A DNA stretch of 63,199 nt, the filler included. It is 4 parts of 4 records of this genome, joined end to end, with 100 filler letters (N's around TTAATTAATTAA, not from the genome) between each part and the next. Parts side by side here need not be neighbours in the genome. Positions count along the whole stretch, not along the records: positions 31,805 to 53,516 come from DRR723986_12590; 3 more parts are not named here. One strand, written 5' to 3'. A program made the translations under genes and the position numbers. The notes below the pieces were generated by a model, which was not told where the DNA came from, did no database searches, and saw nothing but the letters and a program-made list of their open reading frames with translations. Below are positions 1 through 63,199 of the stretch, piece by piece. Positions within the stretch are counted from its first letter, which is position 1; every line of letters begins with the position of its first letter.

Positions 1-270
1 TCATGCAGAACGAACGTAGTGAAGTGAAGCCTCTTTTTATTAGGTATGAGATTCTTCGCTTACGCTCTGAATGACAGTAGTGATGTGAAGCCTCTTTTTA
101 TTGAAATGAGATTCTTCGCTTACGCTCTGAAATCGCAGATTCGACGTAGTCAATGACGGTGGTGATGTGAAGCTTCTTTTTATTAGGTATGAGATTCCTC
201 GGCGTTACCCTTTGTTGGAAACCGAAGGTTCGGCTTTGCCAAATCGAAGATTCGATGTAGCCAATGACAT
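1..270. repeat. Tandem REP-like palindromic repeat cluster (3 copies, Bacteroidetes-type)
   Basis: Unit GTGAAGCYTCTTTTTATTRRRWATGAGATTC starts at 24, 85 and 167, and each copy ends in AATGAC. Copies 2 and 3 carry inserted ~21-nt hairpin modules. Confidence 0.8.
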
Positions 271-511
271 TGGACTTTGCTTTGCTCTTAATGACACAGG
301 TCTTTGATTTATAGGAATGAAAAAGATTTTATTATATGGTTTGCGCCTGTCTAAGTTATGATTTAGCTTATCAATTTAAAGTACGTCACTCAATGTAAGC
401 TGCGATAGTGGATTGTATTGAGCAGACACATAGAGTGATTATTAAGTATAGTGGAAATTGCGTTATAAAAAATATATCTATTTACCCTTAATTAAACATT
501 TTCAGTTTGTA

Positions 512-958
512 TTAAGGTCTTAAAAAGACACCATAACCTATAATTTTAATATTGTCATTTTTAGATTTTGTTAGTGCTATTTTTATCATAGCATTATCTT
601 CTTCAAATACAGCATTGTAAACGAAAGTATATAGATTTGATGCTTTTGCATTATCTGTAACAACAGTAGACCATTCAACTAAGTTAATGTTTTTAAGGGT
701 TCCAATTTTTGTTTTAATGGATTCTAAATAGTTTAGGAGCTCTGTTTTTGTAGTAGTTTTATAAAATTGTTCAGAGAACAAGGTTGTTGTTTTTTGAAAA
801 TCAGAGGTTTTTAAAATATCAAAGAGTTGGTTTACTATGTATTCGGCTTCAATTTTATCAGTAATTCTATTATGGTGGTTTTCACTAAAATGGCAGCTAA
901 TAAATAATAGTGATAATAGATATGTTGGTATACTTACTAAGTGTTTTTTTAGATTCAT
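512..958 (-). CDS. Hypothetical lipoprotein
   Basis: 148 aa; signal peptide ending in lipobox LLFISC. Confidence 0.7.
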   Translation of the reverse strand: MNLKKHLVSIPTYLLSLLFISCHFSENHHNRITDKIEAEYIVNQLFDILKTSDFQKTTTLFSEQFYKTTTKTELLNYLESIKTKIGTLKNINLVEWSTVVTDNAKASNLYTFVYNAVFEEDNAMIKIALTKSKNDNIKIIGYGVFLRP

Positions 959-988
959 AATCTAAATGAATTGGATTTTTAGATGTCT

Positions 989-2134
989 TTATTGTGATTT
1001 AATAGTCTTTTGCATAACAAAATAAGTAATAATCATTGGCAGCTGTGGTGCAAAATACGAGAATGGATATTGATAAAGAATCATATAATTGTAGTTAAAG
1101 GATATAATTGTCACAAATAAAAGTGGGAATGCTGTCCATAGCCATAGAAGAAGAAAATGGTTGTTTTTGTTTTTTGAAAAATGGATTGAGTATAATAATC
1201 CAATAACAAAAAGACCAGTAAAAACAACAACTGTTTTTATGCTTAACAAGTTAAGACCTTTACTAATTAATAATAATGGTGTATATCTCGGCGGATCGAT
1301 GGAATAAAAAACCAAATGTATGCTTAAGATCATTAATGAAATTATAAGCGTGTATTTTAACCATAAACTTATTTTTCTGGCGCAAAACAATAGTCCAAAT
1401 AAAGGCGCCAGATATATAAAAATAACTCTTGAAGTTAAAGTCATCGCTAAAACTATAAGAATAAAGAGCTTAGAGGCTACAGGTAAATTTTTATGCCATT
1501 TAAGAACAGGAAGTATGCATAAGATGCCAATTACAATTAAGTCCGATCCATTTGTCATTAATTCCCAAAAAGCAGGTGAGCTGATTAATAAAAGCAAAAA
1601 TAAGTTGATTATCTTGATGCTTTTGGTAGCTTTAAAAATAAAGTAAGTTAAAATACCAACAAATGCAGGTGTAATAAGAAAATAAGCCTTAACAAATATA
1701 AAGGGTAATAAAAGTAATATCAACCCTGGACCTACTGACGCACCTGGGTTTAAATATGTATTCACCGCGTAGGGGGATATTTCTGATATTAAGGCATTTG
1801 CAACAGCAATAATTGCGTCATCTGAATCAGATCCTCGCATAAAGTTTTTTTTCGCATCTAGAATGGGATAAACATAATAATTAACGATCACTATAAGTGC
1901 AAGTATCAACAGTGTAATTATTAAGCTTTTAGAAGCTTTTAAATATAGTTTATGATTTGAAGTTAATATAAAATGATAGTAAAGGCCTGCAAATACAAGA
2001 AGTATTGGAATTGTAATGGTGTAGCTGGCAGGTGATAATTTGTAAATTACTCTTAAGGAAGGTATTTGCAGAAAAGTGAATAAAATTAAAAATGAAACAC
2101 GTTTTGAGTATATTGTGGTAGTTAATAGTTTCAT
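989..2134 (-). CDS. Polytopic membrane protein, GT-C/GT87-like glycosyltransferase fold
   Basis: About 10 hydrophobic segments; loop motif GSDSDDA...PY...TYL...GPG..LLLPF resembles GT-C-like proteins. ATG at 2134 preferred over TTG at 2140. Confidence 0.55.
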   Translation of the reverse strand: MKLLTTTIYSKRVSFLILFTFLQIPSLRVIYKLSPASYTITIPILLVFAGLYYHFILTSNHKLYLKASKSLIITLLILALIVIVNYYVYPILDAKKNFMRGSDSDDAIIAVANALISEISPYAVNTYLNPGASVGPGLILLLLPFIFVKAYFLITPAFVGILTYFIFKATKSIKIINLFLLLLISSPAFWELMTNGSDLIVIGILCILPVLKWHKNLPVASKLFILIVLAMTLTSRVIFIYLAPLFGLLFCARKISLWLKYTLIISLMILSIHLVFYSIDPPRYTPLLLISKGLNLLSIKTVVVFTGLFVIGLLYSIHFSKNKNNHFLLLWLWTAFPLLFVTIISFNYNYMILYQYPFSYFAPQLPMIITYFVMQKTIKSQ

Positions 2135-2340
2135 TTTCAAATAACTTTAATATTATGTAAGATGTTATAAATAGCTTCTAAATAACTAGTAAAATGTTAA
2201 TATAACTAACTGATAGATAATTAGATAATTAATTTTTTTAATCTGTAAATATAATTACATCATTTTAAAAATAAATGAATGTGTATAATTCTATTGCTTA
2301 AATGGTTTTTTAGCGCAATTTATTTGCTATTATAATTATT

Positions 2341-3366
2341 CTAATCTATTTTTTTCTTTTTTAACATCATAAATACGTGTGCTCTGTAAAAGGGATTATT
2401 TACTACAAGTGTTAAACGCTTTTTTATAAATAAGATGCTGTGCTTTATTCTAAATATACTTTGGCCTAAAGGTGGGAACTTCTGTTTTATTTTATAAGAC
2501 AATAATCGTATAGAGTTATAATTTGTATTAGCATCTTTGAGGTAATACTCAAAAAGTAAAAGATATGATTTACCAAATTTTAATTTATTTAAGTATGCAA
2601 TGGCATTTTGGTTATTGTTTAGGTTTAAACATAAACTATCATAAAAAGGTTTTAAGCCTAAAATATTATAATAGTGTGCATGGTCATTAATTTGATAGCT
2701 TAAAACTTGAGATAAACACATATAAAAAGGGCTGGGAATACTAAATCCATTATTTATAATGGCACTTTCTAAAACAGTCTTAGGTAAAATAAGTTTATCA
2801 TTTGGTTGGTTAAAAAGTGCACTGTGAACTTCTATAGCGGCTAGTTCTTTAGGGTTGATAAGCCGATCTTCATGTCTAAATCCGATGGTCTCATAATTGT
2901 ATCCAAAGGTCTTAGTATAACCATTAGATCTAATAATTCCCATAGTGTATGGGATTTGTTTTTGGTCTACTAGTATATCTATATCCCCAATCATCCGCTC
3001 GCCAAAATCGTTATAGTAACCAGCAACTAACAAAGCGGCGCCTTTTAAAAAGACGTGGTTAATATTGTTGGTTTTAAGCAGCTGGCTTAAAGCGTCTATT
3101 TGTTTAAAAATAGTATTATTTCTGTTTCTGTTTATAGCAGTTAAATCGTGTAGGTAGATTTTGAGATCTTTGGGCAGTACCTGTAATAATTGTTTTTGCT
3201 GTAAACGGCAATATACCGTGGTTAATACCAGGTGCTCACTGGCTATTTTAACCAAATTCTCCCAATCTGTATCGTTAAAGTTGCGCAACCTAGTCTCTAA
3301 TGCGGTCTCATTAGCGGTAAATGCCAATATTTTAGCTATAAGTTGTTTGGTGGCGTGCGCAGACAA
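2341..3366 (-). CDS. Nucleotidyltransferase family protein (NTP_transf_5-like)
   Basis: Motifs LKGAAL...YY...R.IGDIDILV and IEVH; N-terminal DWENLVKIASEH helix typical of this family. Confidence 0.85.
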   Translation of the reverse strand: MSAHATKQLIAKILAFTANETALETRLRNFNDTDWENLVKIASEHLVLTTVYCRLQQKQLLQVLPKDLKIYLHDLTAINRNRNNTIFKQIDALSQLLKTNNINHVFLKGAALLVAGYYNDFGERMIGDIDILVDQKQIPYTMGIIRSNGYTKTFGYNYETIGFRHEDRLINPKELAAIEVHSALFNQPNDKLILPKTVLESAIINNGFSIPSPFYMCLSQVLSYQINDHAHYYNILGLKPFYDSLCLNLNNNQNAIAYLNKLKFGKSYLLLFEYYLKDANTNYNSIRLLSYKIKQKFPPLGQSIFRIKHSILFIKKRLTLVVNNPFYRAHVFMMLKKKKID

Positions 3367-3426
3367 TACGGTATTATATTTTAGGTAAATATACTATAAA
3401 AAGCTTGGTCAAAAAGTGAGGGTCAC

Positions 3427-4539
3427 TTAAAATAAGCTGTCTATAGCTGCAATGGCCTCTGCATTATGGTGGTATTTTAACTCATAGAAATTAACGGTTC
3501 CCAACCAGTCTAAAAAAGATTGAGCGTGGTGTTCGTTATGGGCCAACCACGATTCCGTAATGAGTTCTTGAAGGATGGTTTGTTCTGCGCCTTTTGTTAG
3601 AGTGGTTGTTATGGGGTCTTGGTTGTAGCGCACCAATACGAGGTTTTTACAAGGGTAATCTAATTTCTCGGGGTGTTTTAAAGGTAAAGGTGGTATATAG
3701 GTAACCCGGCCTTTGGTACTATTAATGTATTGTTTAGGTAAGGCCTCAAAATTAGCTACTAAAGGCGCAATGGTATCAAAGGCCTTTTCTTTAATCGATA
3801 GGGCTGCCGGTAATACGGCGATATGGTTGTTTTCTGCTAGCATCGCGCTCATATCATCCGCCACCAGATCATAACCAGCATACATGAGTAAGGCGGCCAG
3901 GGTGCTTTTGCCACTGCCCGAGTTGCCCACCAGCATCACGGCCTGCTCACCATTGCCAATAGTGGTGGCATGAAAGGTGCCTATCCAATCTGCCTCTGTT
4001 TTTTGGTGAATGCAGTTTAAAACTTCAAATGAAAATTTGCCTTGAAATAGGTGTACATTTTTGGTCTCCCAAGTCCAGGCTGTACCTTTATTATTTTCTA
4101 AATAATACCCCTGGTTCTTTGTTTCAATAGTTAGTGCAGTAGACCTTAATAATGGCTTAGTTTGCAAATGGCCGAACTTATGAATTACCGCATCTAATGT
4201 ATACGCAGCATCATAATTAATACCTATATTTATGGAATGATAATTTAGAAACCATATGTGACTTGCTAATCCCTTATTACAGGGATTACATTGGTAGGGA
4301 TCTAAAGTTGGCGCATCTTTAGAAAGGTTGTAAAAAGTATCAAACAACTCATTAATGGTAGGCGCTGTATTAAAATCTTTAGCTAATGTCTTATTAAAAT
4401 CGTTTTGAGAAGTCGTTAAAGTATATGCTTTAAAATAACCGTAAGTTAGTTCATCTAAAACTAAATAGGTGTTAGAGGTAGCAAAATAAACAAGATTTAT
4501 AGATTGTATTTGCTTTTTTATTATACTCCGTGTTGCTAT
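3427..4539 (-). CDS. HPr kinase-related kinase with putative N-terminal PqqD/RRE-like domain
   Basis: FHAT, Walker A GNSGSGKST and LVADD motifs. The frame stays open upstream of the TTG at 4347 up to a stop at 4552-4554; start tentatively placed at ATA 4539. Confidence 0.75.
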   Translation of the reverse strand: MATRSIIKKQIQSINLVYFATSNTYLVLDELTYGYFKAYTLTTSQNDFNKTLAKDFNTAPTINELFDTFYNLSKDAPTLDPYQCNPCNKGLASHIWFLNYHSINIGINYDAAYTLDAVIHKFGHLQTKPLLRSTALTIETKNQGYYLENNKGTAWTWETKNVHLFQGKFSFEVLNCIHQKTEADWIGTFHATTIGNGEQAVMLVGNSGSGKSTLAALLMYAGYDLVADDMSAMLAENNHIAVLPAALSIKEKAFDTIAPLVANFEALPKQYINSTKGRVTYIPPLPLKHPEKLDYPCKNLVLVRYNQDPITTTLTKGAEQTILQELITESWLAHNEHHAQSFLDWLGTVNFYELKYHHNAEAIAAIDSLF

Positions 4540-4590
4540 AACTAGCGTTTTTTAATTATTGAAAATAAACTAATAGATGCATTTAAATTA

Positions 4591-4758
4591 TTAAGTTGAT
4601 CCCGGTAGATTAACATCTGCTGGAGACTCAGCACTATTCGCTTGTACTTTTTGAGGATTTAGTATAACAAAGGTACCTAAAGCAGTAATAGCAGCATACT
4701 TCCCCATTTTTTTTATGGCTTCTTTGCGTGTTATTTGGTTTTTATCAATTTTTTTCAT
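4591..4758 (-). CDS. Small secreted peptide with Tat-like leader (candidate precursor peptide)
   Basis: 55 aa: MKKIDKNQITRKEAIKKMGKYAAITALGTFVILNPQKVQA-NSAESPADVNLPGST. Has a TRKEAIK twin-Arg-like motif, a hydrophobic core and a VQA cleavage site. Confidence 0.7.
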   Translation of the reverse strand: MKKIDKNQITRKEAIKKMGKYAAITALGTFVILNPQKVQANSAESPADVNLPGST

Positions 4759-4778
4759 AATTCTTATACAATGCAAAA

Positions 4779-4786
4779 CAAAAGTA
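4779..4786 (-). promoter_or_regulatory. Bacteroidetes -7 promoter element upstream of the peptide gene
   Basis: TACTTTTG on the minus strand matches consensus TAnnTTTG, 20 nt upstream of ATG 4758. Confidence 0.5.
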
Positions 4787-4833
4787 ATACATTTAATTCT
4801 AATCTAGAAAATTTATATCTTCTTTACAAAAAA

Positions 4834-6612
4834 ATGTCAAATATCGTTTTTAAAACTATAGAAAAATTATACTACAAGAAAATAGATGCCAATGGTTTAG
4901 CTATTTTCCGTATTAGTATAGGTCTTGTTCTATTTTGGGAAGTGCTACAATTATTTAGGTACCGCCATCTCATATTTGATAAGATTCCGTATATCAGTTT
5001 TACCAATATAGATTTTAAATACGCTTTGTTATTGTGGTTATTGGTAATTACCTGTCTTATTTTAGGCTTGTTTACTCGTATTTCTGCCATAGTTAACTAT
5101 GTATTGTCATTGGTGTTTTTTGCCACTATAGATAATTTTGGTAATCATATGCTTAATGTGTTAATGTCTATTAATTTTTTGTTAATGTTTACAGATGTCA
5201 GTAGGGTGTTATCTCTTGATGCTGTTATAGCGAAACTAAGAGCAAAAGACTTTAATCTCATAGAAACCAAGGTGTCTGTATTACATTATTATAGTTTTGT
5301 ATTTATGGCTTTGGGATTGGTTTATTTTACCTCGATGTTTGATAAATTATTTACGGACTATTGGCGCAATGGTTTAATTTTGTTTAAAGTTTTGTCATTA
5401 CCAGGTGAATATGCAAGGTTTGATTTTTCATTTCTTTTGAATTACAAACCTTTAATGCAACTAATAGCATATACAGTCCTTATTTTTGAAGGTGTTTTTA
5501 TTTTTATTTGTTTTAGTAAACGATTTAGAGTTTATACCTTTATTATTGGGGTATTAATGCATCTAGGTATTTTAATTTGCCTACCAATTTCTCCATTCGC
5601 TTTTGGGTTTTTAAGTTTATATGTGTTATTAATACCATCTTCATTTTGGAAAGTATTAAGAGTAATCTTGAAATCTAAGAAGAAAATCCCTTTAGTTGTC
5701 AATGCTAATTTTATTTGGGCAAAAGAAATAAGCGTACTAATTAGTAGTCTTGATTTATTTAACAGTTTTGAGTGTCGTTTGGTTCATATATCCTCGAGTA
5801 ATTTTGAAAATATTAACGATTACACTTATGTTTTTATTAAAGCACCCAAAGGCAACATTATAGAGCAAGGTCTTGTAATGCGCTATTTAGCTTTGCGAAT
5901 ACCCATATGTATGCCCATAGTATTATTAACATTTATTCCTTATGGTGATAGAATTATTAAAAAATTTATAAAATTAATTTGTATAGCATCTTACAATAGC
6001 CCTCATATTTTAAAAAACAGAAAATTTAACCCATACAAAATAAAAATTATTGGTTTATTTTTTCTTGGTATTATTTTTTTACAAGGGCATGCTTTATTGG
6101 CTACTAAGTTTTCGCGCCATGTAGGTTTACCAACTCACAATAAGCAGATTTTACATGCCTCAATGTCGCTTTTAGGAATAAGTAATCATAGTATTTTTAC
6201 TCATAATTACGAGAAATATAATACCCAGATATATTCTATTGGTATCGCTAAAATAAGTGATGCAAAAGGTGAGATTTGGTTGCCCTTATCAGATAGGGAA
6301 GGTAAGCACGGCTATTATAAAAATGACCCAATACGGAGAAAAGCCTTTTTTGCACTTAAAGGTTTTGAACTTGATAGTACTCTTTTAAATAATTACGTCA
6401 GGGATTATACGGCATTTTGGAGTTTTAATAATCATGTAGATTTAGACCATGCTAGTTTTAATGTTTATATTAAGAGGCTTCAAATCCCAGATACATGGGA
6501 AAAAGACGTCTACAAAAAGAACTTAGATAAAGCGTGGGTCCCTCTTGGCAGAGTGGTGTGGAAAGATACCATTTATAATACAGAGTTAGATCACCTAAAG
6601 CTAATTCCATAA
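4834..6612 (+). CDS. HTTM-domain (vitamin K-dependent carboxylase-like) membrane protein with degenerate DCC1-like central region
   Basis: LAIFRI, LILGLFTR, YF..MFDKL...W..G and GVLMHLGI motifs of HTTM proteins. ATG at 4834 avoids overlap with the peptide gene. Confidence 0.7.
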   Translation: MSNIVFKTIEKLYYKKIDANGLAIFRISIGLVLFWEVLQLFRYRHLIFDKIPYISFTNIDFKYALLLWLLVITCLILGLFTRISAIVNYVLSLVFFATIDNFGNHMLNVLMSINFLLMFTDVSRVLSLDAVIAKLRAKDFNLIETKVSVLHYYSFVFMALGLVYFTSMFDKLFTDYWRNGLILFKVLSLPGEYARFDFSFLLNYKPLMQLIAYTVLIFEGVFIFICFSKRFRVYTFIIGVLMHLGILICLPISPFAFGFLSLYVLLIPSSFWKVLRVILKSKKKIPLVVNANFIWAKEISVLISSLDLFNSFECRLVHISSSNFENINDYTYVFIKAPKGNIIEQGLVMRYLALRIPICMPIVLLTFIPYGDRIIKKFIKLICIASYNSPHILKNRKFNPYKIKIIGLFFLGIIFLQGHALLATKFSRHVGLPTHNKQILHASMSLLGISNHSIFTHNYEKYNTQIYSIGIAKISDAKGEIWLPLSDREGKHGYYKNDPIRRKAFFALKGFELDSTLLNNYVRDYTAFWSFNNHVDLDHASFNVYIKRLQIPDTWEKDVYKKNLDKAWVPLGRVVWKDTIYNTELDHLKLIP

Positions 6613-6648
6613 AAAAAGAGGACCTCTGAAGTAAAAGTCCTCATAAAA
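6611..6648. terminator. Probable terminator between convergent genes
   Basis: GAGGAC/GTCCTC stem preceded by an A-tract. Confidence 0.5.
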
Positions 6649-6668
6649 GCATTGGGGTATTAGTGGTG

Positions 6669-8912
6669 TTATGATATTATGACCTTCTTAGAAGTTACTT
6701 GGCTTTTATTTTTAAGTTCTATAACGTAGATGCCTGTATTTAGACTAGAAACATCTATATGGTTTGTTGTATTAAACGCTTCTATTGTATGTTGAGATAC
6801 AACTCGGCCATTAACATCGTAAATGTAAAGCTGAGAGGTTTCTGTTAATTCTCCAGTAATACGTATTTGTTTTGTGCTATGTATAGATGTAATAGCGATT
6901 GTATCTAAATGTACACTAGAAGCAGATAGTAATGCATCAGTTTCAAAATGAATATAAAAGCGCCCAAATCCAGAAGTTGTTTCTGTTAGGTTTAAAGTGT
7001 AGGCAGCGCCAGAAGTTAAATCAATCCACTGTTCTAAATCTCTATCCTCTAACCAAACTGTTGTATCAAGAGGGATATCAATATGATCTATAGTAAATGT
7101 TATTTGATCTCCATTTTGAGCGTCAATACCTATGGGTATAATACTTTCTTCTGCATAATTTAGTGGCAGAGTTTGAATTGCTAATTGTTCATCTGAGGTA
7201 TTATCTATTAAGGTAGAATACATATTAAAATTGGAGTTACCATCAAATATATAAGTGTCATATCCAATATCAAAGGCCTCAGTAACGTTGTCACTATCAA
7301 AAAAATAAAATTGGGTATGTCTAACATCATCACCATTAGAAAGATTTAATCTTAATTTATATGTGTTAGTATCGCTATTGTTTGTGAAATTTTGAGCAGC
7401 ATTAGCACTAGACCTTGTAGTACGCATACTTGGTGTAAAATTAATGATAGCATTATCATTTTTAGCTGCTACATAAAAGCCTTGTCCTGGTGCTATATTA
7501 ACATTATCCACTATGGCGCTGGCAAGGTTATAGTATTCATGGGTTTCTTGATCTGTATTATTATTGTATGCAATTAAGGCGAAGTAGGCATTGTCTATAG
7601 ATGCGGCGTTGGCTTGTAAAAAATCACTAACGTTTAAATAAGAGGTGTAAGGATTGCCAACAACATTCCATGAAGTTTGTACTTGGTGTAGAGTAACACT
7701 AGTACCTTCAGTCTCAATGTGTCCTGTAAATCTTACTGTCTGGCTATTATTTGGGGGTGTAGCTATAGCATAGCCATTACCAGATAACATATGAGATGTA
7801 GAGGTTATAATAAGAGGATCGTCCCAACCATGCCCACCATTGTTATAGGGGTTAACCGCAAAAAATGTCCCATTGTTTAAAATAGATGAAGCGTTGTTGC
7901 TTAAAAAATCTGCAATGATTTCTCCGCTAACAGGTGGCGCAATAATATCCATATCATTGGGATCAAACTCAAAATCATTAACCCACTTATCATAATGAAT
8001 GGTGCCAGTCGCTGTGCCATTAACAATTAAATTTGAAGATGCATAAGCATCAGAAGACATAACAACAGTTCCCGTGTTTATAAAATTGTTATAGACTGTA
8101 AGCGACCCCGTTTTTTCAATAATTAAATCGCCTAAAACAGTTATATCCGATATTATATTATCACTTATGATTTTTAGTTCATTATTTTCTGGAATAATGA
8201 TATGCATACTCTCGTTAGGTATTACACCTAGAGACCATAAAGATGCATTGTTTATAGAATCTAAACTATGCCCTAGCCATGAATTTTCTTGGGTATCAGT
8301 AGTTACAGAAATTTTTAAATTATCAACAAACAAATAGCCTTGTATATCATTTGCATCAATCCTAAGTCTTAGTTTACAGTTAGTATTAAAGTTGAAATTA
8401 TTTGCATTTAAAGCTATTATCTCTTTAAGACCAGAACTATTGGGGCCACAATTACCATTATTAAAATCCGTACCATTATTGTATTGTTTTATTGTAGTCC
8501 AAGAGTTTCCGCCATCTGAGCTAATTTCTACATACCAACGTTCATCATTATTTAAGCCATCTACAAAATAATCATATTCTATAATGACCGATTCATAAGT
8601 AGATAAATTCAAAATAGATGATGTTAAAGTGCCATTATGGGTTAATTGAATAATATTTGCTGCGAAAGCGTTAGTACAAGCGTATCCTTCTAGGTTAGGT
8701 AGATTAGAGATGTCAGATACATCAATAAGTGATGTATTTAAATGGTCTTTAGACCAGATACTATTTGTAGAATCAAAAGTATCATTATTTAAGACGGTCT
8801 GACTTGCAATAAAACAGGTATTAAAAATTAAAATGATTAAAAGCAGAGCTGCTTTTAGAGTTGAACTGTTTTTTAATAAACTTGCAAAACGATGTAAGAT
8901 TAGCATTGTCAT
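6669..8912 (-). CDS. T9SS type A sorting-domain protein
   Basis: C-terminal IYDVNGR...L.TGIYVI...KKVII CTD; signal peptide begins at M30 of the listed ORF (8912). Confidence 0.85.
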   Translation of the reverse strand: MTMLILHRFASLLKNSSTLKAALLLIILIFNTCFIASQTVLNNDTFDSTNSIWSKDHLNTSLIDVSDISNLPNLEGYACTNAFAANIIQLTHNGTLTSSILNLSTYESVIIEYDYFVDGLNNDERWYVEISSDGGNSWTTIKQYNNGTDFNNGNCGPNSSGLKEIIALNANNFNFNTNCKLRLRIDANDIQGYLFVDNLKISVTTDTQENSWLGHSLDSINNASLWSLGVIPNESMHIIIPENNELKIISDNIISDITVLGDLIIEKTGSLTVYNNFINTGTVVMSSDAYASSNLIVNGTATGTIHYDKWVNDFEFDPNDMDIIAPPVSGEIIADFLSNNASSILNNGTFFAVNPYNNGGHGWDDPLIITSTSHMLSGNGYAIATPPNNSQTVRFTGHIETEGTSVTLHQVQTSWNVVGNPYTSYLNVSDFLQANAASIDNAYFALIAYNNNTDQETHEYYNLASAIVDNVNIAPGQGFYVAAKNDNAIINFTPSMRTTRSSANAAQNFTNNSDTNTYKLRLNLSNGDDVRHTQFYFFDSDNVTEAFDIGYDTYIFDGNSNFNMYSTLIDNTSDEQLAIQTLPLNYAEESIIPIGIDAQNGDQITFTIDHIDIPLDTTVWLEDRDLEQWIDLTSGAAYTLNLTETTSGFGRFYIHFETDALLSASSVHLDTIAITSIHSTKQIRITGELTETSQLYIYDVNGRVVSQHTIEAFNTTNHIDVSSLNTGIYVIELKNKSQVTSKKVIIS

Positions 8913-9198
8913 TCGATTTGGGTTAGAATTACAAGCAAATATGAATAGATAATAGATAAAATGCAAATAAAATCGACAAAATACATTATATTTTAACATT
9001 TATAAAGCCATTTTATATCTAAACCTGGAAGTAGTTTAATTTGATTTAGAATTTTTTTAGAAAAAGCACGCCTTAATTAAAAATACAAATCGTTAAGCAG
9101 ATAATTGGATAGTTTAATGAATTGACGACAAACTCAAAGTCTTACTTTATTAAGATCATTGACAGAGATATGTTGCCATAATTGAGTGTTGCAAGAAT

Positions 9199-9236
9199 AA
9201 AAAAGGTCCCTAAAACCTGTGTTTTAGAGACCTTTT
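9199..9236 (-). terminator. Rho-independent terminator
   Basis: AAAAGGTC-CCTAAAAC...GTTTTAG-AGACCTTTT hairpin downstream of the 14568 gene. Confidence 0.7.
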
Positions 9237-9258
9237 AAATTTGCTATAATATTTTGGC

Positions 9259-12200
9259 TTAGTTAATAATAATTTGTTTGGACACTTTTTGCGTGTGGTT
9301 GCGAATAGACACGATGTAAGCTGCCGTTGGCAAATGCCTAGCATCGATACGATGTGTTGTCGTGTAGCGCTCTAAATTTTTAGTAAGCACCTTGCGGCCA
9401 TTAATATCATATAATTCTAAAATAGAATCAGTTTCTAAGTTTCCGTTAACAACTATTGTCTTATTACCTGAGATAGAAACTATATTAATCTGATTTGTCT
9501 CAACTTCCTTGATGTTTAAAGTATCTCCATTCTCAAAATGTATGTAAAAACGTCCTGTTCCCGAAATGGTTTCTGTAGTATTTAATATATATGTAGACCC
9601 GTCATTCATTTCTGTCCAAACTCCAGTTGCTCTATCTTCTAGCCAAATAATAATATTATCTGCAATATTAAGATTATCAATACTGAACGTAAGTTGCTGG
9701 CCAGCTTGCGCCTCAACACCAACAGGTATAATACTCGTTTCCATATTATCTAAATGACTGGTTTGTATGGCTAATTTATTAACTGTACCATCTAATGGTG
9801 TTGAGTATAAATTAAAGTTATCACCATCATTTTTTATTAAGGCATCATAACCTAAATCAAAACTTTCTGACACGTCATCTCTGTTAAAGAAATAGAATTC
9901 TGCATGTCTTGCTTTATTACCGTTATTGATATTTAGTCTTAACTTTTGCATATCTAATACTGCAGAACGTGCACCATCTTGTAAGAAATCATCTGCACCA
10001 GAAACCGTTTTCATACTTGGTGTAAAAGTAACTGTAACGTTATCAGTTTTTGCAGCTAAATAGAAGCCTTGGCCAGGTGCTATAGTCACATTATTTGCTG
10101 TAGCCGTAGCTAGATTATAATATGCCCATCCATCGGTATTGTTAACGCCATTGTAACCAAGAACTAAAACATACCCTTCATCTAATACTGCTGTGTTAGC
10201 CTGAATAAATGCTGCAAGGTCAATGTAAGTAGCATACGGGTTGCCAACTACATTCCAACGGCTTTGATTACGACTTAATTGCACAGTAACGTCACCGTTT
10301 ACTAATTCTCCTGTAAATTTTACAGTTTGACTGTTTCCTGCCGGACTTGCAACTCGGTATCCTAAGCCAGACTCGATCGTTGTATCTGTTGATGAAGTAA
10401 ATAAATTACCCCATCCTGTACCACCATTAATGTAAGGGGTGAATGACCAGTACGTACCATTATTAAAAATAGAGGACTGATTATTTGCCATTACACTAGA
10501 CCAACTCTCACCGGTTACTGGCGATGCAATAACATCATTACCATTAGTACCTGCTTCAAAGTTATTTACCCAACGGTTATAAGAAATACTACCAGAAGCT
10601 TCGCCTTGTACCAGCAGACTAGAAAACTCGTCGTGTCCAGAATTTAAAATTGTAGTCCCAGTATCAGTATTTTCAAAATTTTCTGTTGTGGTTAAAGACG
10701 CGTCTTTCTCAATAGTTAGCTCACCATCTACAGTAAAATTCTTTACCGTGACATCCCTATTATCAAATAATTTTAAGTGTGCTCCATTAGCAATTTTTAC
10801 ATTACTAGTTGATGTAGGCACCTCTTTGTAAGACCATTTTTCAGTATTTGTAAACACATCATTCTCATTACCTAACCAGTAGTTACCATCCGTTAACCTA
10901 ATATTATCTACTAAGTATTCTTCATTAGAGTCATGAAAAAATTCTATAATTATTTTTAAGGTGTTTCCTGTGATTGGGTTACCACTGGCATCAACTAAAA
11001 GCCAAGATTTGTTACCGTCTTGGTCATCTACATCACCATCAAAAGAAGCTACGGTTGGTGTAAAAGGAAAAATAAACTCATCTATCAGAACTTTGACTCT
11101 TAAGTAATCAGTATTTTCTGTTCCATCAAACTCTAAATAGGCGCTAAGCTCTAAGTCTGTCTTCCCTGCAATATTAATGGTGTTAGATTCCCATTTGATA
11201 CCTTCTTCATTATTATCTAAATCATCTACTCTAAATAATTTGTTACCACTTTGTGTGTCTACTCCAAAATAATTAGCTTGCCCATTTAAGGTAGCAGACC
11301 ATCCTATACCATTAACATCTGTACCTGTAATAGCCTCATCTGCTTCATCTTCAAAGTCTTCAAAAAAGAGGTATGGACTTTCTATTGGGGTTACCGTAAC
11401 AGTAACACCAGAGCTCCATGTTGTACCTTCTCTTGTAAAGGTTGTTAAATGATAGGTTGTACCATTGGTTAAACCTGTAATGCTTACTGTTTCTGCTGTG
11501 CCTTTATAGACTACATAGCCACCATCAAAAGGTGTACCAGAACCAAAAGTTGCACTAGCAGTGTAGGCAGAGCCGTCTCCAGATGGGGATGTAGTCACTG
11601 CGCTTCCTTGTTTGGCAACCACTAGTACTTCGTCTATAGAGACACAAGTAGCATTTGGGTTTGCCCAAGTAAGTGTCGCTTGGCTATCATCTGTTGTTGC
11701 GCTTGCACCGGTTACATTATTATCTACAGCATCACAATCTAAAGTTCCTGTTAGTTTTACGTCATCAATTTTAAACTGATCACTACTTGTTATAAAAGTG
11801 ATATAAATTTGTAAATTGTCTTCAGCAGTTAAATCATCCGTAAAACTAAATTCGTAAGCTGTATCATCACCTGATCCTCCACTTATTGTTGAGCTACTAC
11901 TATTTACAGATATTTTAGTGGTTCCATTATCTAAGCTGTACCTTAGTTTTATGATGTCTCCGCTTGATGCGCCTTCTCTTACAAACAAGCTTAATTTTAG
12001 ATTATCATATCCAGAAATATTGATAGGGTCTGTATACCAGTCAGCTTCTTCATTATTAGTACGATCTGCTTCAAAATGATGAACACTACCATCCTCATCT
12101 ACGGCAAACTCTACTGGATTGCTATTATTTGGATTTGTATACCATGCAATTTGGTTTACATCGTCTATACCAGAAATATCACCTTGATTTTCATCTTGAA

Positions 12201-14568
12201 AATCTTCATAAAATAAGTCTACAGGAGGATTTGTTACTGTAATATAGTCTACTTTAGTTTCTATATCACTTCCACAACTATTGGTGGCTGTAAGTGTTAC
12301 CGTGAAGGTGCCAGCAGTGTTAAAGGTATGGGTAGGGTTAGTTTGATCAGAAACAGGAGATCCATCGCCAAAATTCCAAGTGTAGCTAACTGCATTTGTA
12401 GAGTTATTAGTAAATGTTATTGATTCGCCTACTTCAATAGTTGTATTGTTAGCTGTAAAAACTGCTTCTGCTGGCGTATTTTCTGTTATTACAACCTCAC
12501 CTGTCATGGTTTGGGTACAGCCACCATCTGTGCGTGTTGCTACTACTGTGTAATTACCAGCGTTACTAAAGTCACCAAAATCAATAGCAGAACCTGTACC
12601 TGCTTCAGCATCACCAACATTGGTATCGTCTCTTAGTAATTGATAAGTAATACCCGTTTGTGAATTATTTAAGCCTATTGCGGTAGTATCTGTATCACCT
12701 GTACAATATTCTAAATTACTACCTGTTACAGCATATGTGATAGGTGCTACGCAAGGAACAAATGGTGCAAGAACACTACACGGTATCACTTCTGAAGGTT
12801 GACTAGTAGACTGCCCTGGTTTTGCCCAACCCACTGCTAAGTTATCAAGACCACCTCCTTCTTTCATTAAGGCTTCAATATAGTATGTTTCGCCCTCTAT
12901 AAGTGCTATAGATGCAGATTTTTGTGTAGAGTATTTATCCCATTGTTGAGGATTAGTCCAAAGATTATGATATGCAATCTTAACTCTATTAGAAGCATTA
13001 TTATCTGTACTTAACCATAGTTCTACATTGTCGTCACCAGCTATCCAAAATATATAATCACCTGTTTGTGGCGCTACAATATTTCCTCTAACTCTTACAC
13101 CGTAATTGTCATCTGTATTCGTCTCAATTTCAAAAGAAGTTAATTGTGATGTTGATGATGGGTTATTAGGGTAATTGCTGTTAGACGTTAAATCTGAAAC
13201 AAATGTACCTTCAATACCATCAAATTTCTCCATTAATAGGGTTTGATTTGAATCACAAGGAATTGTAATTGTTCCTGTAATTTCGATATCATCAAATGCT
13301 ATACCATCTGAGCTATCTCCAGACGTTGCGTAAAAATAATTATCATATTGGCCTAATCTAATTTGAAATGTTGAGGAGACAACTTGACCAGCATTAGCTA
13401 ATACAGCATCTATGTCTAAGTTAGTTATTTGGTTCCATTCTCTATCATCAAAATTTTTTGGTAAAATATCATAGATTTTTATCCAATCTGCCGTGTTGTT
13501 TCCACGAATCCAAACCGCATCACCATTGTTATCTTCATCATCGCCATCAAAGAACCAAAACGATAATTCTAAATCTGTTGCGGTTGTGTAATCAGATAAA
13601 TTTATAGTTTTTATTAAATGATTTTGTGTCCCATTGTTGTTATCATAATAATCTACATCTAAAAGTGCAGCCTTACTGCCGGTGTGGCTTACTTGGTCAA
13701 ATCTCAATCTACCTACATTATCTTCTTGATATTCCCAACAATTACCAACATTTGAATTACTAGTAGTATATGTACCGTCGTTATCTTCAAAACCTTCATT
13801 CCACGGTAATGTTACTGCATCTGTATCTGTACAAGTTATAGGTTTTAAGGCTATGTATATTGCAATCCATCTCTCATTGCCACTTAAATCAACTGAGCCA
13901 TCTTCTGTCTGACCTGCAGTATTAACTATTTTCCATGCTGCGGCTACCGTTGCGTCTCTACCACTGCTTGTATTGTCATCATATAATTCAGACAAACTAT
14001 AACCCCAATTATTGTGTGTTTTATTGTCATTTAGTTGTGTTAACATTATTAATGCACTGTTATCCGTGGTAGTGGTAATAGAATTAACTGAGATGCTGTT
14101 ACCATTACCACTATTTACATTTTTAATTATGTCCAAAGTACTTCCGCTCACATCAACTCCAGAGAAGGCTATTATACTTCCTATAGAACTATTGGCATCA
14201 TTGTCTATGTTAAAAGTATAACTGGATGGTTCTGAGCTGCCCGCTATTTTATACAAGACAGTACCTCTCCATCTATTATTACCATTATTACTTGTGTGAA
14301 TGTAATTTCCTTCAATCTCAGTCCAGCCACTTAATGAAGCATCATCTAAACTATTGCCATCTTGATCAGTTTGAACAATATTAACAATTAAAACGTCACC
14401 GGCAACTACTCCATTAGGTTTGTTAATGGTTAGATCTCCTGAATTGCGGTTAGCTGTTGTTGCACTGCCGCGTTGTGCTATCTGCCCATAAGACATGGTA
14501 GTGGCGGTAAATAACATTATAAATGTTAGTGTTAATCTAAACATTGAATTTAAGTAATTTGTTTTCAT
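9259..14568 (-). CDS. Large T9SS cargo protein with PA14 and PKD domains (adhesin/carbohydrate-binding)
   Basis: Signal peptide; PA14 motifs (DNYGVRVRG, IAGDDNVELWLS, MKEGGG); PKD (WNFGDG, PTHTF..AGTFTVTLT); type A CTD. Confidence 0.9.
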   Translation of the reverse strand: MKTNYLNSMFRLTLTFIMLFTATTMSYGQIAQRGSATTANRNSGDLTINKPNGVVAGDVLIVNIVQTDQDGNSLDDASLSGWTEIEGNYIHTSNNGNNRWRGTVLYKIAGSSEPSSYTFNIDNDANSSIGSIIAFSGVDVSGSTLDIIKNVNSGNGNSISVNSITTTTDNSALIMLTQLNDNKTHNNWGYSLSELYDDNTSSGRDATVAAAWKIVNTAGQTEDGSVDLSGNERWIAIYIALKPITCTDTDAVTLPWNEGFEDNDGTYTTSNSNVGNCWEYQEDNVGRLRFDQVSHTGSKAALLDVDYYDNNNGTQNHLIKTINLSDYTTATDLELSFWFFDGDDEDNNGDAVWIRGNNTADWIKIYDILPKNFDDREWNQITNLDIDAVLANAGQVVSSTFQIRLGQYDNYFYATSGDSSDGIAFDDIEITGTITIPCDSNQTLLMEKFDGIEGTFVSDLTSNSNYPNNPSSTSQLTSFEIETNTDDNYGVRVRGNIVAPQTGDYIFWIAGDDNVELWLSTDNNASNRVKIAYHNLWTNPQQWDKYSTQKSASIALIEGETYYIEALMKEGGGLDNLAVGWAKPGQSTSQPSEVIPCSVLAPFVPCVAPITYAVTGSNLEYCTGDTDTTAIGLNNSQTGITYQLLRDDTNVGDAEAGTGSAIDFGDFSNAGNYTVVATRTDGGCTQTMTGEVVITENTPAEAVFTANNTTIEVGESITFTNNSTNAVSYTWNFGDGSPVSDQTNPTHTFNTAGTFTVTLTATNSCGSDIETKVDYITVTNPPVDLFYEDFQDENQGDISGIDDVNQIAWYTNPNNSNPVEFAVDEDGSVHHFEADRTNNEEADWYTDPINISGYDNLKLSLFVREGASSGDIIKLRYSLDNGTTKISVNSSSSTISGGSGDDTAYEFSFTDDLTAEDNLQIYITFITSSDQFKIDDVKLTGTLDCDAVDNNVTGASATTDDSQATLTWANPNATCVSIDEVLVVAKQGSAVTTSPSGDGSAYTASATFGSGTPFDGGYVVYKGTAETVSITGLTNGTTYHLTTFTREGTTWSSGVTVTVTPIESPYLFFEDFEDEADEAITGTDVNGIGWSATLNGQANYFGVDTQSGNKLFRVDDLDNNEEGIKWESNTINIAGKTDLELSAYLEFDGTENTDYLRVKVLIDEFIFPFTPTVASFDGDVDDQDGNKSWLLVDASGNPITGNTLKIIIEFFHDSNEEYLVDNIRLTDGNYWLGNENDVFTNTEKWSYKEVPTSTSNVKIANGAHLKLFDNRDVTVKNFTVDGELTIEKDASLTTTENFENTDTGTTILNSGHDEFSSLLVQGEASGSISYNRWVNNFEAGTNGNDVIASPVTGESWSSVMANNQSSIFNNGTYWSFTPYINGGTGWGNLFTSSTDTTIESGLGYRVASPAGNSQTVKFTGELVNGDVTVQLSRNQSRWNVVGNPYATYIDLAAFIQANTAVLDEGYVLVLGYNGVNNTDGWAYYNLATATANNVTIAPGQGFYLAAKTDNVTVTFTPSMKTVSGADDFLQDGARSAVLDMQKLRLNINNGNKARHAEFYFFNRDDVSESFDLGYDALIKNDGDNFNLYSTPLDGTVNKLAIQTSHLDNMETSIIPVGVEAQAGQQLTFSIDNLNIADNIIIWLEDRATGVWTEMNDGSTYILNTTETISGTGRFYIHFENGDTLNIKEVETNQINIVSISGNKTIVVNGNLETDSILELYDINGRKVLTKNLERYTTTHRIDARHLPTAAYIVSIRNHTQKVSKQIIIN

Positions 14569-15019
14569 TTTTAAAGTATTTAGGTTAAGTTTTTTTGGTT
14601 TAAGATTTGAAATTTTTTTTGGAGGGATGACACAAATATGCAGTAACGTTTGTGCTTGAATACTACTTTTTGGATGAACTGCACAAAAAATAGTTGAATA
14701 AAAAGAGGTGTTTTATTTTATCGACGAATGGTAATTTTTAAAACCCAAAAAAAATTAAAAACTTGTAATACAGTGTTTTATAATATTTAATTAGTTGCTT
14801 TATAAGAGTTTTTAATGCCGTTTGAGAGTTTTTTTTTCGATAAAAGACTTTATTTTTTCGACCAAATGTAGCAGGTGTAGTGCTTATGTAAATTGGTTGT
14901 TTTTACGCATGTGTCATTCAACGAGTAATTGTTCGATGAAATGCATACTATGAGGATACTAAAAACTATGAAAGGGTCTGTTTTTTAGTTTCAGATGGTC
15001 CTTTAGTATGATTTTGAAG

Positions 15020-15107
15020 AAGCGAAGCGCAAAAAATAGTATCGAGATGTATCTCTATGTAACAAGCTGCTCTGTTTTCGATACACGCTTCGTCACCTCA
15101 GCGCACT
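15020..15107. repeat. REP-like palindromic element at contig end
   Basis: GAAGCG...GTATCGAGA pairs with TTTCGATAC-ACGCTTC; truncated by the gap. Confidence 0.5.
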
Positions 15108-15207
15108 NNNNNNNNNNNNNNNNNNNNNNNNNNNNNNNNNNNNNNNNNNNNTTAATTAATTAANNNNNNNNNNNNNNNNNNNNNNNNNNNNNNNNNNNNN
15201 NNNNNNN
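15108..15207. other. Artificial contig spacer
   Basis: N-run + TTAATTAATTAA + N-run; abrupt GC shift across it. Confidence 0.98.
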
Positions 15208-15208
15208 T

Positions 15209-16381
15209 GCCCATGCCTGCTATGGACACAATTCCTTTTTTAAGGGGAATTACCTGTTTAAGCAGTGGACCAGCGCCGATGCGATAGTCGATTACATGGT
15301 ATTTGCTCGTAAGTATATTTTTGAGTGCGAGCAAAAATATGGCATCGATCGTGTGGAGGAAACCCTCGATGCCTGTCATGCCTTGATGGACCATGGCGTG
15401 GACCGCTACCACCGGCCCTCACCACTTTCAGCGCAGGACGAATTGCGTCGTCAGCATGAGCGCGCAGAGCATGCGCGCAAGCAGTTTGATGATATTTGGC
15501 GAACATTGCCGCGCAAGGAAAAGCAGGGCGATGACGATGCCCCCGCTGAGTCTGCGAATTTTCCCCCTGAGCCCCAGGAAAACTTGCTGTACTTTATCGA
15601 AAAATATTCACCCACCCTGGAAACGTGGCAGCGTGAGATCGTTCGGATCGTGCGTAAGCTCGCGCAGTATTTCTACCCGCAGGGTATGACTAAGGTGATG
15701 AACGAAGGGTGGGCGACGTTTTGGCACTATACCTTGCTCAACACCCTGTACGACCGCGGTTTGGTTGATGACGGCTTTATGTTCGAGATTCTTCAGTCTC
15801 ATACCAATGTGGTCATGCAGCCGGGCTTTGATCACCCCGCGTACAGCGGTATTAACCCCTACGCCCTCGGTTTTGCCATGTTCCGCGACTTGCGCCGTAT
15901 CTGCGAGTCGCCGGATGCTGAGGACCGCGCCTGGTTTCCCGATATTGCGGGGCGAGATTGGCGCGAAGTGCTCGACTTTGCAATGCGCAACTACAAAGAC
16001 GAGTCGTTCATCGCGCAGTATTTGTCGCCAAAATTAATCCGCGAGTTCCACCTTTTTGCCATAGCAGATCAAGCGAAAAACGACTTTGTCGAGGTGGCAG
16101 CAATTCACAATGACGAGGGCTATCGTGACGTCCGGCGCCTGCTGTCACGGCAATACAATCGCGATATTTTGGTACCTGACATCCAGGTACTGCGCTATGA
16201 GCACATGGGCGACCGCTCGCTGCTGCTGCGATACACCCGGTTGCGTGACAGACCGCTTACCGACGATGCCAAAGAAGTGCTGAAGCATTTATCTAAGCTA
16301 TGGGGCTTTACGGTCAGCATGGAAGTGTTTGACGAGCGCGAGGGCGTTGTCGATCGCATCGACGTCAGCCCCGCGCGCTAG
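15209..16381 (+). CDS. spoVR: SpoVR family protein (5' truncated)
   Basis: AHACYGHNSFFK at the contig start, TKVMNEGWATFWH and NPYALGF. Confidence 0.92.
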   Translation, partial: AHACYGHNSFFKGNYLFKQWTSADAIVDYMVFARKYIFECEQKYGIDRVEETLDACHALMDHGVDRYHRPSPLSAQDELRRQHERAEHARKQFDDIWRTLPRKEKQGDDDAPAESANFPPEPQENLLYFIEKYSPTLETWQREIVRIVRKLAQYFYPQGMTKVMNEGWATFWHYTLLNTLYDRGLVDDGFMFEILQSHTNVVMQPGFDHPAYSGINPYALGFAMFRDLRRICESPDAEDRAWFPDIAGRDWREVLDFAMRNYKDESFIAQYLSPKLIREFHLFAIADQAKNDFVEVAAIHNDEGYRDVRRLLSRQYNRDILVPDIQVLRYEHMGDRSLLLRYTRLRDRPLTDDAKEVLKHLSKLWGFTVSMEVFDEREGVVDRIDVSPAR

Positions 16382-16401
16382 GGCCTGGCAGCAAGTGCTA
16401 A

Positions 16402-17214
16402 TTAGCGGCCGCTGAACTCGGGCTTGGTCTTATCAAAAAATGCATTTACCGCCACCATGTGATCCTCTGTTTGGTGGCACTGGGCCTGAACATCGGCGCA
16501 AACGCTCAGGAAATCGTCCAGTTCCTGGCGTTGAGCAAGCTTCATTAGACGTTTGGTTTGCCTAAGTGCTTGTGGCGGCTTGCTGGCATAGGTGTTTGCA
16601 TAGCTTTGGGCGCAGGGCAAGAGTGTGTCGTCTGAGACCTTTTCCAATAACAGGCCCAAAGCGAGTGCTTCGTCTGCCTCAATAATACGCCCGCTGAAGC
16701 TCAACTCGGCGGCACGTTGGTAGCCCACTAAGCGCTGCAGAAACCAGGCTCCGCCGTCACCGGGAATGATTCCCAAATTGATGAAGGTTTCACCAAAGCG
16801 GGTACTGTCACAACCGATACGCAGATCGCACATACAGGCGAGGTCAAAGCCAGCGCCGACCGCAGCGCCATTTACCGCAGCGATAGTAACCACCTCGGCG
16901 TTGTGCATTGCTCTTGAGATGCGTTGAATGCCATTGCGATAACTGGCGCTGATCTCAGCCGGGTTGCCGCCAAACATACCTTGCTTGTCGCGCATTTCCT
17001 TTACATTGCCGCCAGCACTAAAGGCGCGGCCTTCACCAGTGAGAATTAAGCAGGAGATAGCGGGGTTTTGGTTTGCCCAAGTGACGGTATCGCAGATGTC
17101 GTCGATGAGCGCGCTGCCCGTTAGGGCGTTGCGGATGTCGTCGCGCTGGAAACACAATAGTGCGACTCGCCCGTCCACGGTCAAGGTTGCATCGCGCAGC
17201 GTTGGCATGGCCAT
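16402..17214 (-). CDS. Enoyl-CoA hydratase/isomerase family protein
   Basis: AFSAGGNV, IAAVNGAAVGAG and GIIPGDGG crotonase motifs. Confidence 0.92.
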   Translation of the reverse strand: MAMPTLRDATLTVDGRVALLCFQRDDIRNALTGSALIDDICDTVTWANQNPAISCLILTGEGRAFSAGGNVKEMRDKQGMFGGNPAEISASYRNGIQRISRAMHNAEVVTIAAVNGAAVGAGFDLACMCDLRIGCDSTRFGETFINLGIIPGDGGAWFLQRLVGYQRAAELSFSGRIIEADEALALGLLLEKVSDDTLLPCAQSYANTYASKPPQALRQTKRLMKLAQRQELDDFLSVCADVQAQCHQTEDHMVAVNAFFDKTKPEFSGR

Positions 17215-17339
17215 TTGGTTTTCTCCCTCGTTTACGTCGCGGCAATTATGCCATAGCGGCCGCCATCGATAGCAGTGTGTTCACACGGATAGCGAAACAC
17301 CTTTTACCTTGCCTGCGTATACCTAGTCGGAGGTGACCT

Positions 17340-17651
17340 ATGACGAAATGTGAATTTGACGACCTGAATCATTACCCTGTATCTGAGATCGAGGTGCATT
17401 CTCTCGATGGCGGTATGTATGTACTTTCGGCGATTATTGACGGCGGAAGTTTCCCGGTCTATGAGCGCGGCAAGAGGATGGTAACGCGGGACATAACTAG
17501 CCTGCGAAGACGCTTGGCCGACTGTCGTTGCCAAACGTTTTTTCTAATTCAGCGCAGTGCCTACGACGAAATGCTGGGCCAGCCAGTTAAGAGTGAGGAG
17601 ACGGAAATGCGTATCTCGATAGCGCCGCTCAGCGACGAGCATTTAATTTAA
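17340..17651 (+). CDS. Small conserved protein (DUF6482-like)
   Basis: QRSAYDEMLG motif; GGAGG RBS upstream. Confidence 0.7.
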   Translation: MTKCEFDDLNHYPVSEIEVHSLDGGMYVLSAIIDGGSFPVYERGKRMVTRDITSLRRRLADCRCQTFFLIQRSAYDEMLGQPVKSEETEMRISIAPLSDEHLI

Positions 17652-17675
17652 GGCGGGGTGAAGACGGCTGCCGCA

Positions 17676-18329
17676 TTAGCGGCAGCTCTGGCTTAGAAAC
17701 TCATTTCGCGTGCTGGGGTCGCTTTTAAAACTGCCACCCAGAGCTGTGGTTTGCGTACGTGAGTTAGTGTCCATGACGCCGCGACTTTTCACGCAGTAGT
17801 GAATCGCATCGATGGTAACGGCAACATCTTCAGTCTCTAGCAATGTTTGCAGAGCGACCAACACTTGTTGGGTAAGGCGCTCTTGCACCTGCGGCCGCTG
17901 CGCAAAGAAACGCACAATACGGTTAATCTTCGACAGTCCAATCACCTTCTCGCCGGGAATATAGGCGACCGTGGCTTCACCATCGATAGTAACGAAGTGG
18001 TGCTCGCAGGTGCTTGTTACGCTAACGCCACTGACCTTTACCATTTCTTCGACACGCATTTTGTTGTCGATATTGGTGATTTTCGGGAAGTTGTTGTAAT
18101 CCAAGCCACAAAAAATTTCATCTACATACATTTTCGCAATCCGCGATGGGGTTTCTTCAAGGCTGTCATCACTGAGATCGAGGCCGAGGGTTTCCATAAC
18201 ACCCAGCATCAAGTCGGCGATCCGCTGCTTTTTTTGGTCGTCATTCAGTGAGCTTTGGGGGCGCATCGGTGTTTCTAGGCCCGCTTCCAGTAATGCGCTG
18301 TGTACGGCATTGGCTTCCTTGGAAATCAT
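17676..18329 (-). CDS. folE: GTP cyclohydrolase I
   Basis: [22 protein letters not shown] and HYCVKSRG. Confidence 0.97.
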
Positions 18330-18494
18330 GTTTTCGTCTCGTGTTGTTTTTCATCGTTTACGCAATTTACAGATATTTGGTTTCCTGACCGGTAAATCAA
18401 GTTAGTACTCGTCTCGGTCGGTTTGTGTCTCAGCCGCAAGCCGCAGTATTTGCGCCTACACTGGTAAGAGGATGGAAAAAGGTGAGGCGAAAAG

Positions 18495-19574
18495 ATGGCC
18501 GAACAGAGCGAGCACTGGGCAGCAAACAGTGCTGACTACCAAAGAGCATGCTTGCTGGGCGGGGCGGTAGGTGACGCGCTGGGCGCCCCGGTGCAGTTCT
18601 TTAGTCTCGACGATATTGTGCAGCAGTACGGAGAGCGGGGTGTACTCGACTATATGCCGGCCTACGGAAGGAAGGGAGCGGTCACCGACGACACGCAACG
18701 CCTTATGTTCACCGCCGAAGGGATACTCCGCTACCGCGTGGCGAGCGCGAGAGGCGAGCAGCCAGATTTGCGAAGTTTTATTCATCGCGCGGACTTACGT
18801 TGGCTATCCACGCAGACCACAACCACCACAGGGCAGCAGCGCAGTTTCTTATTGGCAGAGCGCGGGCTCTACAGTCAGCGAGCAGCGCGCGATAGCTTTC
18901 TGGCGGTGTTAAGTAAAAGTCAGCAGGGCGGCGTAACGGCTGACAACCAGTACCAGTTCGGTGCCGGTTTGAGCCGAATTGCGCCCCTCGCCGTGCACTT
19001 TGTTAGTGATACGCGCAAATTCTGGGGAGAGGCGCTGCGTGCTGAAATGTTCTCGCTCAGCGCCGATATCAGCGCCCTCAGCGATGGCCACGTTAATGGT
19101 CGTTTAACCGGCGGCGCACTGGGCATACTGATACTTGGCTTGTTGTATGGTCACCCGCCTGAGGCGTGCCTGGCGCGGATCGACGAGCAGCTGCGCCCCA
19201 ACAAGGACAGCCAAGCCTTGCGCCGAGCTATCGATCACGCCGTTGAATTGGCCAATGCCCAGCCGAACTCGGCCAGTGCCGCAGAATCCCTCTGTGGCGA
19301 CTCTATGGCCCTGGACGTGTTTTCCGTTGCCTTGTACTCACTGCTGTGCGCCGAGGACTTTGCCTCTGGTCTGGTGCTGTCGGTTAATCACAGTGGTTTA
19401 AGTGACAGCTGCGGCGCGTTGGCGGGGCAGCTATTGGGTGCCTGGCGCGGCCTCGATGATATTCCACAGCATTGGCTACAAGACCTTGAGCATAAAGCGC
19501 TGCTAGACTGCTTGGCAGCGGACTTTTTGAAGTCCCCCGAAGACCCGCTAATGAAGCAACGTTATGGTGGTTAA
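18495..19574 (+). CDS. ADP-ribosylglycohydrolase family protein (partly degenerate motifs)
   Basis: GAVGDALGAP, TDDTQ and NHSGLSDS. Confidence 0.85.
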   Translation: MAEQSEHWAANSADYQRACLLGGAVGDALGAPVQFFSLDDIVQQYGERGVLDYMPAYGRKGAVTDDTQRLMFTAEGILRYRVASARGEQPDLRSFIHRADLRWLSTQTTTTTGQQRSFLLAERGLYSQRAARDSFLAVLSKSQQGGVTADNQYQFGAGLSRIAPLAVHFVSDTRKFWGEALRAEMFSLSADISALSDGHVNGRLTGGALGILILGLLYGHPPEACLARIDEQLRPNKDSQALRRAIDHAVELANAQPNSASAAESLCGDSMALDVFSVALYSLLCAEDFASGLVLSVNHSGLSDSCGALAGQLLGAWRGLDDIPQHWLQDLEHKALLDCLAADFLKSPEDPLMKQRYGG

Positions 19575-19592
19575 TTAAGGGAAGGGCGCTCT

Positions 19593-20384
19593 TTGACTCA
19601 AATTGACTTGTCGTCGTTACAACACCCCGTTTTAGAAAAGAAACTCTACCGTCAGCGGCGCGATCAACTCCAGCTCGATCTAATGGCTTTGCAGCTGCAA
19701 TTATACCGAAGCCGACGCCGTGCAATACTCGTGGTAGAGGGCCCGGATGCGGCGGGGAAAGGGGGCTTTTTGCGACGTGCCCTGCGGTATATGGATCCCC
19801 GAGGGGTGCGGGTCCATGCCATTGGGCCCCCGGATGCCATAGAGGCGGGGCAGCACTACCTGCAGCGATTTTGGCGGCGCCTGCCTACCTCCGGGCAATT
19901 GTGTGTATTCGATCGCTCGTGGTACGGGCGTATTCTGGTGGAACATGTCGAGCACGGATACAACGAGCGGGAGCGAGCGTGTCGCGAGATCGCCGAATTT
20001 GAAAGGATGTTAGTTGACGACCAGATTATGGTGGTTAAGGTGCTGTTTTACATCGATAAAGAAACGCAGCGCAATCGTCTGTTGACCCGTTTGGAAAGCC
20101 CGGAGAAGCATTGGAAGATCACCGATGCTGACCTGAATAGCTTTCCGTTTCATCATCAGTATTGCCAGGCCTATGAGTACATGTTGAAGCAGTGCTCCCA
20201 GCCGGTACCGTGGCAGCTTGTTGCGGCGAACGACAAGTACCATGCCCGGGTTGCCGGTATGGAGGCCCTGAGTGAGCAGTGGCGTCAGCACCTCGGAGAG
20301 CCGGCACACCCGCAGGCCAACGCGGCCTTTGTCGCAAGGGCTCGGCGCGTGCTGGAGCGACGACGGGAAGACAGCGCCGATTGA
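19593..20384 (+). CDS. ppk2: Polyphosphate kinase 2 family protein
   Basis: EGPDAAGKGG, DPRG, FDRSWYGR and KHWK. Confidence 0.9.
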   Translation: MTQIDLSSLQHPVLEKKLYRQRRDQLQLDLMALQLQLYRSRRRAILVVEGPDAAGKGGFLRRALRYMDPRGVRVHAIGPPDAIEAGQHYLQRFWRRLPTSGQLCVFDRSWYGRILVEHVEHGYNERERACREIAEFERMLVDDQIMVVKVLFYIDKETQRNRLLTRLESPEKHWKITDADLNSFPFHHQYCQAYEYMLKQCSQPVPWQLVAANDKYHARVAGMEALSEQWRQHLGEPAHPQANAAFVARARRVLERRREDSAD

Positions 20385-20570
20385 ATTCAAGGCGTTGTTA
20401 TTGTGAGCGTTATCGCGCTGATTCTTACCAATATCGGTAGAAGGCTAGGGGCCAATACGAATACAGCTCTGCTGTGCTGCGGTGCACTATGTTTTAAAGG
20501 AGGGTGTGCGAGAATGACGGTAACATCCCGTTGTGACCCCTCCGGATGAAACGCGATATCAAAAGGATGC

Positions 20571-23500
20571 ATGTTGATTTTTAAGCGCTTGAAGGACATC
20601 TACAACACGCTTGGCCCGCGATTACTCGCCGGTGTGCTGCTGGTCTTCCTCTGTGTATTTATTGTGATGTTTCCGCTGGCGGAGCGTCGTGCCTATCAAC
20701 AGGAAGTGTCGGCGGTTGGCGAGGTGTTGAGCAGCCTTCTCGATGCCCGCGCGCGAGCGCTGGATAACCACATAGGTCAGTACGAAAGCGACACGCTTTT
20801 CCTGGCGAACACGCCGCCCATCTCTGGCATTATGCGCGCCTTGGAAAATTCCGGGGAAGACCCCGACACCCGCAGCAACCTGCAAGACTGGCAGCAGCGC
20901 TTACAAGAGATCTTTAGTGCCTACATGTACAGCCGCGGTGAGGTGCGTCAGCTGCGCTTTATCGGAATGGATGATGGTGGGCGCGAATTAGTGCGTGTCG
21001 ACAGTGATGGTCAGTCCGTCCATGTTGTTCCATCGTCTCAGTTACAGCAAAAAGGTCATCGCGACTACGTTAAAGAATCAAGCAAGCTTAGCGAGGGAGA
21101 GGTCTATTCTTCGCGGGTCAATTTTAACCGCGAGCGCGGGAAGATTGAGCGCCCACTTTGGCCTACATTGCGATTGGCGACGCCGGTTTTCGACGCTCAA
21201 CAGCGTTTGTTTGGCGTGGTCGTGATGAATCTGGATTTTAGCTACAGCCAGCGATTGATCCGGGAAGACCTGCCGCAGGGCTACCGAGTTTACCTACTCG
21301 ATGAAGAGCAGCATTTTTTGTTGCATCCCTACAGTGAAAAAACCCTGGCCTACGAACTCGGGCCGTCTTATCAGTGGGGGCAGGCCTTCGATGCGCCGAT
21401 GGCCGATGGCCTGAGGCCCTATCGTGAGCGCGGTGGGGAAGCCACTTGGTACTCACTGAAACAGCGATTGACCTACGATGACCGCCATTGGGTCACGTTG
21501 GTTGTCGCCGCAGATCAAGCGCTGGTTGATGATGCCGTATTTCGCATGCTGCGTTTTAATGCGGCGGTTTTTGTGTGCTTTACGCTGATCACCTTCATAT
21601 TACTTCTTCAGTTCGTTGTGAATATGCGCCGACGCGACGAAGCCATTGAGCGAAATGCGGAGCGAGTCGCGATTATCGATGGCAGTAACGATGCCGTGAT
21701 CGCGGTCAGTCTGGATGGCGTGGTGATTAGCTGGAACGCAGCGGCAGAGTTGCTGTTCGGCTATCGCGAAGACGAGGTGGTAGGGAAGACGACGGCGTCA
21801 CTGATTTTGCCGGATGACTGCAGAGATGAAGAGCAGCTATTTCTAAAGCAGATGCGCGCGGGTGTGCCTGTGCCTCATGTGGAAACGCACCGGAAAGATA
21901 AATCGGGTAACCGTATTGAGGTCGCTATTAATGTCTCGCCGGTGAAGGTCGCGGGCAAAATAACCAGCGCGGCGATGATCGTCCGGGATATCAGCCAGGA
22001 GAAAGAGTCGCGCAGCAAATTGCGCCAGCTCAATGAGTCCCTTGAAGAGGTGGTGGCCCAGCGTACCAAGGACCTGAGTGAGACCTTGGCAACTCAGCGG
22101 GCAATTCTTGAAAAGGCCGGCTACGGAATTATCGCCAGCGACCCCAGGGGCAAAATCACCCTGTTTAATTCCGCTGCGGAAAAAATGCTCGGCTATCGCC
22201 AAGAAGAGGTGGTAGGCCAGCGCTATATCAACAGCTTCTTTGTCGGCGACGAATTTAACCAGGCCCTGCGTGAAAAGGCTATTGAGCAGGGCGGTGAGCT
22301 GGATACCTATTCGCTTTTAAAGGCGGGTTTCAGCGATGAACGGGAGTGGGTATTTCGTCGACGGGATGGGCAAGAGTTCCCCGTATTACTAAAAACTGTG
22401 TCAATGCTCAGCGACGAGGGGGGTGTACTGGGCTTCCTCAGCGTGGCCGTGGACTTAACCACCCGCAAGCAAGAACAGCGCGAGCTGGAGCACGCCAGGG
22501 CGGTGGCGGAGGACGCCAGCAAAGCAAAGAGCGAATTCCTCGCCAATATGAGCCATGAAATTCGCACACCGATGAATGCGGTGCTGGGGATGCTAAACCT
22601 ATTGGATCATACCGGCCTCAATGCAAGGCAGCGCGATTATGTGCAAAAGGCCAGTGGCGCTGCCGAGGCCTTGCTGGGGATCATCAACGATATTCTGGAT
22701 TTCTCCAAAATCGAGGCCGGTAAGCTGTTGCTGGACCCTCACCCCTTTAGCGTGGACGAGGTCTTGCGCGATATCGCCAATATTCTGAGTATGAATGTTG
22801 ACGAAAAACAATTGGAAATACTCTTCAATGTGGACCCGGCCATTCCCAGTCAGGTGTGTGGTGATGCCCTGCGTATCAAGCAGGTGCTTATCAATCTCGC
22901 CGGGAATGCCGTGAAGTTCACCGATAGCGGCGAAGTGATGATCAGTGTGGTGGTGCAGCACCAGCAGCGCCAGCGCATTGTTTTGGGTTTCAGCGTTCGC
23001 GACACCGGTATTGGCATGTCGGTTGAACAGCAGCAGCGCATTTTTCAGTCTTTCTCCCAGGCCGAGGCGGGAACGACCCGTCGATATGGCGGCACGGGGC
23101 TCGGCCTGGTGATCTGTCAGCGCTTGATCCGCATGATGGGTGGTGAACTCGAAGTCGACAGTGAGGAAGGCCGCGGCAGTACGTTTTCATTTAGCCTGTT
23201 GTTAGAAAATGTCGAAGGGGCAGAGCGCTCGGCACCGCGTGCGCGTGAACTCTCTCAGGGTTTACAGGGTCTTCGTATACTGTGTATTGATGACAACGCC
23301 AACGCGCGACAGATCATCTCTACCAGTTGCGAGTCGATGGGCTGGCACTGCGACGAAGCGGCGGATGGCGAGTCCGGCGTGGAAAAAATCCGCGCTGCCT
23401 CGGCGCCTTACGACGTCGTGTTTATCGATTGGATGATGCCGGGCATGAACGGCTGGCAAACCGCTGAGGCGATCCGCCGCGAGCAGGGTGAGCGCTGTCC

Positions 23501-24806
23501 AAAACTGGTGATGGTGACCGCCCACGCGAAAGATGTATACGCGCAGGAAGAACGCGAGGGCGGCAGCCCGATGGATGGTTTTTTGATGAAGCCGGTAACC
23601 GCCTCAGATATTTTCAATGCGGTTAGCGAAGCGCTGACACATGCTGTGGCACCGAGCTTGCCGGCGAGGGCGGAGCCGGAGCCGGTAGAGGCAGTCTCCG
23701 AGGTGGATGACAGCGACAAGAACCAGGTTGTCAGGCCTGTGGCGAAGGGCTCGCTGGCAGGCATGCGCCTGTTATTAGTGGAGGACAATCTCACCAACCA
23801 ACAAGTGGCGCGGGAGCTGTTGGCATTGGAGGGCGCTGAGATCGAGTTGGCTGAAAACGGCTTGGAGGCGCTGGAGCAAATACGCACGAGTGCATCGCCC
23901 TTTGATGCTGTATTGATGGATTTGCAAATGCCTGAGATGGACGGCCTGACAGCGACCAGGAAGATTCGTCAGGAAATGGGTCTGGTAGATTTGCCCATCA
24001 TCGCGATGACCGCCAACGCCCTGCCATCTGATCGCAAGGCCTGCTTAGACGCAGGAATGAATGATCATGTAGGCAAGCCTTTTGAGCTGTCTGAATTGGT
24101 TGATGCCGTGTTAAAGGCCGCGGGGCGAGAAGCAGTGGCCGATGAGTCAGTTGTGGTTGAGCGTGTCGAGCCCGATTTGCCAGCATCACCGGAGGGCTTC
24201 AACTTTAAGGAAGCCTTGCTGCGCATGGGGAATAATCGCGGCTTGCTGGCCACACAGGCGCGACGATTTGCCGACAGGCATTGCGGTGACCTCAAACTGG
24301 TTGAAAAAAGCCTGCGTGGAAATAACGCGCCGCTGGCAACTCGTGAACTGCATACTGTGCGCGGTGTTGCCGCCACGCTGGGGGCTTCGGCGCTGGCGCA
24401 GATGTTGGGTGATCTTGAGGATGCTTGTAAACAGGGGGCAAGTGCCGATGCCCTTGCTGAGGATCTTCAGCATGCAGACGCCGAATTAAAACGCGCGTGT
24501 GCCGTTTTTAGTGAGTTGGCGAACCAGTTGACGCCCGCGCCCAATGCTGGCGATGAAGGGCATACCCAAATGGATGCCGCGCAGCTACTCAAGGGTTGTG
24601 AGGAGCTAGAAGTCCTCCTTCGGGACAGTAATATGCGCGCGATGGCCGTGCACGATACGCTCCGCGCGGAAGGGGGCTTGGCAGCGGTCGCCGGAGCCGA
24701 GATACTGGCGGAATCCATAGCGAGTCTTGATTTTGCCGGCGCCCTTGCTGCGCTGGAGCGTGTTAAGGCAGAGCTCGACGCGCAAAACAGTAATACGGAG
24801 CTGTAA
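20571..24806 (+). CDS. Hybrid sensor histidine kinase (Cache-like, 2xPAS, HisKA, HATPase, 2xREC, Hpt)
   Basis: FLANMSHEIRTPMN, NLAGNAVKFT, GGTGLGL, two REC domains and Hpt ELHTVRG. Confidence 0.95.
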   Translation: MLIFKRLKDIYNTLGPRLLAGVLLVFLCVFIVMFPLAERRAYQQEVSAVGEVLSSLLDARARALDNHIGQYESDTLFLANTPPISGIMRALENSGEDPDTRSNLQDWQQRLQEIFSAYMYSRGEVRQLRFIGMDDGGRELVRVDSDGQSVHVVPSSQLQQKGHRDYVKESSKLSEGEVYSSRVNFNRERGKIERPLWPTLRLATPVFDAQQRLFGVVVMNLDFSYSQRLIREDLPQGYRVYLLDEEQHFLLHPYSEKTLAYELGPSYQWGQAFDAPMADGLRPYRERGGEATWYSLKQRLTYDDRHWVTLVVAADQALVDDAVFRMLRFNAAVFVCFTLITFILLLQFVVNMRRRDEAIERNAERVAIIDGSNDAVIAVSLDGVVISWNAAAELLFGYREDEVVGKTTASLILPDDCRDEEQLFLKQMRAGVPVPHVETHRKDKSGNRIEVAINVSPVKVAGKITSAAMIVRDISQEKESRSKLRQLNESLEEVVAQRTKDLSETLATQRAILEKAGYGIIASDPRGKITLFNSAAEKMLGYRQEEVVGQRYINSFFVGDEFNQALREKAIEQGGELDTYSLLKAGFSDEREWVFRRRDGQEFPVLLKTVSMLSDEGGVLGFLSVAVDLTTRKQEQRELEHARAVAEDASKAKSEFLANMSHEIRTPMNAVLGMLNLLDHTGLNARQRDYVQKASGAAEALLGIINDILDFSKIEAGKLLLDPHPFSVDEVLRDIANILSMNVDEKQLEILFNVDPAIPSQVCGDALRIKQVLINLAGNAVKFTDSGEVMISVVVQHQQRQRIVLGFSVRDTGIGMSVEQQQRIFQSFSQAEAGTTRRYGGTGLGLVICQRLIRMMGGELEVDSEEGRGSTFSFSLLLENVEGAERSAPRARELSQGLQGLRILCIDDNANARQIISTSCESMGWHCDEAADGESGVEKIRAASAPYDVVFIDWMMPGMNGWQTAEAIRREQGERCPKLVMVTAHAKDVYAQEEREGGSPMDGFLMKPVTASDIFNAVSEALTHAVAPSLPARAEPEPVEAVSEVDDSDKNQVVRPVAKGSLAGMRLLLVEDNLTNQQVARELLALEGAEIELAENGLEALEQIRTSASPFDAVLMDLQMPEMDGLTATRKIRQEMGLVDLPIIAMTANALPSDRKACLDAGMNDHVGKPFELSELVDAVLKAAGREAVADESVVVERVEPDLPASPEGFNFKEALLRMGNNRGLLATQARRFADRHCGDLKLVEKSLRGNNAPLATRELHTVRGVAATLGASALAQMLGDLEDACKQGASADALAEDLQHADAELKRACAVFSELANQLTPAPNAGDEGHTQMDAAQLLKGCEELEVLLRDSNMRAMAVHDTLRAEGGLAAVAGAEILAESIASLDFAGALAALERVKAELDAQNSNTEL

Positions 24807-24809
24807 ACA

Positions 24810-25775
24810 ATGACGGAAAAAGCACTCGACTGGGTGAAGCCGATGTTGCGGTCGCTGCCAAAGCTACTGCTCGTCGACGACCAGCCGGTGAATATCCAGA
24901 CCCTCTATCAGATTTTCGCTGACGATCACGAAGTGTTCATGGCGACGAGTGGCGAGCAAGCGCTGGCGCTGTGTCAAGACAAACAGCCCGATCTGGTATT
25001 GCTGGACGTGATCATGCCGGGTATGGATGGCCTGGAAACCTGCCAACGCTTGAAAGAGGATGCCGATACCGCCGACATTCCTGTGATTTTTGTGACCTCG
25101 CAAAATAGCCCCGAAGAGGAGACCCACGGCCTGGAGGTGGGTGCTGTCGACTTTATTAGCAAGCCAGTAAACCCCGCAGTGGTTAGAGCTCGGGTAAAAA
25201 CGCAGCTCACACTGAAAGCGCAAACCGATGCGCTGCGCATGCTTGCTTCCCTGGATGGTTTGACCGGCGTGCCCAATCGACGCATTTTCGATGAGCGGTT
25301 GGATGCGGAGTGGCGGGCATGTCGCCGTTCAGGGTCGCCCCTCTCGTTGCTGATGGTTGATGTTGATCACTTCAAACTCTACAACGACCACTATGGCCAC
25401 TTGGACGGTGACCAGTGTTTGAAGGCAATAGCATCGGCGTTGGCTTCCAGCGTTGAGCGCGGACGCGATATGCTCGCCCGTTTCGGCGGTGAGGAATTTG
25501 TCTGCCTGTTACCGGATACCGACCTGGAGGGCGCCAAACATATTGCCGAAAAATTGCGTCAGGCCGTTGAAGGGCTGGCGATCCCCCACGTTGAATCGAA
25601 AACGGCGGCAACGGTAACGGTGAGTCTCGGGGTTGCGACCACCGCCGAGTGCGATGCACTGGAGCCACCGGACCTGCTCAAAGTTGCCGATGAGCAGTTG
25701 TATCTTGCCAAGCAATCTGGCCGCAACCGCGTCTGTGGCGTGCAATTTCCGCTAGCTCAGCAAGCCGAGTCGTGA
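24810..25775 (+). CDS. REC-GGDEF diguanylate cyclase
   Basis: REC domain plus ARFGGEEF; RxxD I-site (RGRD). Confidence 0.95.
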   Translation: MTEKALDWVKPMLRSLPKLLLVDDQPVNIQTLYQIFADDHEVFMATSGEQALALCQDKQPDLVLLDVIMPGMDGLETCQRLKEDADTADIPVIFVTSQNSPEEETHGLEVGAVDFISKPVNPAVVRARVKTQLTLKAQTDALRMLASLDGLTGVPNRRIFDERLDAEWRACRRSGSPLSLLMVDVDHFKLYNDHYGHLDGDQCLKAIASALASSVERGRDMLARFGGEEFVCLLPDTDLEGAKHIAEKLRQAVEGLAIPHVESKTAATVTVSLGVATTAECDALEPPDLLKVADEQLYLAKQSGRNRVCGVQFPLAQQAES

Positions 25776-25776
25776 C

Positions 25777-27069
25777 ATGAACCCGCTAATGCCCCACCTA
25801 GCCCAGGTGCTTTCAAGTACGTCTTTACTTTCCTTGCGGCGGGGCTACCACAGCGCGAAGCGGCGTTTGGCCGGCAGGCTGCATACGCTCGATGTGTTCA
25901 TTCGCGTTGATGACCCCTACAGCTATTTACTATTGCAGGTAATGGATGATGTCTGCTCGCGCTTTAATGTCGAGGTAAAGTGGTGGGTGATCGTCGAGTC
26001 GCCTGAGGACATGTACCCGGAAAAAACCATGTGGCGGGAGTATGCCTGTCGCGACGCTGAACATCTTGCCAGGCTATACAACTTAGACTTTCCCTCACAA
26101 TTGCCCGCGTTAGAGCAGGCCGCTATCGACCATACGGCGGTATCCCTGCTGTCGTTACCCGTAGACGATTTTCCGCGGCAAGCGCGCGCTCTGCTGGCGG
26201 CGCTCTGGCAGGGACGGATGCCGACGCAATTACTCGCGTTGGATTCCTGGGCCCGTCAGTGCCTGGCGGAAAATTCTCAACGCTTACAAACGCTCGGGCA
26301 TTACGCTGGGGCGATGATTAACTGTGCGCCGGAATGGTATTGGGGCGTGGACCGGCTGGATCACCTTGAACGGCGGCTTATTGCCGAAGGCGGTGCAAAG
26401 CGGCCGGATGAAAAGGCGGTGTATACGCGCAGCTACAGCGGTTTTTGTCGCGGTGAACGCGCCGATGTTGTCGATCCCGATCTGCCCTTAGTGCTCTACT
26501 GGTCTGCGCGCAGCCCCTATTCATACTTGGCGCTAGAGAAGGCGGCGCAGCTGAGTGAGCACTACGGCATCGCGCTTGAGGTGAAGCCGGTGCTGCCGAT
26601 GATGATGCGCGGGATGCCTGTACCTCCTGACAAGAAAATGTATATTTTTCATGACACGGTTCGGGAGGCGGAAAAGCAGGGCCTGGAGTACGGTTTTGTT
26701 GCCGACCCGCTGGGCGATGCCGTGGAGCGTTGCTATGCACTTTGTGACTACGCGGAGTCTAGCGGACGCTTGCTACCGTTTTTGCTTAGTTTTGCCCGCG
26801 GCGTAAATGCTCAAGGCATTGATGCCGCCAGCGATCGTGGATTGAAGCGTATTATTCAGCGCTGTGGTTTGGATTGGCAGACGGCGCGACAGCAACTCGG
26901 CAATGACCACTGGCGGGGCGCGGTGCAAAAAAACCTGGAAGAGATGTATGCCATGGGTTGCTGGGGCGTGCCGAGTTTTCGCTATGGCGAGTTAGTGCTA
27001 TGGGGGCAGGACCGCATTGGCATTGTGGAAAATGCCATGATAGGTAGCGCGGCCCTGCATCGCTGCTAA
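25777..27069 (+). CDS. DsbA/2-hydroxychromene-2-carboxylate isomerase (GST-kappa-like) protein with two tandem domains
   Basis: DDPYSYL...YWGVDRL followed by RSPYSYL...GVPSF...WGQDRI. Confidence 0.85.
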   Translation: MNPLMPHLAQVLSSTSLLSLRRGYHSAKRRLAGRLHTLDVFIRVDDPYSYLLLQVMDDVCSRFNVEVKWWVIVESPEDMYPEKTMWREYACRDAEHLARLYNLDFPSQLPALEQAAIDHTAVSLLSLPVDDFPRQARALLAALWQGRMPTQLLALDSWARQCLAENSQRLQTLGHYAGAMINCAPEWYWGVDRLDHLERRLIAEGGAKRPDEKAVYTRSYSGFCRGERADVVDPDLPLVLYWSARSPYSYLALEKAAQLSEHYGIALEVKPVLPMMMRGMPVPPDKKMYIFHDTVREAEKQGLEYGFVADPLGDAVERCYALCDYAESSGRLLPFLLSFARGVNAQGIDAASDRGLKRIIQRCGLDWQTARQQLGNDHWRGAVQKNLEEMYAMGCWGVPSFRYGELVLWGQDRIGIVENAMIGSAALHRC

Positions 27070-27081
27070 GCGACCTGTCGC

Positions 27082-27894
27082 TTAGCTTAGGCGAGCAAAT
27101 GTTTTTGCCAGCAGCTGTGATAACAGGCCGGGAAATGCGCCGCTGACAATTTTAAATACCCTCGCGTCGACGCCAATACAAATACTGCGCTTGTTGCGCT
27201 CTATCGCGCCTATAATACGCTGCGCGGCGTAGTGTGCACTCACGCCAACGCGCTGCGCCAGTCGCATATTTTTCTCTGCCTGCTGTACATCGTCCGATTC
27301 TTTGAGTGTAGTCAGAATCATATTGGTCTTAATGGCTCCCGGATGAATACAGCTGACGCCGATTCCCTCGCCACTTAGTTCCGCGCGTAACGAGTCACTG
27401 AATTTTTGCAGGGCCGCTTTGCTACTGCTATACGAACACTGGCTGGGAAGGCCGAAGAATGCTGCCATGCTAGATAGATTGACGATGTGCCCTTCCCCGC
27501 TGTTTCTGAGCAGCGGCAGCAATTCTCGACTGAGAAACACAGCGCTAAAAAAATTCAGTTGGAAGACCTTTTCCCAATCCGCTTGGCGGTGATTTTCAGT
27601 ACTTTTCTGCAGAGTGATTCCTGCGTTGTTTATCAGAATATCAATCGATGTGTACTGCTCTTTCAGTGTATCGACTAGATCAATCAGCTGATGGCGGTCG
27701 CAGAGGTCGGCGGTGTGACAAGAAATTGTGACCCCTTGCCCCTCCAGTGAATCCGCTAACTGTTTGAGTGCGTCACCGTTGATATCAACCAGTGCGAGGT
27801 GGCAGCCTTTACTGGCCAGAAGCGCCGCCAGCGCACTGCCGAGGCCACCGGCGGCGCCAGTAATCAAGGCCGTTTTAGCTGTAAAAGAGTTCAT
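27082..27894 (-). CDS. SDR family oxidoreductase
   Basis: TGAAGGLG, NNAG and YSSSK. Confidence 0.92.
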   Translation of the reverse strand: MNSFTAKTALITGAAGGLGSALAALLASKGCHLALVDINGDALKQLADSLEGQGVTISCHTADLCDRHQLIDLVDTLKEQYTSIDILINNAGITLQKSTENHRQADWEKVFQLNFFSAVFLSRELLPLLRNSGEGHIVNLSSMAAFFGLPSQCSYSSSKAALQKFSDSLRAELSGEGIGVSCIHPGAIKTNMILTTLKESDDVQQAEKNMRLAQRVGVSAHYAAQRIIGAIERNKRSICIGVDARVFKIVSGAFPGLLSQLLAKTFARLS

Positions 27895-27906
27895 CAATTC
27901 GCTCGT

Positions 27907-27947
27907 AAAAAAAGGGCGGTGGCCGGAGGGTGGGCCGGACACCACCT
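27907..27947 (-). terminator. Hairpin + U-tract between TonB receptor and SDR genes
   Basis: GC-rich stem followed by T7 on the minus strand. Confidence 0.6.
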
Positions 27948-27960
27948 AATAACAGGAAGG

Positions 27961-30558
27961 TTAGAAGGTTTTACGAAGTTCTATGCCGTAGGTGCGCGGG
28001 TCGCCGAGCACGGTAGTGAGTGTGCCGATACTGTCTCCGGCGGCTACCGCACCAATGTCGTAGCGCTCGTCGGTCAGGTTTTTCACGTAGGCGGCAATGC
28101 TCAGGTCATCGGCGTCGTTGCTCCAGCTCAGGCGCGCGTCGAAGAGCACATAGGCATCGGCATACGTGAGCGCTTCCTTGCGTTTTGACGCCTCCCACGC
28201 GCCTCGGTCCAGGCCGAGGTAAATATCGCTCTTATAGCTGGCGTCTAGTCGCGGCACGAAGCGGCCGAACTCGGTATTGAGTGTGTACTGGATACCCAGT
28301 GCCGCTGTTTCTTCCGGCGATACTGCAAATTCTTCGTCAGAACGGTCGATGGGAACGAATTCGCCACGCAACGCCAGCGACTTCAAGTCGTTGTCCATGA
28401 ACTCTTCATAGCGATAGTTATTGTTGCTGTAGGTGAAGTTCACCATGGTGTTCATCGACGGGAACCACATGACTTCCAGCTCGGCACCTTCGATTACTGA
28501 TTCACCCGCATTTTGCGAGCCAACTACCAAGGTGTTGTTCGAATCAACATTTACAGTGATTAGATGCATGTTCTCAAACGTCATGGAGTAGGCCGCAAGA
28601 TTGATCCGCAGAGAGCGTTCTAGCGCATCGATCTTGATACCGATTTCGCGGTTTTCGAGCTCTTCGGGTTCAACTACGCTCAGGCCGTCTAAGCCAAATG
28701 GCTCCTGGAAGCCTGACTTAAAACCGTTGCTCCATGTTGCGTAAACCATCGCCGAGTTGATGATGCTGCCGTCGAGCAGTTCTTCAGGGAAAATATACGC
28801 GGCCGATGCCATGGGCGTGAATTGACGGAAAGTATCCTCTCTTTCATCAATCTTGGCGTCGCCCAGAGGCGCCCGAATATCGCCGGGGAAGCGCTCGCGC
28901 AGAATATTGTTCGCAATGCTGAGCGGGTCCTGCGACCACCGGCCCAGGAAAGCCATCGCCCCCATGGACGGTAAAAGCGGCACAAAGCGCGGGTCGGCGC
29001 TGGATACAATAGAGGTTACTTCCGCCAGGTCGGCGCTGCGGGTTACCAGATAAGAATCGCGGGTTTCTTCGGTGTAACGGCCACCTACCGTCAGTTCTAG
29101 GTGATCGGTGATATGCCATGTTGCCTGTGTAAAGGCGGCGAAGGTTTCTCCGTCGATGTCAAAGTCTTGAACGGTGGCCAATGGCAGAGCGGCGGCCACG
29201 AGCGGCACAGTGCCACCGGGAATGAGGCCAGTGATACCACTGAGAAGGTCGGTGAGCACGTCTAGGTCTAACCCGGCCTGTCCGGCGGCGAGCCCGAGAA
29301 AATCAATGGGTTCAGAGCCAACGAGCGGGTTGGCGGTGTTAAAGCGCTCCGATTTGTACTCGTCCTGCCAGAAAATACCGGCGGCATAGTCGATGCTATC
29401 GAACAACACGCCGTTAAATTGCAGCTCGAAAGTGAGGGATTCCTGAAGGCTGTCGTCCAGCAGATCTGCCCGCAGAAACTCAGCAGGGCCGCCTTCGTCT
29501 GCGGTTGTCTGAGGGTTGTATTTGGTGGCATCCCGATAGCCGATGATCGACTTCATGCTGTGGTCGGCATTGAACTGGTAGTCGAAGGTCAGGCCCAGCA
29601 TGAGCTCATCTTGATCTTTATGCTGTCGCTGGCTGTCGCCTTGGTTGGTATGCAAATCCTTCTGGGATTCGCGGGCGTTCGCGGCGCAGTTGTCGCGATA
29701 GGCGCTGGGGTTATTTGGGTCGGTATCACCCGGCCAGAGTATCCCGAGGCCGTCTACAAACAGGGCATCGTCATTAATAATGCGGCAGTGGTAAGACGGA
29801 AAGTTTTCCCGCGTGCGGCCGACAAAGGCAAAGCCGTCGATGGTTAAATCATCGCTTGCCAGCCAGCGCGTTTGGAAAATGGCAGACAGCCGATCGATCG
29901 ACTGATTTTCCCGGCCGGTGGCGTCCTTCAGGAAGCCGTCGCGGCGGCGGGTATTTACCGATATGCGGGTCAGCAATTCATCATTGATGGGTAAGTCGAC
30001 AGCGGCCTGCAGGCGCTGCTCATTGTAGTTACCGAGACTGCCCTCAATATAGCCGCCGAATTCTTCTCCCGGTTTTGTCAGGGTGAAGACCAGGGCACCC
30101 CCGGTATTGTTCTTACCGAACAGCGTTCCCTGCGGCCCACGCAGAACCTGAACGCTGTCTACATCGATGGTATCCAAAAGCTGACCATCCGGACGAGGGA
30201 TGAAAATACCATCTAAATAGACGCTCACTGACGGGTCGAAGCGCGCAAAGGGGGCTCGCTGGCCAATGCCGCGAATAAAAATTTGTGGCGATGTGCTGTT
30301 ATTGATTTGCAGGCTGGGCACCGACTTGCTCAGCTCCTGAGCACCGAGTATGCCCTGCTCACGTAGTGAATCGCCGGTGATCGCGGTGACGGCGACCGGC
30401 GTTTCCTGAATGCTCTCAGCGCGTTTTCGCGCGGTGACGATCACCTCTTCGATCATGCCCGCGGAGCTGCCTTGGTTCGCCGCCACGGCGGGGGGCAGGG
30501 TTGCCGCCATGAGTCCTGCCAGCGTGAGAGGAAGGCGGTGGTTTTTCTGCGTTTTCAT
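27961..30558 (-). CDS. TonB-dependent receptor
   Basis: IEEVIVTARKR TonB box, VLRGPQGTLFGKN plug motif and C-terminal PRTYGIELRKTF. Confidence 0.95.
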   Translation of the reverse strand: MKTQKNHRLPLTLAGLMAATLPPAVAANQGSSAGMIEEVIVTARKRAESIQETPVAVTAITGDSLREQGILGAQELSKSVPSLQINNSTSPQIFIRGIGQRAPFARFDPSVSVYLDGIFIPRPDGQLLDTIDVDSVQVLRGPQGTLFGKNNTGGALVFTLTKPGEEFGGYIEGSLGNYNEQRLQAAVDLPINDELLTRISVNTRRRDGFLKDATGRENQSIDRLSAIFQTRWLASDDLTIDGFAFVGRTRENFPSYHCRIINDDALFVDGLGILWPGDTDPNNPSAYRDNCAANARESQKDLHTNQGDSQRQHKDQDELMLGLTFDYQFNADHSMKSIIGYRDATKYNPQTTADEGGPAEFLRADLLDDSLQESLTFELQFNGVLFDSIDYAAGIFWQDEYKSERFNTANPLVGSEPIDFLGLAAGQAGLDLDVLTDLLSGITGLIPGGTVPLVAAALPLATVQDFDIDGETFAAFTQATWHITDHLELTVGGRYTEETRDSYLVTRSADLAEVTSIVSSADPRFVPLLPSMGAMAFLGRWSQDPLSIANNILRERFPGDIRAPLGDAKIDEREDTFRQFTPMASAAYIFPEELLDGSIINSAMVYATWSNGFKSGFQEPFGLDGLSVVEPEELENREIGIKIDALERSLRINLAAYSMTFENMHLITVNVDSNNTLVVGSQNAGESVIEGAELEVMWFPSMNTMVNFTYSNNNYRYEEFMDNDLKSLALRGEFVPIDRSDEEFAVSPEETAALGIQYTLNTEFGRFVPRLDASYKSDIYLGLDRGAWEASKRKEALTYADAYVLFDARLSWSNDADDLSIAAYVKNLTDERYDIGAVAAGDSIGTLTTVLGDPRTYGIELRKTF

Positions 30559-30596
30559 AGAACACACCTTTATCATTATCTGTATAGGTTTAAGGG

Positions 30597-31544
30597 TTAA
30601 AGTTGCTTGAGCACCGTTGGCAGAAGCGGCCGCAATATCGGCCGAAGTGGCCAGAGTAGACGCCTGACGTTGGCAAAGAGCGTGTGCATTTCCTGCTGGT
30701 AGTCTTCGAAGCTGTGCCGTTGATAATTCAGCAGTGCCTGGGACTCGCGCGTATCCATCCAATGGGTGTAGAAATTTGCCTGTCCGTGAATACCCTCTGG
30801 TAGTGGCAATCCCAGCGCTTGAAACGCGGTATTGATGAATTGCCGTTGATTGATTTGGCAGCGTTCCCCGCCACCGAGTAAAAGTGTTTTGGCTTGAGCG
30901 GCGGGGCAGCTCAGTGCTCGACTAATCGCTAGCGCGACATCGCGGGGGTGAATGTATTCCAGCGGCGTGTCAGGGTGAATCGCCAGCAGCTGTCGAAGTA
31001 CCTCGCGCTCTGTTCGCGTGGTGCGAGCGTCTACCGAAACCCCCACTCGCATAATCACCCAGGGAATGGCCGATTGCTGAAGGTACTGCTCAACCGCCAG
31101 CTTGTGCTCGGTGTATTGGTCAGTGGCGATCACCGGGTCTGCACAATGGCGCAGTGGCGCCTGGCGTTGTGAGTGTCCGAACACGGTTACCGACGATGGA
31201 AAGATAAACAGCGGGGCCCGCGACTGCGCTTGCGCCTGGTCGATAAGTGAACAGCTAGCGTCGACGTTTACCTGATGAGCGACAGCGGGTGCACGCTCGG
31301 TTAAGGGGGGCAGCATTGAGGCGAGGTGGACGATGGCATCCATGTCGTCGACCAGCGCTGCGTGCTGGGCGCTATCAGTAATATCGCCCAGCAGGATTTC
31401 ACAGCGTGCTTGATAGGGTTTGGCTAATCGCCGCTGTTGTGGCGCATTCAGGTCGCAGCAGCGCAGCTGATGGCCGTCGGCCAATAGCTGTTCCACCACC
31501 AATTGCCCCAGGTTACCAAAAGCCCCTGTTACCAGTACTTTCAT
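30597..31544 (-). CDS. NAD-dependent epimerase/dehydratase (extended SDR)
   Basis: VTGAFGNLG, VHLA and YTEHK. Confidence 0.9.
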   Translation of the reverse strand: MKVLVTGAFGNLGQLVVEQLLADGHQLRCCDLNAPQQRRLAKPYQARCEILLGDITDSAQHAALVDDMDAIVHLASMLPPLTERAPAVAHQVNVDASCSLIDQAQAQSRAPLFIFPSSVTVFGHSQRQAPLRHCADPVIATDQYTEHKLAVEQYLQQSAIPWVIMRVGVSVDARTTRTEREVLRQLLAIHPDTPLEYIHPRDVALAISRALSCPAAQAKTLLLGGGERCQINQRQFINTAFQALGLPLPEGIHGQANFYTHWMDTRESQALLNYQRHSFEDYQQEMHTLFANVRRLLWPLRPILRPLLPTVLKQL

Positions 31545-31704
31545 CGGGCGAGGCCTTTGCCTTTACGGCGAGCTTGTGAACAGTGCGACTGCATAATGTC
31601 TCGTTATTTTTTGTAACTGGTTTACATAAGTTGCTCGGCAAGATATATAATTGCGTTACATAAGTCAACGTCGCGGCGTCGACGCCACGCTCGCCATACA
31701 GGGC

Positions 31705-31804
31705 NNNNNNNNNNNNNNNNNNNNNNNNNNNNNNNNNNNNNNNNNNNNTTAATTAATTAANNNNNNNNNNNNNNNNNNNNNNNNNNNNNNNNNNNNNNNN
31801 NNNN
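31705..31804. other. Artificial contig spacer
   Basis: N-run + TTAATTAATTAA + N-run. Confidence 0.98.
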
Positions 31805-32592
31805 CGATCATCGCCTTCGTGATCATCATCTTCGTGATCGTCATCCTCACGATCATCGTCTTTGCGATCGTCATCCTCGCGGTCGTTTTCATCTTTGTCG
31901 TCGCGTTCGCCGCCCTTGTCATCGCCCTTGTCATCGTCACGGTCTTCACCACGATCTTCATCGCGGTCTTCACCGCCTGCCGGGTTGTCTTCGGCATCGA
32001 TTGGGGGCGTGGGTGTGGGCGGTGTGGGCGCTTCGGGGTCGGGTTCGCCCGTATCGCCCGGCCCGGTAGGTGTGCCTGGGTTGCCCGGTGTGCCTTCGTC
32101 TTCCGGGTTTTGGGGGCCGGGGGGCGGGGCTGTGGCCTCGGTATCGGCGACAAAGGGTTGGGCCGTGGGCAGCGGTTCTTGGAACAATTCGGTGTATCGA
32201 TACCGCTCAAGCGGCGTGCCGCGGAATTCGATCGCGGAAAACCGCTCTACGCCGCCTTCCAGCGCGGCACTAAAACCGCCGCGTTCGACCAATTCGCTCA
32301 GGCGGCGCATGGCGCCATCTGCCTTTAGATCCTCGGACAGGTTCAGCGTTTCGCACAGTTCTGGCGCTGCGGCCTCGTCTGGCTGAGGCGTGGGGGTGGG
32401 GGATGTTTGCGCATTCACCTCGCCCGGCGCCCAGAACGAGCGCATATACGCGATCAGCGCAAACATCCCACCCAGGCCAAGCATGATTTTGCGGTTGGAA
32501 TGTGGGGCGGCTTTCACCGCCAGTTCCTTCATCGTGTCCAGGCGGTCTTTGCCTGGGGTGATGGCCTTGTTTTTGGAATGAACATTAATCAT
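31805..32592 (-). CDS. T1SS-operon hypothetical protein with Pro-rich linker and Asp-rich repeats (3' truncated)
   Basis: Overlaps the ABC gene by 4 bp (ATGA); one hydrophobic segment, then P/T-rich and D/E-rich low-complexity regions. Confidence 0.7.
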
Positions 32593-34349
32593 GACACAGC
32601 CCTTTCCTGCGCCGCTGCGGCGGCTTCGCCTGCGGCGGGTTGCGTGCGTTTCACCGGGGTGGGGGCGACCTTCATGATTTCGGATTTTGGCCCATATTTC
32701 ACCAAGGCGCCGTCTTGGATGATGCCCACCATATCAACTTGCTCCAATGCGCTGGGGCGGTGGGCGATCACGATCACAATGCCGCCGCGTTCGCGCACCG
32801 ATTTGATGGCGTCGCTGACCGCGCGTTCGCCATCGGCATCCAGGTTCGAGTTCGGCTCGTCCAACAACACCACAAACGGGTCGCCATAAAGCGCGCAGGC
32901 CAGGGCGATACGCTGGCGTTGGCCGCCCGACAGGTTGTGCCCATTGGTGCCCAGCTGGGTTTGATACCCATCTGGCATGGCCACGATCATGTCATGCACG
33001 CCCGCGGCCTTTGCAGCGTTGATGACTTTTTCATCATCAGGCTCGGCCAGGCGGGCAATGTTGCGGGCGATGGTGGTATCAAACAGCGTGTAATCTTGCG
33101 GCAAGTAGCCAAAGATGCCCGAAATCGCATCTTGGTTCCATTGTGTCAGGTCGGCATTATCCAGCCGCACATTCCCGCGCAGCACCGGCCAAACACCCCC
33201 CAGGGCGCGCATCAGCGAGGATTTGCCGCCGCCGCTGGGCCCGATCAGCCCCAGCGCCTGGCCCGCCTGCAGCTTGATCGTGATATCGGCCAAAATCACC
33301 TTGCCGGTCGCGGGCGCAACAACGGTGATGGTATCGGCGCTAAAGCTTTGGGTGGGCATGGGCAGGTTCACATGCTCGGGTTCGTCGGGCATGGCGGCAA
33401 TGGTTTCGCGAATGGTGCCATAGGCATTTTTCGCCATCACGATGTTTTTCCAATTGCCAATCGCTTGGTCAATCGGCGCCAGGGCCCGGGCCGAGGCCAC
33501 CGAGGCCGCGATGATCGAGCCGGCAGTCATATCGCCCAGAATTGTCAGATAGGCGCCAAGGCCCAAAACGGCCGATTGCAGCATCATGCGCAACACCTTC
33601 GAGATGGCGCCCATCGTGCGGGTGACATCGCTAGAGCTGGCTTGCAGATCCAAATGCTGGTCGTTGGCGCGCGAGAACAGCTGCGTGGCCGCACGGGTAA
33701 AGCCCATGGCGCGGATCACATCGGAATTGCGGGCGTTGGCCTCGGCCACCGAGCTGCGATACGAGGCCGCGCGGCTGACATCGCGGTTGGCGCGGCGCGT
33801 CATGATTTCTGTGGCAATGGTCAGCAGCGTCAGCACCACCGCGCCGCCAATGGTGAGCGCGCCCAGATAGGGGTGCAGGAAAAAGACAAAGACCAAAAAG
33901 ATGGGCATCCACGGCAGATCCAGCAGCGCCACCAGGGCGGGGCCGCTGATGAAATTGCGCAGCGTATCCACCATGCGCCCGCGTTCCAGCGACTCGCCCA
34001 GCGAAAAGCCATAGCGCGGCATTTCTATGCTCATCTGATGCACGTCGGGGGCGATTTTTTTGTCAAACCGTGCCCCAACACGGTGCAAAATTTGCGAGCG
34101 GATAACATCCATCACGCCCTGCACGGCATAAAGCCCCAGGGCCAAAACAGAAATCAATGCCAAGGTGGGAATGCTACCGCTCAGCAATGCGCGGTCGTAA
34201 ATTTGCATCATGTAAAAGGCGCCCGTTAGGGCCAGAATATTAATGATGCCTGAAACAAACAGCAGATACAGGCCGATCGACGTCATCCCTTCGGTGATCC
34301 GTGCGATCCGTGCATCGCGTTTCTCTTTTTTCTGCGCTCGGTCCGACAT
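32589..34349 (-). CDS. prtD: Type I secretion system permease/ATPase (PrtD/AprD family)
   Basis: YMMQIYDR, DLPWMPIF, GPSGGGKS, LSGGQRQR and LDEPNSNLD. Confidence 0.9.
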   Translation of the reverse strand: MSDRAQKKEKRDARIARITEGMTSIGLYLLFVSGIINILALTGAFYMMQIYDRALLSGSIPTLALISVLALGLYAVQGVMDVIRSQILHRVGARFDKKIAPDVHQMSIEMPRYGFSLGESLERGRMVDTLRNFISGPALVALLDLPWMPIFLVFVFFLHPYLGALTIGGAVVLTLLTIATEIMTRRANRDVSRAASYRSSVAEANARNSDVIRAMGFTRAATQLFSRANDQHLDLQASSSDVTRTMGAISKVLRMMLQSAVLGLGAYLTILGDMTAGSIIAASVASARALAPIDQAIGNWKNIVMAKNAYGTIRETIAAMPDEPEHVNLPMPTQSFSADTITVVAPATGKVILADITIKLQAGQALGLIGPSGGGKSSLMRALGGVWPVLRGNVRLDNADLTQWNQDAISGIFGYLPQDYTLFDTTIARNIARLAEPDDEKVINAAKAAGVHDMIVAMPDGYQTQLGTNGHNLSGGQRQRIALACALYGDPFVVLLDEPNSNLDADGERAVSDAIKSVRERGGIVIVIAHRPSALEQVDMVGIIQDGALVKYGPKSEIMKVAPTPVKRTQPAAGEAAAAAQERAVS

Positions 34350-34513
34350 GATCTTTCTCCAAATGCATAGTGAGTCGCAGGCAGCTGGCCTGGCTCGAAT
34401 TCTGTGTCTTTGGTGCCATATCGGGGGGTGGGGCCCATCTGCGCTTGGTCTGCCCGGGTTCTAGACTTTCGTCCCAACGGGGGGGTGCTAAAGGTCGGTT
34501 CTTGATCGCGCAT

Positions 34514-34543
34514 AAAAAAACGCACGGCCGAAGCCGTGCGTTT
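34514..34543 (-). terminator. Rho-independent terminator
   Basis: CGCACGGC-TTCG-GCCGTGCG followed by T7 on the minus strand. Confidence 0.8.
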
Positions 34544-34602
34544 AGGTGCGGTGCCAAATGGCAGGGGCACCGGGGAAAAGGAAAAATCTGTAAAAGCGGG
34601 GG

Positions 34603-34869
34603 TTAGATCTGCCCGCGCAGGGCCTGGATGAGGTCGAACAAAATAGTTTCGCCCTTGGCGCCCAGGCCGCGAATGAATTTTGTTTCCATTTCAATGGCTG
34701 TGTCGCTTAGCGCGGTGATTTCGCGCAGGGTTTTGCTGAAAAACGGATCTTCCAGCAACAGCTTGCGCGGCAAGGGGTATTCTGGCAGCCACAATAAATA
34801 ATCGCGAAAGCTGCTGTCGGGCCCGGGCGGGGTATCGTTTTGGTCGGTGCTTTGGCTGTTATGTTCCAT
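34603..34869 (-). CDS. Small hypothetical protein
   Basis: ORF between the haloperoxidase and the terminator; start uncertain (34890 or 34869). Confidence 0.4.
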   Translation of the reverse strand: MEHNSQSTDQNDTPPGPDSSFRDYLLWLPEYPLPRKLLLEDPFFSKTLREITALSDTAIEMETKFIRGLGAKGETILFDLIQALRGQI

Positions 34870-34964
34870 GTTTTGATAAATGACAGTCATCACTGCCCCC
34901 AAATTAAAGTGGTGTCTGCATAGGCCCGCGGCCTGCGCTGAAATTGGTGTTGGCCCGTGCGTGA

Positions 34965-37187
34965 TCAGGCCAACATCCAATCGAAAAATGGGCTGTCTTG
35001 TTCGGTGGTTTGCCCTTGGGCAAAGTCTTGGGCCCGTTCTGCGGCCAGCAGCCCCACACTATCGCCCAGTGTCAGGCCGGCGGTATTGCCTTCGCTGAAG
35101 TGGATGCCGCCAAAAATCCGCGAGGCGCCGGCCTCTTGCGCCATGATATCCAGCGTATCCCAGCTGAAATTCAGGCTTTGATCGGGGAATGTCGGGTCAA
35201 ACTGGCTGCCATTGGGGGCAATAATGGTTGCCGCCCCCAGGGTTTGGCTGCCGGTAAAGGCCTCAAGCACCGCAGCGGCTGCACCGCTAAAGGTGGAATG
35301 CCCCGAGACATATTCCGCAAAGGGCGGCGAGAAATCCCCTTTGGGATTTTGATAGGTTACAAAATTTTCTGCCAAAATCGTGCGGGTGCCCAGGCTGGCG
35401 CCGGTTTCGGGGTCGTAGCCGCCAAAGGCGGTGATCACCTGCCCGGTTTCGCCCGTCAGCTCGTCGGTGCCGGGCGTGCCGATCAGGCCAAGGCGGCCCA
35501 AATCATGAATGGCCTGCACCGGGCGGGCGTAATCGTAATACACTTTCGCATCCCATGCCGCGATGGCGGCATCCATCATGGCATTGCCCATAGCCAAAAA
35601 CAGCGTGGCCGAGGCGCCCGTATCCAGCCCGTCGCGGGCCGATACAAATTGCGCAAATGTCATCATCGTGCCGGGGGGGTAGCTGGTGCCTGGCCCATCC
35701 TCCCAGAACTCGGCCACCGAGCGGCCTTTGGTATCAAGCCCGGCGCTGACATCGATCAGCTGTTGGGCCTGCGCGATAAAGCCTGGGTTAATAACCGTGC
35801 CCACCAAATCTGGCGTTACAGCAATCTCCGCGCCTGCCGGATAGTCGGTGCCATTGATCTGGGCTGCTTTGGCCAAGGTGATGGTGCCGCTGGCAATATC
35901 GAGCTGCGTATCGCCAAAGCCTTGCGTGAAAAACGGTTGCGGCGCCACCGGGCGGATGGTGGAGAAATCGGTAACGCCATCGCTGCCTTGGGGCAGGGCG
36001 AAGGGCTCGACCGTGGCAAATTCGGGCAACAGGAATTTCTGCAGTTTTTGCTGCTGCGTGCCCTTTATATATTCCGGTGTCCAAAGATCGATATTGTTCA
36101 CGGTATCCGGGTTTGGGTTTTTGGGCGTGTATTGCGCAGCGGCGCTGCTGGGCAGCTGGGCAATTTCCTGCAGCCTTGGCACCAGCACATCTTGGGCTGC
36201 ATCCTGGCCGATTTGTGCCGCCAGTTTTTCATTTGTCCGCGGGTCCAGCCCCAGCCGCTGTTGCATGATCTGGTCTAGCACCCCGGCCTTTTGCGGGAAA
36301 ATCGCCGATAAAACGGTGTAGCCGGCGTAATGCATCGCCTCTTCTACCTTATCGGCGCTTGCACGATTGAATTCGATATTGTCGCCCTCGATATCCAGCG
36401 ACACGCGCAGCGCGGTTTCATCATGCGCGGCATAGGCATCGTAAATCGCGGTATGCAGCATGGCATAGATACGCGCGGCATTGGTGGGCCCGGGCATAGT
36501 TTCGGCAACAAGGCTTTGCACCACTTGGTCCCATAGCACGCTTGGGGTTGGGTCGGGTGTGTTCAGCTTGATCCGCGCCAGCCCATCGGCCAGCAGCAGC
36601 GCATCGGGTGCCGTGCTAAGCTGCTGGTGCAGCGTGTCAAAAGCAAACATCTGCCCGCCGATTTCCAGAATCTCGACGTTTTTGATGCTGGTTTCGGCCC
36701 CGCTGAAACGGTCGGTCAGAACAATGCTGTTGCCCTGGGCGCGCAGGTCGCTTTCCCACAGCTGTGCATCAATGCGCAGAATATCGGCCCCGCCCTTGCC
36801 ATCCACCTTTTTGCAGCCTGGCTGATCCAGCAAAAACTGGTCGTTGCCGGCGCCACCCTTTAGGCTGAACGCGTCTTCGCCGGGGGGGGCTGAAATGATC
36901 TGGGCGCTGGGTGCATGATCATCATCATCGCCCCGGTCGGTGTCATCCAGATCTTTTGCAAAGTCTTTTAGTAATTCGGCAATGTTATCGATATCGCGGT
37001 CATCATCATCATCATCGCGGTCGTCATCATCGCAGTCGCGCCCTTGCGTGCGCGCGAAAGAAAACTGATCGTTATCCGCCAAAAGCTGTGCCAGCTTTTC
37101 AAAGTTGCCCTCTTCCAGCAGGCGGCGTGCATCTGGCCAGCGCAACAGATCGCTGCTTTCAAAATTATCTTTATCTGCGTCACCCAT
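34965..37187 (-). CDS. Vanadium-dependent haloperoxidase (PAP2 superfamily) with N-terminal acidic/RTX-like extension
   Basis: KVYYDYARP, PPFAEYVSGHS and SRIFGGIHF vanadate-binding motifs; AGGAG RBS upstream. Confidence 0.9.
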   Translation of the reverse strand: MGDADKDNFESSDLLRWPDARRLLEEGNFEKLAQLLADNDQFSFARTQGRDCDDDDRDDDDDDRDIDNIAELLKDFAKDLDDTDRGDDDDHAPSAQIISAPPGEDAFSLKGGAGNDQFLLDQPGCKKVDGKGGADILRIDAQLWESDLRAQGNSIVLTDRFSGAETSIKNVEILEIGGQMFAFDTLHQQLSTAPDALLLADGLARIKLNTPDPTPSVLWDQVVQSLVAETMPGPTNAARIYAMLHTAIYDAYAAHDETALRVSLDIEGDNIEFNRASADKVEEAMHYAGYTVLSAIFPQKAGVLDQIMQQRLGLDPRTNEKLAAQIGQDAAQDVLVPRLQEIAQLPSSAAAQYTPKNPNPDTVNNIDLWTPEYIKGTQQQKLQKFLLPEFATVEPFALPQGSDGVTDFSTIRPVAPQPFFTQGFGDTQLDIASGTITLAKAAQINGTDYPAGAEIAVTPDLVGTVINPGFIAQAQQLIDVSAGLDTKGRSVAEFWEDGPGTSYPPGTMMTFAQFVSARDGLDTGASATLFLAMGNAMMDAAIAAWDAKVYYDYARPVQAIHDLGRLGLIGTPGTDELTGETGQVITAFGGYDPETGASLGTRTILAENFVTYQNPKGDFSPPFAEYVSGHSTFSGAAAAVLEAFTGSQTLGAATIIAPNGSQFDPTFPDQSLNFSWDTLDIMAQEAGASRIFGGIHFSEGNTAGLTLGDSVGLLAAERAQDFAQGQTTEQDSPFFDWMLA

Positions 37188-37800
37188 CACGGGGCTTCTC
37201 CTTTTTAGCGCGCTGGTCTGGGGCCCGTGCCCGGGCCAGCGTGATGGAATTGTTGCCTCAAACCTAACAGAAGACAGGTGCCACGATATGGCCCAAGGGT
37301 GCCCGCGCCCTATGGACTTTGGTCTAAGAAACGCCCGGAAATTTTGCAAAACCACTGGTTAGGCAAGATTTCGCCTGCCGGGCGCCGTGCCTGTTTGGGG
37401 GGCTGATTCTGCCCTGTCTGATCGCCCTTGCACTGGGGGTGGTTTTTGGGGGCGGGGCGATTTTACGCCTGGTCTAACCGTCGGGTCTGATCTGGGGCGG
37501 AAATTGGTGCTTTATCTGTTAAGCGCCCAAGTTTTTGCAGTAAATATTGCGTAAAAACATATACTTAATTTCCATTTCTTGCGGGCGCAGTCACCCCGTG
37601 TCAGCGCCCCAATGCCCCCCAAACCCCAGACCTTGGTCGGGTGTGGGCCTAACCAAGGTATGAAACGCGGCTCTACCTCTTGGGCATCCGCGCTGCCGCC
37701 CCCTCACATAGTGTCGAGCCATGATTTGACCCGAACCAATGGCCAACTGGGCCTTCATCACACCAAGGGCGGTTGGCCGCTCTTCCTTAGGAGAAAAGAC

Positions 37801-40800
37801 ATGGTTTTTGTAAACACGAATGACCTGAAACATATTCTTGATCAGATTTTCATCGCCGAGCAGCACGCGGCCGGCACCCCTTTGACCGATCTTATTGCCA
37901 ATCCCTTGGCAGCCAAGGGGTTGCGCCTTGTCGACGGTACGTTGAACAACCTTACTCCGGGTCGCGAAACCAGTGGCGCAGCGGATCAAGTGATGCCGCG
38001 CCTGCTGGATTCGACCTTCCTGACGCAGCCTGAGACCGCGCATCTGGCGGACCCGAACCCGCGCGCGCCGCAGGCCGGCCCGACCTCCTACACCCAGACC
38101 GGTGGCTCCGTCTTTGACGCGGACCCTCGGGTGGTTTCGAACCTCGTTGCTGACCAGACGCTCTCCAACCCGGCAGCCATCGCGTCCGCGCTGAAGCACA
38201 GTGGCCTGACCGGTCAGGCCATGCTGGACGTCTCCAACCAGATTTCCGTCGCACATCGCGACGCTCTCGACGCGCAGGCCGCAGTCGGAAACGTTGACCG
38301 GGCGCTCGAGCTGCAGCGCCAGGATCTCCAGGCCGCGCTCGTTGATGCGCGCGCCCAACTGACCATGGCTCAGGACGATGTTGCCGCAAAGACAACCGCC
38401 AAGAACCAGGCTGATCTGGATGCTGCGGCGGCAAAGCAGACGCTCGACGATGCCGCAGCCACCATGGCCACGCTGCAGGGGCAGGGCCAAGTTGCCCAGA
38501 TGCAGACGGCGCTCGGCAATGCCATCGCAGCCCACACTCAGGCGGAAACCGACCTTGCGACAGCTCGGAACACGCTGGCCCAGGCCGAAAGCTCGGCAGC
38601 GTCCATTCTCACTATGCGCAACGCCAAGCAGACCACCGTTAATGATCTGCAGGCCCAGAAAGAAACTGCGGATCAAGATTTGGCCACCGCCGAAGGCTTG
38701 CTGTCCGACGCAGAGGCCACTTTGGCCCGTGAAACCGACTCCGGTGGCGCCGTCGCCGAGGCCCAAATCGCGGTGGACAACGCTACGACCGCTGTCAACG
38801 ACGCGCAGGCGAAAGTGGATGATCTTGCTGCCCAGCTCCAGCAGTCCCAGACCGACCTGAACGATCTCAACGCACGGCTCCAGACCGCAGAGCAGACGCG
38901 TGACGAGGCACAAATCCGCCTGACGGCGGCCGAGGAAGCGGCTGCTGATACTCAGATTGCTCGTGATAACGCGCAGTCCCTCTTCGATACGGAAGTGACC
39001 GAGCTGGCAGCCGCGCAGTCCGCATTCTTCAGCGCACTGGGCACATACATGGCGGGTGGCAGTTTGCTGGACTTTTCGCGCGCCTCCGCTGCTTATTCGA
39101 CCGCCCGCGAGGAACAGTGGGATGCGGAATTGGCGCTGTCGGACGCGATCGCAAAGGATAACGCCGCAGATCAGAAAGTCTCCGACGAAACGGGTGCTTT
39201 AAACCAGGCGCAGTCCCGGGTCATTTCTCTGACCAACCAGCGCGATGGGGTAATCACCACGCGCGACGGTCTCGACGCCCAACTGGGCGCCGCCAATACC
39301 GATCTGTCCGACGCACGCGGCCGGCTGACGAGCGCCGAGCAGACACTGCAGACCGCTAAAGACAACAACCAGGCCTATGTCGATGCGGCGGCCGCCGTTG
39401 ATGCGGCTCAGGCCGATGTCGACACGAAGCAAGGTGTGGTTGACGGTCTTGCGACCCGGCTCAACACCGCCAACCAGGAACTGGCGACGCTCAACACCAA
39501 TCTGCGCAACGCCAATGCCGAAGTCACTCGTCTTGAGGGTGTTGTGCAGACCGAAACCGCCGATCTGCAAACGGCAGCCGGCAATGTCACCACGGCCCGT
39601 CAGGATCTTTCGGCGGCGCAAATGGCTGACGAGGCCATTCTCGCCCAGCTCGATGTGATCGCTGACGCGACCATTAAACTCGTGGAGGCCGATGCGGCGG
39701 CAGAGCTGGCAGCCTCCGCTCTGACCACGGCGGAAGAGACAGAAACCGCCAAACAATCGGCTTTCGACACTGCCACTAGCGATCTTGCCGCTCTGAATGC
39801 ACCCGGTGCGGCCGAAGCCGCGCTCGCGGCCGCAGAGCTTGCAGCTGCCGACGCGCAAACCGCGCTCGACACCCTGCTGGCGACGCATGGTGTGGAATTG
39901 GACGGCAACAACATCGTGATCCCCGACGTCGCGCCCGACGAAGGTCTGTCCGCCCCCTACAACGGCTGGATGACGCTCTTCGGCCAGTTCTTCGACCATG
40001 GTCTCGATCTGGTTGGCAAGGGCGGCAGCGGCACGGTTTACATCCCTCTGATGCCCGATGACCCGCTTTATGTCGAAGGCTCGCCCACCAACTTCATGGT
40101 GCTGACCCGCGCCACGAACCAGCCCGGTCCCGACGGGATCCTCGGCACGGCCGACGATGTTCGCGAGCACATGAACAAGACCACGCCTTGGGTCGACCAG
40201 AACCAGACCTACACGTCGCATGCGTCCCACCAGGTGTTCTTGCGCGAATATGAGCTGGATGCGGACGGCAAGCCCGTTGCCAACGGCAACCTGCTGCACG
40301 GCTCCTCCGGTGGCATGTCCACCTGGGGCGATGTGAAGGCCCAGGCTGCGAACCTGCTGGGCATTCAGCTGAATGACAGCGATGTGCTGGATGGCCCGCT
40401 GCTGGCCACCGACCCCTATGGCAACTTTATCCCCGGCGCCAATGGCATGCCGCAGCTGGTGGTGTCGAACCCCGCCTTTGCCACAGATCCAACCCAGCCC
40501 GAGTTCCTCTTGGTCGAGGGCGATCTGGCCAACCCCGTTGATGCCAGCCAAGCCGTGCGCAATGGCCATGCCTTCCTCGAAGACATCGCCCATAACGCCG
40601 TGCCCAAGGGCATGATCGATCACGACCGCAGCCCCGCCACCCCCGATATCGAGGTGATCCCCGATGCCGATACCGAGGTGGGCAATGCGATCATCCCCAA
40701 CCGGTTTGGGATGAACGAAACCTACGACAACGAGCTGCTCGATCGCCACTTCATCGCAGGTGATGGCCGTGGCAACGAAAACTTTGGCCTGACGGCGGTG

Positions 40801-43800
40801 CACCACATTTTCCACACCGAACACAACCGCCAGGTGGGTGAGATGAAGCAAACCATCATCGACAGTGGCGAGTTGACCTTTATCAACGAATGGCTGCGCA
40901 CGCCTGTCGATGCCACCACCTTGGCCGGGATCACCGCGATCGACGACCTTGAGTGGAACGGCGAGCGTCTGTTCCAGGCAGCGAAATTCGCGACCGAGAT
41001 GCAGTACCAGCACCTCGCCTTCGAGGAATTCGGCCGCCGCGTGCAGCCGCAGATTGCGCCGTTTATGGTGAATGCGTCGCTCGAGATCGATGGTGCGATT
41101 TTCGCGGAATTCGCACATGTCGTTTACCGTTTCGGCCACTCGATGCTGTCTGAAAATGTCCAGACAATGGATGCGAATGGCAACCTGACCGAAACCGGTC
41201 TGATCGAAGCCTTCCTCAACCCCGTAGCCTACGATCAGGATGGCACGATCACGGCGGATCAGGCAGCCGGTGCAGTTGCCCGCGGCATGTCGCGGCAGAC
41301 CGGTGCGAACATCGACGAGTTCATCACCAGCGCACTGCGGGACAACCTCGTCGGCCTGCCGCTCGACCTTGCGGCACTCAACATCACGCGGAGCCGTGAT
41401 ACCGGCGTTCCGTCGCTTAACGAAGCCCGTGAGAAGTTCTTTGCGGCAACCGGTTCCGATGCGCTCAAGCCCTATGAGAGCTGGATGGACTATGGTTCGA
41501 ACCTGAAGAACCCGGCTTCCGTGGTGAACTTCATCGCGGCCTACGGCACCCATGACACCATCACCAACGCGACAACCGTCGCGGCCAAGCGTGCAGCGGC
41601 GATGGACCTGGTCCTTGGTGGCGAAGGGGCACCGGCCGACCGTCTCGACTTCGTGAACGGCACGGGGGCATGGGCTGCGACCGAAACCGGCATCAACGAT
41701 GTCGAATTCTGGATCGGTGGCCTTGCCGAGGCGATCATGCCCTTCGGTGGCATGCTGGGTTCGTCCTTCGGTTTCGTGTTCCAGCACCAGATGGAGAACC
41801 TGCAGAACGCGGATCGTTTCTACTACCTGAGCCGCACGAACGGCATGAACATGATCGGTGAACTGGAGAACAACTCCTTTGCCTCCATGATCATGCGCAA
41901 CACCGACATCAAGGATGGGGGCGCGCATATCCCGGCGGATATCTTCGCCAACATGGAGTACATCCTAGAAGTCGATCAGTCCGTGCAGGCGATCGCGGAT
42001 CCGGTTTCGACCGATGTCGATCCCTTCCTTGCCGCGATGGGCACCAGCCTCGTCCAGCGTGAAACCGCGACTGTGGATGCCCCCTTGGTCGAAGGGCAGC
42101 TGGAGTATGACAACAAGCTGCAGTTCAACGGTGGCGAGCACGCCGTTCTTGGCGGCACCAGCCAGCGCGATATCCTCGTCGGCGGTCTGGGTGATGACGC
42201 GCTGTGGGGTGGTGACGGCAACGACCTTCTCATCGGCAGCTCGGGTGTGAACACCTTCCGCGGTGGTGCCGGCGACGACATCATCAAGGATGGCGATGAC
42301 GTCAGCTTCCTGCATGGCGAAGACGGCAACGACGTGATCTCTGCAGGCGGTGGCGCAGGCGAGCTTATCTTCGGTGGCCGCGGTAACGATGCCATTATGG
42401 TGGGCGCTGATGACGCAAAACATACCTTTGCGGGCATGGGGAACGACTTTGTTCTCGGTGGAGCCGGTTCCGACATCGTCGATGGCGGTGAAGGCGACGA
42501 CTGGATCGAAGGCGGCGACGGGTTCGATTTCCTCTTCGGTGACAACAACGACAACATGGGCGCGTCGCGCGTCCAAGGTCACGATGTGCTCTGGGGCGGT
42601 CCGAACGACAACGACCTTCATGGCGAAAGCGGGGACGATATCCTCGTCCAGGGCGAAGGCACGCATGTGAACCTTGCTGAACTCGGCTTTGACTGGATCG
42701 TCCACAAGGACGCCAATTCCGGAGCTGAAGTCGACCTGACCAAGCGCATCGTGCCGGAACAGGCGGAGTTCTTCAAAGATCGCTACATCGATGCCGAAGC
42801 CGTCTCCGGTACGCACCACAACGACATGATCTGGGGCGACAACCGTATCGGCGATGCAGCACCGGTTGGTGCGGGGCCGCTCGACAACCTGGTCACATTC
42901 TTCGCCAACGAGCTGACCCAGGAAGGTGTGGACCGTATCGATGGCCTGCGCGAATTCCTTGGCAACCTGATGGGGGTCAACCCGCAGGACATGTTCACCG
43001 GCGGTAACATTTTGCTTGGTGGCGGTGGCAGCGATGTCATCCAGGGCCGTGGCGGCAACGATGTCATCGATGGTGACCTGATGCTCAACGTGCGCATCTC
43101 GGTGCGTGATGCGAACAACCCGGATGTCGAGATCCAGTCGATCAACAGCCTCAAGGAGATCCTGCCGCAACTTTTGGATGGCACGATTTCGCCGACGCAG
43201 CTGCAGATCACGCGTGAAATCCTGGACGAAGGGCAGGAAGCAGATGTCGACGTCGCGGTCTATTACGATGTCCGTGACAACTACAGCATCCGCAGCAATC
43301 CCGATGGCAGCGTCACGGTGAGCCACATCAACGTAACGGCAGGCCCGAACCCGATCGATCCGATCAACGGTCGTCCCAATCCGATTGATGGCGATGGTAC
43401 CGACCGATTGACGAATGTCGAAATCCTGCGCTTTGCCGATCAGGAAATCGATCTGCGCATCAATCCCCCGGGCAACGGCGTCATCACGGGTACCCCGGCT
43501 GCAGATGACATCACCGGTTCGCCTGGTATGGACGTAATCTTCGGCGCTGCCGGCGCGGATCAGATCAATGGTCTTGCCGGCAACGACGTGATCTTTGGCG
43601 AAGCTGGCAACGACAACATCATCTGGGATGCTCCCAACGGCGGTTACGACATCGTCATCGGCGGCGGGGACGGCGATGGCATCACCGACGTCGACATGGT
43701 GACGATCAATGCTGATGGCACTGAGACGGCGATCACGATGTACACGGTCGCGGCATGGGCTGACGCAGGTGGTGCTGCGCCGATCGACCCGCTCTCCGAG

Positions 43801-46800
43801 ATCATCATCACGCGGACGGTCGATGGCGTCGAAACGGCGATCATGGAAATCCGTGGGATCGAGGAAGTGACGATCAACGGCGTCACGGGAACCGAAGTGA
43901 TCAGCGCGATCGGCGACTTCACCCAAACCTCGCTGGCACCCAACACGATTTTCGTGAACGGCACGGCGGGGGAGGAAATCATCGACTTCGCAGGCTTCCT
44001 GTCCAACCAGCGTCTGGTTGTCGATGCCGGCGCCGGGGCTGACATCATCACCGGCGGTGCAGGCAACGACATCCTGCTGGCCGGCGATGGCGATGACGAA
44101 GTGACCTGGAGCGTCGGCGGCGGCAGCGATATCGTCGATGGCGGCGCCGGTCAGGACCTCTACACCATCAATGGTGACGGTGCCGACGAAACCTTCCGCG
44201 TCTATGCCGCGGATGCATGGACAGGTGCCCCGGTGGAAACCGGCACCGATATCGTCATCACCCGCGCGGTAGATGGCGGCCCGGAAACCGTGATCGGCCA
44301 GCTGCAAAACATCGAGGAGATCCAGATCAACACCGCCGGTGGTGCCAACAACGTCGAGGTCTTTGGTGACTTCAACAACACCGCGTTGAACTTCAACACC
44401 ATCGCGGTGACCACCGAAGGTGACGTGAACGTCGATGTCTCGCAGCGTCTGTCCACGCACCGCGTGTTCGTCGACGCAGGTGGCACGACCCAGAACGTGG
44501 CACGCTCGCTGAACGTGGCAGGTGTCGTGACCGAGGGTGACGTCTTCCTGATCCCGGTCGATCCGGCCACGCTGACGCGGTCCATCGATGGTCTGACCGT
44601 CACCGAGACCTCGGGGAACTTCACGATGACCTACACGGTCGACGACGTGGATACCTTCCCGGTCCTGGTGCAGTCGGGCACGCCCATGGCTGCCGCCCTG
44701 CGCGGTGTCGCCACGGTCAACGAACAGACTGGTGCGCCGGAAGGGTTCGGTTTCGGTGTCCTGACGCGGGGTGCAACGATGGTCACGGCAGATGACATCG
44801 CGGCTCTGGAATACATGGTCGGTGCGCGTGCTGAGGCCCCGATCCTGCCGCCCGAGCCGGGTCAGCCTGCCGAAAACGAGCCCGCAAACCTCCTGCAAGA
44901 GGTGCGCGACATGGAAGGCTTGACCAACAACGCCCAGAACCCCGAGATCTCGGGTGCGGCGACGAAGCCCTACATGCGGGTGACCGAGGCACGCTACGCC
45001 GGCAAAGGCGAAGATGGCGCAGGCATCGTCAACCCGGTCTTCGACGGGCTGGATGCACGGGCCATCTCCAACGCCCTGGGCGCCCAGGAGGCGGATGCGG
45101 CCAAGGCAGCGACGGTCAACATGTTCATGATGTCCTTTGGTCAGTACTTCGACCACGGCCTCACGTTCATCCCGAAAGGGACCGGTCCGACAGGCAATTC
45201 GCTTGCGCCGATCGAGATCGGTGGCATGGGGGCATCGCGCAACCCGATGGATGACAACCCTGCCGACCTGACCCGTGCAAACGTGGTGGGCCATGATGCA
45301 GACGGCACGCCGCTGCATGAGAACCTCACCTCGCCGGTGGTCGACCAGAACCAGGTCTACGGTTCCTCCACGCTTGTCTGCCAGTTCCTTCGTGAGAGCG
45401 ATGGACAGGGTGGCTTCGGGTCCAAGATCCTGATGGGTGCGGATGATCCTTCGGCAGAGGGCTTCCAGCTCATGTCGACGCTGCGTGAGACGCTGGATCA
45501 CCACATCGACGCTGTCACCGTGTTCAAGGGTGCGGGGCTTCCGGCCGAAGGCATGACGCTGCTCGACTACTATCCGGGTCTGCGGGATGCCGATCGCAAC
45601 TACGATGCCGCACAGGTGAAGATGCTTTCGGACGACTTCATGGGTGAGGGCTGGCCGCTCCTGATCGACACCAACCCGTTCATGAACCTACTCGACCACT
45701 ATGTGGGCGGCGATGGGCGCGCGAACGAGAACGTCGGTCTAACCTCGGTGCACACGGTCTGGGCTCGCAACCACAACTACCATGTGGACCAGATCGCGGC
45801 GCAGGGCTTCAACGGCACACCGGAACAGCTGTTCCAGGCCGCTCGGATCCTCAACATCGGGGAATACCAGCAGGTTGTGTTCAACGACTTTGCCGACAGC
45901 CTTCTGGGCGGTCTGCAGGGCTCGGGTCACCACGGCCATGACGAGTACAACCCGAATGCCGATGCCCGCATCAGCCACGAGTTCGCTGGCGCTGCCTACC
46001 GGTTCGGTCACTCGCAGATCGGGGAGATGATGACGCTCAAGGATGCCGATGGTAACTCCGTCGAAGTCCCGCTGTTCGATCTGTTCCTGAATGCGACGAA
46101 CGATCCGGACGCCTTCCAGGTTGATCATGACCATAACCCCGAAACGCCGATGCTGACCGGTGTGGATGCGGTGAACAAGTTGACGCAGATGGGTTATGTC
46201 CCGCAGCCGGGCTATGCCCAGCACGGGGTGGCGAATATCCTCGGCGGTCTGATCGAACAGCCTTCGGAAGAAATTGACCCGATGGTGGTCGACGCGGTCC
46301 GTACCGATCTGGTGCGCAGCCCCGCTGACCTCTTCGCCTTCAACGTCGCCCGTGGCCGCGATCTGGGCTTGGGTACGCTCAACCAGGTTAAGGCAGATCT
46401 GGCCGCGTCTACCGACCCCTACATCGTGGAAGCGATCGCACAGTCGAACATGAACATGGACCCCTATGCTTCGTGGGATGACTTCAAGGCACGCAACAAC
46501 CTGTCGGAGGCCGAGATCAACAAGTTCAAGGCAGCCTATCCGGACCTTGTGCTTGCAGGTGACGACATCGCGGCATTCGAGCAGGTCAACCCCGATATCG
46601 TCCTGCGTGACGGTGAGAACGGCACCAAGATCGTGGACGGCATCGACCGTGTCGATCTCTGGGTCGGCGGTTTGGCGGAAAGCCACATCGAGGGTGGCGT
46701 CGTCGGTCATACCTTCTGGGTGCTGATCCACGAGCAGCTCGACCGTCTGCAGGAAGGCGACCGGTTCTACTACATCGACCGGATCGGTGACCTGCCCGTC

Positions 46801-47991
46801 TACAACAACTTCATCTCGAACATCACGTTCGGCGATGTGGTTGCCCGTAACACGGGGATGACGGATGTGCCGCTGGATGTGTTCAGCCATGTGCTGGAGG
46901 AGGCTGATCAGCCGGCGACGGTGGCTGGGGCGGCTCCGGCAGATGCACCTGCAACGGATGCGAGTGTAACGGATGCGCCCGTGGCGACTGCACCTGAAGC
47001 GAAAGCGGAGGCAGAAGCAAAAGCGGAAGCAGAAGCAAAAGGGGAAGCAGAAGCAGAAGCAAAAGCGGAAGCGAAAGCGAAAGCGGCAGCAGAAGCAAAA
47101 GCGGCGGCAGAAGCGAAAGAGGCGCAAGCAACCTCTGATGCCGAGTATGACGATGGGGCCGAGGCACCCGAACACAAGGTGCTGGTGGCCACAGGTGTCG
47201 AGGCACTGATCGCTGGTGCAGGCAATGACGTGCTGCGCGGTGGTGAGGGTTCCGATTTCTTGATGGCAGGCGATGGTGCCGACATCATGATGGGCGGGGC
47301 ATGCAACGATGACCTGATCGCGGGTGAAGGCGACGACATGGTCTATGGCGATGCCGGCAACGACCGCATCTTTGCCGATGGTGGCAACGACACCATCGTT
47401 GGGGGCAGCGGTGCCGATATGGCCTACGGTGGCGAAGGCGATGACACCTTCATCGGCACCGATGGTGACGGCAACGACATCTACTACGGTGGTTCCGGGA
47501 CCGACACGATCGATCTGTCGGCCATCACCGAGGCGCTGGAAATCCGCCTGGGCAACGCCGGCACCGAGCGTGGCTCGGTCACCGGGGGCGGCCAAATGGA
47601 TGTGATCTGGGGCTTTGAGAATGCCATCGGCGGCGCCGGCGACGACAAGATCGTGGCCAGCGAGGCTGCAAACATTCTCGATGGCGGCGCAGGCAACGAC
47701 ACCTTTGTGTTTGAAACCGCAACCGCTGCCAATGGCACCATGATCAAGGGCTTTGCCGCAGGCGACGTGCTGTGCTTTAGAGACATCGATGCCGATACCA
47801 GCATGGATGGCCACCAGGGCTTTACCCTGGCAGGGCGCGGCGCCGAGATCGGTGCAGGCGAGCTGACATTCTCGCACGGTAGCGAAGAGGGTGCCGATAT
47901 CACCACGGTGATTGGCATGACCAACGAAGGCCAATTCGAGGTGAAACTGAGCGGCCATGTGAACCTTGAGGAGGAGAGCTTCCTGCTTTGA
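37801..47991 (+). CDS. Giant RTX protein with two animal heme peroxidase domains (MopA-like)
   Basis: Two sets of FGQ(F/Y)FDHGL, R(G/A)NEN and YRFGHS motifs; many GGxGxD repeats; AGGAG RBS before ATG 37801. Confidence 0.93.
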   Translation: MVFVNTNDLKHILDQIFIAEQHAAGTPLTDLIANPLAAKGLRLVDGTLNNLTPGRETSGAADQVMPRLLDSTFLTQPETAHLADPNPRAPQAGPTSYTQTGGSVFDADPRVVSNLVADQTLSNPAAIASALKHSGLTGQAMLDVSNQISVAHRDALDAQAAVGNVDRALELQRQDLQAALVDARAQLTMAQDDVAAKTTAKNQADLDAAAAKQTLDDAAATMATLQGQGQVAQMQTALGNAIAAHTQAETDLATARNTLAQAESSAASILTMRNAKQTTVNDLQAQKETADQDLATAEGLLSDAEATLARETDSGGAVAEAQIAVDNATTAVNDAQAKVDDLAAQLQQSQTDLNDLNARLQTAEQTRDEAQIRLTAAEEAAADTQIARDNAQSLFDTEVTELAAAQSAFFSALGTYMAGGSLLDFSRASAAYSTAREEQWDAELALSDAIAKDNAADQKVSDETGALNQAQSRVISLTNQRDGVITTRDGLDAQLGAANTDLSDARGRLTSAEQTLQTAKDNNQAYVDAAAAVDAAQADVDTKQGVVDGLATRLNTANQELATLNTNLRNANAEVTRLEGVVQTETADLQTAAGNVTTARQDLSAAQMADEAILAQLDVIADATIKLVEADAAAELAASALTTAEETETAKQSAFDTATSDLAALNAPGAAEAALAAAELAAADAQTALDTLLATHGVELDGNNIVIPDVAPDEGLSAPYNGWMTLFGQFFDHGLDLVGKGGSGTVYIPLMPDDPLYVEGSPTNFMVLTRATNQPGPDGILGTADDVREHMNKTTPWVDQNQTYTSHASHQVFLREYELDADGKPVANGNLLHGSSGGMSTWGDVKAQAANLLGIQLNDSDVLDGPLLATDPYGNFIPGANGMPQLVVSNPAFATDPTQPEFLLVEGDLANPVDASQAVRNGHAFLEDIAHNAVPKGMIDHDRSPATPDIEVIPDADTEVGNAIIPNRFGMNETYDNELLDRHFIAGDGRGNENFGLTAVHHIFHTEHNRQVGEMKQTIIDSGELTFINEWLRTPVDATTLAGITAIDDLEWNGERLFQAAKFATEMQYQHLAFEEFGRRVQPQIAPFMVNASLEIDGAIFAEFAHVVYRFGHSMLSENVQTMDANGNLTETGLIEAFLNPVAYDQDGTITADQAAGAVARGMSRQTGANIDEFITSALRDNLVGLPLDLAALNITRSRDTGVPSLNEAREKFFAATGSDALKPYESWMDYGSNLKNPASVVNFIAAYGTHDTITNATTVAAKRAAAMDLVLGGEGAPADRLDFVNGTGAWAATETGINDVEFWIGGLAEAIMPFGGMLGSSFGFVFQHQMENLQNADRFYYLSRTNGMNMIGELENNSFASMIMRNTDIKDGGAHIPADIFANMEYILEVDQSVQAIADPVSTDVDPFLAAMGTSLVQRETATVDAPLVEGQLEYDNKLQFNGGEHAVLGGTSQRDILVGGLGDDALWGGDGNDLLIGSSGVNTFRGGAGDDIIKDGDDVSFLHGEDGNDVISAGGGAGELIFGGRGNDAIMVGADDAKHTFAGMGNDFVLGGAGSDIVDGGEGDDWIEGGDGFDFLFGDNNDNMGASRVQGHDVLWGGPNDNDLHGESGDDILVQGEGTHVNLAELGFDWIVHKDANSGAEVDLTKRIVPEQAEFFKDRYIDAEAVSGTHHNDMIWGDNRIGDAAPVGAGPLDNLVTFFANELTQEGVDRIDGLREFLGNLMGVNPQDMFTGGNILLGGGGSDVIQGRGGNDVIDGDLMLNVRISVRDANNPDVEIQSINSLKEILPQLLDGTISPTQLQITREILDEGQEADVDVAVYYDVRDNYSIRSNPDGSVTVSHINVTAGPNPIDPINGRPNPIDGDGTDRLTNVEILRFADQEIDLRINPPGNGVITGTPAADDITGSPGMDVIFGAAGADQINGLAGNDVIFGEAGNDNIIWDAPNGGYDIVIGGGDGDGITDVDMVTINADGTETAITMYTVAAWADAGGAAPIDPLSEIIITRTVDGVETAIMEIRGIEEVTINGVTGTEVISAIGDFTQTSLAPNTIFVNGTAGEEIIDFAGFLSNQRLVVDAGAGADIITGGAGNDILLAGDGDDEVTWSVGGGSDIVDGGAGQDLYTINGDGADETFRVYAADAWTGAPVETGTDIVITRAVDGGPETVIGQLQNIEEIQINTAGGANNVEVFGDFNNTALNFNTIAVTTEGDVNVDVSQRLSTHRVFVDAGGTTQNVARSLNVAGVVTEGDVFLIPVDPATLTRSIDGLTVTETSGNFTMTYTVDDVDTFPVLVQSGTPMAAALRGVATVNEQTGAPEGFGFGVLTRGATMVTADDIAALEYMVGARAEAPILPPEPGQPAENEPANLLQEVRDMEGLTNNAQNPEISGAATKPYMRVTEARYAGKGEDGAGIVNPVFDGLDARAISNALGAQEADAAKAATVNMFMMSFGQYFDHGLTFIPKGTGPTGNSLAPIEIGGMGASRNPMDDNPADLTRANVVGHDADGTPLHENLTSPVVDQNQVYGSSTLVCQFLRESDGQGGFGSKILMGADDPSAEGFQLMSTLRETLDHHIDAVTVFKGAGLPAEGMTLLDYYPGLRDADRNYDAAQVKMLSDDFMGEGWPLLIDTNPFMNLLDHYVGGDGRANENVGLTSVHTVWARNHNYHVDQIAAQGFNGTPEQLFQAARILNIGEYQQVVFNDFADSLLGGLQGSGHHGHDEYNPNADARISHEFAGAAYRFGHSQIGEMMTLKDADGNSVEVPLFDLFLNATNDPDAFQVDHDHNPETPMLTGVDAVNKLTQMGYVPQPGYAQHGVANILGGLIEQPSEEIDPMVVDAVRTDLVRSPADLFAFNVARGRDLGLGTLNQVKADLAASTDPYIVEAIAQSNMNMDPYASWDDFKARNNLSEAEINKFKAAYPDLVLAGDDIAAFEQVNPDIVLRDGENGTKIVDGIDRVDLWVGGLAESHIEGGVVGHTFWVLIHEQLDRLQEGDRFYYIDRIGDLPVYNNFISNITFGDVVARNTGMTDVPLDVFSHVLEEADQPATVAGAAPADAPATDASVTDAPVATAPEAKAEAEAKAEAEAKGEAEAEAKAEAKAKAAAEAKAAAEAKEAQATSDAEYDDGAEAPEHKVLVATGVEALIAGAGNDVLRGGEGSDFLMAGDGADIMMGGACNDDLIAGEGDDMVYGDAGNDRIFADGGNDTIVGGSGADMAYGGEGDDTFIGTDGDGNDIYYGGSGTDTIDLSAITEALEIRLGNAGTERGSVTGGGQMDVIWGFENAIGGAGDDKIVASEAANILDGGAGNDTFVFETATAANGTMIKGFAAGDVLCFRDIDADTSMDGHQGFTLAGRGAEIGAGELTFSHGSEEGADITTVIGMTNEGQFEVKLSGHVNLEEESFLL
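46996..47120 (+). repeat. In-frame EAKA(E/A)A repeat (charged helical linker)
   Basis: GAAGCRAAAGCGGAAGCA-type tandem units within the peroxidase gene. Confidence 0.8.
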
Positions 47992-48043
47992 CCGAGAAAG
48001 GGTCTTTTCCTCGACGGTAACCGGGCGTCCCCCCGGTTGCCCC

Positions 48044-48077
48044 GGCAGCCAAGGTCCCCGCCTTGGCTGCCTTTTTT
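48044..48077 (+). terminator. Rho-independent terminator
   Basis: GGCAGCCAAGG...CCTTGGCTGCC followed by T6; preceded by a second hairpin at 48016-48041. Confidence 0.85.
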
Positions 48078-48154
48078 GTGGCCCATGCGAATGGCGATTG
48101 ACCGCTGCGATAAGGGGTTGTTTTCTGGGGGCAATATTCCAACAGGGGGCACCT

Positions 48155-49525
48155 ATGGGCTGGCAAGAGTATCTGGACACACGTCAAAACCGTTTCGTTG
48201 CAGAACTGCAGGATTTGGTGCGCATCCCCTCGGTTTCGGCCAAGCCCGAACATATGCCCGATGTGGTGGCCGCGGGCGAATGGGTGGTTGCGCGCTTGCG
48301 TGCGGCGGGGGCGGAAAACGTGGCGCTTTACCCCACCCAAGGGCACCCGGTGGTGTATGGCGATTGGCTGCATGCGGGCGATGATAAACCCACAGTGCTG
48401 CTTTACGGGCATTTCGATGTGCAACCGGCCGAGCCGCTAGAGCTGTGGAAAACTGCACCTTTTGCCGCCGAGTTGCGCGATGGGCGCATCTATGGGCGCG
48501 GTGCATCGGACGATAAAGGCGGCATGCTGGCGCCTATCCTGGCGGCCGAGGCGCTGCTGCAAACCACGGGGCGGTTGCCGGTGAATGTGAAATTCTTTTT
48601 CGAGGGCCAAGAGGAAATCGGCTCGCCCACCTTGGCGCCCTTTGTCAAAGACAATGCCGCCTTGTTGCGCGCCGATATGATCATTTCGGCCGATGGCGGG
48701 CAATGGAGCGAAACCGAGGCCAATTTGCTGATGGGGCTTAAGGGGCTGGTGGGCTGTGAAATCACCGTCACCGGGGCCAATGCAGATTTGCATTCCGGCA
48801 TGCATGGGGGCGGTGTGGCCAACCCGTTGCATGGGCTGTCGCAGATCATCGCCGCGCTGAAAGGGGCGGATGGGCGCATCAACGTGCCGGGCTTTTATGA
48901 TGATGTGCTTGATCTAACGGTCGAAGACCGCCAAGCCATCGCGCGCGTGCCCTTTGACCAAGAGGCCTATATCGCCCAGCTGGGGGTGCCCGATGTTTTT
49001 GGCGAAGAGGGCTACAGCGTGCGTGAAAACCTGTGGGCGCGCCCGACGCTGGAATTGAACGGCATTTGGGGCGGCTATCAAGGCGGGGGCATTAAAACCG
49101 TGCTGCCCAGCGAGGCCCGCGCCAAGATCACCTGCCGCCTGGTTGCCAACCAGACGCCTGACCAGATTTATGCGCTGTTGGCTGCGCATATTCACAGCCT
49201 GTGCCCAAAGGGCCTGCGCGTGGCGGTCGAGCGGCTGCCGGGCAGTGCCAACCCGTTTTTGGTGCCGCGTGGCCATAATGGCACCGCTGCTGTGGCCGAA
49301 GTGCTAAGCGCGCTTTATGGCAAAGCCCCTTACGAGGTGCGCACGGGCGGCTCGATCCCGGTGATGTCGTTGCTGCTGCAAGAATTGGGTGTGCATGGCG
49401 CGGTGATGGCCTTTGGCCTGAACGATGAAAACATCCATGCCCCAAACGAATTTTACCGCCTGTCCAGCTATCGCAAAAGCCAAACAGCCTATTGCATGTT
49501 GCTGGAACGCTTGGGGCAGGGTTAG
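48155..49525 (+). CDS. M20 family dipeptidase
   Basis: YGHFDVQP, GRGASDDKG, EGQEEIGS and IHAPNE. Confidence 0.93.
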   Translation: MGWQEYLDTRQNRFVAELQDLVRIPSVSAKPEHMPDVVAAGEWVVARLRAAGAENVALYPTQGHPVVYGDWLHAGDDKPTVLLYGHFDVQPAEPLELWKTAPFAAELRDGRIYGRGASDDKGGMLAPILAAEALLQTTGRLPVNVKFFFEGQEEIGSPTLAPFVKDNAALLRADMIISADGGQWSETEANLLMGLKGLVGCEITVTGANADLHSGMHGGGVANPLHGLSQIIAALKGADGRINVPGFYDDVLDLTVEDRQAIARVPFDQEAYIAQLGVPDVFGEEGYSVRENLWARPTLELNGIWGGYQGGGIKTVLPSEARAKITCRLVANQTPDQIYALLAAHIHSLCPKGLRVAVERLPGSANPFLVPRGHNGTAAVAEVLSALYGKAPYEVRTGGSIPVMSLLLQELGVHGAVMAFGLNDENIHAPNEFYRLSSYRKSQTAYCMLLERLGQG

Positions 49526-49540
49526 GGCGCGCCCGCCCTG

Positions 49541-51253
49541 TCAGGCGGGGGCGCGGGCCAGCAGATCCATCTTTGGCATCAAGTCCAGCAGGTGGCGCGA
49601 ATAGGCGTGCTGGGGGCTTTCAAACAGCTGCTCGGTGGGGGCGATCTCGCAGATCTGGCCATTGCGCATGACGGCAATTTTATCGCACATCTGGCGCACA
49701 ACGGGCAGGTCGTGGCTGATAAACAGCATGGTCAGGCCCAATTCGCTTTGCAGATCTTTGAGCAGGTTCAAAATTGTGGCCTGCACCGATACATCCAGGG
49801 CCGATGTCGGCTCGTCGCAGATCAGGATACGGGGGCGCGAGGCCAGTGCGCGGGCGATGGAAATACGCTGGCGCTGCCCGCCTGAAAATTCATGCGGGTA
49901 GCGCAGCGCGGCGCTGGCGCCCAGGCCCACATGATCCAGCAGATCGCCCACAATCTTGCGGGTTTCGGCCTCGGAGCTGGTCAGTTTGTAAAAGCGGATC
50001 GGCTCGGCCACGATATCCATCACCCGCATCCGCGCATTCAGCGAAGAATAGGGATCTTGGAAGATCATCTGCACTGCGCGGCGGGCGCGGCGCGCCTCGC
50101 GGCTGTTGGGCGCGGTGGTCACATCTTGGCCCAGCACCCGCACCGTGCCGGCATCGGGGCGATACAGCCCGGCAATCAGCCGTGCCACGGTGGATTTGCC
50201 CGAACCGCTTTCGCCCACCAGGCCAAAGGTTTCACCCGGCTCTAACTGGAACGACACATCATTGACCGCGCGCAGCATCTTGCGGTTGCGTTTCAGCAGT
50301 GCCTTTTGCAGCACAAACGACAGGTTCAACGCCTCGACCTGAATGGCGGGGCCGGTATTTTCATGCCTGGCACCTTGGCCCAGCCAATGGGTTTGCACAT
50401 CGATCTTGGCGCTGGGCTGATGGCCGCCCTCGATATAATCCACCGATGAAAAGCGGTGCATCTTTCGATCTGCACGCGGCACGGCGGCGATCAGCGATTT
50501 GGTGTATTCGTGCTGCGGCGCCCCCAAAATTTGCGCCACATCGCCAGTTTCCACCACATCACCGCGATACATCACCACCACCCGATCAGCGATATTGGCG
50601 ATCACGCCAATATCGTGGGTCACGATAATCACCCCCAGCTTGCGCTTGCGGCAGAGGTCTTTGATCAGGTCCAAAATCTGCGCCTGGATTGATACATCCA
50701 GCGCGGTTGTGGGCTCGTCTGCGATGATCAGGTCAGGATCACCCGCCAGCGCCAGGGCAATCACCACCCGTTGCCGCATGCCGCCAGAAAACTGGTGCGG
50801 ATAGGCCAAAAGCCGCGCGCGCGCCTCGGTGATACCCACCTGTTCCAGCAATTCGACGGCCCGCGCTTCGGCCTGCGCGATGCCAAGATCGTTGGTTTTC
50901 TGGATGGTTTCCACCAGCTGCGCACCAATGGTCATCAGCGGGTTCAGCGAGGTTTGCGGATCTTGGAAGATCATGCCAATGCGGTTGCCCCGCACCATGC
51001 GCATGTCTGCATCGCTGCGCCCGCGCAATTCCTCGCCCTGAAACAAGATCGAGCCACCGCTGACCCGGCCCGGGGCCTCGAGCAGGTCGATGATGGCATT
51101 GCCGATCGTCGATTTGCCGGCACCAGATTCGCCCACCAATCCCACAACCTCGCCAGGGCTGACGGTAAGGCTGACATCCTTTGCCGCCTGCACAGTGCCG
51201 CGGCGGGTTGGAAACTCGACGCATAGGCCGTTGATTTTTAATAACTCTGTCAT
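49541..51253 (-). CDS. Dipeptide/oligopeptide ABC transporter ATP-binding protein (fused double ATPase)
   Basis: Two GESG.GKS / SGG.RQR / DEPT.ALD motif sets. Confidence 0.95.
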
Positions 51254-52179
51254 CTTAGCTTCGGGTTCAATGCGTCTCGCATCCAGTCACCCAACAGGTT
51301 GACTGCGAAAACGAGCACGACCAATGCGATTGCAGGAAAGAAGGTGATCCACCACAGGCCCGAGAACAGATATTCATTGCCCACCCGGATCAGCGTGCCC
51401 AGCGAGGGCGTGGTGGGCGGAATGCCCTGGCCCAGAAACGACAATGTCGCCTCGGCGATGATGGCCAAGGCCAGGCCAATGGTGGCAATCACCAAAACCG
51501 GGCGCAGCGTGTTGGGCAGAATATGGCGCAGCAAGATCAACCAGCCGGGCAGGCCAATGATACGCGCGGCCTGCACATATTCTTTATTGGCCTCTACCAA
51601 TGTGGCGCCGCGGGTGACGCGGGCAAATTGCGGCCAATCGGTAAGGCCAATGGCGATGATCACCACATAGATGGCAAATTCCTCGCGCAGCTCCAGCGGC
51701 AGAACCGCGCGCCCGATGCCATTGATCAAGATCGCCAGCAAAATGCCCGGGATGGTCAGCTGCACATCGGCAATGCGCATGATCACCGCATCGGTGGCGC
51801 CCCCCACATAGCCCGAAACCAGCCCCAGCGTGACGCCCAGCACCATGCCCAGGCACACCGCCGCCAAGCCCACCATGATCGACAGCCGCCCGCCATAAAG
51901 AATGGTCGATAGCATGTCGCGGCCTTGGTTATCGGTGCCCAGCAGGTATTGCGGCTGGCCCCCCTCTAGCCATGCAGGCGGCAGTTTGCCATCCCACAGC
52001 GATATCTGCGCGGGGTCGAACGGATCGAAAGGCGCAATCAGCGGGGCCATGGTGCAGGCCAAAATGATCACCACCGTAACCACAGCGGCAATCATCGCAC
52101 CGGGGGCATGCAAAAACGACCAGACGATATCGTTATCTGTAAAGCGCTGCCAGCGCGTCATCGGGCGGTTTGGTTGCAT
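51250..52179 (-). CDS. Peptide ABC transporter permease (DppC-like)
   Basis: LGTDNQGRD, EYVQAAR, RHILPN and LSFLG. Confidence 0.93.
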   Translation of the reverse strand: MQPNRPMTRWQRFTDNDIVWSFLHAPGAMIAAVVTVVIILACTMAPLIAPFDPFDPAQISLWDGKLPPAWLEGGQPQYLLGTDNQGRDMLSTILYGGRLSIMVGLAAVCLGMVLGVTLGLVSGYVGGATDAVIMRIADVQLTIPGILLAILINGIGRAVLPLELREEFAIYVVIIAIGLTDWPQFARVTRGATLVEANKEYVQAARIIGLPGWLILLRHILPNTLRPVLVIATIGLALAIIAEATLSFLGQGIPPTTPSLGTLIRVGNEYLFSGLWWITFFPAIALVVLVFAVNLLGDWMRDALNPKLR

Positions 52180-52182
52180 GCC

Positions 52183-53151
52183 TTAATTCCCCAGCCGAAT
52201 GCGCGGGTCGACCACGAAATACAAGATATCGACCACAAGATTTATGATGACAAACAACAGCGCCACGAACACCAGATAGGCGGCCATGATCGGCACATCG
52301 ACAAAATCCACCGCCTGAATAAACATCAGCCCCGTGCCGGGCCATTGAAACACCGTTTCCGTGATCACCGAAAAGGCAATCAGCCCGCCGATGTTCAGCC
52401 CGATGATGGTGATCACCGGCACCAGCGTGTTGCGCAGGGCGTGGCGAAAATGGATGGCGCGTTCCGACAGGCCGCGGGCGCGCGCAAATTTGATGAAATC
52501 TGTCTGCATCACTTCCAGCATCTCGGCGCGCACAAGCCGCAAGATCAGCGTCAGCTGAAACAGCGACAAGGTGATCGCAGGCAAGATGATGGCGCGCCAG
52601 CCATCGATGCTGAGCAGCGAGGTTTTCCACCCCCCCAGATCCACCGTGCCGCTGCGCCCCGACGAGGGCAGCCAGCGCAAATGCACGGCAAAGATGTAAA
52701 TCAAGGCAATCCCGATAATGAATGTGGGCAGGCTGACCCCAATCAGCGACACCGACAGCACCGCCCGGCTGGCCCAGGCGTGGCGCCTTATGCCGGTGTA
52801 AATGCCCAGGCCAATACCCACCACCAGCGCGATGATGGCGCTGACAAAAACCAGCTCTAGCGTTGCGGGGAGGCGTTCGAAAATCAGCTCGTCCACCGGG
52901 CGTTTGATGCGGTAGCTTAGGCCAAAATCACCCTGCACCATATTGCCGATAAACCGGCTGTATTGGGTCAGAATCGGGTCGTCCAGGCCCAGTTGCTGGC
53001 GAATTTCGATGCGCTGTTCGCGCGTGGCGTCCTGGCCCACCATGTTGTTCACAGGATCGCCCACGAAATTGAACAGCGAAAAGCTGACGGCAGATACCAC
53101 CGCCATCACCAGCACCGATTGTGCCAGGCGTTTCAGGATGAAAAATAGCAT
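52183..53151 (-). CDS. Peptide ABC transporter permease (DppB-like)
   Basis: GDFGLSY, PATLEL, ARARGL and ETVFQWPG. Confidence 0.93.
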   Translation of the reverse strand: MLFFILKRLAQSVLVMAVVSAVSFSLFNFVGDPVNNMVGQDATREQRIEIRQQLGLDDPILTQYSRFIGNMVQGDFGLSYRIKRPVDELIFERLPATLELVFVSAIIALVVGIGLGIYTGIRRHAWASRAVLSVSLIGVSLPTFIIGIALIYIFAVHLRWLPSSGRSGTVDLGGWKTSLLSIDGWRAIILPAITLSLFQLTLILRLVRAEMLEVMQTDFIKFARARGLSERAIHFRHALRNTLVPVITIIGLNIGGLIAFSVITETVFQWPGTGLMFIQAVDFVDVPIMAAYLVFVALLFVIINLVVDILYFVVDPRIRLGN

Positions 53152-53200
53152 GGTTGGCCTGTTGTTGTTTGGGGTGGCCCGGGGGCCACCCCAAGGTGTT

Positions 53201-53516
53201 TTACTTCATCACGGCAAAGCGCGGGCGGAAGGCATCATCGGCCGAGATCGGAATATCGACCTTGTTGCTGATACCCCAGGCCAGAACCTGGTGATGAATG
53301 GGCACATAGGGCATTTCTGCTTTTACCAGCTGCCAGGCCTCATCAATCATCGCGGTGCGCTTTTCGATATCGATTTCGGTGGTGATCGCCTGGGTGATCT
53401 CGTCTACCCGCGGGTTGGCATAGCCTGTGGCGTTCCACGAGCCGTTGCTGGCCAGCAGATACGAGAACACATAGTGGCTATCCAGCGTCGGCACGCCCCA
53501 GCCCAGCATGTAGAAA
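53201..53516 (-). CDS. Peptide ABC transporter substrate-binding protein, C-terminal fragment
   Basis: MLGW...N..GY.NPRVD...R...PYVPI family 5 SBP tail; truncated by the gap. Confidence 0.85.
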
Positions 53517-53616
53517 NNNNNNNNNNNNNNNNNNNNNNNNNNNNNNNNNNNNNNNNNNNNTTAATTAATTAANNNNNNNNNNNNNNNNNNNNNNNNNNNN
53601 NNNNNNNNNNNNNNNN
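53517..53616. other. Artificial contig spacer
   Basis: N-run + TTAATTAATTAA + N-run. Confidence 0.98.
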
Positions 53617-53617
53617 G

Positions 53618-53896
53618 ATGCTGGCCATTGGCCGGGCGCTGATGACCAACCCCCGCCTGTTGATCCTTGATGAGGCGACAGAGGGTCTGGCCCCGGTGAT
53701 CCGACAGGAAATCTGGGCCGCGATTTCGCGACTGAAGGCGGAAACGGGCCTGTCCATTCTGGTGATCGACAAATCCCTGAGGGAACTGGGAACGGTCGCT
53801 GACAAGGGCGTCATCATTGAAAAGGGTGTGACGGTCTGGTCAGGCGCGTTCGCCACGCTGGACCGCGACACCACCGACCGGCATCTGGGGGTGTAG
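53618..53896 (+). CDS. LivF-like ABC ATP-binding protein, C-terminal fragment
   Basis: MLAIGRALMTNPRLLILDEATEGLAP. Confidence 0.9.
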   Translation: MLAIGRALMTNPRLLILDEATEGLAPVIRQEIWAAISRLKAETGLSILVIDKSLRELGTVADKGVIIEKGVTVWSGAFATLDRDTTDRHLGV

Positions 53897-53901
53897 GGGC
53901 C

Positions 53902-54318
53902 ATGGCGTTCCAATTCCCCCAAAAGGTGCTGTTCAAGCATTGCGATCCCGCGGGCATCGTCTTTTACCCGCGTTATTTCGAGATGTTGAACGATGTCGTG
54001 GAAGCCTTTTTCGATGAGGCGCTCGGCCTGCCATTTGAGACATTGCATGACAGCGGCGGCGTGCCCACGGCAGAAATAACCACCCGCTTTCAGGCCCCAA
54101 GCCGCCATGGCGATCACCTGACGATTGCCCTGACAGTCACCCGTGTCGGGCGCAGCTCGCTCGGGCTGGCCTTTCACGCGGATTGTGGCGGCGAACCGCG
54201 ATTTACAGCGCGCTCCACCCTTGTCCTTGTGGACGAACACGGGCGGCCCCGGCCATGGCCCGAGGCGGTGCGACAGAAACTTCTGGACCGAGAGGAGGCC
54301 CCGGCCCATGTCCCTTAA
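53902..54318 (+). CDS. Acyl-CoA thioesterase (4-hydroxybenzoyl-CoA thioesterase family)
   Basis: HCDPAGIVFYPRYF hotdog-fold motif. Confidence 0.9.
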   Translation: MAFQFPQKVLFKHCDPAGIVFYPRYFEMLNDVVEAFFDEALGLPFETLHDSGGVPTAEITTRFQAPSRHGDHLTIALTVTRVGRSSLGLAFHADCGGEPRFTARSTLVLVDEHGRPRPWPEAVRQKLLDREEAPAHVP

Positions 54319-54703
54319 ATCCATTCAACCCGACGGTTGGCCCGAGCCCAAGGGCTATGCAAACGGTATCCTTGCCGCGAACGGCACGCTCTTCGTGGGC
54401 GGTCAGATCGGCTGGGACACGGCAGGCAAATTCGCCCCCGGAGGCTTTATCGGCCAGATGGAACAGGCCCTGATGAACATCCGCGCCGTGGTTGAGGCCG
54501 CAGGCGGCACGCCCGAGGATATCGCGCGGCTGACCTGGTACGTGACCGACAAGCGTGACTATGTCGACAATCAGCGCGCCGTGGGCGAGGTCTATCGCCG
54601 TGTCATGGGCCGCCATTTCCCGGCCATGGCGATGGTCGTGGTCGCCGGTCTGGTCGAGGATGAGGCCGTGGTCGAGATCGAAGCCACCGCCGTGATCGGC
54701 TGA
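54308..54703 (+). CDS. RidA/YjgF family protein
   Basis: PKGYANG, GGQIGW, FPAM and VEIEATA; GAGGAGG RBS upstream. Confidence 0.9.
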   Translation: MSLKSIQPDGWPEPKGYANGILAANGTLFVGGQIGWDTAGKFAPGGFIGQMEQALMNIRAVVEAAGGTPEDIARLTWYVTDKRDYVDNQRAVGEVYRRVMGRHFPAMAMVVVAGLVEDEAVVEIEATAVIG

Positions 54704-54755
54704 ACCACGGGGAAAATCCATTGCGTTTTGGGCTTGCGCGCGGCTGGATGGTGCC

Positions 54756-55661
54756 ATGCGGATCCTGAGCTTCAACATTCAGAACCTGCGGTTGCGGATG
54801 GCGGCTGGCCAGCCCCGGCTGGATGGTGCGCGCGACCGGGACGAGGTTGGCGAGCCCTCCGAACTGGACCCCGCCGACCGGCGGCTGTCTGCTGCACTGC
54901 TGGCGCGGGCGCGGGCCGATCTGGTGCTGCTGCAAGAGGTCTTCGATGCGGACACTCTGAACTGGTTCAACACCCGGTCGCTGCCTGCTGCGGGGCTACG
55001 TTCCTACCCCCATGCCCATTGCTTGCCCGGCAATGACGGGCGCGGGCTGGATCTGGCGGTTTTGTCACGCCAGCCCGTCAGGCTGACCAGCCATGCCAAT
55101 ATCACCCCCGCCGATCTGGGGTTGGAGGCCGCGCAGCCCGACCTGCCGGTGTTTCGGCGCGATTGCCTGATGGTTGAGGCCGGGCCACTGACGGTTTTCG
55201 TCTGCCACTTCAAAGCCCCCTACCCCGATACGGACGCCGCGTGGCCGGTTCGGCGGCTGGAAGCTGAGGCCACACGCCGGTTGATCGAGCGGGTTTTCCC
55301 GGACCCGTCGAAGGGCCTCTGGCTGATCGCCGGAGATTTGAACGAGCCGTTTGAGGCAAAGGGTCCGGCCGCGATCCAGCCCCTGTTGCCCCCCTTCAGC
55401 ACGGACCTGATGGCGCGACTGCCCAAGGATCAGCGCTGGACCTATCATGATCCCCATTCAGACAGCTATGGGCAGCCGGATGCATTGCTCGCCTCGCCCG
55501 CTTTGGCCGCGCGCTGGCCGAACGCCGTGCCCAAGGTTCTGCGGGACGGTCTGGCGCATGAGGCGACCCGGCATCGTGGTGCGCATTTGCCCGGCGTCGG
55601 GCGGCACCGGCCACACGCGTCGGACCATGCCGCGCTGCTTTTGGATCTTGGCGGAGTGTAA
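54756..55661 (+). CDS. Endonuclease/exonuclease/phosphatase family protein
   Basis: SFNIQN, LQEV, GDLN and ASDH. Confidence 0.9.
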   Translation: MRILSFNIQNLRLRMAAGQPRLDGARDRDEVGEPSELDPADRRLSAALLARARADLVLLQEVFDADTLNWFNTRSLPAAGLRSYPHAHCLPGNDGRGLDLAVLSRQPVRLTSHANITPADLGLEAAQPDLPVFRRDCLMVEAGPLTVFVCHFKAPYPDTDAAWPVRRLEAEATRRLIERVFPDPSKGLWLIAGDLNEPFEAKGPAAIQPLLPPFSTDLMARLPKDQRWTYHDPHSDSYGQPDALLASPALAARWPNAVPKVLRDGLAHEATRHRGAHLPGVGRHRPHASDHAALLLDLGGV

Positions 55662-55662
55662 C

Positions 55663-55686
55663 AAAAAAGACCGCCCCGAAGGGCGG
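55663..55686 (-). terminator. Rho-independent terminator
   Basis: CCGCCC-TTCG-GGGCGG stem followed by a T-tract on the minus strand. Confidence 0.7.
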
Positions 55687-55711
55687 CCCGTCTCGCATGA
55701 TCACAGCGCGA

Positions 55712-57406
55712 TCAATGGGGTTTGTCGGTGCTGTCAACGTCGGCATCCGCCGCGTCCCCTGCCCCGTCAGGCGTTGTACTCGCCTTGGATGGGCTGCCGC
55801 TCAGCGCCGCGTCTGCAACCTCTGCCAGCCCGCCTTCCAGCGAAATGCCAAGGTCTTCGCCCAGCTTCATCATCGCGGGCAATTGCAGCGCCATGCCAAG
55901 GATCGAGTCCATCGCCTGATTGACCGGGGCCTTGCCCTCGCCAGAGCCACCGCCTCCGTTTCCGCCACCAAGTCCGGACACGTGGTGAATGCGGATCGAG
56001 TCGATCTTCTCGGCGGGTTTGACCATCTGGGCCACCACTTCCGGCAGCGCTTCCAGCCGGGCAAGGGCCACCTTCATTTCGACAATCGCCTCGCTGATGG
56101 CGTTCTCTGCCTCCACGATGGCGCGTTTACCTTCAGCTTCTGCCAAAAGATCGGCCTTCTTCGCGGCGGCGCGAATGGTGATCGCGTCGGCATCTGCCTG
56201 CGCCTCTTCCCGACGCGCGGCGGCACGGTCTTCGGCGGCGTCTTTCTCGGCCTGAGCGGCCAGCTTGATGCGGGTTGCTTCCCGTTCGGCCTCGCGCTGC
56301 GCTTCGATGATGGCGATCTGCTTGTCCCGTTCGGCCTTGGCAACCGAGCGCGCGGTTTCGATCGATTCCATCGCCTTGGTGGCCTCGGCGCGGGCCGCAT
56401 CGGCACTGGCACGCGCGCGGCTTTCTTCCTCGGACTTCTGGGCGATGATGATCTGACGTTCCTGATTGGCGACTTCCAGTTCCCGGTCGCGGGTGATCTC
56501 GGCCTCTCGGATCAGGCGTTCGCGCTTGATCTCGGCGGTTTGAATGGCCTCTTCCCGCGCGATCCTGGCTTTCTGGGTCTCGCGAACCGAGTCCTCCATA
56601 CGCGCCGCGATCTCGGTCTCCTGCGCGGCCTTCATGGTTTCGATGTCCTGGGTCTGGCGGATGGCCGCCTCGCGTTCGTCGCGTTCGATGGACAGGCGCT
56701 GGCGCTCTTCCTCCATCGCGGCGCGGCGCACGGCGACATTGGCCTCGGCGTCGATTTGCGCGCGTTCCTTCTTGGAGGTCGCGATGACCTCGGCCAGCCT
56801 GCGCATACCAACGGCGTTGAAGGCGTTGTTTTCATCGAGCGCCTCGAACGGCGTCTGGTCGAGCGCGGTCAGCGATACCGATTCCAGTTCCAGACCGTTC
56901 TTCAACAGATCTTCGGACACCGCATTCTGCACCTCCTGCACGAATTCGGACCGGTTTTCGTGCAGCTCATCCATGGTCATCCGGGCGGCAACGGATCGCA
57001 GGCCGTCAATCAGCTTGCCCTCGATCATGTCGCGCAGCTGGTCAACATAGAAGGTGCGGTCGCCAAGGGTCTGGGCGGCGCGGGAAATGCCCTCTTCCGT
57101 GGCATTGACCGAGACGTAGAATTCCACCCCCACATCGACGCGCATCCGGTCGCGGGTGATCAGCGCGCCTTCGGCGTTGCGCTGCACCTCCAGCCGAAGG
57201 GTCTTCATGTTGACAGGGCTGATTTCATGGAGCAGCGGAATAATGAGAACGCCGCCATCCATGATGACCTTTTTCCCGCCCGCACCGGTTCTGACGATGC
57301 TCATCTCCCGCGTTGTGCGCCGATAGAGACGGTTTGTGACAAGGCCGATGAGAACAATGAGCAGCAGAATGCCGCCGACAAAGACACCTATGATCATGAG
57401 ATCCAT
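55712..57406 (-). CDS. Flotillin family SPFH protein (YqiK-like)
   Basis: N-terminal TM, SPFH domain (ITRDRMRVDV, KNGLELESV) and EA-rich coiled coil. Confidence 0.92.
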   Translation of the reverse strand: MDLMIIGVFVGGILLLIVLIGLVTNRLYRRTTREMSIVRTGAGGKKVIMDGGVLIIPLLHEISPVNMKTLRLEVQRNAEGALITRDRMRVDVGVEFYVSVNATEEGISRAAQTLGDRTFYVDQLRDMIEGKLIDGLRSVAARMTMDELHENRSEFVQEVQNAVSEDLLKNGLELESVSLTALDQTPFEALDENNAFNAVGMRRLAEVIATSKKERAQIDAEANVAVRRAAMEEERQRLSIERDEREAAIRQTQDIETMKAAQETEIAARMEDSVRETQKARIAREEAIQTAEIKRERLIREAEITRDRELEVANQERQIIIAQKSEEESRARASADAARAEATKAMESIETARSVAKAERDKQIAIIEAQREAEREATRIKLAAQAEKDAAEDRAAARREEAQADADAITIRAAAKKADLLAEAEGKRAIVEAENAISEAIVEMKVALARLEALPEVVAQMVKPAEKIDSIRIHHVSGLGGGNGGGGSGEGKAPVNQAMDSILGMALQLPAMMKLGEDLGISLEGGLAEVADAALSGSPSKASTTPDGAGDAADADVDSTDKPH

Positions 57407-57442
57407 GGTTGAAGTCTCCTCTTCTGGAAATGGTCGGGCGGG

Positions 57443-58213
57443 TTACCCGGAAAATGGAATAAGTCGGTAGCCGCCGGTTTCTCGGTGCCGCAGAACCAGA
57501 ACTTCGGTTCCGCGGTGCAATTCATCGTCGTCAGCCAGCGGCTCGGCACGGATATAGTGCAGGTTGCCCCAATAGTCGGACACGCGTACCTCGGCCGGGT
57601 GGCCACGACGGGCAATGCCTTGCGTGATCACCCCGCGACGGCGCGCCAGTCGGCTGCGCGACAGCGCCTGCGTTTCGGTCTTGGGCAGGATCGCCGCAAA
57701 GACGGCCGCAAAGCGCCCCGCGAACCAGACCCCCGCAAACCCCGCCACCGGCAGGCTGACAATCAGCGGCAGCGCGAAGCCAAAGCTGTTGCCCACGACA
57801 TTGACCAGAACCGTGCCGGTCAGACCAAAGCCAAGCAGCAGCGACGCCAGCCACAGCACGAAGGGCGCCTTGCCCACGCCAAGCCATGCCAGCAGACCCG
57901 AGGGCTCGGGCGCGGCCTCTGCCATCGGATCGCCTTCGAACGCGGGCAGATCATAGTCGGCAAGCTCTGCCTCCATGCCCGCGAATTCGAAATCGAGCCC
58001 GCTTTCCAGATCGAACCCCGGTTCAAGGTCGATATCCATCTCGAACGGTTCGGCGGCGAAATCGGGTCCGTCGATATCGGCCTCGGCCCCGCCGGCCCCC
58101 ATCAGGGTGCCGCCAAGCAGGGCAAAGACCAGTTCAAGTGCGAAAAGGCCGAAAAGAAGGGCCAGGGCAAGGGTGTATGGCACCATGTTCGGCGCCAGAA
58201 AAAACTCTGTCAT
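57443..58213 (-). CDS. YqiJ-like (NfeD-type OB-fold) membrane partner of flotillin
   Basis: WLGVGKAPFVLW and G.PAEVRV.D..G..HY..AEP; directly upstream of flotillin. Confidence 0.85.
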   Translation of the reverse strand: MTEFFLAPNMVPYTLALALLFGLFALELVFALLGGTLMGAGGAEADIDGPDFAAEPFEMDIDLEPGFDLESGLDFEFAGMEAELADYDLPAFEGDPMAEAAPEPSGLLAWLGVGKAPFVLWLASLLLGFGLTGTVLVNVVGNSFGFALPLIVSLPVAGFAGVWFAGRFAAVFAAILPKTETQALSRSRLARRRGVITQGIARRGHPAEVRVSDYWGNLHYIRAEPLADDDELHRGTEVLVLRHRETGGYRLIPFSG

Positions 58214-58352
58214 TCGGGACCGTTACGTAATTGCTTCTCTAAGGATATGGGGATTTCACAGCCCCGTTACCAGCTTTTTCCGCTTTGGATCGGAAGGAAT
58301 CGAACATGGGACAAGTCAGGAAATGAGCGGTCACATCATCGGTTTCGTCAAC

Positions 58353-58386
58353 AAAAAAAGGGCGGGCCATGTCCGGTCCGCCCTTT
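58353..58386 (-). terminator. Rho-independent terminator
   Basis: AAAGGGCGG...CCGCCCTTT stem with adjoining A-tract. Confidence 0.7.
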
Positions 58387-58408
58387 CAGAAATCGCAACC
58401 TGGTGCGG

Positions 58409-60298
58409 TCAGTCAGCCCAGGCCCAGGGCCGGGTGAATTCGCCCAGAACATCGGCGACGGCGGCATCGTCCACGTCGCCGGTACGGTTCAGCTTGGCCA
58501 CCAGCCCGAGCTTCTTGCTTTCGATCACTTCCACGACACGCGCATTCACGCCCGCCTCTTCCAGCGCGGCATTGTAGACACGGGTGATCGCCATCTTGCG
58601 CAGCGCCGGTTTGAAGACCTTGCCCACAGCGGTTTTGGGCAACTCGTCCATCAACTCGATATGCTTGGGCCGCGCAGCGCGTTCATGGACATGCTCGTCG
58701 CAATGCTCCTTCAGCTCACTGATGCTGACTTCGGCGCCTTGCACAAGCTCCACGTAGACGCAGGGCAGTTCGCCCGCGAAAGCGTCGGGCTGACCGATCG
58801 CGCCGGTCATGGCCACAGCAGGGTGGCTGGCCAATGCCTCTTCGATCTCGGCCGGGTCGATGTTGTGTCCGCCACGGATGATCAGATCCTTGGCGCGGCC
58901 CGTGATCCACAGGTAACCGTCGGCGTCGATGCGGCCCAGATCGCCCGTGCGCAGGAAGATGTCATCGGCAAAGAGGTCGATGTTCTTGTCGCTCTCGGTA
59001 TAGGTCGAGCCTTCGAACACGCCGGGATTGTCGATACAGATTTCACCCACCTCATCGGTTCCGCATTGCACGGGCCCGTCCGCCGTCTGCTTGAGGATCC
59101 GCACCTCGGTATGGGGAAACGGCACACCGACCGAGCCGATCTTCTTTTCGCCCTCGACCGGGTTGCACGACACAAGACAGGTCGCCTCGGTCAGGCCGTA
59201 GCCTTCGACCAGAGTGACACCGGTGGCTTTCTCGAACCGTTTGAACAGTTCCACGGGCAGCGGCGAAGACCCCGAAAAGGCAGTCTTGACCGTCGAGATA
59301 TCGCCATTCACCGGGCGTTGCATCATCGCCGAAATCGCCGTGGGCACGGTGATGATGAAGGTGATTTTCCATCGCTCGACCAGCTTCCAGAAATTGTCGA
59401 ACACGCCCTCGCCGCGATAGCCCTGAGGCGTCGGGAACACCACATGCGCACCCGAGGCGACGGCAGCCATCAGGATCACGTGGCAGGCAAAGACATGGAA
59501 CAACGGCAGCGGACACATGATATTGTCGGTTTCATCGAACAGGATCGTGGCCCCGAGCCAGCCATTGTAGATCAGGCCAGAATACTTGTGCTGCGCCACC
59601 TTGGGCATGCCGGTGGTGCCGCCAGTATGGAAATAGGCGGCAACGCGGTCGCCCGTGCTGTCCTCGAAGGTCAGCCGGTCAGCGGGTTGCCGGGCAATCT
59701 CGGCATTGAAGTCGAGAACCTTGGCGTGATGGTTGGACGGGTTCTTGGGCCGGATCAGCGGCACGATCAGCTTTTTGACGCCGGTCAGGTAGCGCAGCAG
59801 ATCAACCTCGATCACATGTTTCACATTCGGCGCATGTCCCACGGCCTCGGCCACTTTCTGGGCCACATCGGTTTTCGGGAAGGCCTTGACCGTCACCACC
59901 GCCTTGGCCCCGGTTTCACGCAGGATGGCGCTGATCTGTTCGGGTTCCAGCAGCGGGTTGATCGGGTTGGCGATGCCGGCAACACAGCCGCCCAGAAGGG
60001 TCAGAACGGTCTCATTACAGTTGGGCAGCACATAAGCGACCGAGTCGGTTTCACCGATGCCAAGAGACCGGAACAGGTTTGCGGTCTGCGTGACCTTGCC
60101 GTGCAGTTGCGACCATGTCAGCGTCTCGGCCTTGTCAGTTGGGCCGGAAAACAGCTGGTAAGACACCGCGTTGTGGTTCGGGAACTTGTCCCTGGTCTTT
60201 GTCAACAGCTCGTAGAGCGTGGTGGCCGGTTGGCTTTCTGGCCATGGAAGATCCTTTTCCATGGCTTTGACATCAGCAAGGTTCGTAAACCGCCTCAT
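58409..60298 (-). CDS. Acyl-CoA synthetase (AMP-binding)
   Basis: FHTGGTTGMPK, EGYGLTE, TGDLG, GRAKDLI and PKTAVGK. Confidence 0.95.
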   Translation of the reverse strand: MRRFTNLADVKAMEKDLPWPESQPATTLYELLTKTRDKFPNHNAVSYQLFSGPTDKAETLTWSQLHGKVTQTANLFRSLGIGETDSVAYVLPNCNETVLTLLGGCVAGIANPINPLLEPEQISAILRETGAKAVVTVKAFPKTDVAQKVAEAVGHAPNVKHVIEVDLLRYLTGVKKLIVPLIRPKNPSNHHAKVLDFNAEIARQPADRLTFEDSTGDRVAAYFHTGGTTGMPKVAQHKYSGLIYNGWLGATILFDETDNIMCPLPLFHVFACHVILMAAVASGAHVVFPTPQGYRGEGVFDNFWKLVERWKITFIITVPTAISAMMQRPVNGDISTVKTAFSGSSPLPVELFKRFEKATGVTLVEGYGLTEATCLVSCNPVEGEKKIGSVGVPFPHTEVRILKQTADGPVQCGTDEVGEICIDNPGVFEGSTYTESDKNIDLFADDIFLRTGDLGRIDADGYLWITGRAKDLIIRGGHNIDPAEIEEALASHPAVAMTGAIGQPDAFAGELPCVYVELVQGAEVSISELKEHCDEHVHERAARPKHIELMDELPKTAVGKVFKPALRKMAITRVYNAALEEAGVNARVVEVIESKKLGLVAKLNRTGDVDDAAVADVLGEFTRPWAWAD

Positions 60299-60498
60299 TC
60301 TTCTTCCTCCCCTGTTATCCTTGTTCAGCCCGTCACCTTGCGGTGCGGGCCGGACTTTTGCCGATCAGGATGGAGGCAAAGCGGGCGACAAAGCAAGCGT
60401 AACCCAACGCAAACCGCCCCGCCCGGCCAAAAACCAATGCGGAACGGGCGCCGTTTGCAGGTCAGGCGGTGCTTTGGCGGGTCGGGCCATGCACCTGC

Positions 60499-62307
60499 CT
60501 ATTCGGCAGCAAACCCTTCGGTGAACTGGAGGCGGGCAAGACGCGCATAGAGACCGTCACCCGCCACCAATTCTTCGTGGGTGCCTTCGGCAACGATCCG
60601 GCCCTCTTCGAAGACGACGATGCGATCGGCCTTCTTGACCGTGGCAAGACGGTGCGCGACGATCAGGGTGGTGCGGTCGGCAGACAGGTCTGCCACGGCG
60701 TTCTGCACCGCAAGTTCGCTTTCCGCATCGAGCGCACTGGTCGCCTCGTCCAGCAGCAGCACCGGGGCGTCGCGCAGGATGGCGCGGGCGATGGCGATGC
60801 GTTGTTTCTGTCCGCCCGACAGCATGATGCCCCGTTCACCGACATAGGTGTCATACCCCTCTGGCAGCGCGGCAAGGAAGTCGTGCGCGGCTGCGGCTCT
60901 GGCTGCGGCTTCGACCTCTGCATCCGTGGCTTCGGGGCGGCCAAAGCGGATGTTCTCGCGCGCCGAAGCGGCAAAGATCACCGGATCCTGCGGCACCAGC
61001 GCCATCGCATGACGGAAGGTGGCGCGGTCCATCTCGCGCAGGTCGAGCCCGTCGAAGGTCACCCGCCCGGAAATCGGGTCGTAAAAACGCAAAAGCAACT
61101 GGAAGATCGTCGATTTCCCGGCCCCCGACGGGCCGACCAGAGCCACGGTTTCCCCCGGCTGAATGGTCAGCGAGATCCCATCAAGCGCCTGCTGATCGGG
61201 CCGTGTGGGGTAATGAAACTGCACGCTCTCGAACGCGATCGCACCCCTGCCCGCCTGCGGCAAAGCGCGTCCGGTGTCGGGATCGGCAACCGTATCGCGC
61301 CCGGTCAATAGCTCGACCAGACGTTCGGTGGCCCCTGCCGCGCGCTGCAACTCGCCCCAGATTTCGGACAGCGCGCCAACGGCGCCCGCCGTCATGATCG
61401 CGTAGATCAGGAACTGGATCAGCTCACCGATCGACATGCCACCACCGCGCACATCGCGCGCACCGACCCAAAGCACGCCGACAACGCCCGAGAAGATCAG
61501 CAGGATGACAATCACCGTCATCACCGCGCGGGTCAGGATGCGGGTCTTAGCGGCGTCGAAACTGGCCTCGGTCACCCGGTCGAACTCGCCCGCCGTGGCG
61601 CGTTCATTGGTGAAGGCCTGCACGGTCTGGACGGAGAGCAGCGCCTCGGACGCCTTGCCGGAGCTTTCGGCGATCCAGTCCTGGTTCTTGCGGGACAGAA
61701 CCCGCAGCCGACGCCCGAGCACCACGATGGGCACGATCACAACGGGAACGATCAGCAGCACCAGCCCGGTGAGCTTGGGCGAGGAATAGAGCATCATGCC
61801 AAGCCCGCCGAGAAAGATCAGCAGATTGCGAAGCGCGATCGAGACCGAGGAGCCGATCACCGAAAGAATGAGCGTGGTGTCGGTGGTGATGCGGCTCAGC
61901 ACCTCGCCGGTCATGATCCGTTCGAAGAACGCCGGGCTCATCGAGATCATGCGGTCGAAGACGGCCTTGCGGATGTCAGCGATCACCCGCTCGCCAAGCC
62001 GGGTGACCATGTAATAGCGCAGCCCGGTCCCAATGGCGAGCAGGCCGGCAAGGCCCAGGGCGGCCAGGAAATACTTGTCGAGAAGCGCAACGGCATCGGT
62101 CTCGAACCCGTCGACCACTCGGCGCACGGCCAGCGGGATGGTCAGCGAGACAGTTGCGGTCAGGACCAGCGCAGTAAGCGCAGCCGCCATAAGCAGGCGA
62201 TAGGGAAGCATGAAGGGAAACAGCGCCCGGAGAGAGCCGATGCGGCGGGATGTTTCTCGCTCCTGCTCGGAGCTCATGGGTTTTGGCTGGCTCTGGCTGT
62301 CGGCCAT
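60499..62307 (-). CDS. ABC exporter permease/ATP-binding fusion (MsbA-related)
   Basis: TM domain plus GPSGAGKS, LSGGQKQR and DEATSALD. Confidence 0.93.
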   Translation of the reverse strand: MADSQSQPKPMSSEQERETSRRIGSLRALFPFMLPYRLLMAAALTALVLTATVSLTIPLAVRRVVDGFETDAVALLDKYFLAALGLAGLLAIGTGLRYYMVTRLGERVIADIRKAVFDRMISMSPAFFERIMTGEVLSRITTDTTLILSVIGSSVSIALRNLLIFLGGLGMMLYSSPKLTGLVLLIVPVVIVPIVVLGRRLRVLSRKNQDWIAESSGKASEALLSVQTVQAFTNERATAGEFDRVTEASFDAAKTRILTRAVMTVIVILLIFSGVVGVLWVGARDVRGGGMSIGELIQFLIYAIMTAGAVGALSEIWGELQRAAGATERLVELLTGRDTVADPDTGRALPQAGRGAIAFESVQFHYPTRPDQQALDGISLTIQPGETVALVGPSGAGKSTIFQLLLRFYDPISGRVTFDGLDLREMDRATFRHAMALVPQDPVIFAASARENIRFGRPEATDAEVEAAARAAAAHDFLAALPEGYDTYVGERGIMLSGGQKQRIAIARAILRDAPVLLLDEATSALDAESELAVQNAVADLSADRTTLIVAHRLATVKKADRIVVFEEGRIVAEGTHEELVAGDGLYARLARLQFTEGFAAE

Positions 62308-62466
62308 GGTCGGATCCGGTCCTGTTGCGCTTGATCCGGGATAGAACGGGGCTGCGCCCGGCACAAGGCCCCGGAATGGTTCAAATCGGCGCGGGGGGAC
62401 GACAGGCGGTTTCGCCGTGGCTTCGACACGTCGACATCCCCGGAATATTTTTCCAAGCTGAAAGGA

Positions 62467-63199
62467 TCAGGAACGCGACTTGCCGATCAACGCCTGGCCT
62501 GCGCTGGACAGGGTGAAGAGGATGGCAGCCAGGCAAACGATGGACGGACCTGTGGGTGTATCCCATGCCAGCGAGGCCTGAAGGCCGCCGATCACCGACA
62601 GCGCCCCGATGGCGATCGCGGCCAGCGCCATGCGCTCGGGCGTGGTGGCGAAGGGGCGCGCGGTCGCTGCCGGTACGATCAGCATCGCGGCGATCAGCAA
62701 CACCCCGACAACCTTGATCGCGACCGCCACGACCAGCGCCAGCGCCAGTGTCAGGACCAGTTGTTCCCGCCTTGGGTCGATCCCGGCGGCAAAAGCCAGA
62801 TCGGGATTGAGCGTCGCCGTCAGAAGCGCCGACCAGCGCCACCACAAAAGCCCCAGCACCAGCGCCGCGCCGCCCCAGATCACCGCCAGATCCGGCACGC
62901 CCACGGCAAGGATATCGCCAAAGAGATAGGCCATCAGATCAACCCGCACCCCATGCAGGAACGACACCGCCACAAGGCCAAAGGCCAGCGCAGAATGGGC
63001 CAGCACACCCAATAGCGTGTCCATCGCATAGCCCCGGTTGGACAGGCTGGATACGGTAAAGGCCATCAGCAGCGACACCACCAGCACGCCCCCGAAGACG
63101 GACGTGTCGAAGGCCAGCGCCATGGCTACGCCCAGAATCGCCGCATGCGCCGTGGCATCGCCGAAATACGCCATGCGCCGCCAGACGACGAAGCAGCCA
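62467..63199 (-). CDS. znuB: Zinc ABC transporter permease (5' truncated)
   Basis: VWRRMAYFGD..AH, YLFGDIL and DTPTGP. Confidence 0.9.
   Translation of the reverse strand, partial: GCFVVWRRMAYFGDATAHAAILGVAMALAFDTSVFGGVLVVSLLMAFTVSSLSNRGYAMDTLLGVLAHSALAFGLVAVSFLHGVRVDLMAYLFGDILAVGVPDLAVIWGGAALVLGLLWWRWSALLTATLNPDLAFAAGIDPRREQLVLTLALALVVAVAIKVVGVLLIAAMLIVPAATARPFATTPERMALAAIAIGALSVIGGLQASLAWDTPTGPSIVCLAAILFTLSSAGQALIGKSRS

Follow-up and report, generated by a model that had tools for sequence, protein, structure and literature searches.

Linear polyphosphorylated peptides (LPP) of Bacillota, encoded with the genes LppA, K, B, S, D, and N, are the closest known system to the locus described here. 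In the LPP report (Nat Commun 2026; PMC13381572), LppK polyphosphorylates Ser3 of the core, the leader carries an RRE-binding motif of the YxxPxVLxHQ type and is removed by a signal-peptidase-like enzyme, LppN displays no detectable activity, and the pathway is called restricted to Bacillota. Two further groups of systems are relevant for comparison. In paeninodin and pseudomycoidin biosynthesis, the precursor is modified by an HprK-family kinase while the leader is still attached (PadeK and PsmK act on the C-terminal Ser; PMC6993621, PMC9266682), PsmN attaches one or two hexoses to the phospho-Ser (PMC6993621), and export proceeds by an ABC transporter. The HPr-rel-A system is represented in NCBIfam by TIGR04352 (HprK-related kinase A) and TIGR04353 (PqqD family peptide chaperone); our literature search found no paper on it.

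Layout of the locus and comparison with LPP

We analyzed a stretch of 63,199 nucleotides (the window), consisting of four contigs joined via N spacers, of which the contig at positions 1-15107 carries a three-gene group for a small peptide, an HprK-like kinase, and a PF14907 protein. The features of this contig that we discuss are:

2341..3366, minus strand: PF14907 (NTP_transf_5) nucleotidyltransferase-fold protein, 341 aa (Pfam match)
3427..4551, minus strand: fused RRE/HprK-like kinase gene (open frame, homologue alignment, structure model, and profile comparison)
4591..4758, minus strand: precursor peptide gene, 55 aa (homologue family and alignments)
4735..6612, plus strand: multi-pass membrane protein, candidate HTTM/DCC1-like (language-model look-alike only)
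6669..8999, minus strand: type-A T9SS cargo, 776 aa (conserved C-terminal module and sorting domain, recurrence with the peptide gene)
9259..14568, minus strand: second type-A T9SS cargo, 1769 aa (PA14 and PKD domains, and a C-terminal module as in the 776-aa cargo)

As the original prediction had it, the three genes are co-oriented, all on the minus strand. The peptide gene was found directly upstream of the kinase gene in 47 of 52 Bacteroidota loci, the nucleotidyltransferase (NTase) gene adjoined the kinase, after or before it, in 45 of the 52, and the order peptide, kinase, NTase was kept in most of them. In a sample of 301 genomes, the kinase was present in 24, and 23 of these also had the peptide. 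Among the carriers of the locus are isolates of Winogradskyella and Gelidibacter. Away from contig edges, the kinase occurred without a nearby peptide gene in three loci; in two of them (L002 and L086) it keeps the adjoining NTase and in the third (L097) it stands alone. Judged from sequence comparison, the peptide, the RRE-bearing kinase, and the NTase probably constitute a conserved peptide-modification cassette of marine Flavobacteriaceae. In agreement with the original proposal, the cassette is RiPP-like, has no recognised lasso enzymes, and most likely yields a linear modified peptide, a view sustained by the 23/24 co-occurrence, the kinase-fused RRE, and the existence of LPP as a linear analogue. 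More specifically, we propose that the cassette is the Bacteroidota counterpart of the LPP pathway, a reading to which we assign a probability of roughly 60%.

In both systems, the precursor is linear, its leader being conserved and its core variable, and an RRE-guided HprK-like kinase is combined with an uncharacterised NTP-transferase but with no macrolactam cyclase. In both, a Ser that is modified or conserved follows the leader cleavage site at a distance of two to three residues, the leader is removed by chemistry of the signal-peptidase type (assigned here by site inspection), and the genes lie in a cell-surface context. They differ in that the RRE forms part of the kinase here but is discrete in LPP, and in that the leader here resembles a signal peptide and has no YxxP, whereas the LPP leader is of the YxxP type. 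The LPP genes belong to Bacillota and to capsule loci, while the window cassette belongs to Bacteroidota and is tied to T9SS cargo. In addition, the conserved neighbourhood of the window system contains no archaeal-type signal peptidase or MsbA-like pump; the archaeal-type signal peptidase TIGR02228 (LppS type) was found in 0/5 carriers' genomes and none recurred in the 52 loci.

The precursor peptide and its leader

The predicted 55-aa peptide was found at 4591-4758 with its T-R-K-E-A-I-K motif at residues 10-16, V-Q-A at residues 38-40, and the tail NSAESPADVNLPGST. Its parts are:

4639-4758, minus strand: leader, residues 1-40, with a basic n-region containing T-R-K-E-A-I-K, a 13-residue h-region, and N-P-x-K-V-Q-A
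4594-4638, minus strand: core, residues 41-55, the stretch after V-Q-A
4633-4635, minus strand: conserved Ser42 (alignment column)

Chance falls far short of explaining the peptide ORF, which is present in 47/52 related loci and belongs to a family of 113 database clusters (E down to 1e-20), also counted as 424 representatives. Across 157 distinct peptides the leader is conserved while the core varies, the pattern that had been anticipated for a peptide co-conserved beside the kinase and NTase. Arg11 is present in 157/157 peptides, position -1 of the cleavage site, which was assigned by eye, is Ala in 138/157, and position -3 is A, S, V, or T in 155/157. By inspection and column counts, the peptide has the n-h-c layout of signal peptidase I substrates, together with their small residues at positions -3 and -1.

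The sole conserved hydroxyl residue in the peptide is the Ser at +2. Ser42 is invariant in 58/58 aligned sequences, a Ser occupies +2 after the AxA site in 150/157 distinct peptides by column count, and the same holds for 121/123 aligned sequences among more distant representatives. This pattern conflicts with the modification target favoured in the original prediction, the C-terminal Ser-Thr, by which the system would work in paeninodin style, with the kinase phosphorylating a Ser or Thr at the end of the core and the NTase building on the phosphate. The window core does end in S-T, and the C-terminal Ser is the residue on which PadeK and PsmK act, but no more than 19/157 family members end in S or T, the commonest final residues being D (46), F (23), and G (21), which makes this reading very unlikely. 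As described in the cited reports, paeninodin and pseudomycoidin clusters share with the window system the kinase that acts before leader removal and, in PsmN, an enzyme that places hexose on the phosphate; they also differ from it in having a cyclase and a B2 peptidase, of which no cyclase-like gene recurred in the 52 loci and no B2 peptidase (PF13471) was found in 10 carriers' genomes.

Tat signals follow the consensus S/T-R-R-x-F-L-K, which the n-region of the peptide resembles, and a Lys is found in the c-region. The leader could be a true Tat signal, in which case the RRE would be mainly an export-proofreading chaperone holding the signal until modification is done; this is the LPP-counterpart explanation narrowed to Tat as the route of export, and we regard it as possible although doubtful. 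TatC was found in 5/5 carriers searched, R-R occurs in 8/146 distant representatives, and an alphaproteobacterial homologue (L052) has S-R-R-E-A-L-K and is encoded beside a fused PqqD-kinase and an NTase. Moreover, in 28 of 57 non-Bacteroidota loci a 110-130-aa twin-Arg protein is encoded just upstream, the record titles of these 28 being all Sphingomonadales. However, the invariant Arg is followed by Lys in 143/157 peptides and by R in 2/157. More distant members can have G, E, Q, T, or A at this position, and N or S also occurs in the family. A twin-arginine signal should not tolerate such substitutions at its second position.

The kinase, its recognition element, and the nucleotidyltransferase

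By its first TTG, the kinase gene would span 3427-4347, yet the frame stays open to 4551, and the first 68 codons of this open frame contain no ATG, GTG, or TTG. Because homologues of 354-378 aa cover 93-98% of the open frame, the gene must be longer than the first ORF call, with an N-terminus about 70 residues longer than a call based on ATG, GTG, or TTG. The window kinase has no canonical start codon, and a start at TTG 4347 would leave it without its RRE; from alignment with relatives starting at TTG or GTG, the probable start is the ATA at 4519-4521. RNA-library contigs from two studies cover 4318-4682 and 4383-4622, where stretches without cover carry no information, and by bridging the 3′ end of the peptide gene and the kinase N-terminal extension they give a weak hint of expression. 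Within the kinase we located:

about 4300-4536, minus strand: RRE, approximately residues 6-84 (profile match to lasso RREs)
3901-3927, minus strand: P-loop GNSGSGKST (invariant among homologues)
3853-3861, minus strand: invariant A-D-D (homologue alignment)

The N-terminal extension is a PqqD/lasso-B1-type RiPP recognition element (RRE). A profile of 41 kinase homologues matched two lasso RREs, TbiB1 (E 1.6e-6, over profile positions 6-84) and TfuB1 (E 1.9e-5), as well as HprK (E 2.7e-4), and the nearest solved relatives of the RRE are lasso B1 proteins. The AF2 model of the kinase (pLDDT 92.7) has three strands and three helices at its N-terminus, and its Foldseek matches are PEPCK and HprK. 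The kinase scores below every curated family cut-off (Hpr_kinase_C, 24.6 bits versus 33.3; TIGR04352, 66.4 bits versus 200), so that HPr-kinase-like denotes only a distant likeness, backed by the confident model and its PEPCK and HprK matches. Searches with the PqqD models of Pfam and NCBIfam gave no match to the window kinase protein, and as a single query this protein retrieved no related loci in genome or metagenome contigs; the loci were obtained with alignment queries.

Of the HMM searches put forward with the original prediction, the HprK-related one stayed below its cut-off, the PqqD one gave no match, and the PF14907 one was positive, with the 341-aa protein matching at E 2.6e-31 and 109.5 bits, above the Pfam gathering score of 31.2, as an NTP_transf_5-like protein should. 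It contains a metal-binding-type motif, G-D-I-D-I-L, at nt 2971-2988. We found no sequence relative of the NTase in the PDB, and a phosphonate preprint that names PF14907 describes the family just as uncharacterised.

The same arrangement of a PqqD-type domain, an HprK-related kinase, and a PF14907-like NTase after a gene for an exported protein is seen in the HPr-rel-A system, of which the Sphingomonadales locus L065, above both the TIGR04352 and TIGR04353 cut-offs, is a bona fide example. The window kinase differs in its low TIGR04352 score, and its N-terminus gave no match to TIGR04353 at E up to 0.1. In addition, the candidate substrate in sphingomonads has 110-130 aa, contains Cys, and bears a classical twin-Arg signal, whereas the window-type peptides have 45-95 aa.

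The relationship of the RRE to lasso B1 proteins, together with a window contig of just 15.1 kb, could suggest a lasso or otherwise cyclised peptide whose cyclase and peptidase are encoded elsewhere in the genome. The original prediction had noted that no lasso cyclase or leader peptidase is on the contig, which is weak evidence by itself because the contig spans 1-15107 only, but the lasso peptidase family PF13471 was found in 0/10 carriers' genomes, five of which are single large contigs, and no cyclase-like gene recurred in the 52 loci. We therefore consider a cyclised product extremely unlikely. Both the fused RRE and the conserved link to T9SS cargo genes had been passed over in the earlier reading of the locus.

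T9SS cargo linkage and a proposed pathway

The gene for the 776-aa cargo lies just upstream of the peptide gene. This protein has a conserved all-beta C-terminal module (residues about 280-700) that, with the sorting domain, travels with the peptide gene, and the 1769-aa cargo shares the module (residues about 1270-1768). The module was present in 24/26 peptide-positive genomes versus 6/275 peptide-negative genomes, and in genomes with a single copy it abuts the peptide gene in 3/3. Foldseek searches with the module returned just generic Ig/FN3-like adhesin, S-layer stalk, and T9SS sorting domains, with no functional clue, and Atlas look-alikes gave nothing beyond 'T9SS type A sorting domain'. 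Between the cargo and peptide genes, in antisense orientation, is the membrane protein gene at 4735..6612, which probably starts at the ATG at 4834; this is a placement seen only in the subclade of the window (14/52 loci). Neither the 625-aa membrane protein nor another of 383 aa matched Pfam or NCBIfam when E values as high as 10 were allowed. Since neither the 383-aa protein nor a downstream DUF3887-like lipoprotein has a counterpart in the 52 loci, both were left out of the system.

The cargo linkage admits a reading in which the small protein is a secreted or membrane-tethered partner of T9SS cargo, and the kinase and NTase act on cargo, glycan, or lipid and are nearby only via a shared operon. 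Cargo-peptide pairs do persist away from the kinase, as in one genome (G171) where about 370 kb separate such a pair from the kinase and NTase genes and in four loci (L003, L078, L089, and L092) with extra pairs remote from any kinase, and LPP and paeninodin clusters are situated in polysaccharide loci. Nevertheless, the kinase includes a domain for peptide recognition with homology to lasso B1 proteins, it keeps company with the peptide in all but one of the 24 genomes that have it, and the leader is conserved well above the needs of secretion alone; we consider this reading unlikely.

In the pathway that we propose for an LPP counterpart, the gene anatomy and its conservation are observed and we infer every chemical step. 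The 40-residue leader of the 55-aa precursor would double as a secretion signal. The N-terminal RRE of the kinase would bind the leader and hold Ser42 in the HprK/PEPCK-fold active site, where this residue, two past V-Q-A, would be phosphorylated, possibly several times, and the PF14907 enzyme would then decorate the phosphate, as PsmN does with hexoses. Because the cassette encodes no dedicated protease or pump, export by the general machinery (Sec or Tat) and cleavage by housekeeping signal peptidase I would release the 15-residue modified peptide into the periplasm, where it may work jointly with the adjoining T9SS adhesin-like surface proteins.

How the peptide would do so can be pictured by comparison with Porphyromonas, in which a seryl-sugar linker of A-LPS is reported to anchor T9SS cargo. 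The modified peptide might be a dedicated partner of the adjoining type-A T9SS surface proteins, its free N-terminus or phospho-sugar being a tether or acceptor by which cargo is fixed on the cell surface after export and signal-peptide removal. What supports this is the genetic linkage of module and peptide gene, and we rate such a role as improbable; if true, it would be a peptide-based alternative to the A-LPS seryl-sugar linker.

If the LPP-counterpart reading is true, phosphorylated linear RiPPs, reported in 2026 as confined to Bacillota, would extend to marine Flavobacteriaceae, and in a cheaper design, in which the leader is the secretion signal and export and leader removal are left to housekeeping machinery. 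The exported twin-Arg proteins would be candidate precursors for the uncharacterised proteobacterial HPr-rel-A systems. Finally, through their tight association with a single class of T9SS surface proteins, the peptides of this family acquire a concrete and testable place of action.

The precursor peptide family

The three genes described in the original prediction are present as claimed, all on the minus strand, and the peptide carries the features listed for it (T-R-K-E-A-I-K, V-Q-A and a 15-residue tail).

4591-4758, minus strand: precursor peptide ORF, 55 aa
3427-4347 (counted from the first TTG), minus strand: P-loop protein, the HprK-like kinase
2341-3366, minus strand: PF14907 protein, the nucleotidyltransferase (NTase), E 2.6e-31

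The peptide gene is genuine, precursor-like and widespread, with 113 clusters in the 90% database; a profile search of the 50% library gave 424 representatives (E up to 0.001). Across 157 distinct sequences, the leader Arg11 was kept in all 157 and followed by Lys in 143 and by Arg in only 2. Relative to the V-Q-A site, position -3 was Ala, Ser, Val or Thr in 155/157 sequences and position -1 was Ala in 138/157, while the core Ser at +2 (Ser42) was kept in 150/157 and the C-terminal residue was Ser or Thr in 19/157. Of 146 more distant representatives, 123 align at the +2 position and 121 of these have Ser there; across the 146, the residue after Arg was K in 108, R in 8, G in 8, E in 5, Q in 4, T in 3 and A in 2. 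Core lengths ranged from 8 to about 100 residues, and core types included Gly/Asn-rich, His-rich and Cys-rich sequences. A Draconibacterium MAG (L008, 7598-7873) combines the family leader with a 50-residue tail, His/Gly-rich and then Lys/Arg/Gly-rich, and P0215, P0231 and P0243 join it to Cys-rich tails of 60-100 residues.

Metatranscriptome contigs of two libraries, each from a different study, covering 4318-4682 (97% alike) and 4383-4622 (99%), bridge the peptide 3′ end and the N-terminal extension of the kinase; they are only a hint that this region is expressed, as DNA carry-over is possible.

A kinase with a fused recognition domain

The called ORF is too short for the kinase, which has a RiPP recognition element (RRE) at its N-terminus. 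Its frame is open to 4551, beyond the TTG-based call, and most of 53 database homologues are 354-378 aa long and span 93-98% of the 374-residue stop-to-stop translation; in the most distant of them, PqqD (PF05402) precedes an HprK-related domain. The AlphaFold2 model, built from an alignment of 41 sequences (pLDDT 92.7, pTM 0.90), is confident and has three strands and three helices at its N-terminal end, and the 41-sequence profile matched TbiB1 (E 1.6e-6, profile positions 6-84) and TfuB1 (E 1.9e-5), both of them lasso recognition proteins, as well as HprK (E 2.7e-4). PEP carboxykinases and HprK were the Foldseek matches of the whole model, and the P-loop and A-D-D motif are invariant. The kinase falls below the curated thresholds for membership of TIGR04352 (66.4 bits, cut-off 200) and Hpr_kinase_C (24.6 bits, cut-off 33.3).

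A weak or non-canonical start is likely for the window kinase, since ATG, GTG and TTG are all missing from its first 68 conserved codons (4347-4551), the closest relative with DNA (L098, 75% identical) likewise offers ATT and ATA only, and other relatives begin with TTG or GTG at the site aligned to the window ATA at 4519-4521. This pattern suggests that such initiation may be habitual for the enzyme. The kinase is broken by an in-frame stop or frame change in G062:C1:3440253-3441360 and G043:C29:232560-233665, and the L098 cargo gene (1521-3845) carries an in-frame stop; these may reflect decay or assembly errors.

Gene neighbourhood and T9SS cargo

In 52 Bacteroidota loci (L001-L008, L066-L077, L078-L097 and L098-L109), a set that includes near-duplicates and two pairs each from one genome, the peptide was found in 47, the NTase in 45 and the module of a type-A T9SS cargo protein (Por_Secre_tail) in 41. 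The five peptide-less loci were L007 and L075, with the kinase at a contig edge, and L002, L086 and L097. Cargo, peptide, kinase, NTase is the commonest order; in L072, L073, L076 and L077 the NTase lies ahead of the kinase and the cargo still adjoins the peptide. An antisense membrane-protein gene separates cargo from peptide in 14/52 loci, all in the window's subclade.

4735-6612, plus strand: multi-pass membrane protein, also in L068, L069 and L098-L109; 580-625 aa

It has no Pfam match and is HTTM/DCC1-like by language-model (Atlas) look-alike only (score 0.97). A conserved 186-197-aa signal-peptide protein follows the NTase in L001, L003, L004 and L005 (about 10260-10890); it is absent from the window and has no NCBIfam match. 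No transporter or protease gene recurs across the examined loci.

Of 301 evenly drawn genomes of the family, counted without regard to shared ancestry, 24 have the kinase, 26 the peptide and 30 the cargo module. The peptide was present in 23/24 kinase genomes, the lone exception having its kinase at a contig start, and the module in 24/26 peptide genomes versus 6/275 without the peptide. Among five single-contig genomes, all three with one module copy have it adjoining a peptide gene; in one of these three, G171, about 370 kb separate the module and peptide from the paired kinase and NTase. The module model (pLDDT 84.6) is a beta-sandwich chain resembling adhesin or S-layer stalks.

Distant relatives, export and the proposed pathway

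An alphaproteobacterial MAG (L052, L053) encodes a homologue of the peptide whose motif is a true S-R-R-E-A-L-K; in L052 it is placed ahead of a 400-aa PqqD-kinase fusion and NTase. In Sphingomonadales-titled loci with an HprK-related kinase, the PqqD gene is immediately preceded by the gene of a conserved protein of 110-130 aa. This protein has a classical twin-Arg signal and two conserved Cys, and its A-L-A-Q/N cut site leads into T-A-x-S-V. L065 is a genuine 'HPr-rel-A system', matching both of the NCBIfam models (230.7 and 49.7 bits).

7047-7436 of L065: 129-aa twin-Arg protein, overlapping the start of the PqqD gene

The profile of this protein found it in 28/57 non-Bacteroidota loci (within L012-L065); none of these precursors matches an NCBIfam model, and literature searches for HprK-related kinase A systems turned up no paper. 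One lead from these comparisons is that HprK-related systems may in general have signal-peptide leaders.

The original prediction of a linear, modified peptide exported through Tat is supported in part. Export may use either Tat or Sec. TatC was present in 5/5 carriers' genomes searched, and the twin-Arg homologues argue for Tat ancestry of the leader; the free variation after Arg11 in Bacteroidota argues against strict Tat use. Judged by sequence, the window leader resembles a cleavable signal peptide in all visible respects. The statement that nothing else lies on the contig reaches just 15 kb, because the window is four contigs with the cassette on 1-15107 alone. The joints (15108-15207, 31705-31804, 53517-53616) are N runs enclosing a short AT spacer, and GC rises from about 0.31 on 1-15107 to 0.54-0.63 in the other three contigs, whose source may therefore be another organism or bin. 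Among the carriers' genomes searched, the lasso B2 peptidase family was found in 0/10 and the archaeal-type (LppS-type) signal peptidase in 0/5.

The linear polyphosphorylated peptides (LPP), described as Bacillota-restricted and of unknown function, comprise a precursor, HprK kinase, discrete RRE, SipW-like leader peptidase, MsbA-like pump and NTP-transferase; core Ser3 receives polyphosphate, precursor without phosphate is poorly cleaved, and the NTP-transferase was reported inactive in a heterologous host (PMC13381572). PsmN is reported to attach one or two hexoses to phosphate and to require two Asp residues (PMC6993621). The window NTase has a G-D-I-D-I-L motif, and the cassette shares with LPP the predicted enzymology and the conserved Ser position; unlike LPP, it has a signal-peptide-like leader in place of a dedicated peptidase and pump. 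We propose that the kinase RRE would bind the leader, that Ser42 would be phosphorylated and the product elaborated by the NTase, and that the peptide would be exported and cleaved after V-Q-A. The conserved tie of the cassette to T9SS surface proteins is a lead, and the peptide may have a role together with this cargo.

Follow-up and report, generated by a model that had tools for sequence, protein, structure and literature searches.

Organization of the locus

The window, that is the whole 63,199-nucleotide stretch of DNA that was analyzed, consists of unrelated contigs chained via N44-TTAATTAATTAA-N44 linkers, and a single metagenome contig within it (window positions 31805-53516) carries a type I exporter gene, a gene for a vanadium haloperoxidase (VHPO)-like protein and a divergent gene for a giant heme peroxidase. 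The first-pass annotation had taken 31805 as the start of the locus; the linker found there marks it as a contig end, with no biological boundary. Translation from this end reveals the 5' part of a gene for an RTX protein, here termed X (31805..32592, minus strand; 262 codons), which is cut by the contig end. On the same strand lie the gene for a 586-aa PrtD-type ABC exporter without an N-terminal peptidase domain (32589..34349), recognized in the ORF map by Pfam ABC_membrane and ABC_tran and by NCBIfam, and the VHPO-like gene (34965..37190), identified from ORFs and Pfam and coding for 741 aa from GTG 37190 (or ATG 37187). The longest ORF of the latter extends to 37355, and homologues and RNA-library contigs favor a start at one of the two internal codons. 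The giant RTX heme peroxidase gene (37801..47991, plus strand) is separated from it by a divergent intergenic region (37191..37800) that presumably harbors the promoters of both; a consensus scan found no sigma-70-like site within it. ORFs, Pfam and NCBIfam confirm the arrangement described earlier, namely a VHPO with intact vanadate motifs between a PrtD exporter and a divergent, two-domain RTX peroxidase of 3396 aa.

The exporter matches the PrtD subfamily model (TIGR01842, type_I_sec_PrtD) with 630 bits against a cut-off of 510, and is 99% identical to its counterpart in the related assembly G058 and 69-74% identical to the ABC proteins of the corresponding clusters in G145, G169, G206 and G436. 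Protein X shows a conserved N-terminus and one membrane helix followed by an acidic low-complexity stretch. Over its first 64-87 residues it shares 40-46% identity with the starts of RTX proteins of 557-646 aa, which in G145, G206 and G169 are encoded between the ABC gene and a directly following HlyD-type gene (442-455 aa; Pfam HlyD_3 and HlyD_D23), and the copy of X in G058 is 84% identical. X precedes an HlyD-type gene in three complete relatives (four on fragmentary contigs), and tblastn recovers HlyD genes in L002 and G436 as well. The earlier claim that the locus is linked to a type I secretion system stands for the PrtD-type ABC gene; the window's contig, which ends inside X, has no HlyD-type membrane fusion gene, and no TolC-type outer membrane channel was found among the cluster ORFs scanned, those of this contig included. 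Furthermore, a strong terminator-like hairpin (34518..34543, minus strand; 11 pairs, 7 of them G-C, then a T run) lies after the VHPO stop codon and ahead of the ABC gene, a point against the module proposed below; the call comes from a consensus scan alone, which returned 6 sites in the region versus 5.3 in shuffles, i.e. no excess.

Contigs from RNA libraries, belonging to two runs of one study, cover X together with the ABC gene, the VHPO-like gene and the whole peroxidase gene, the last being spanned by a 10,414-nt contig (37764-48051); two metatranscriptomes yield small pieces of the cluster. In the intergenic region these contigs stop at 37213 on the VHPO side and start at 37737/37764 on the peroxidase side, although contigs of this kind cannot prove RNA ends.

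The two-domain heme peroxidase

The 3396 residues of the giant peroxidase are counted from M75 of a 3470-aa ORF. In Pfam searches An_peroxidase scores 420 bits in six stretches over the protein, which also bears RTX repeats, and a piecewise scan resolves two separate, complete An_peroxidase domains of 171 and 228 bits. The motifs QxFDH, GDGRxNE and YRFGH, which supply the distal Gln/His, the distal Arg and the proximal His, occur once in each. A conserved N-terminal segment (1 to ~125) is followed by an Ala/Gln-rich, proline-free, coiled-coil-like region (~130-690) and by domain 1 (~700-1440), with QFFDH at 729, GDGRGNE at 987, YRFGH at 1109 and, at residue 776, the PERCAL-type sequence GPDGILGTADD, the one strict match in the protein to the PERCAL motif as defined in PMC3396595. 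An RTX block (1461-1745) and a repeat-rich middle part lead to domain 2 (~2395-3030; QYFDH 2448, GDGRANE 2637, YRFGH 2733), after which come an Ala/Glu/Lys linker, a further RTX block (3147-3300) and the tail ...NLEEESFLL. In all, 16 GGxGxD motifs fall into three blocks (PF00353, 170 bits).

In alignments of domain 2 with lactoperoxidase, peroxinectin and myeloperoxidase, the match extends over the motifs of the distal His/Arg and of the proximal His. The proposal that the protein is MopA-like is supported by the 53-55% identity of domain 1 to Pseudomonas putida-type two-domain peroxidases and by the 53-83% identity, region by region, to the giant peroxidases of G145 and other relatives, orthologues that range from 3305 to 3424 aa.

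Conservation of the linkage

The VHPO, exporter and/or giant peroxidase genes occur together in eight assemblies, in at least five gene orders and with VHPO identity down to 50%, VHPO-like proteins of at least 50% identity being present in 5 of the family's 401 sampled genomes. In G206, G169 and G145 the genes for the peroxidase (53-83% identity over all five parts), the ABC exporter, X, HlyD and the VHPO lie within 25 kb, those of G169 in the order peroxidase-ABC-X-HlyD-VHPO on one strand. The layout seen in the window recurs in G058, split over two short contigs, and two further assemblies, L002 and G436, show the linkage, which in G436 spans a contig break and is deduced from synteny with L002. 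A LuxR-type two-component system belongs to the cluster in G145, G206, G169 and G436; only its regulator was seen in L002. The six linked VHPOs included in a tree of 81 rows form one clade with an SH-like support of 100, and because all linked cases fall in this clade the linkage arose once. Two VHPO-like copies, 90% identical to the G145 protein, are encoded by Roseobacter sp. AzwK-3b, a cultivable Mn oxidizer that serves as a model for superoxide-mediated bacterial Mn oxidation.

Outside this clade, more distantly related VHPO-like genes are unlinked. No giant peroxidase was found within the DNA examined for each locus of the sister clade (L003-L010, L077), which amounts to a full 10 kb on both sides only for L005, L006, L010 and L077 and to less on at least one side for L003, L004 and L007-L009. 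A 45%-identical VHPO-like gene of G458 lies 1.7 Mb away from its giant peroxidases, and G440 has the two on separate contigs. Moreover, at least 11 of the 401 sampled genomes carry peroxidase frames of at least 1688 aa without this VHPO, and hence the peroxidase does not need it. These cases, and the single origin of the linkage, weigh against the module proposed below.

The linkage suggests joint action of the two enzymes in the extracellular space. It could instead reflect a shared exporter, with the VHPO-like protein, X and the giant peroxidase being three cargoes of one type I system that perform unrelated jobs with no chemical coupling, an explanation that we consider possible though doubtful. 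Cargo genes usually adjoin the genes of their exporter, and exporter genes are present in the cluster wherever the contig permits (the window, G058, G206, G169, G145, L002 and G436). A single origin of the linkage is explained equally well by common exporter use, the giant peroxidases without a VHPO fit it too, and in the sister clade L004 has its own ABC (39% identical) and HlyD genes beside the VHPO-like gene, and the 12 kb examined there contain no peroxidase. Against it, the VHPO gene directly follows the peroxidase gene in G001, where the 3' end of the latter lies 390 bp upstream at a contig end, and in G206, where the exporter comes ~3.8 kb further, past a two-component system. Independently, in the sister clade, the VHPO-like gene of L003 is directly followed by a small heme peroxidase gene (546 aa; An_peroxidase, 81 bits), and the three downstream ORFs that were scanned (~4.3 kb) include no type I exporter. 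That both enzymes handle peroxide would also make an unrelated pairing less likely a priori.

The VHPO-like protein

The VHPO-like protein matches the Pfam models DUF6851 (43 bits) and VCPO_2nd (40 bits) above their cut-offs. It comprises an acidic disordered N-terminus (~1-105), an RTX-like beta-roll (~108-210) and a two-bundle VHPO catalytic part (~215-741); in a Foldseek search N-terminal residues match RTX block V of adenylate cyclase toxin. RTX-like motifs N-terminal of the catalytic part are unusual in type I substrates and count against the proposal made below. Cyanobacterial relatives bear RTX repeats (PF00353) at the C-terminus. The sequence shows no signal peptide and no N-terminal hydrophobic signal, and its acidic-hydrophobic tail, ...DSPFFDWMLA, is conserved among homologues as PF-x-D/E followed by hydrophobic residues. 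Type I cargoes typically have an acidic-then-hydrophobic extreme C-terminus. The protein has type I secretion features, and it is probably exported by the cluster's own type I system. One scan confirmed 571 loci of this secretion-tagged family, many of them cyanobacterial, e.g. in Trichodesmium and Microcystis, which points to a large uncharacterized family of such proteins.

All vanadate-site residues (Lys, Arg, Ser-Gly-His, Arg and the metal-binding His) are present and line up with the corresponding motifs in 9ptr and NapH3; we presume that they correspond to the numbered active-site residues of the Curvularia enzyme. All 24 aligned homologues keep the motifs K..RP, SGH and R...GGIH unchanged (K549, R556-P557, S629-G630-H631, R691 and H697). 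Motifs and fold cannot tell haloperoxidase from phosphatase activity, and the protein might be a secreted phosphatase with PAP2-type chemistry or a non-halogenating homologue comparable to NapH3. PAP2 phosphatases have these motifs in common with VHPOs, and there is a weak Pfam PAP2 match of 18 bits; NapH3, a non-halogenase, is among the best structural matches; and in G169 a phosphate-transporter-type permease (DUF3708) is encoded ~3 kb downstream, albeit in this one genome only. Nevertheless, we regard this as quite improbable. VHPO-family entries account for 13 of the 14 PDB sequence matches (best 9ptr, E 2.4e-16), the remaining one being an insignificant match to a hydroxylase (E 0.96). 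An AF2 model (pLDDT 81.6) displays the fold of two four-helix bundles typical of VHPOs: its 17 best Foldseek matches in the PDB, with E from 1.9e-21 to 1.8e-10, are all VHPO-family structures, headed by NapH1 (3w36; TM 0.77) and including NapH3, XhnO11, the Zobellia iodoperoxidase and the Curvularia chloroperoxidase, whereas acid phosphatases reach E ~0.1 at best and cover one bundle. The Ser-Gly-His triad is kept here, unlike in NapH3 and 9ptr. We predict that the enzyme uses vanadate and halide.

Proposed function

Synteny refutes the notion of chance neighbors or of a one-off VHPO insertion in this contig, which had been raised in the first-pass annotation and is now extremely improbable, as eight assemblies keep the genes together despite VHPO identity as low as 50% and changed gene order. 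With what we would put at slightly short of an even chance, we propose that the locus represents a module, conserved among roseobacters, for oxidative chemistry outside the cell, in which one exporter serves three cargoes and the peroxidases are coupled through H2O2. A dedicated PrtD-type system, comprising the ABC exporter encoded here, an HlyD-type partner expected just past the contig end and an outer-membrane channel encoded elsewhere, would export three calcium-binding proteins: the two-domain MopA-type peroxidase, the RTX protein X and the VHPO-like enzyme. Once exported, the heme peroxidase would act as in AzwK-3b, making superoxide that oxidizes Mn(II) and leaves H2O2, and the vanadium enzyme may draw on H2O2 from this peroxidase/superoxide/Mn cycle and spend it on seawater bromide, chloride or iodide to yield hypohalous acid. 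On balance, peroxide that could otherwise reduce Mn(III) back would be removed, and the hypohalite could possibly also oxidize Mn(II) or affect neighboring cells. If so, bacterial Mn cycling would be tied to marine halogen chemistry.

Extracellular Mn(II) oxidation or superoxide production in AzwK-3b is cited in PMC6328764 and PMC6247904. According to the latter, net Mn oxidation in AzwK-3b requires H2O2 removal, which is ascribed to the heme peroxidase itself though a studied homologue handles peroxide poorly (the homologue PepA has a KM of 13 mM for H2O2). The same paper states that peroxide scavengers had little effect in the case of Erythrobacter MopA, which counts against the module. Table S1 of Zerfass 2019 contains 'hemolysin-type calcium-binding region' proteins with UniProt accessions near those of the AzwK-3b heme peroxidases. 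Being conserved in the cluster, endowed with secretion features and present in two copies in AzwK-3b, the VHPO-like protein is a concrete and testable candidate for H2O2 removal. A bolder and rather unlikely extension is that it constitutes the extracellular peroxide sink that has been missing from roseobacter Mn oxidation and, in addition, opens a second, halide-relayed route, whereby H2O2 from superoxide-driven Mn(II) oxidation would be converted to hypobromous acid, which in turn would dismutate more peroxide or oxidize Mn(II). If this were true, vanadium and bromide would be needed for bacteria to form Mn oxides in seawater, and the bacteria concerned would represent an unrecognized source of marine reactive bromine.

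Comparison with known systems

The closest known proteins are the MopA-type 'long peroxicins', i.e. MopA of Aurantimonas manganoxydans and Erythrobacter SD-21, PepA/MopA of Pseudomonas putida and the extracellular heme peroxidases of AzwK-3b. Like these, the giant peroxidase binds calcium, has two An_peroxidase domains whose distal and proximal motifs are complete, and combines a single PERCAL-type insert, located in domain 1, with RTX blocks and a type I secretion tail at its C-terminus; two-domain roseobacter peroxidases of 3045-3377 aa already appear in PMC3396595 (Table 3). It differs in the ~560-residue coiled-coil-like stretch before domain 1, and Mn oxidation by the present protein is putative. 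Unlike MopA-type systems, the cluster adds a VHPO-like partner that is conserved, protein X and a LuxR-type two-component system, of which no mention was found in those portions of the MopA-type literature that the search covered. In agreement with the earlier view that the pairing of a VHPO with a heme peroxidase is undescribed, our search found no paper on it in the literature that was covered.

The VHPO-like protein shares the two-bundle fold and all vanadate-site residues with NapH1 (3w36), XhnO11 (9l8x), the Zobellia iodoperoxidase (4usz) and 9ptr, all bacterial, and with the fungal Curvularia chloroperoxidase (TM 0.72-0.78 relative to the targets; 16-22% identity in structural alignments). 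Unlike these solved VHPOs it has an added N-terminal acidic region, an RTX-like beta-roll and a C-terminal secretion-type tail, and its gene sits in a cluster for type I secretion and a heme peroxidase, not in a natural-product cluster. Searches found no characterized member of the DUF6851/VCPO_2nd clade.

In the red alga Asparagopsis taxiformis, the mbb locus offers a parallel for clustering a reactive-oxygen generator with vanadium haloperoxidases that use its peroxide: according to PMC12115072, three vanadium bromoperoxidases are clustered there with an NADPH oxidase. That locus differs in being eukaryotic, in having NOX as the oxygen-reducing partner in place of an animal-type heme peroxidase, in lacking a secretion system and in its product, bromoform.

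With the PrtD/PrtE/PrtF type I systems for serralysins and lipases, the present cluster shares a PrtD-subfamily ABC protein without a peptidase domain, an HlyD partner in the orthologous clusters, and RTX-repeat cargoes whose extreme C-terminus is acidic, then hydrophobic. It departs from them in the extra membrane-anchored RTX gene between the ABC and HlyD genes and in a VHPO cargo whose RTX-like motifs lie N-terminal of its catalytic part.

Organization of the peroxidase locus

The window is a chained metagenome assembly of four contigs, not a single DNA molecule. Three linkers, each consisting of 44 N, TTAATTAATTAA and 44 N, stand at 15108-15207, 31705-31804 and 53517-53616, and the G+C content of 29-39% in the first piece (1-15107) versus 54-66% in the remaining pieces indicates that adjoining pieces come from different organisms and provide no mutual context. 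The locus studied here lies on the piece 31805-53516, whose left limit is a contig end. Three of its genes are on the minus strand: the cut 5' part of a gene for an RTX protein, here termed X (31805-32592), in which a single membrane helix and a low-complexity acidic stretch are encoded; the gene for a type I secretion ABC exporter of the PrtD subfamily (32589-34349; 630 bits to TIGR01842, cut-off 510); and a vanadium haloperoxidase (VHPO)-like protein with DUF6851 and VCPO_2nd domains (34965-37190). The plus-strand gene at 37801-47991 codes for a 3396-aa RTX protein with matches to the An_peroxidase domain. The first-pass annotation had claimed just this set of PrtD-type exporter, VHPO and 3396-aa peroxidase, and the ORFs and domain scores bear it out. 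An M20 dipeptidase and then an oligopeptide importer follow beyond the peroxidase gene and are not counted in the system.

A further ORF at 34603-34980 (125 aa) is probably no gene, being familyless and kept only in one assembly, G058, where it is split in two. The hairpin region at 34511-34543 is the sole match of contigs from two metatranscriptomes (X16 and X17), which have the same unrelated AT-rich sequence on both sides of it; we infer that this terminator-like hairpin sequence occurs in another organism or element too.

The stretch or part of it is present in 19 runs from nine studies, drawn from seawater, marine, algae and estuary metagenomes, and six of these runs are RNA libraries. 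Contigs of four such libraries (X14-X17) were mapped on 31805-49600, where they show presence, not transcript ends or levels. In X14, a 10,414-nt contig over 37764-48051 takes in the peroxidase ORF and extends 37 and 60 bases past its ends, another covers X and the ABC gene (31805-34383), and the VHPO-like gene is found on two contigs (34973-36212 and 36686-37213). Similar pieces occur in X15, from the same study, and small pieces on the VHPO-like and peroxidase genes in X16 and X17. There is next to no cover in X14 and X15 at 48437-49600 (the M20 peptidase) and at the intergenic 37214-37736, although low cover is not evidence.

The giant heme peroxidase

When scanned in pieces, the giant protein displays two separate An_peroxidase domains (171 and 228 bits), each with one copy of the motifs QxFDH, GDGRxNE and YRFGH; those of domain 2 line up with lactoperoxidase at its distal and proximal motifs. 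It further contains 16 GGxGxD motifs in three blocks and a single strict PERCAL motif, GPDGILGTADD, at residue 776 within domain 1. The PERCAL definition is that of Santamaria-Hernando 2012 (PMC3396595), a paper that already includes, in its Table 3, two-domain roseobacter proteins of 3045-3377 aa together with A6FKA5 and A6FV45 of the Mn oxidiser Roseobacter sp. AzwK-3b. Domain 1 shares 53-55% identity with many Pseudomonas putida-type proteins of 3585-3619 aa, which supports the earlier label of MopA-like, and 83-96% with roseobacter proteins, for example those of Gymnodinialimonas phycosphaerae and Roseicyclus marinus. Among 8000 candidates scored, 2956 proteins match domain 1 below E 0.001, and the gene is, judged by its sequence, a member of a large and already known family.

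The region upstream of the domain 1 core (37801-39870, residues 1 to ~690) begins with a segment of ~125 residues that is 60-70% identical among five orthologues. BLASTP gave no match between this N-terminus and domain 2; a profile comparison gave a weak collinear match of the segment to the start of domain 2 (hhalign E 0.013, 32% over 65 columns). Between the segment and the domain 1 core lies an Ala/Gln-rich, proline-free stretch of ~560 residues, and domain 1 may be split by a long coiled-coil insert. In place of the coiled-coil part (38283-39847), the strain in X14 and X15 has a sequence of 1566 letters too unlike it to reach the 90% threshold, between flanks that are 95-99% alike.

The VHPO-like protein

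Both Pfam domains of the VHPO-like protein score over cut-off, and 13 of its 14 PDB sequence matches belong to the VHPO family (best 9ptr, E 2.4e-16), the fourteenth being an insignificant match to a hydroxylase (E 0.96). In an alignment using 24 of 74 sequences (73 homologues and the query), every sequence carries K549, R556-P557, S629-G630-H631, R691 and H697, in agreement with the earlier observation of intact vanadate-binding motifs. An AlphaFold model derived from this alignment has a mean pLDDT of 81.6, and in a Foldseek search of the PDB its 17 top-ranked matches all belong to the VHPO family, headed by NapH1 (3w36; E 1.9e-21, TM 0.77) and followed by NapH3, XhnO11, the Zobellia iodoperoxidase and the Curvularia chloroperoxidase.

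In the model, the first 105 residues are a disordered acidic stretch, and residues 108-210 form a beta-roll that contains the motifs GGAGND and GKGGAD and is matched over ~100 residues by adenylate cyclase toxin RTX block V (Foldseek probability 1.00). No hydrophobic N-terminal signal was found. The protein ends in ...DSPFFDWMLA, and across the clade this end keeps the form PF-x-D/E plus four or five residues, mostly hydrophobic, a pattern which we take to be that of PrtD-type secretion signals. Cyanobacterial relatives instead have their RTX repeats at the C-terminus; among the 73 listed proteins PF00353 occurs in 10 and PF13946 in four. The DUF6851/VCPO_2nd family is large, common in cyanobacteria and planctomycetes (loci L011-L053, e.g. 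L034 of Trichodesmium erythraeum, L038 of Microcystis and L021 of Prochloron) and often furnished with RTX repeats at the C-terminus; it seems to be a secreted, so far uncharacterised group of VHPO-like proteins.

A conserved cluster in related genomes

A pattern scan with one genome per species yielded 601 matching stretches, 571 of them encoding a VHPO relative, and the best 80 of these 571 loci were used further. Searched by tblastn with the window proteins, these 80 contained peroxidase parts in two cases (L001 and L002) and a PrtD-like ABC gene in one (L004). This result alone made the pairing look rare; a family-wide search over 401 sampled genomes from the family of L001 then revealed a conserved cluster. 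VHPO-like proteins at E <= 1e-20 are encoded in 13 of the 401 genomes, and An_peroxidase is found in 85; in five of the 13 (G058, G001, G206, G169 and G145) the VHPO-like protein is at least 50% identical to that of the window. Based on tblastn and Pfam searches, G206, G169 and G145 each possess the complete cluster, with giant peroxidase orthologues (53-83% identity over all five protein parts), ABC exporters (69-74%), VHPOs (50-58%), X (557-646 aa), an HlyD-family protein (442-455 aa), and a two-component pair of histidine kinase and LuxR-type response regulator.

The gene order varies: regulator-kinase-peroxidase-ABC-X-HlyD-VHPO on one strand in G169; peroxidase-VHPO, the two-component genes and ABC-X-HlyD in G206; peroxidase, kinase and ABC-X-HlyD-small ORF-VHPO in G145; and X-HlyD-small ORF-VHPO, regulator and, ~6 kb further, peroxidase in L002 and G436. 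The two halves of G436 are on separate contigs and are probably adjacent, since both contig ends are 77-81% identical in DNA to the continuous L002. In G001 the peroxidase 3' end lies 390 bp before the VHPO gene, at a contig end, and the closest relative, G058 (VHPO 90-99%, ABC 99% identical), shows, split over two short contigs, the divergent arrangement of the window. The linked genes are thus found in eight assemblies, in at least five gene orders, with contig ends cutting the cluster in four (the window, G058, G001 and L002), which rules out the objection, named in the first-pass annotation, that the VHPO gene is a one-off insertion. Short-read contigs mostly break in the long, repeat-rich peroxidase gene. 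In a FastTree phylogeny of 81 rows (88 input rows, from which seven were removed, three for shortness and four as duplicates or fragments of retrieved loci; supports SH-like only), the six peroxidase-linked rows form a single clade with SH-like support of 100, G058 and G436 being outside the row set. The linkage thus had a single origin and was kept while VHPO identity fell to 50%.

Within the cluster, X is always flanked by the ABC gene and the HlyD gene (L085:6587-8260, L081:7194-9134 and L089:2674-4524). It has a conserved N-terminus, MIxVHSxNKAxTPG..RLD.M, together with a single membrane helix, an acidic stretch rich in Gly and Pro, and RTX repeats. The window ORF at 31805-32592 matches its first 64-87 residues at 40-46% identity; it would be the start of X, and the HlyD gene is expected just past the contig end. 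Family searches with X gave no match beyond the RTX repeats, and an Atlas search returned generic RTX clusters only. Two-component genes, for a HAMP histidine kinase and a LuxR-type response regulator, stand beside the cluster in G145, G206, G169 and G436, and the regulator only in L002 (L085:387-1130 and 10268-12160; L081:11348-14086; L083:4010-6736); these are candidate regulators of the cluster, and the window's contig has none. A small familyless ORF of ~110-165 aa (52-55% identity) adjoins the peroxidase gene start or the VHPO gene in G206, G145 and G169 (L081:14076-14573, L085:12215-12538 and L083:6776-7126); no counterpart was found in the window.

One VHPO homologue is annotated as 'Hemolysin-type calcium-binding region [Roseobacter sp. 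AzwK-3b]'. AzwK-3b has two VHPO-like copies (EDM72831.1 and EDM69974.1), both 90% identical to the VHPO of G145 and 85% to that of L002, which places this organism within the linked clade. The AzwK-3b genome itself was not found among the genomes searched: the genus of G145 is represented by one genome, and in 61 sampled genomes of the genus of G002 the best matches are 87%, 76% and, for a fragment of 99 aa, 96%. Zerfass 2019 (PMC6328764) has, in its Table S1, three 'hemolysin-type' proteins among predicted peroxidases, two of which (A6FKB3 and A6FV55) have accessions near those of the AzwK-3b heme peroxidases (A6FKA4-6 and A6FV44-45). This closeness fits two cluster copies in AzwK-3b but is not proof of them; the putative adjacency is drawn from the 90%-identical G145 and the neighbouring UniProt accessions.

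Proposed function and comparison with known systems

According to the AzwK-3b model as summarised in Medina 2018 (PMC6247904), a secreted heme peroxidase makes superoxide, which converts Mn(II) to Mn(III) with H2O2 left over. This H2O2 must go, else Mn(III) is reduced again; its removal is ascribed to the same heme peroxidase, although for the homologue PepA the KM for H2O2 is 13 mM. In light of this, we posit that a co-exported vanadium haloperoxidase would spend the H2O2 from the superoxide/Mn step on seawater halides. Hypobromite and a second H2O2 yield oxygen and bromide, a net catalase-like effect, and hypobromite can also oxidise Mn(II). We advance such coupled chemistry tentatively, as a proposal with somewhat less than an even chance of being right.

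A plainer reading, to which we give a lower though still appreciable probability, is that the exporter serves three cargoes with unrelated jobs. Several observations count against a general coupling: the sister clade of the linked VHPOs (L003-L010 and L077) has no giant peroxidase within the flanks examined, and its neighbours vary by locus; in G458 and G440, whose VHPO-like proteins are 45-47% identical, the gene is 1.7 Mb from the giant peroxidases and on a different contig, respectively; and peroxidase frames of 1688-3118 aa occur, unaccompanied by this VHPO, in no fewer than 11 of the 401 sampled genomes. One case points in the opposite direction: in a sister-clade MAG (L003:605-5263) an 815-aa VHPO-like gene is followed directly by a 546-aa single-domain An_peroxidase (81 bits), a second, independent adjacency of both enzyme families; the three ORFs scanned downstream include no type I exporter. 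That the VHPO-like protein is non-halogenating or a phosphatase is improbable; acid phosphatases match its model with E ~0.1 at best.

What is new here is the conserved VHPO-like partner, together with protein X and the linked two-component system; the giant peroxidase and its secretion were known before. Our search of the freely accessible literature found nothing that ties vanadium haloperoxidases to these heme peroxidases or to AzwK-3b, and so agrees with the earlier remark that the pairing is undescribed. The closest precedent is the Asparagopsis mbb locus, in which a reactive-oxygen generator is clustered with vanadium haloperoxidases (PMC12115072).
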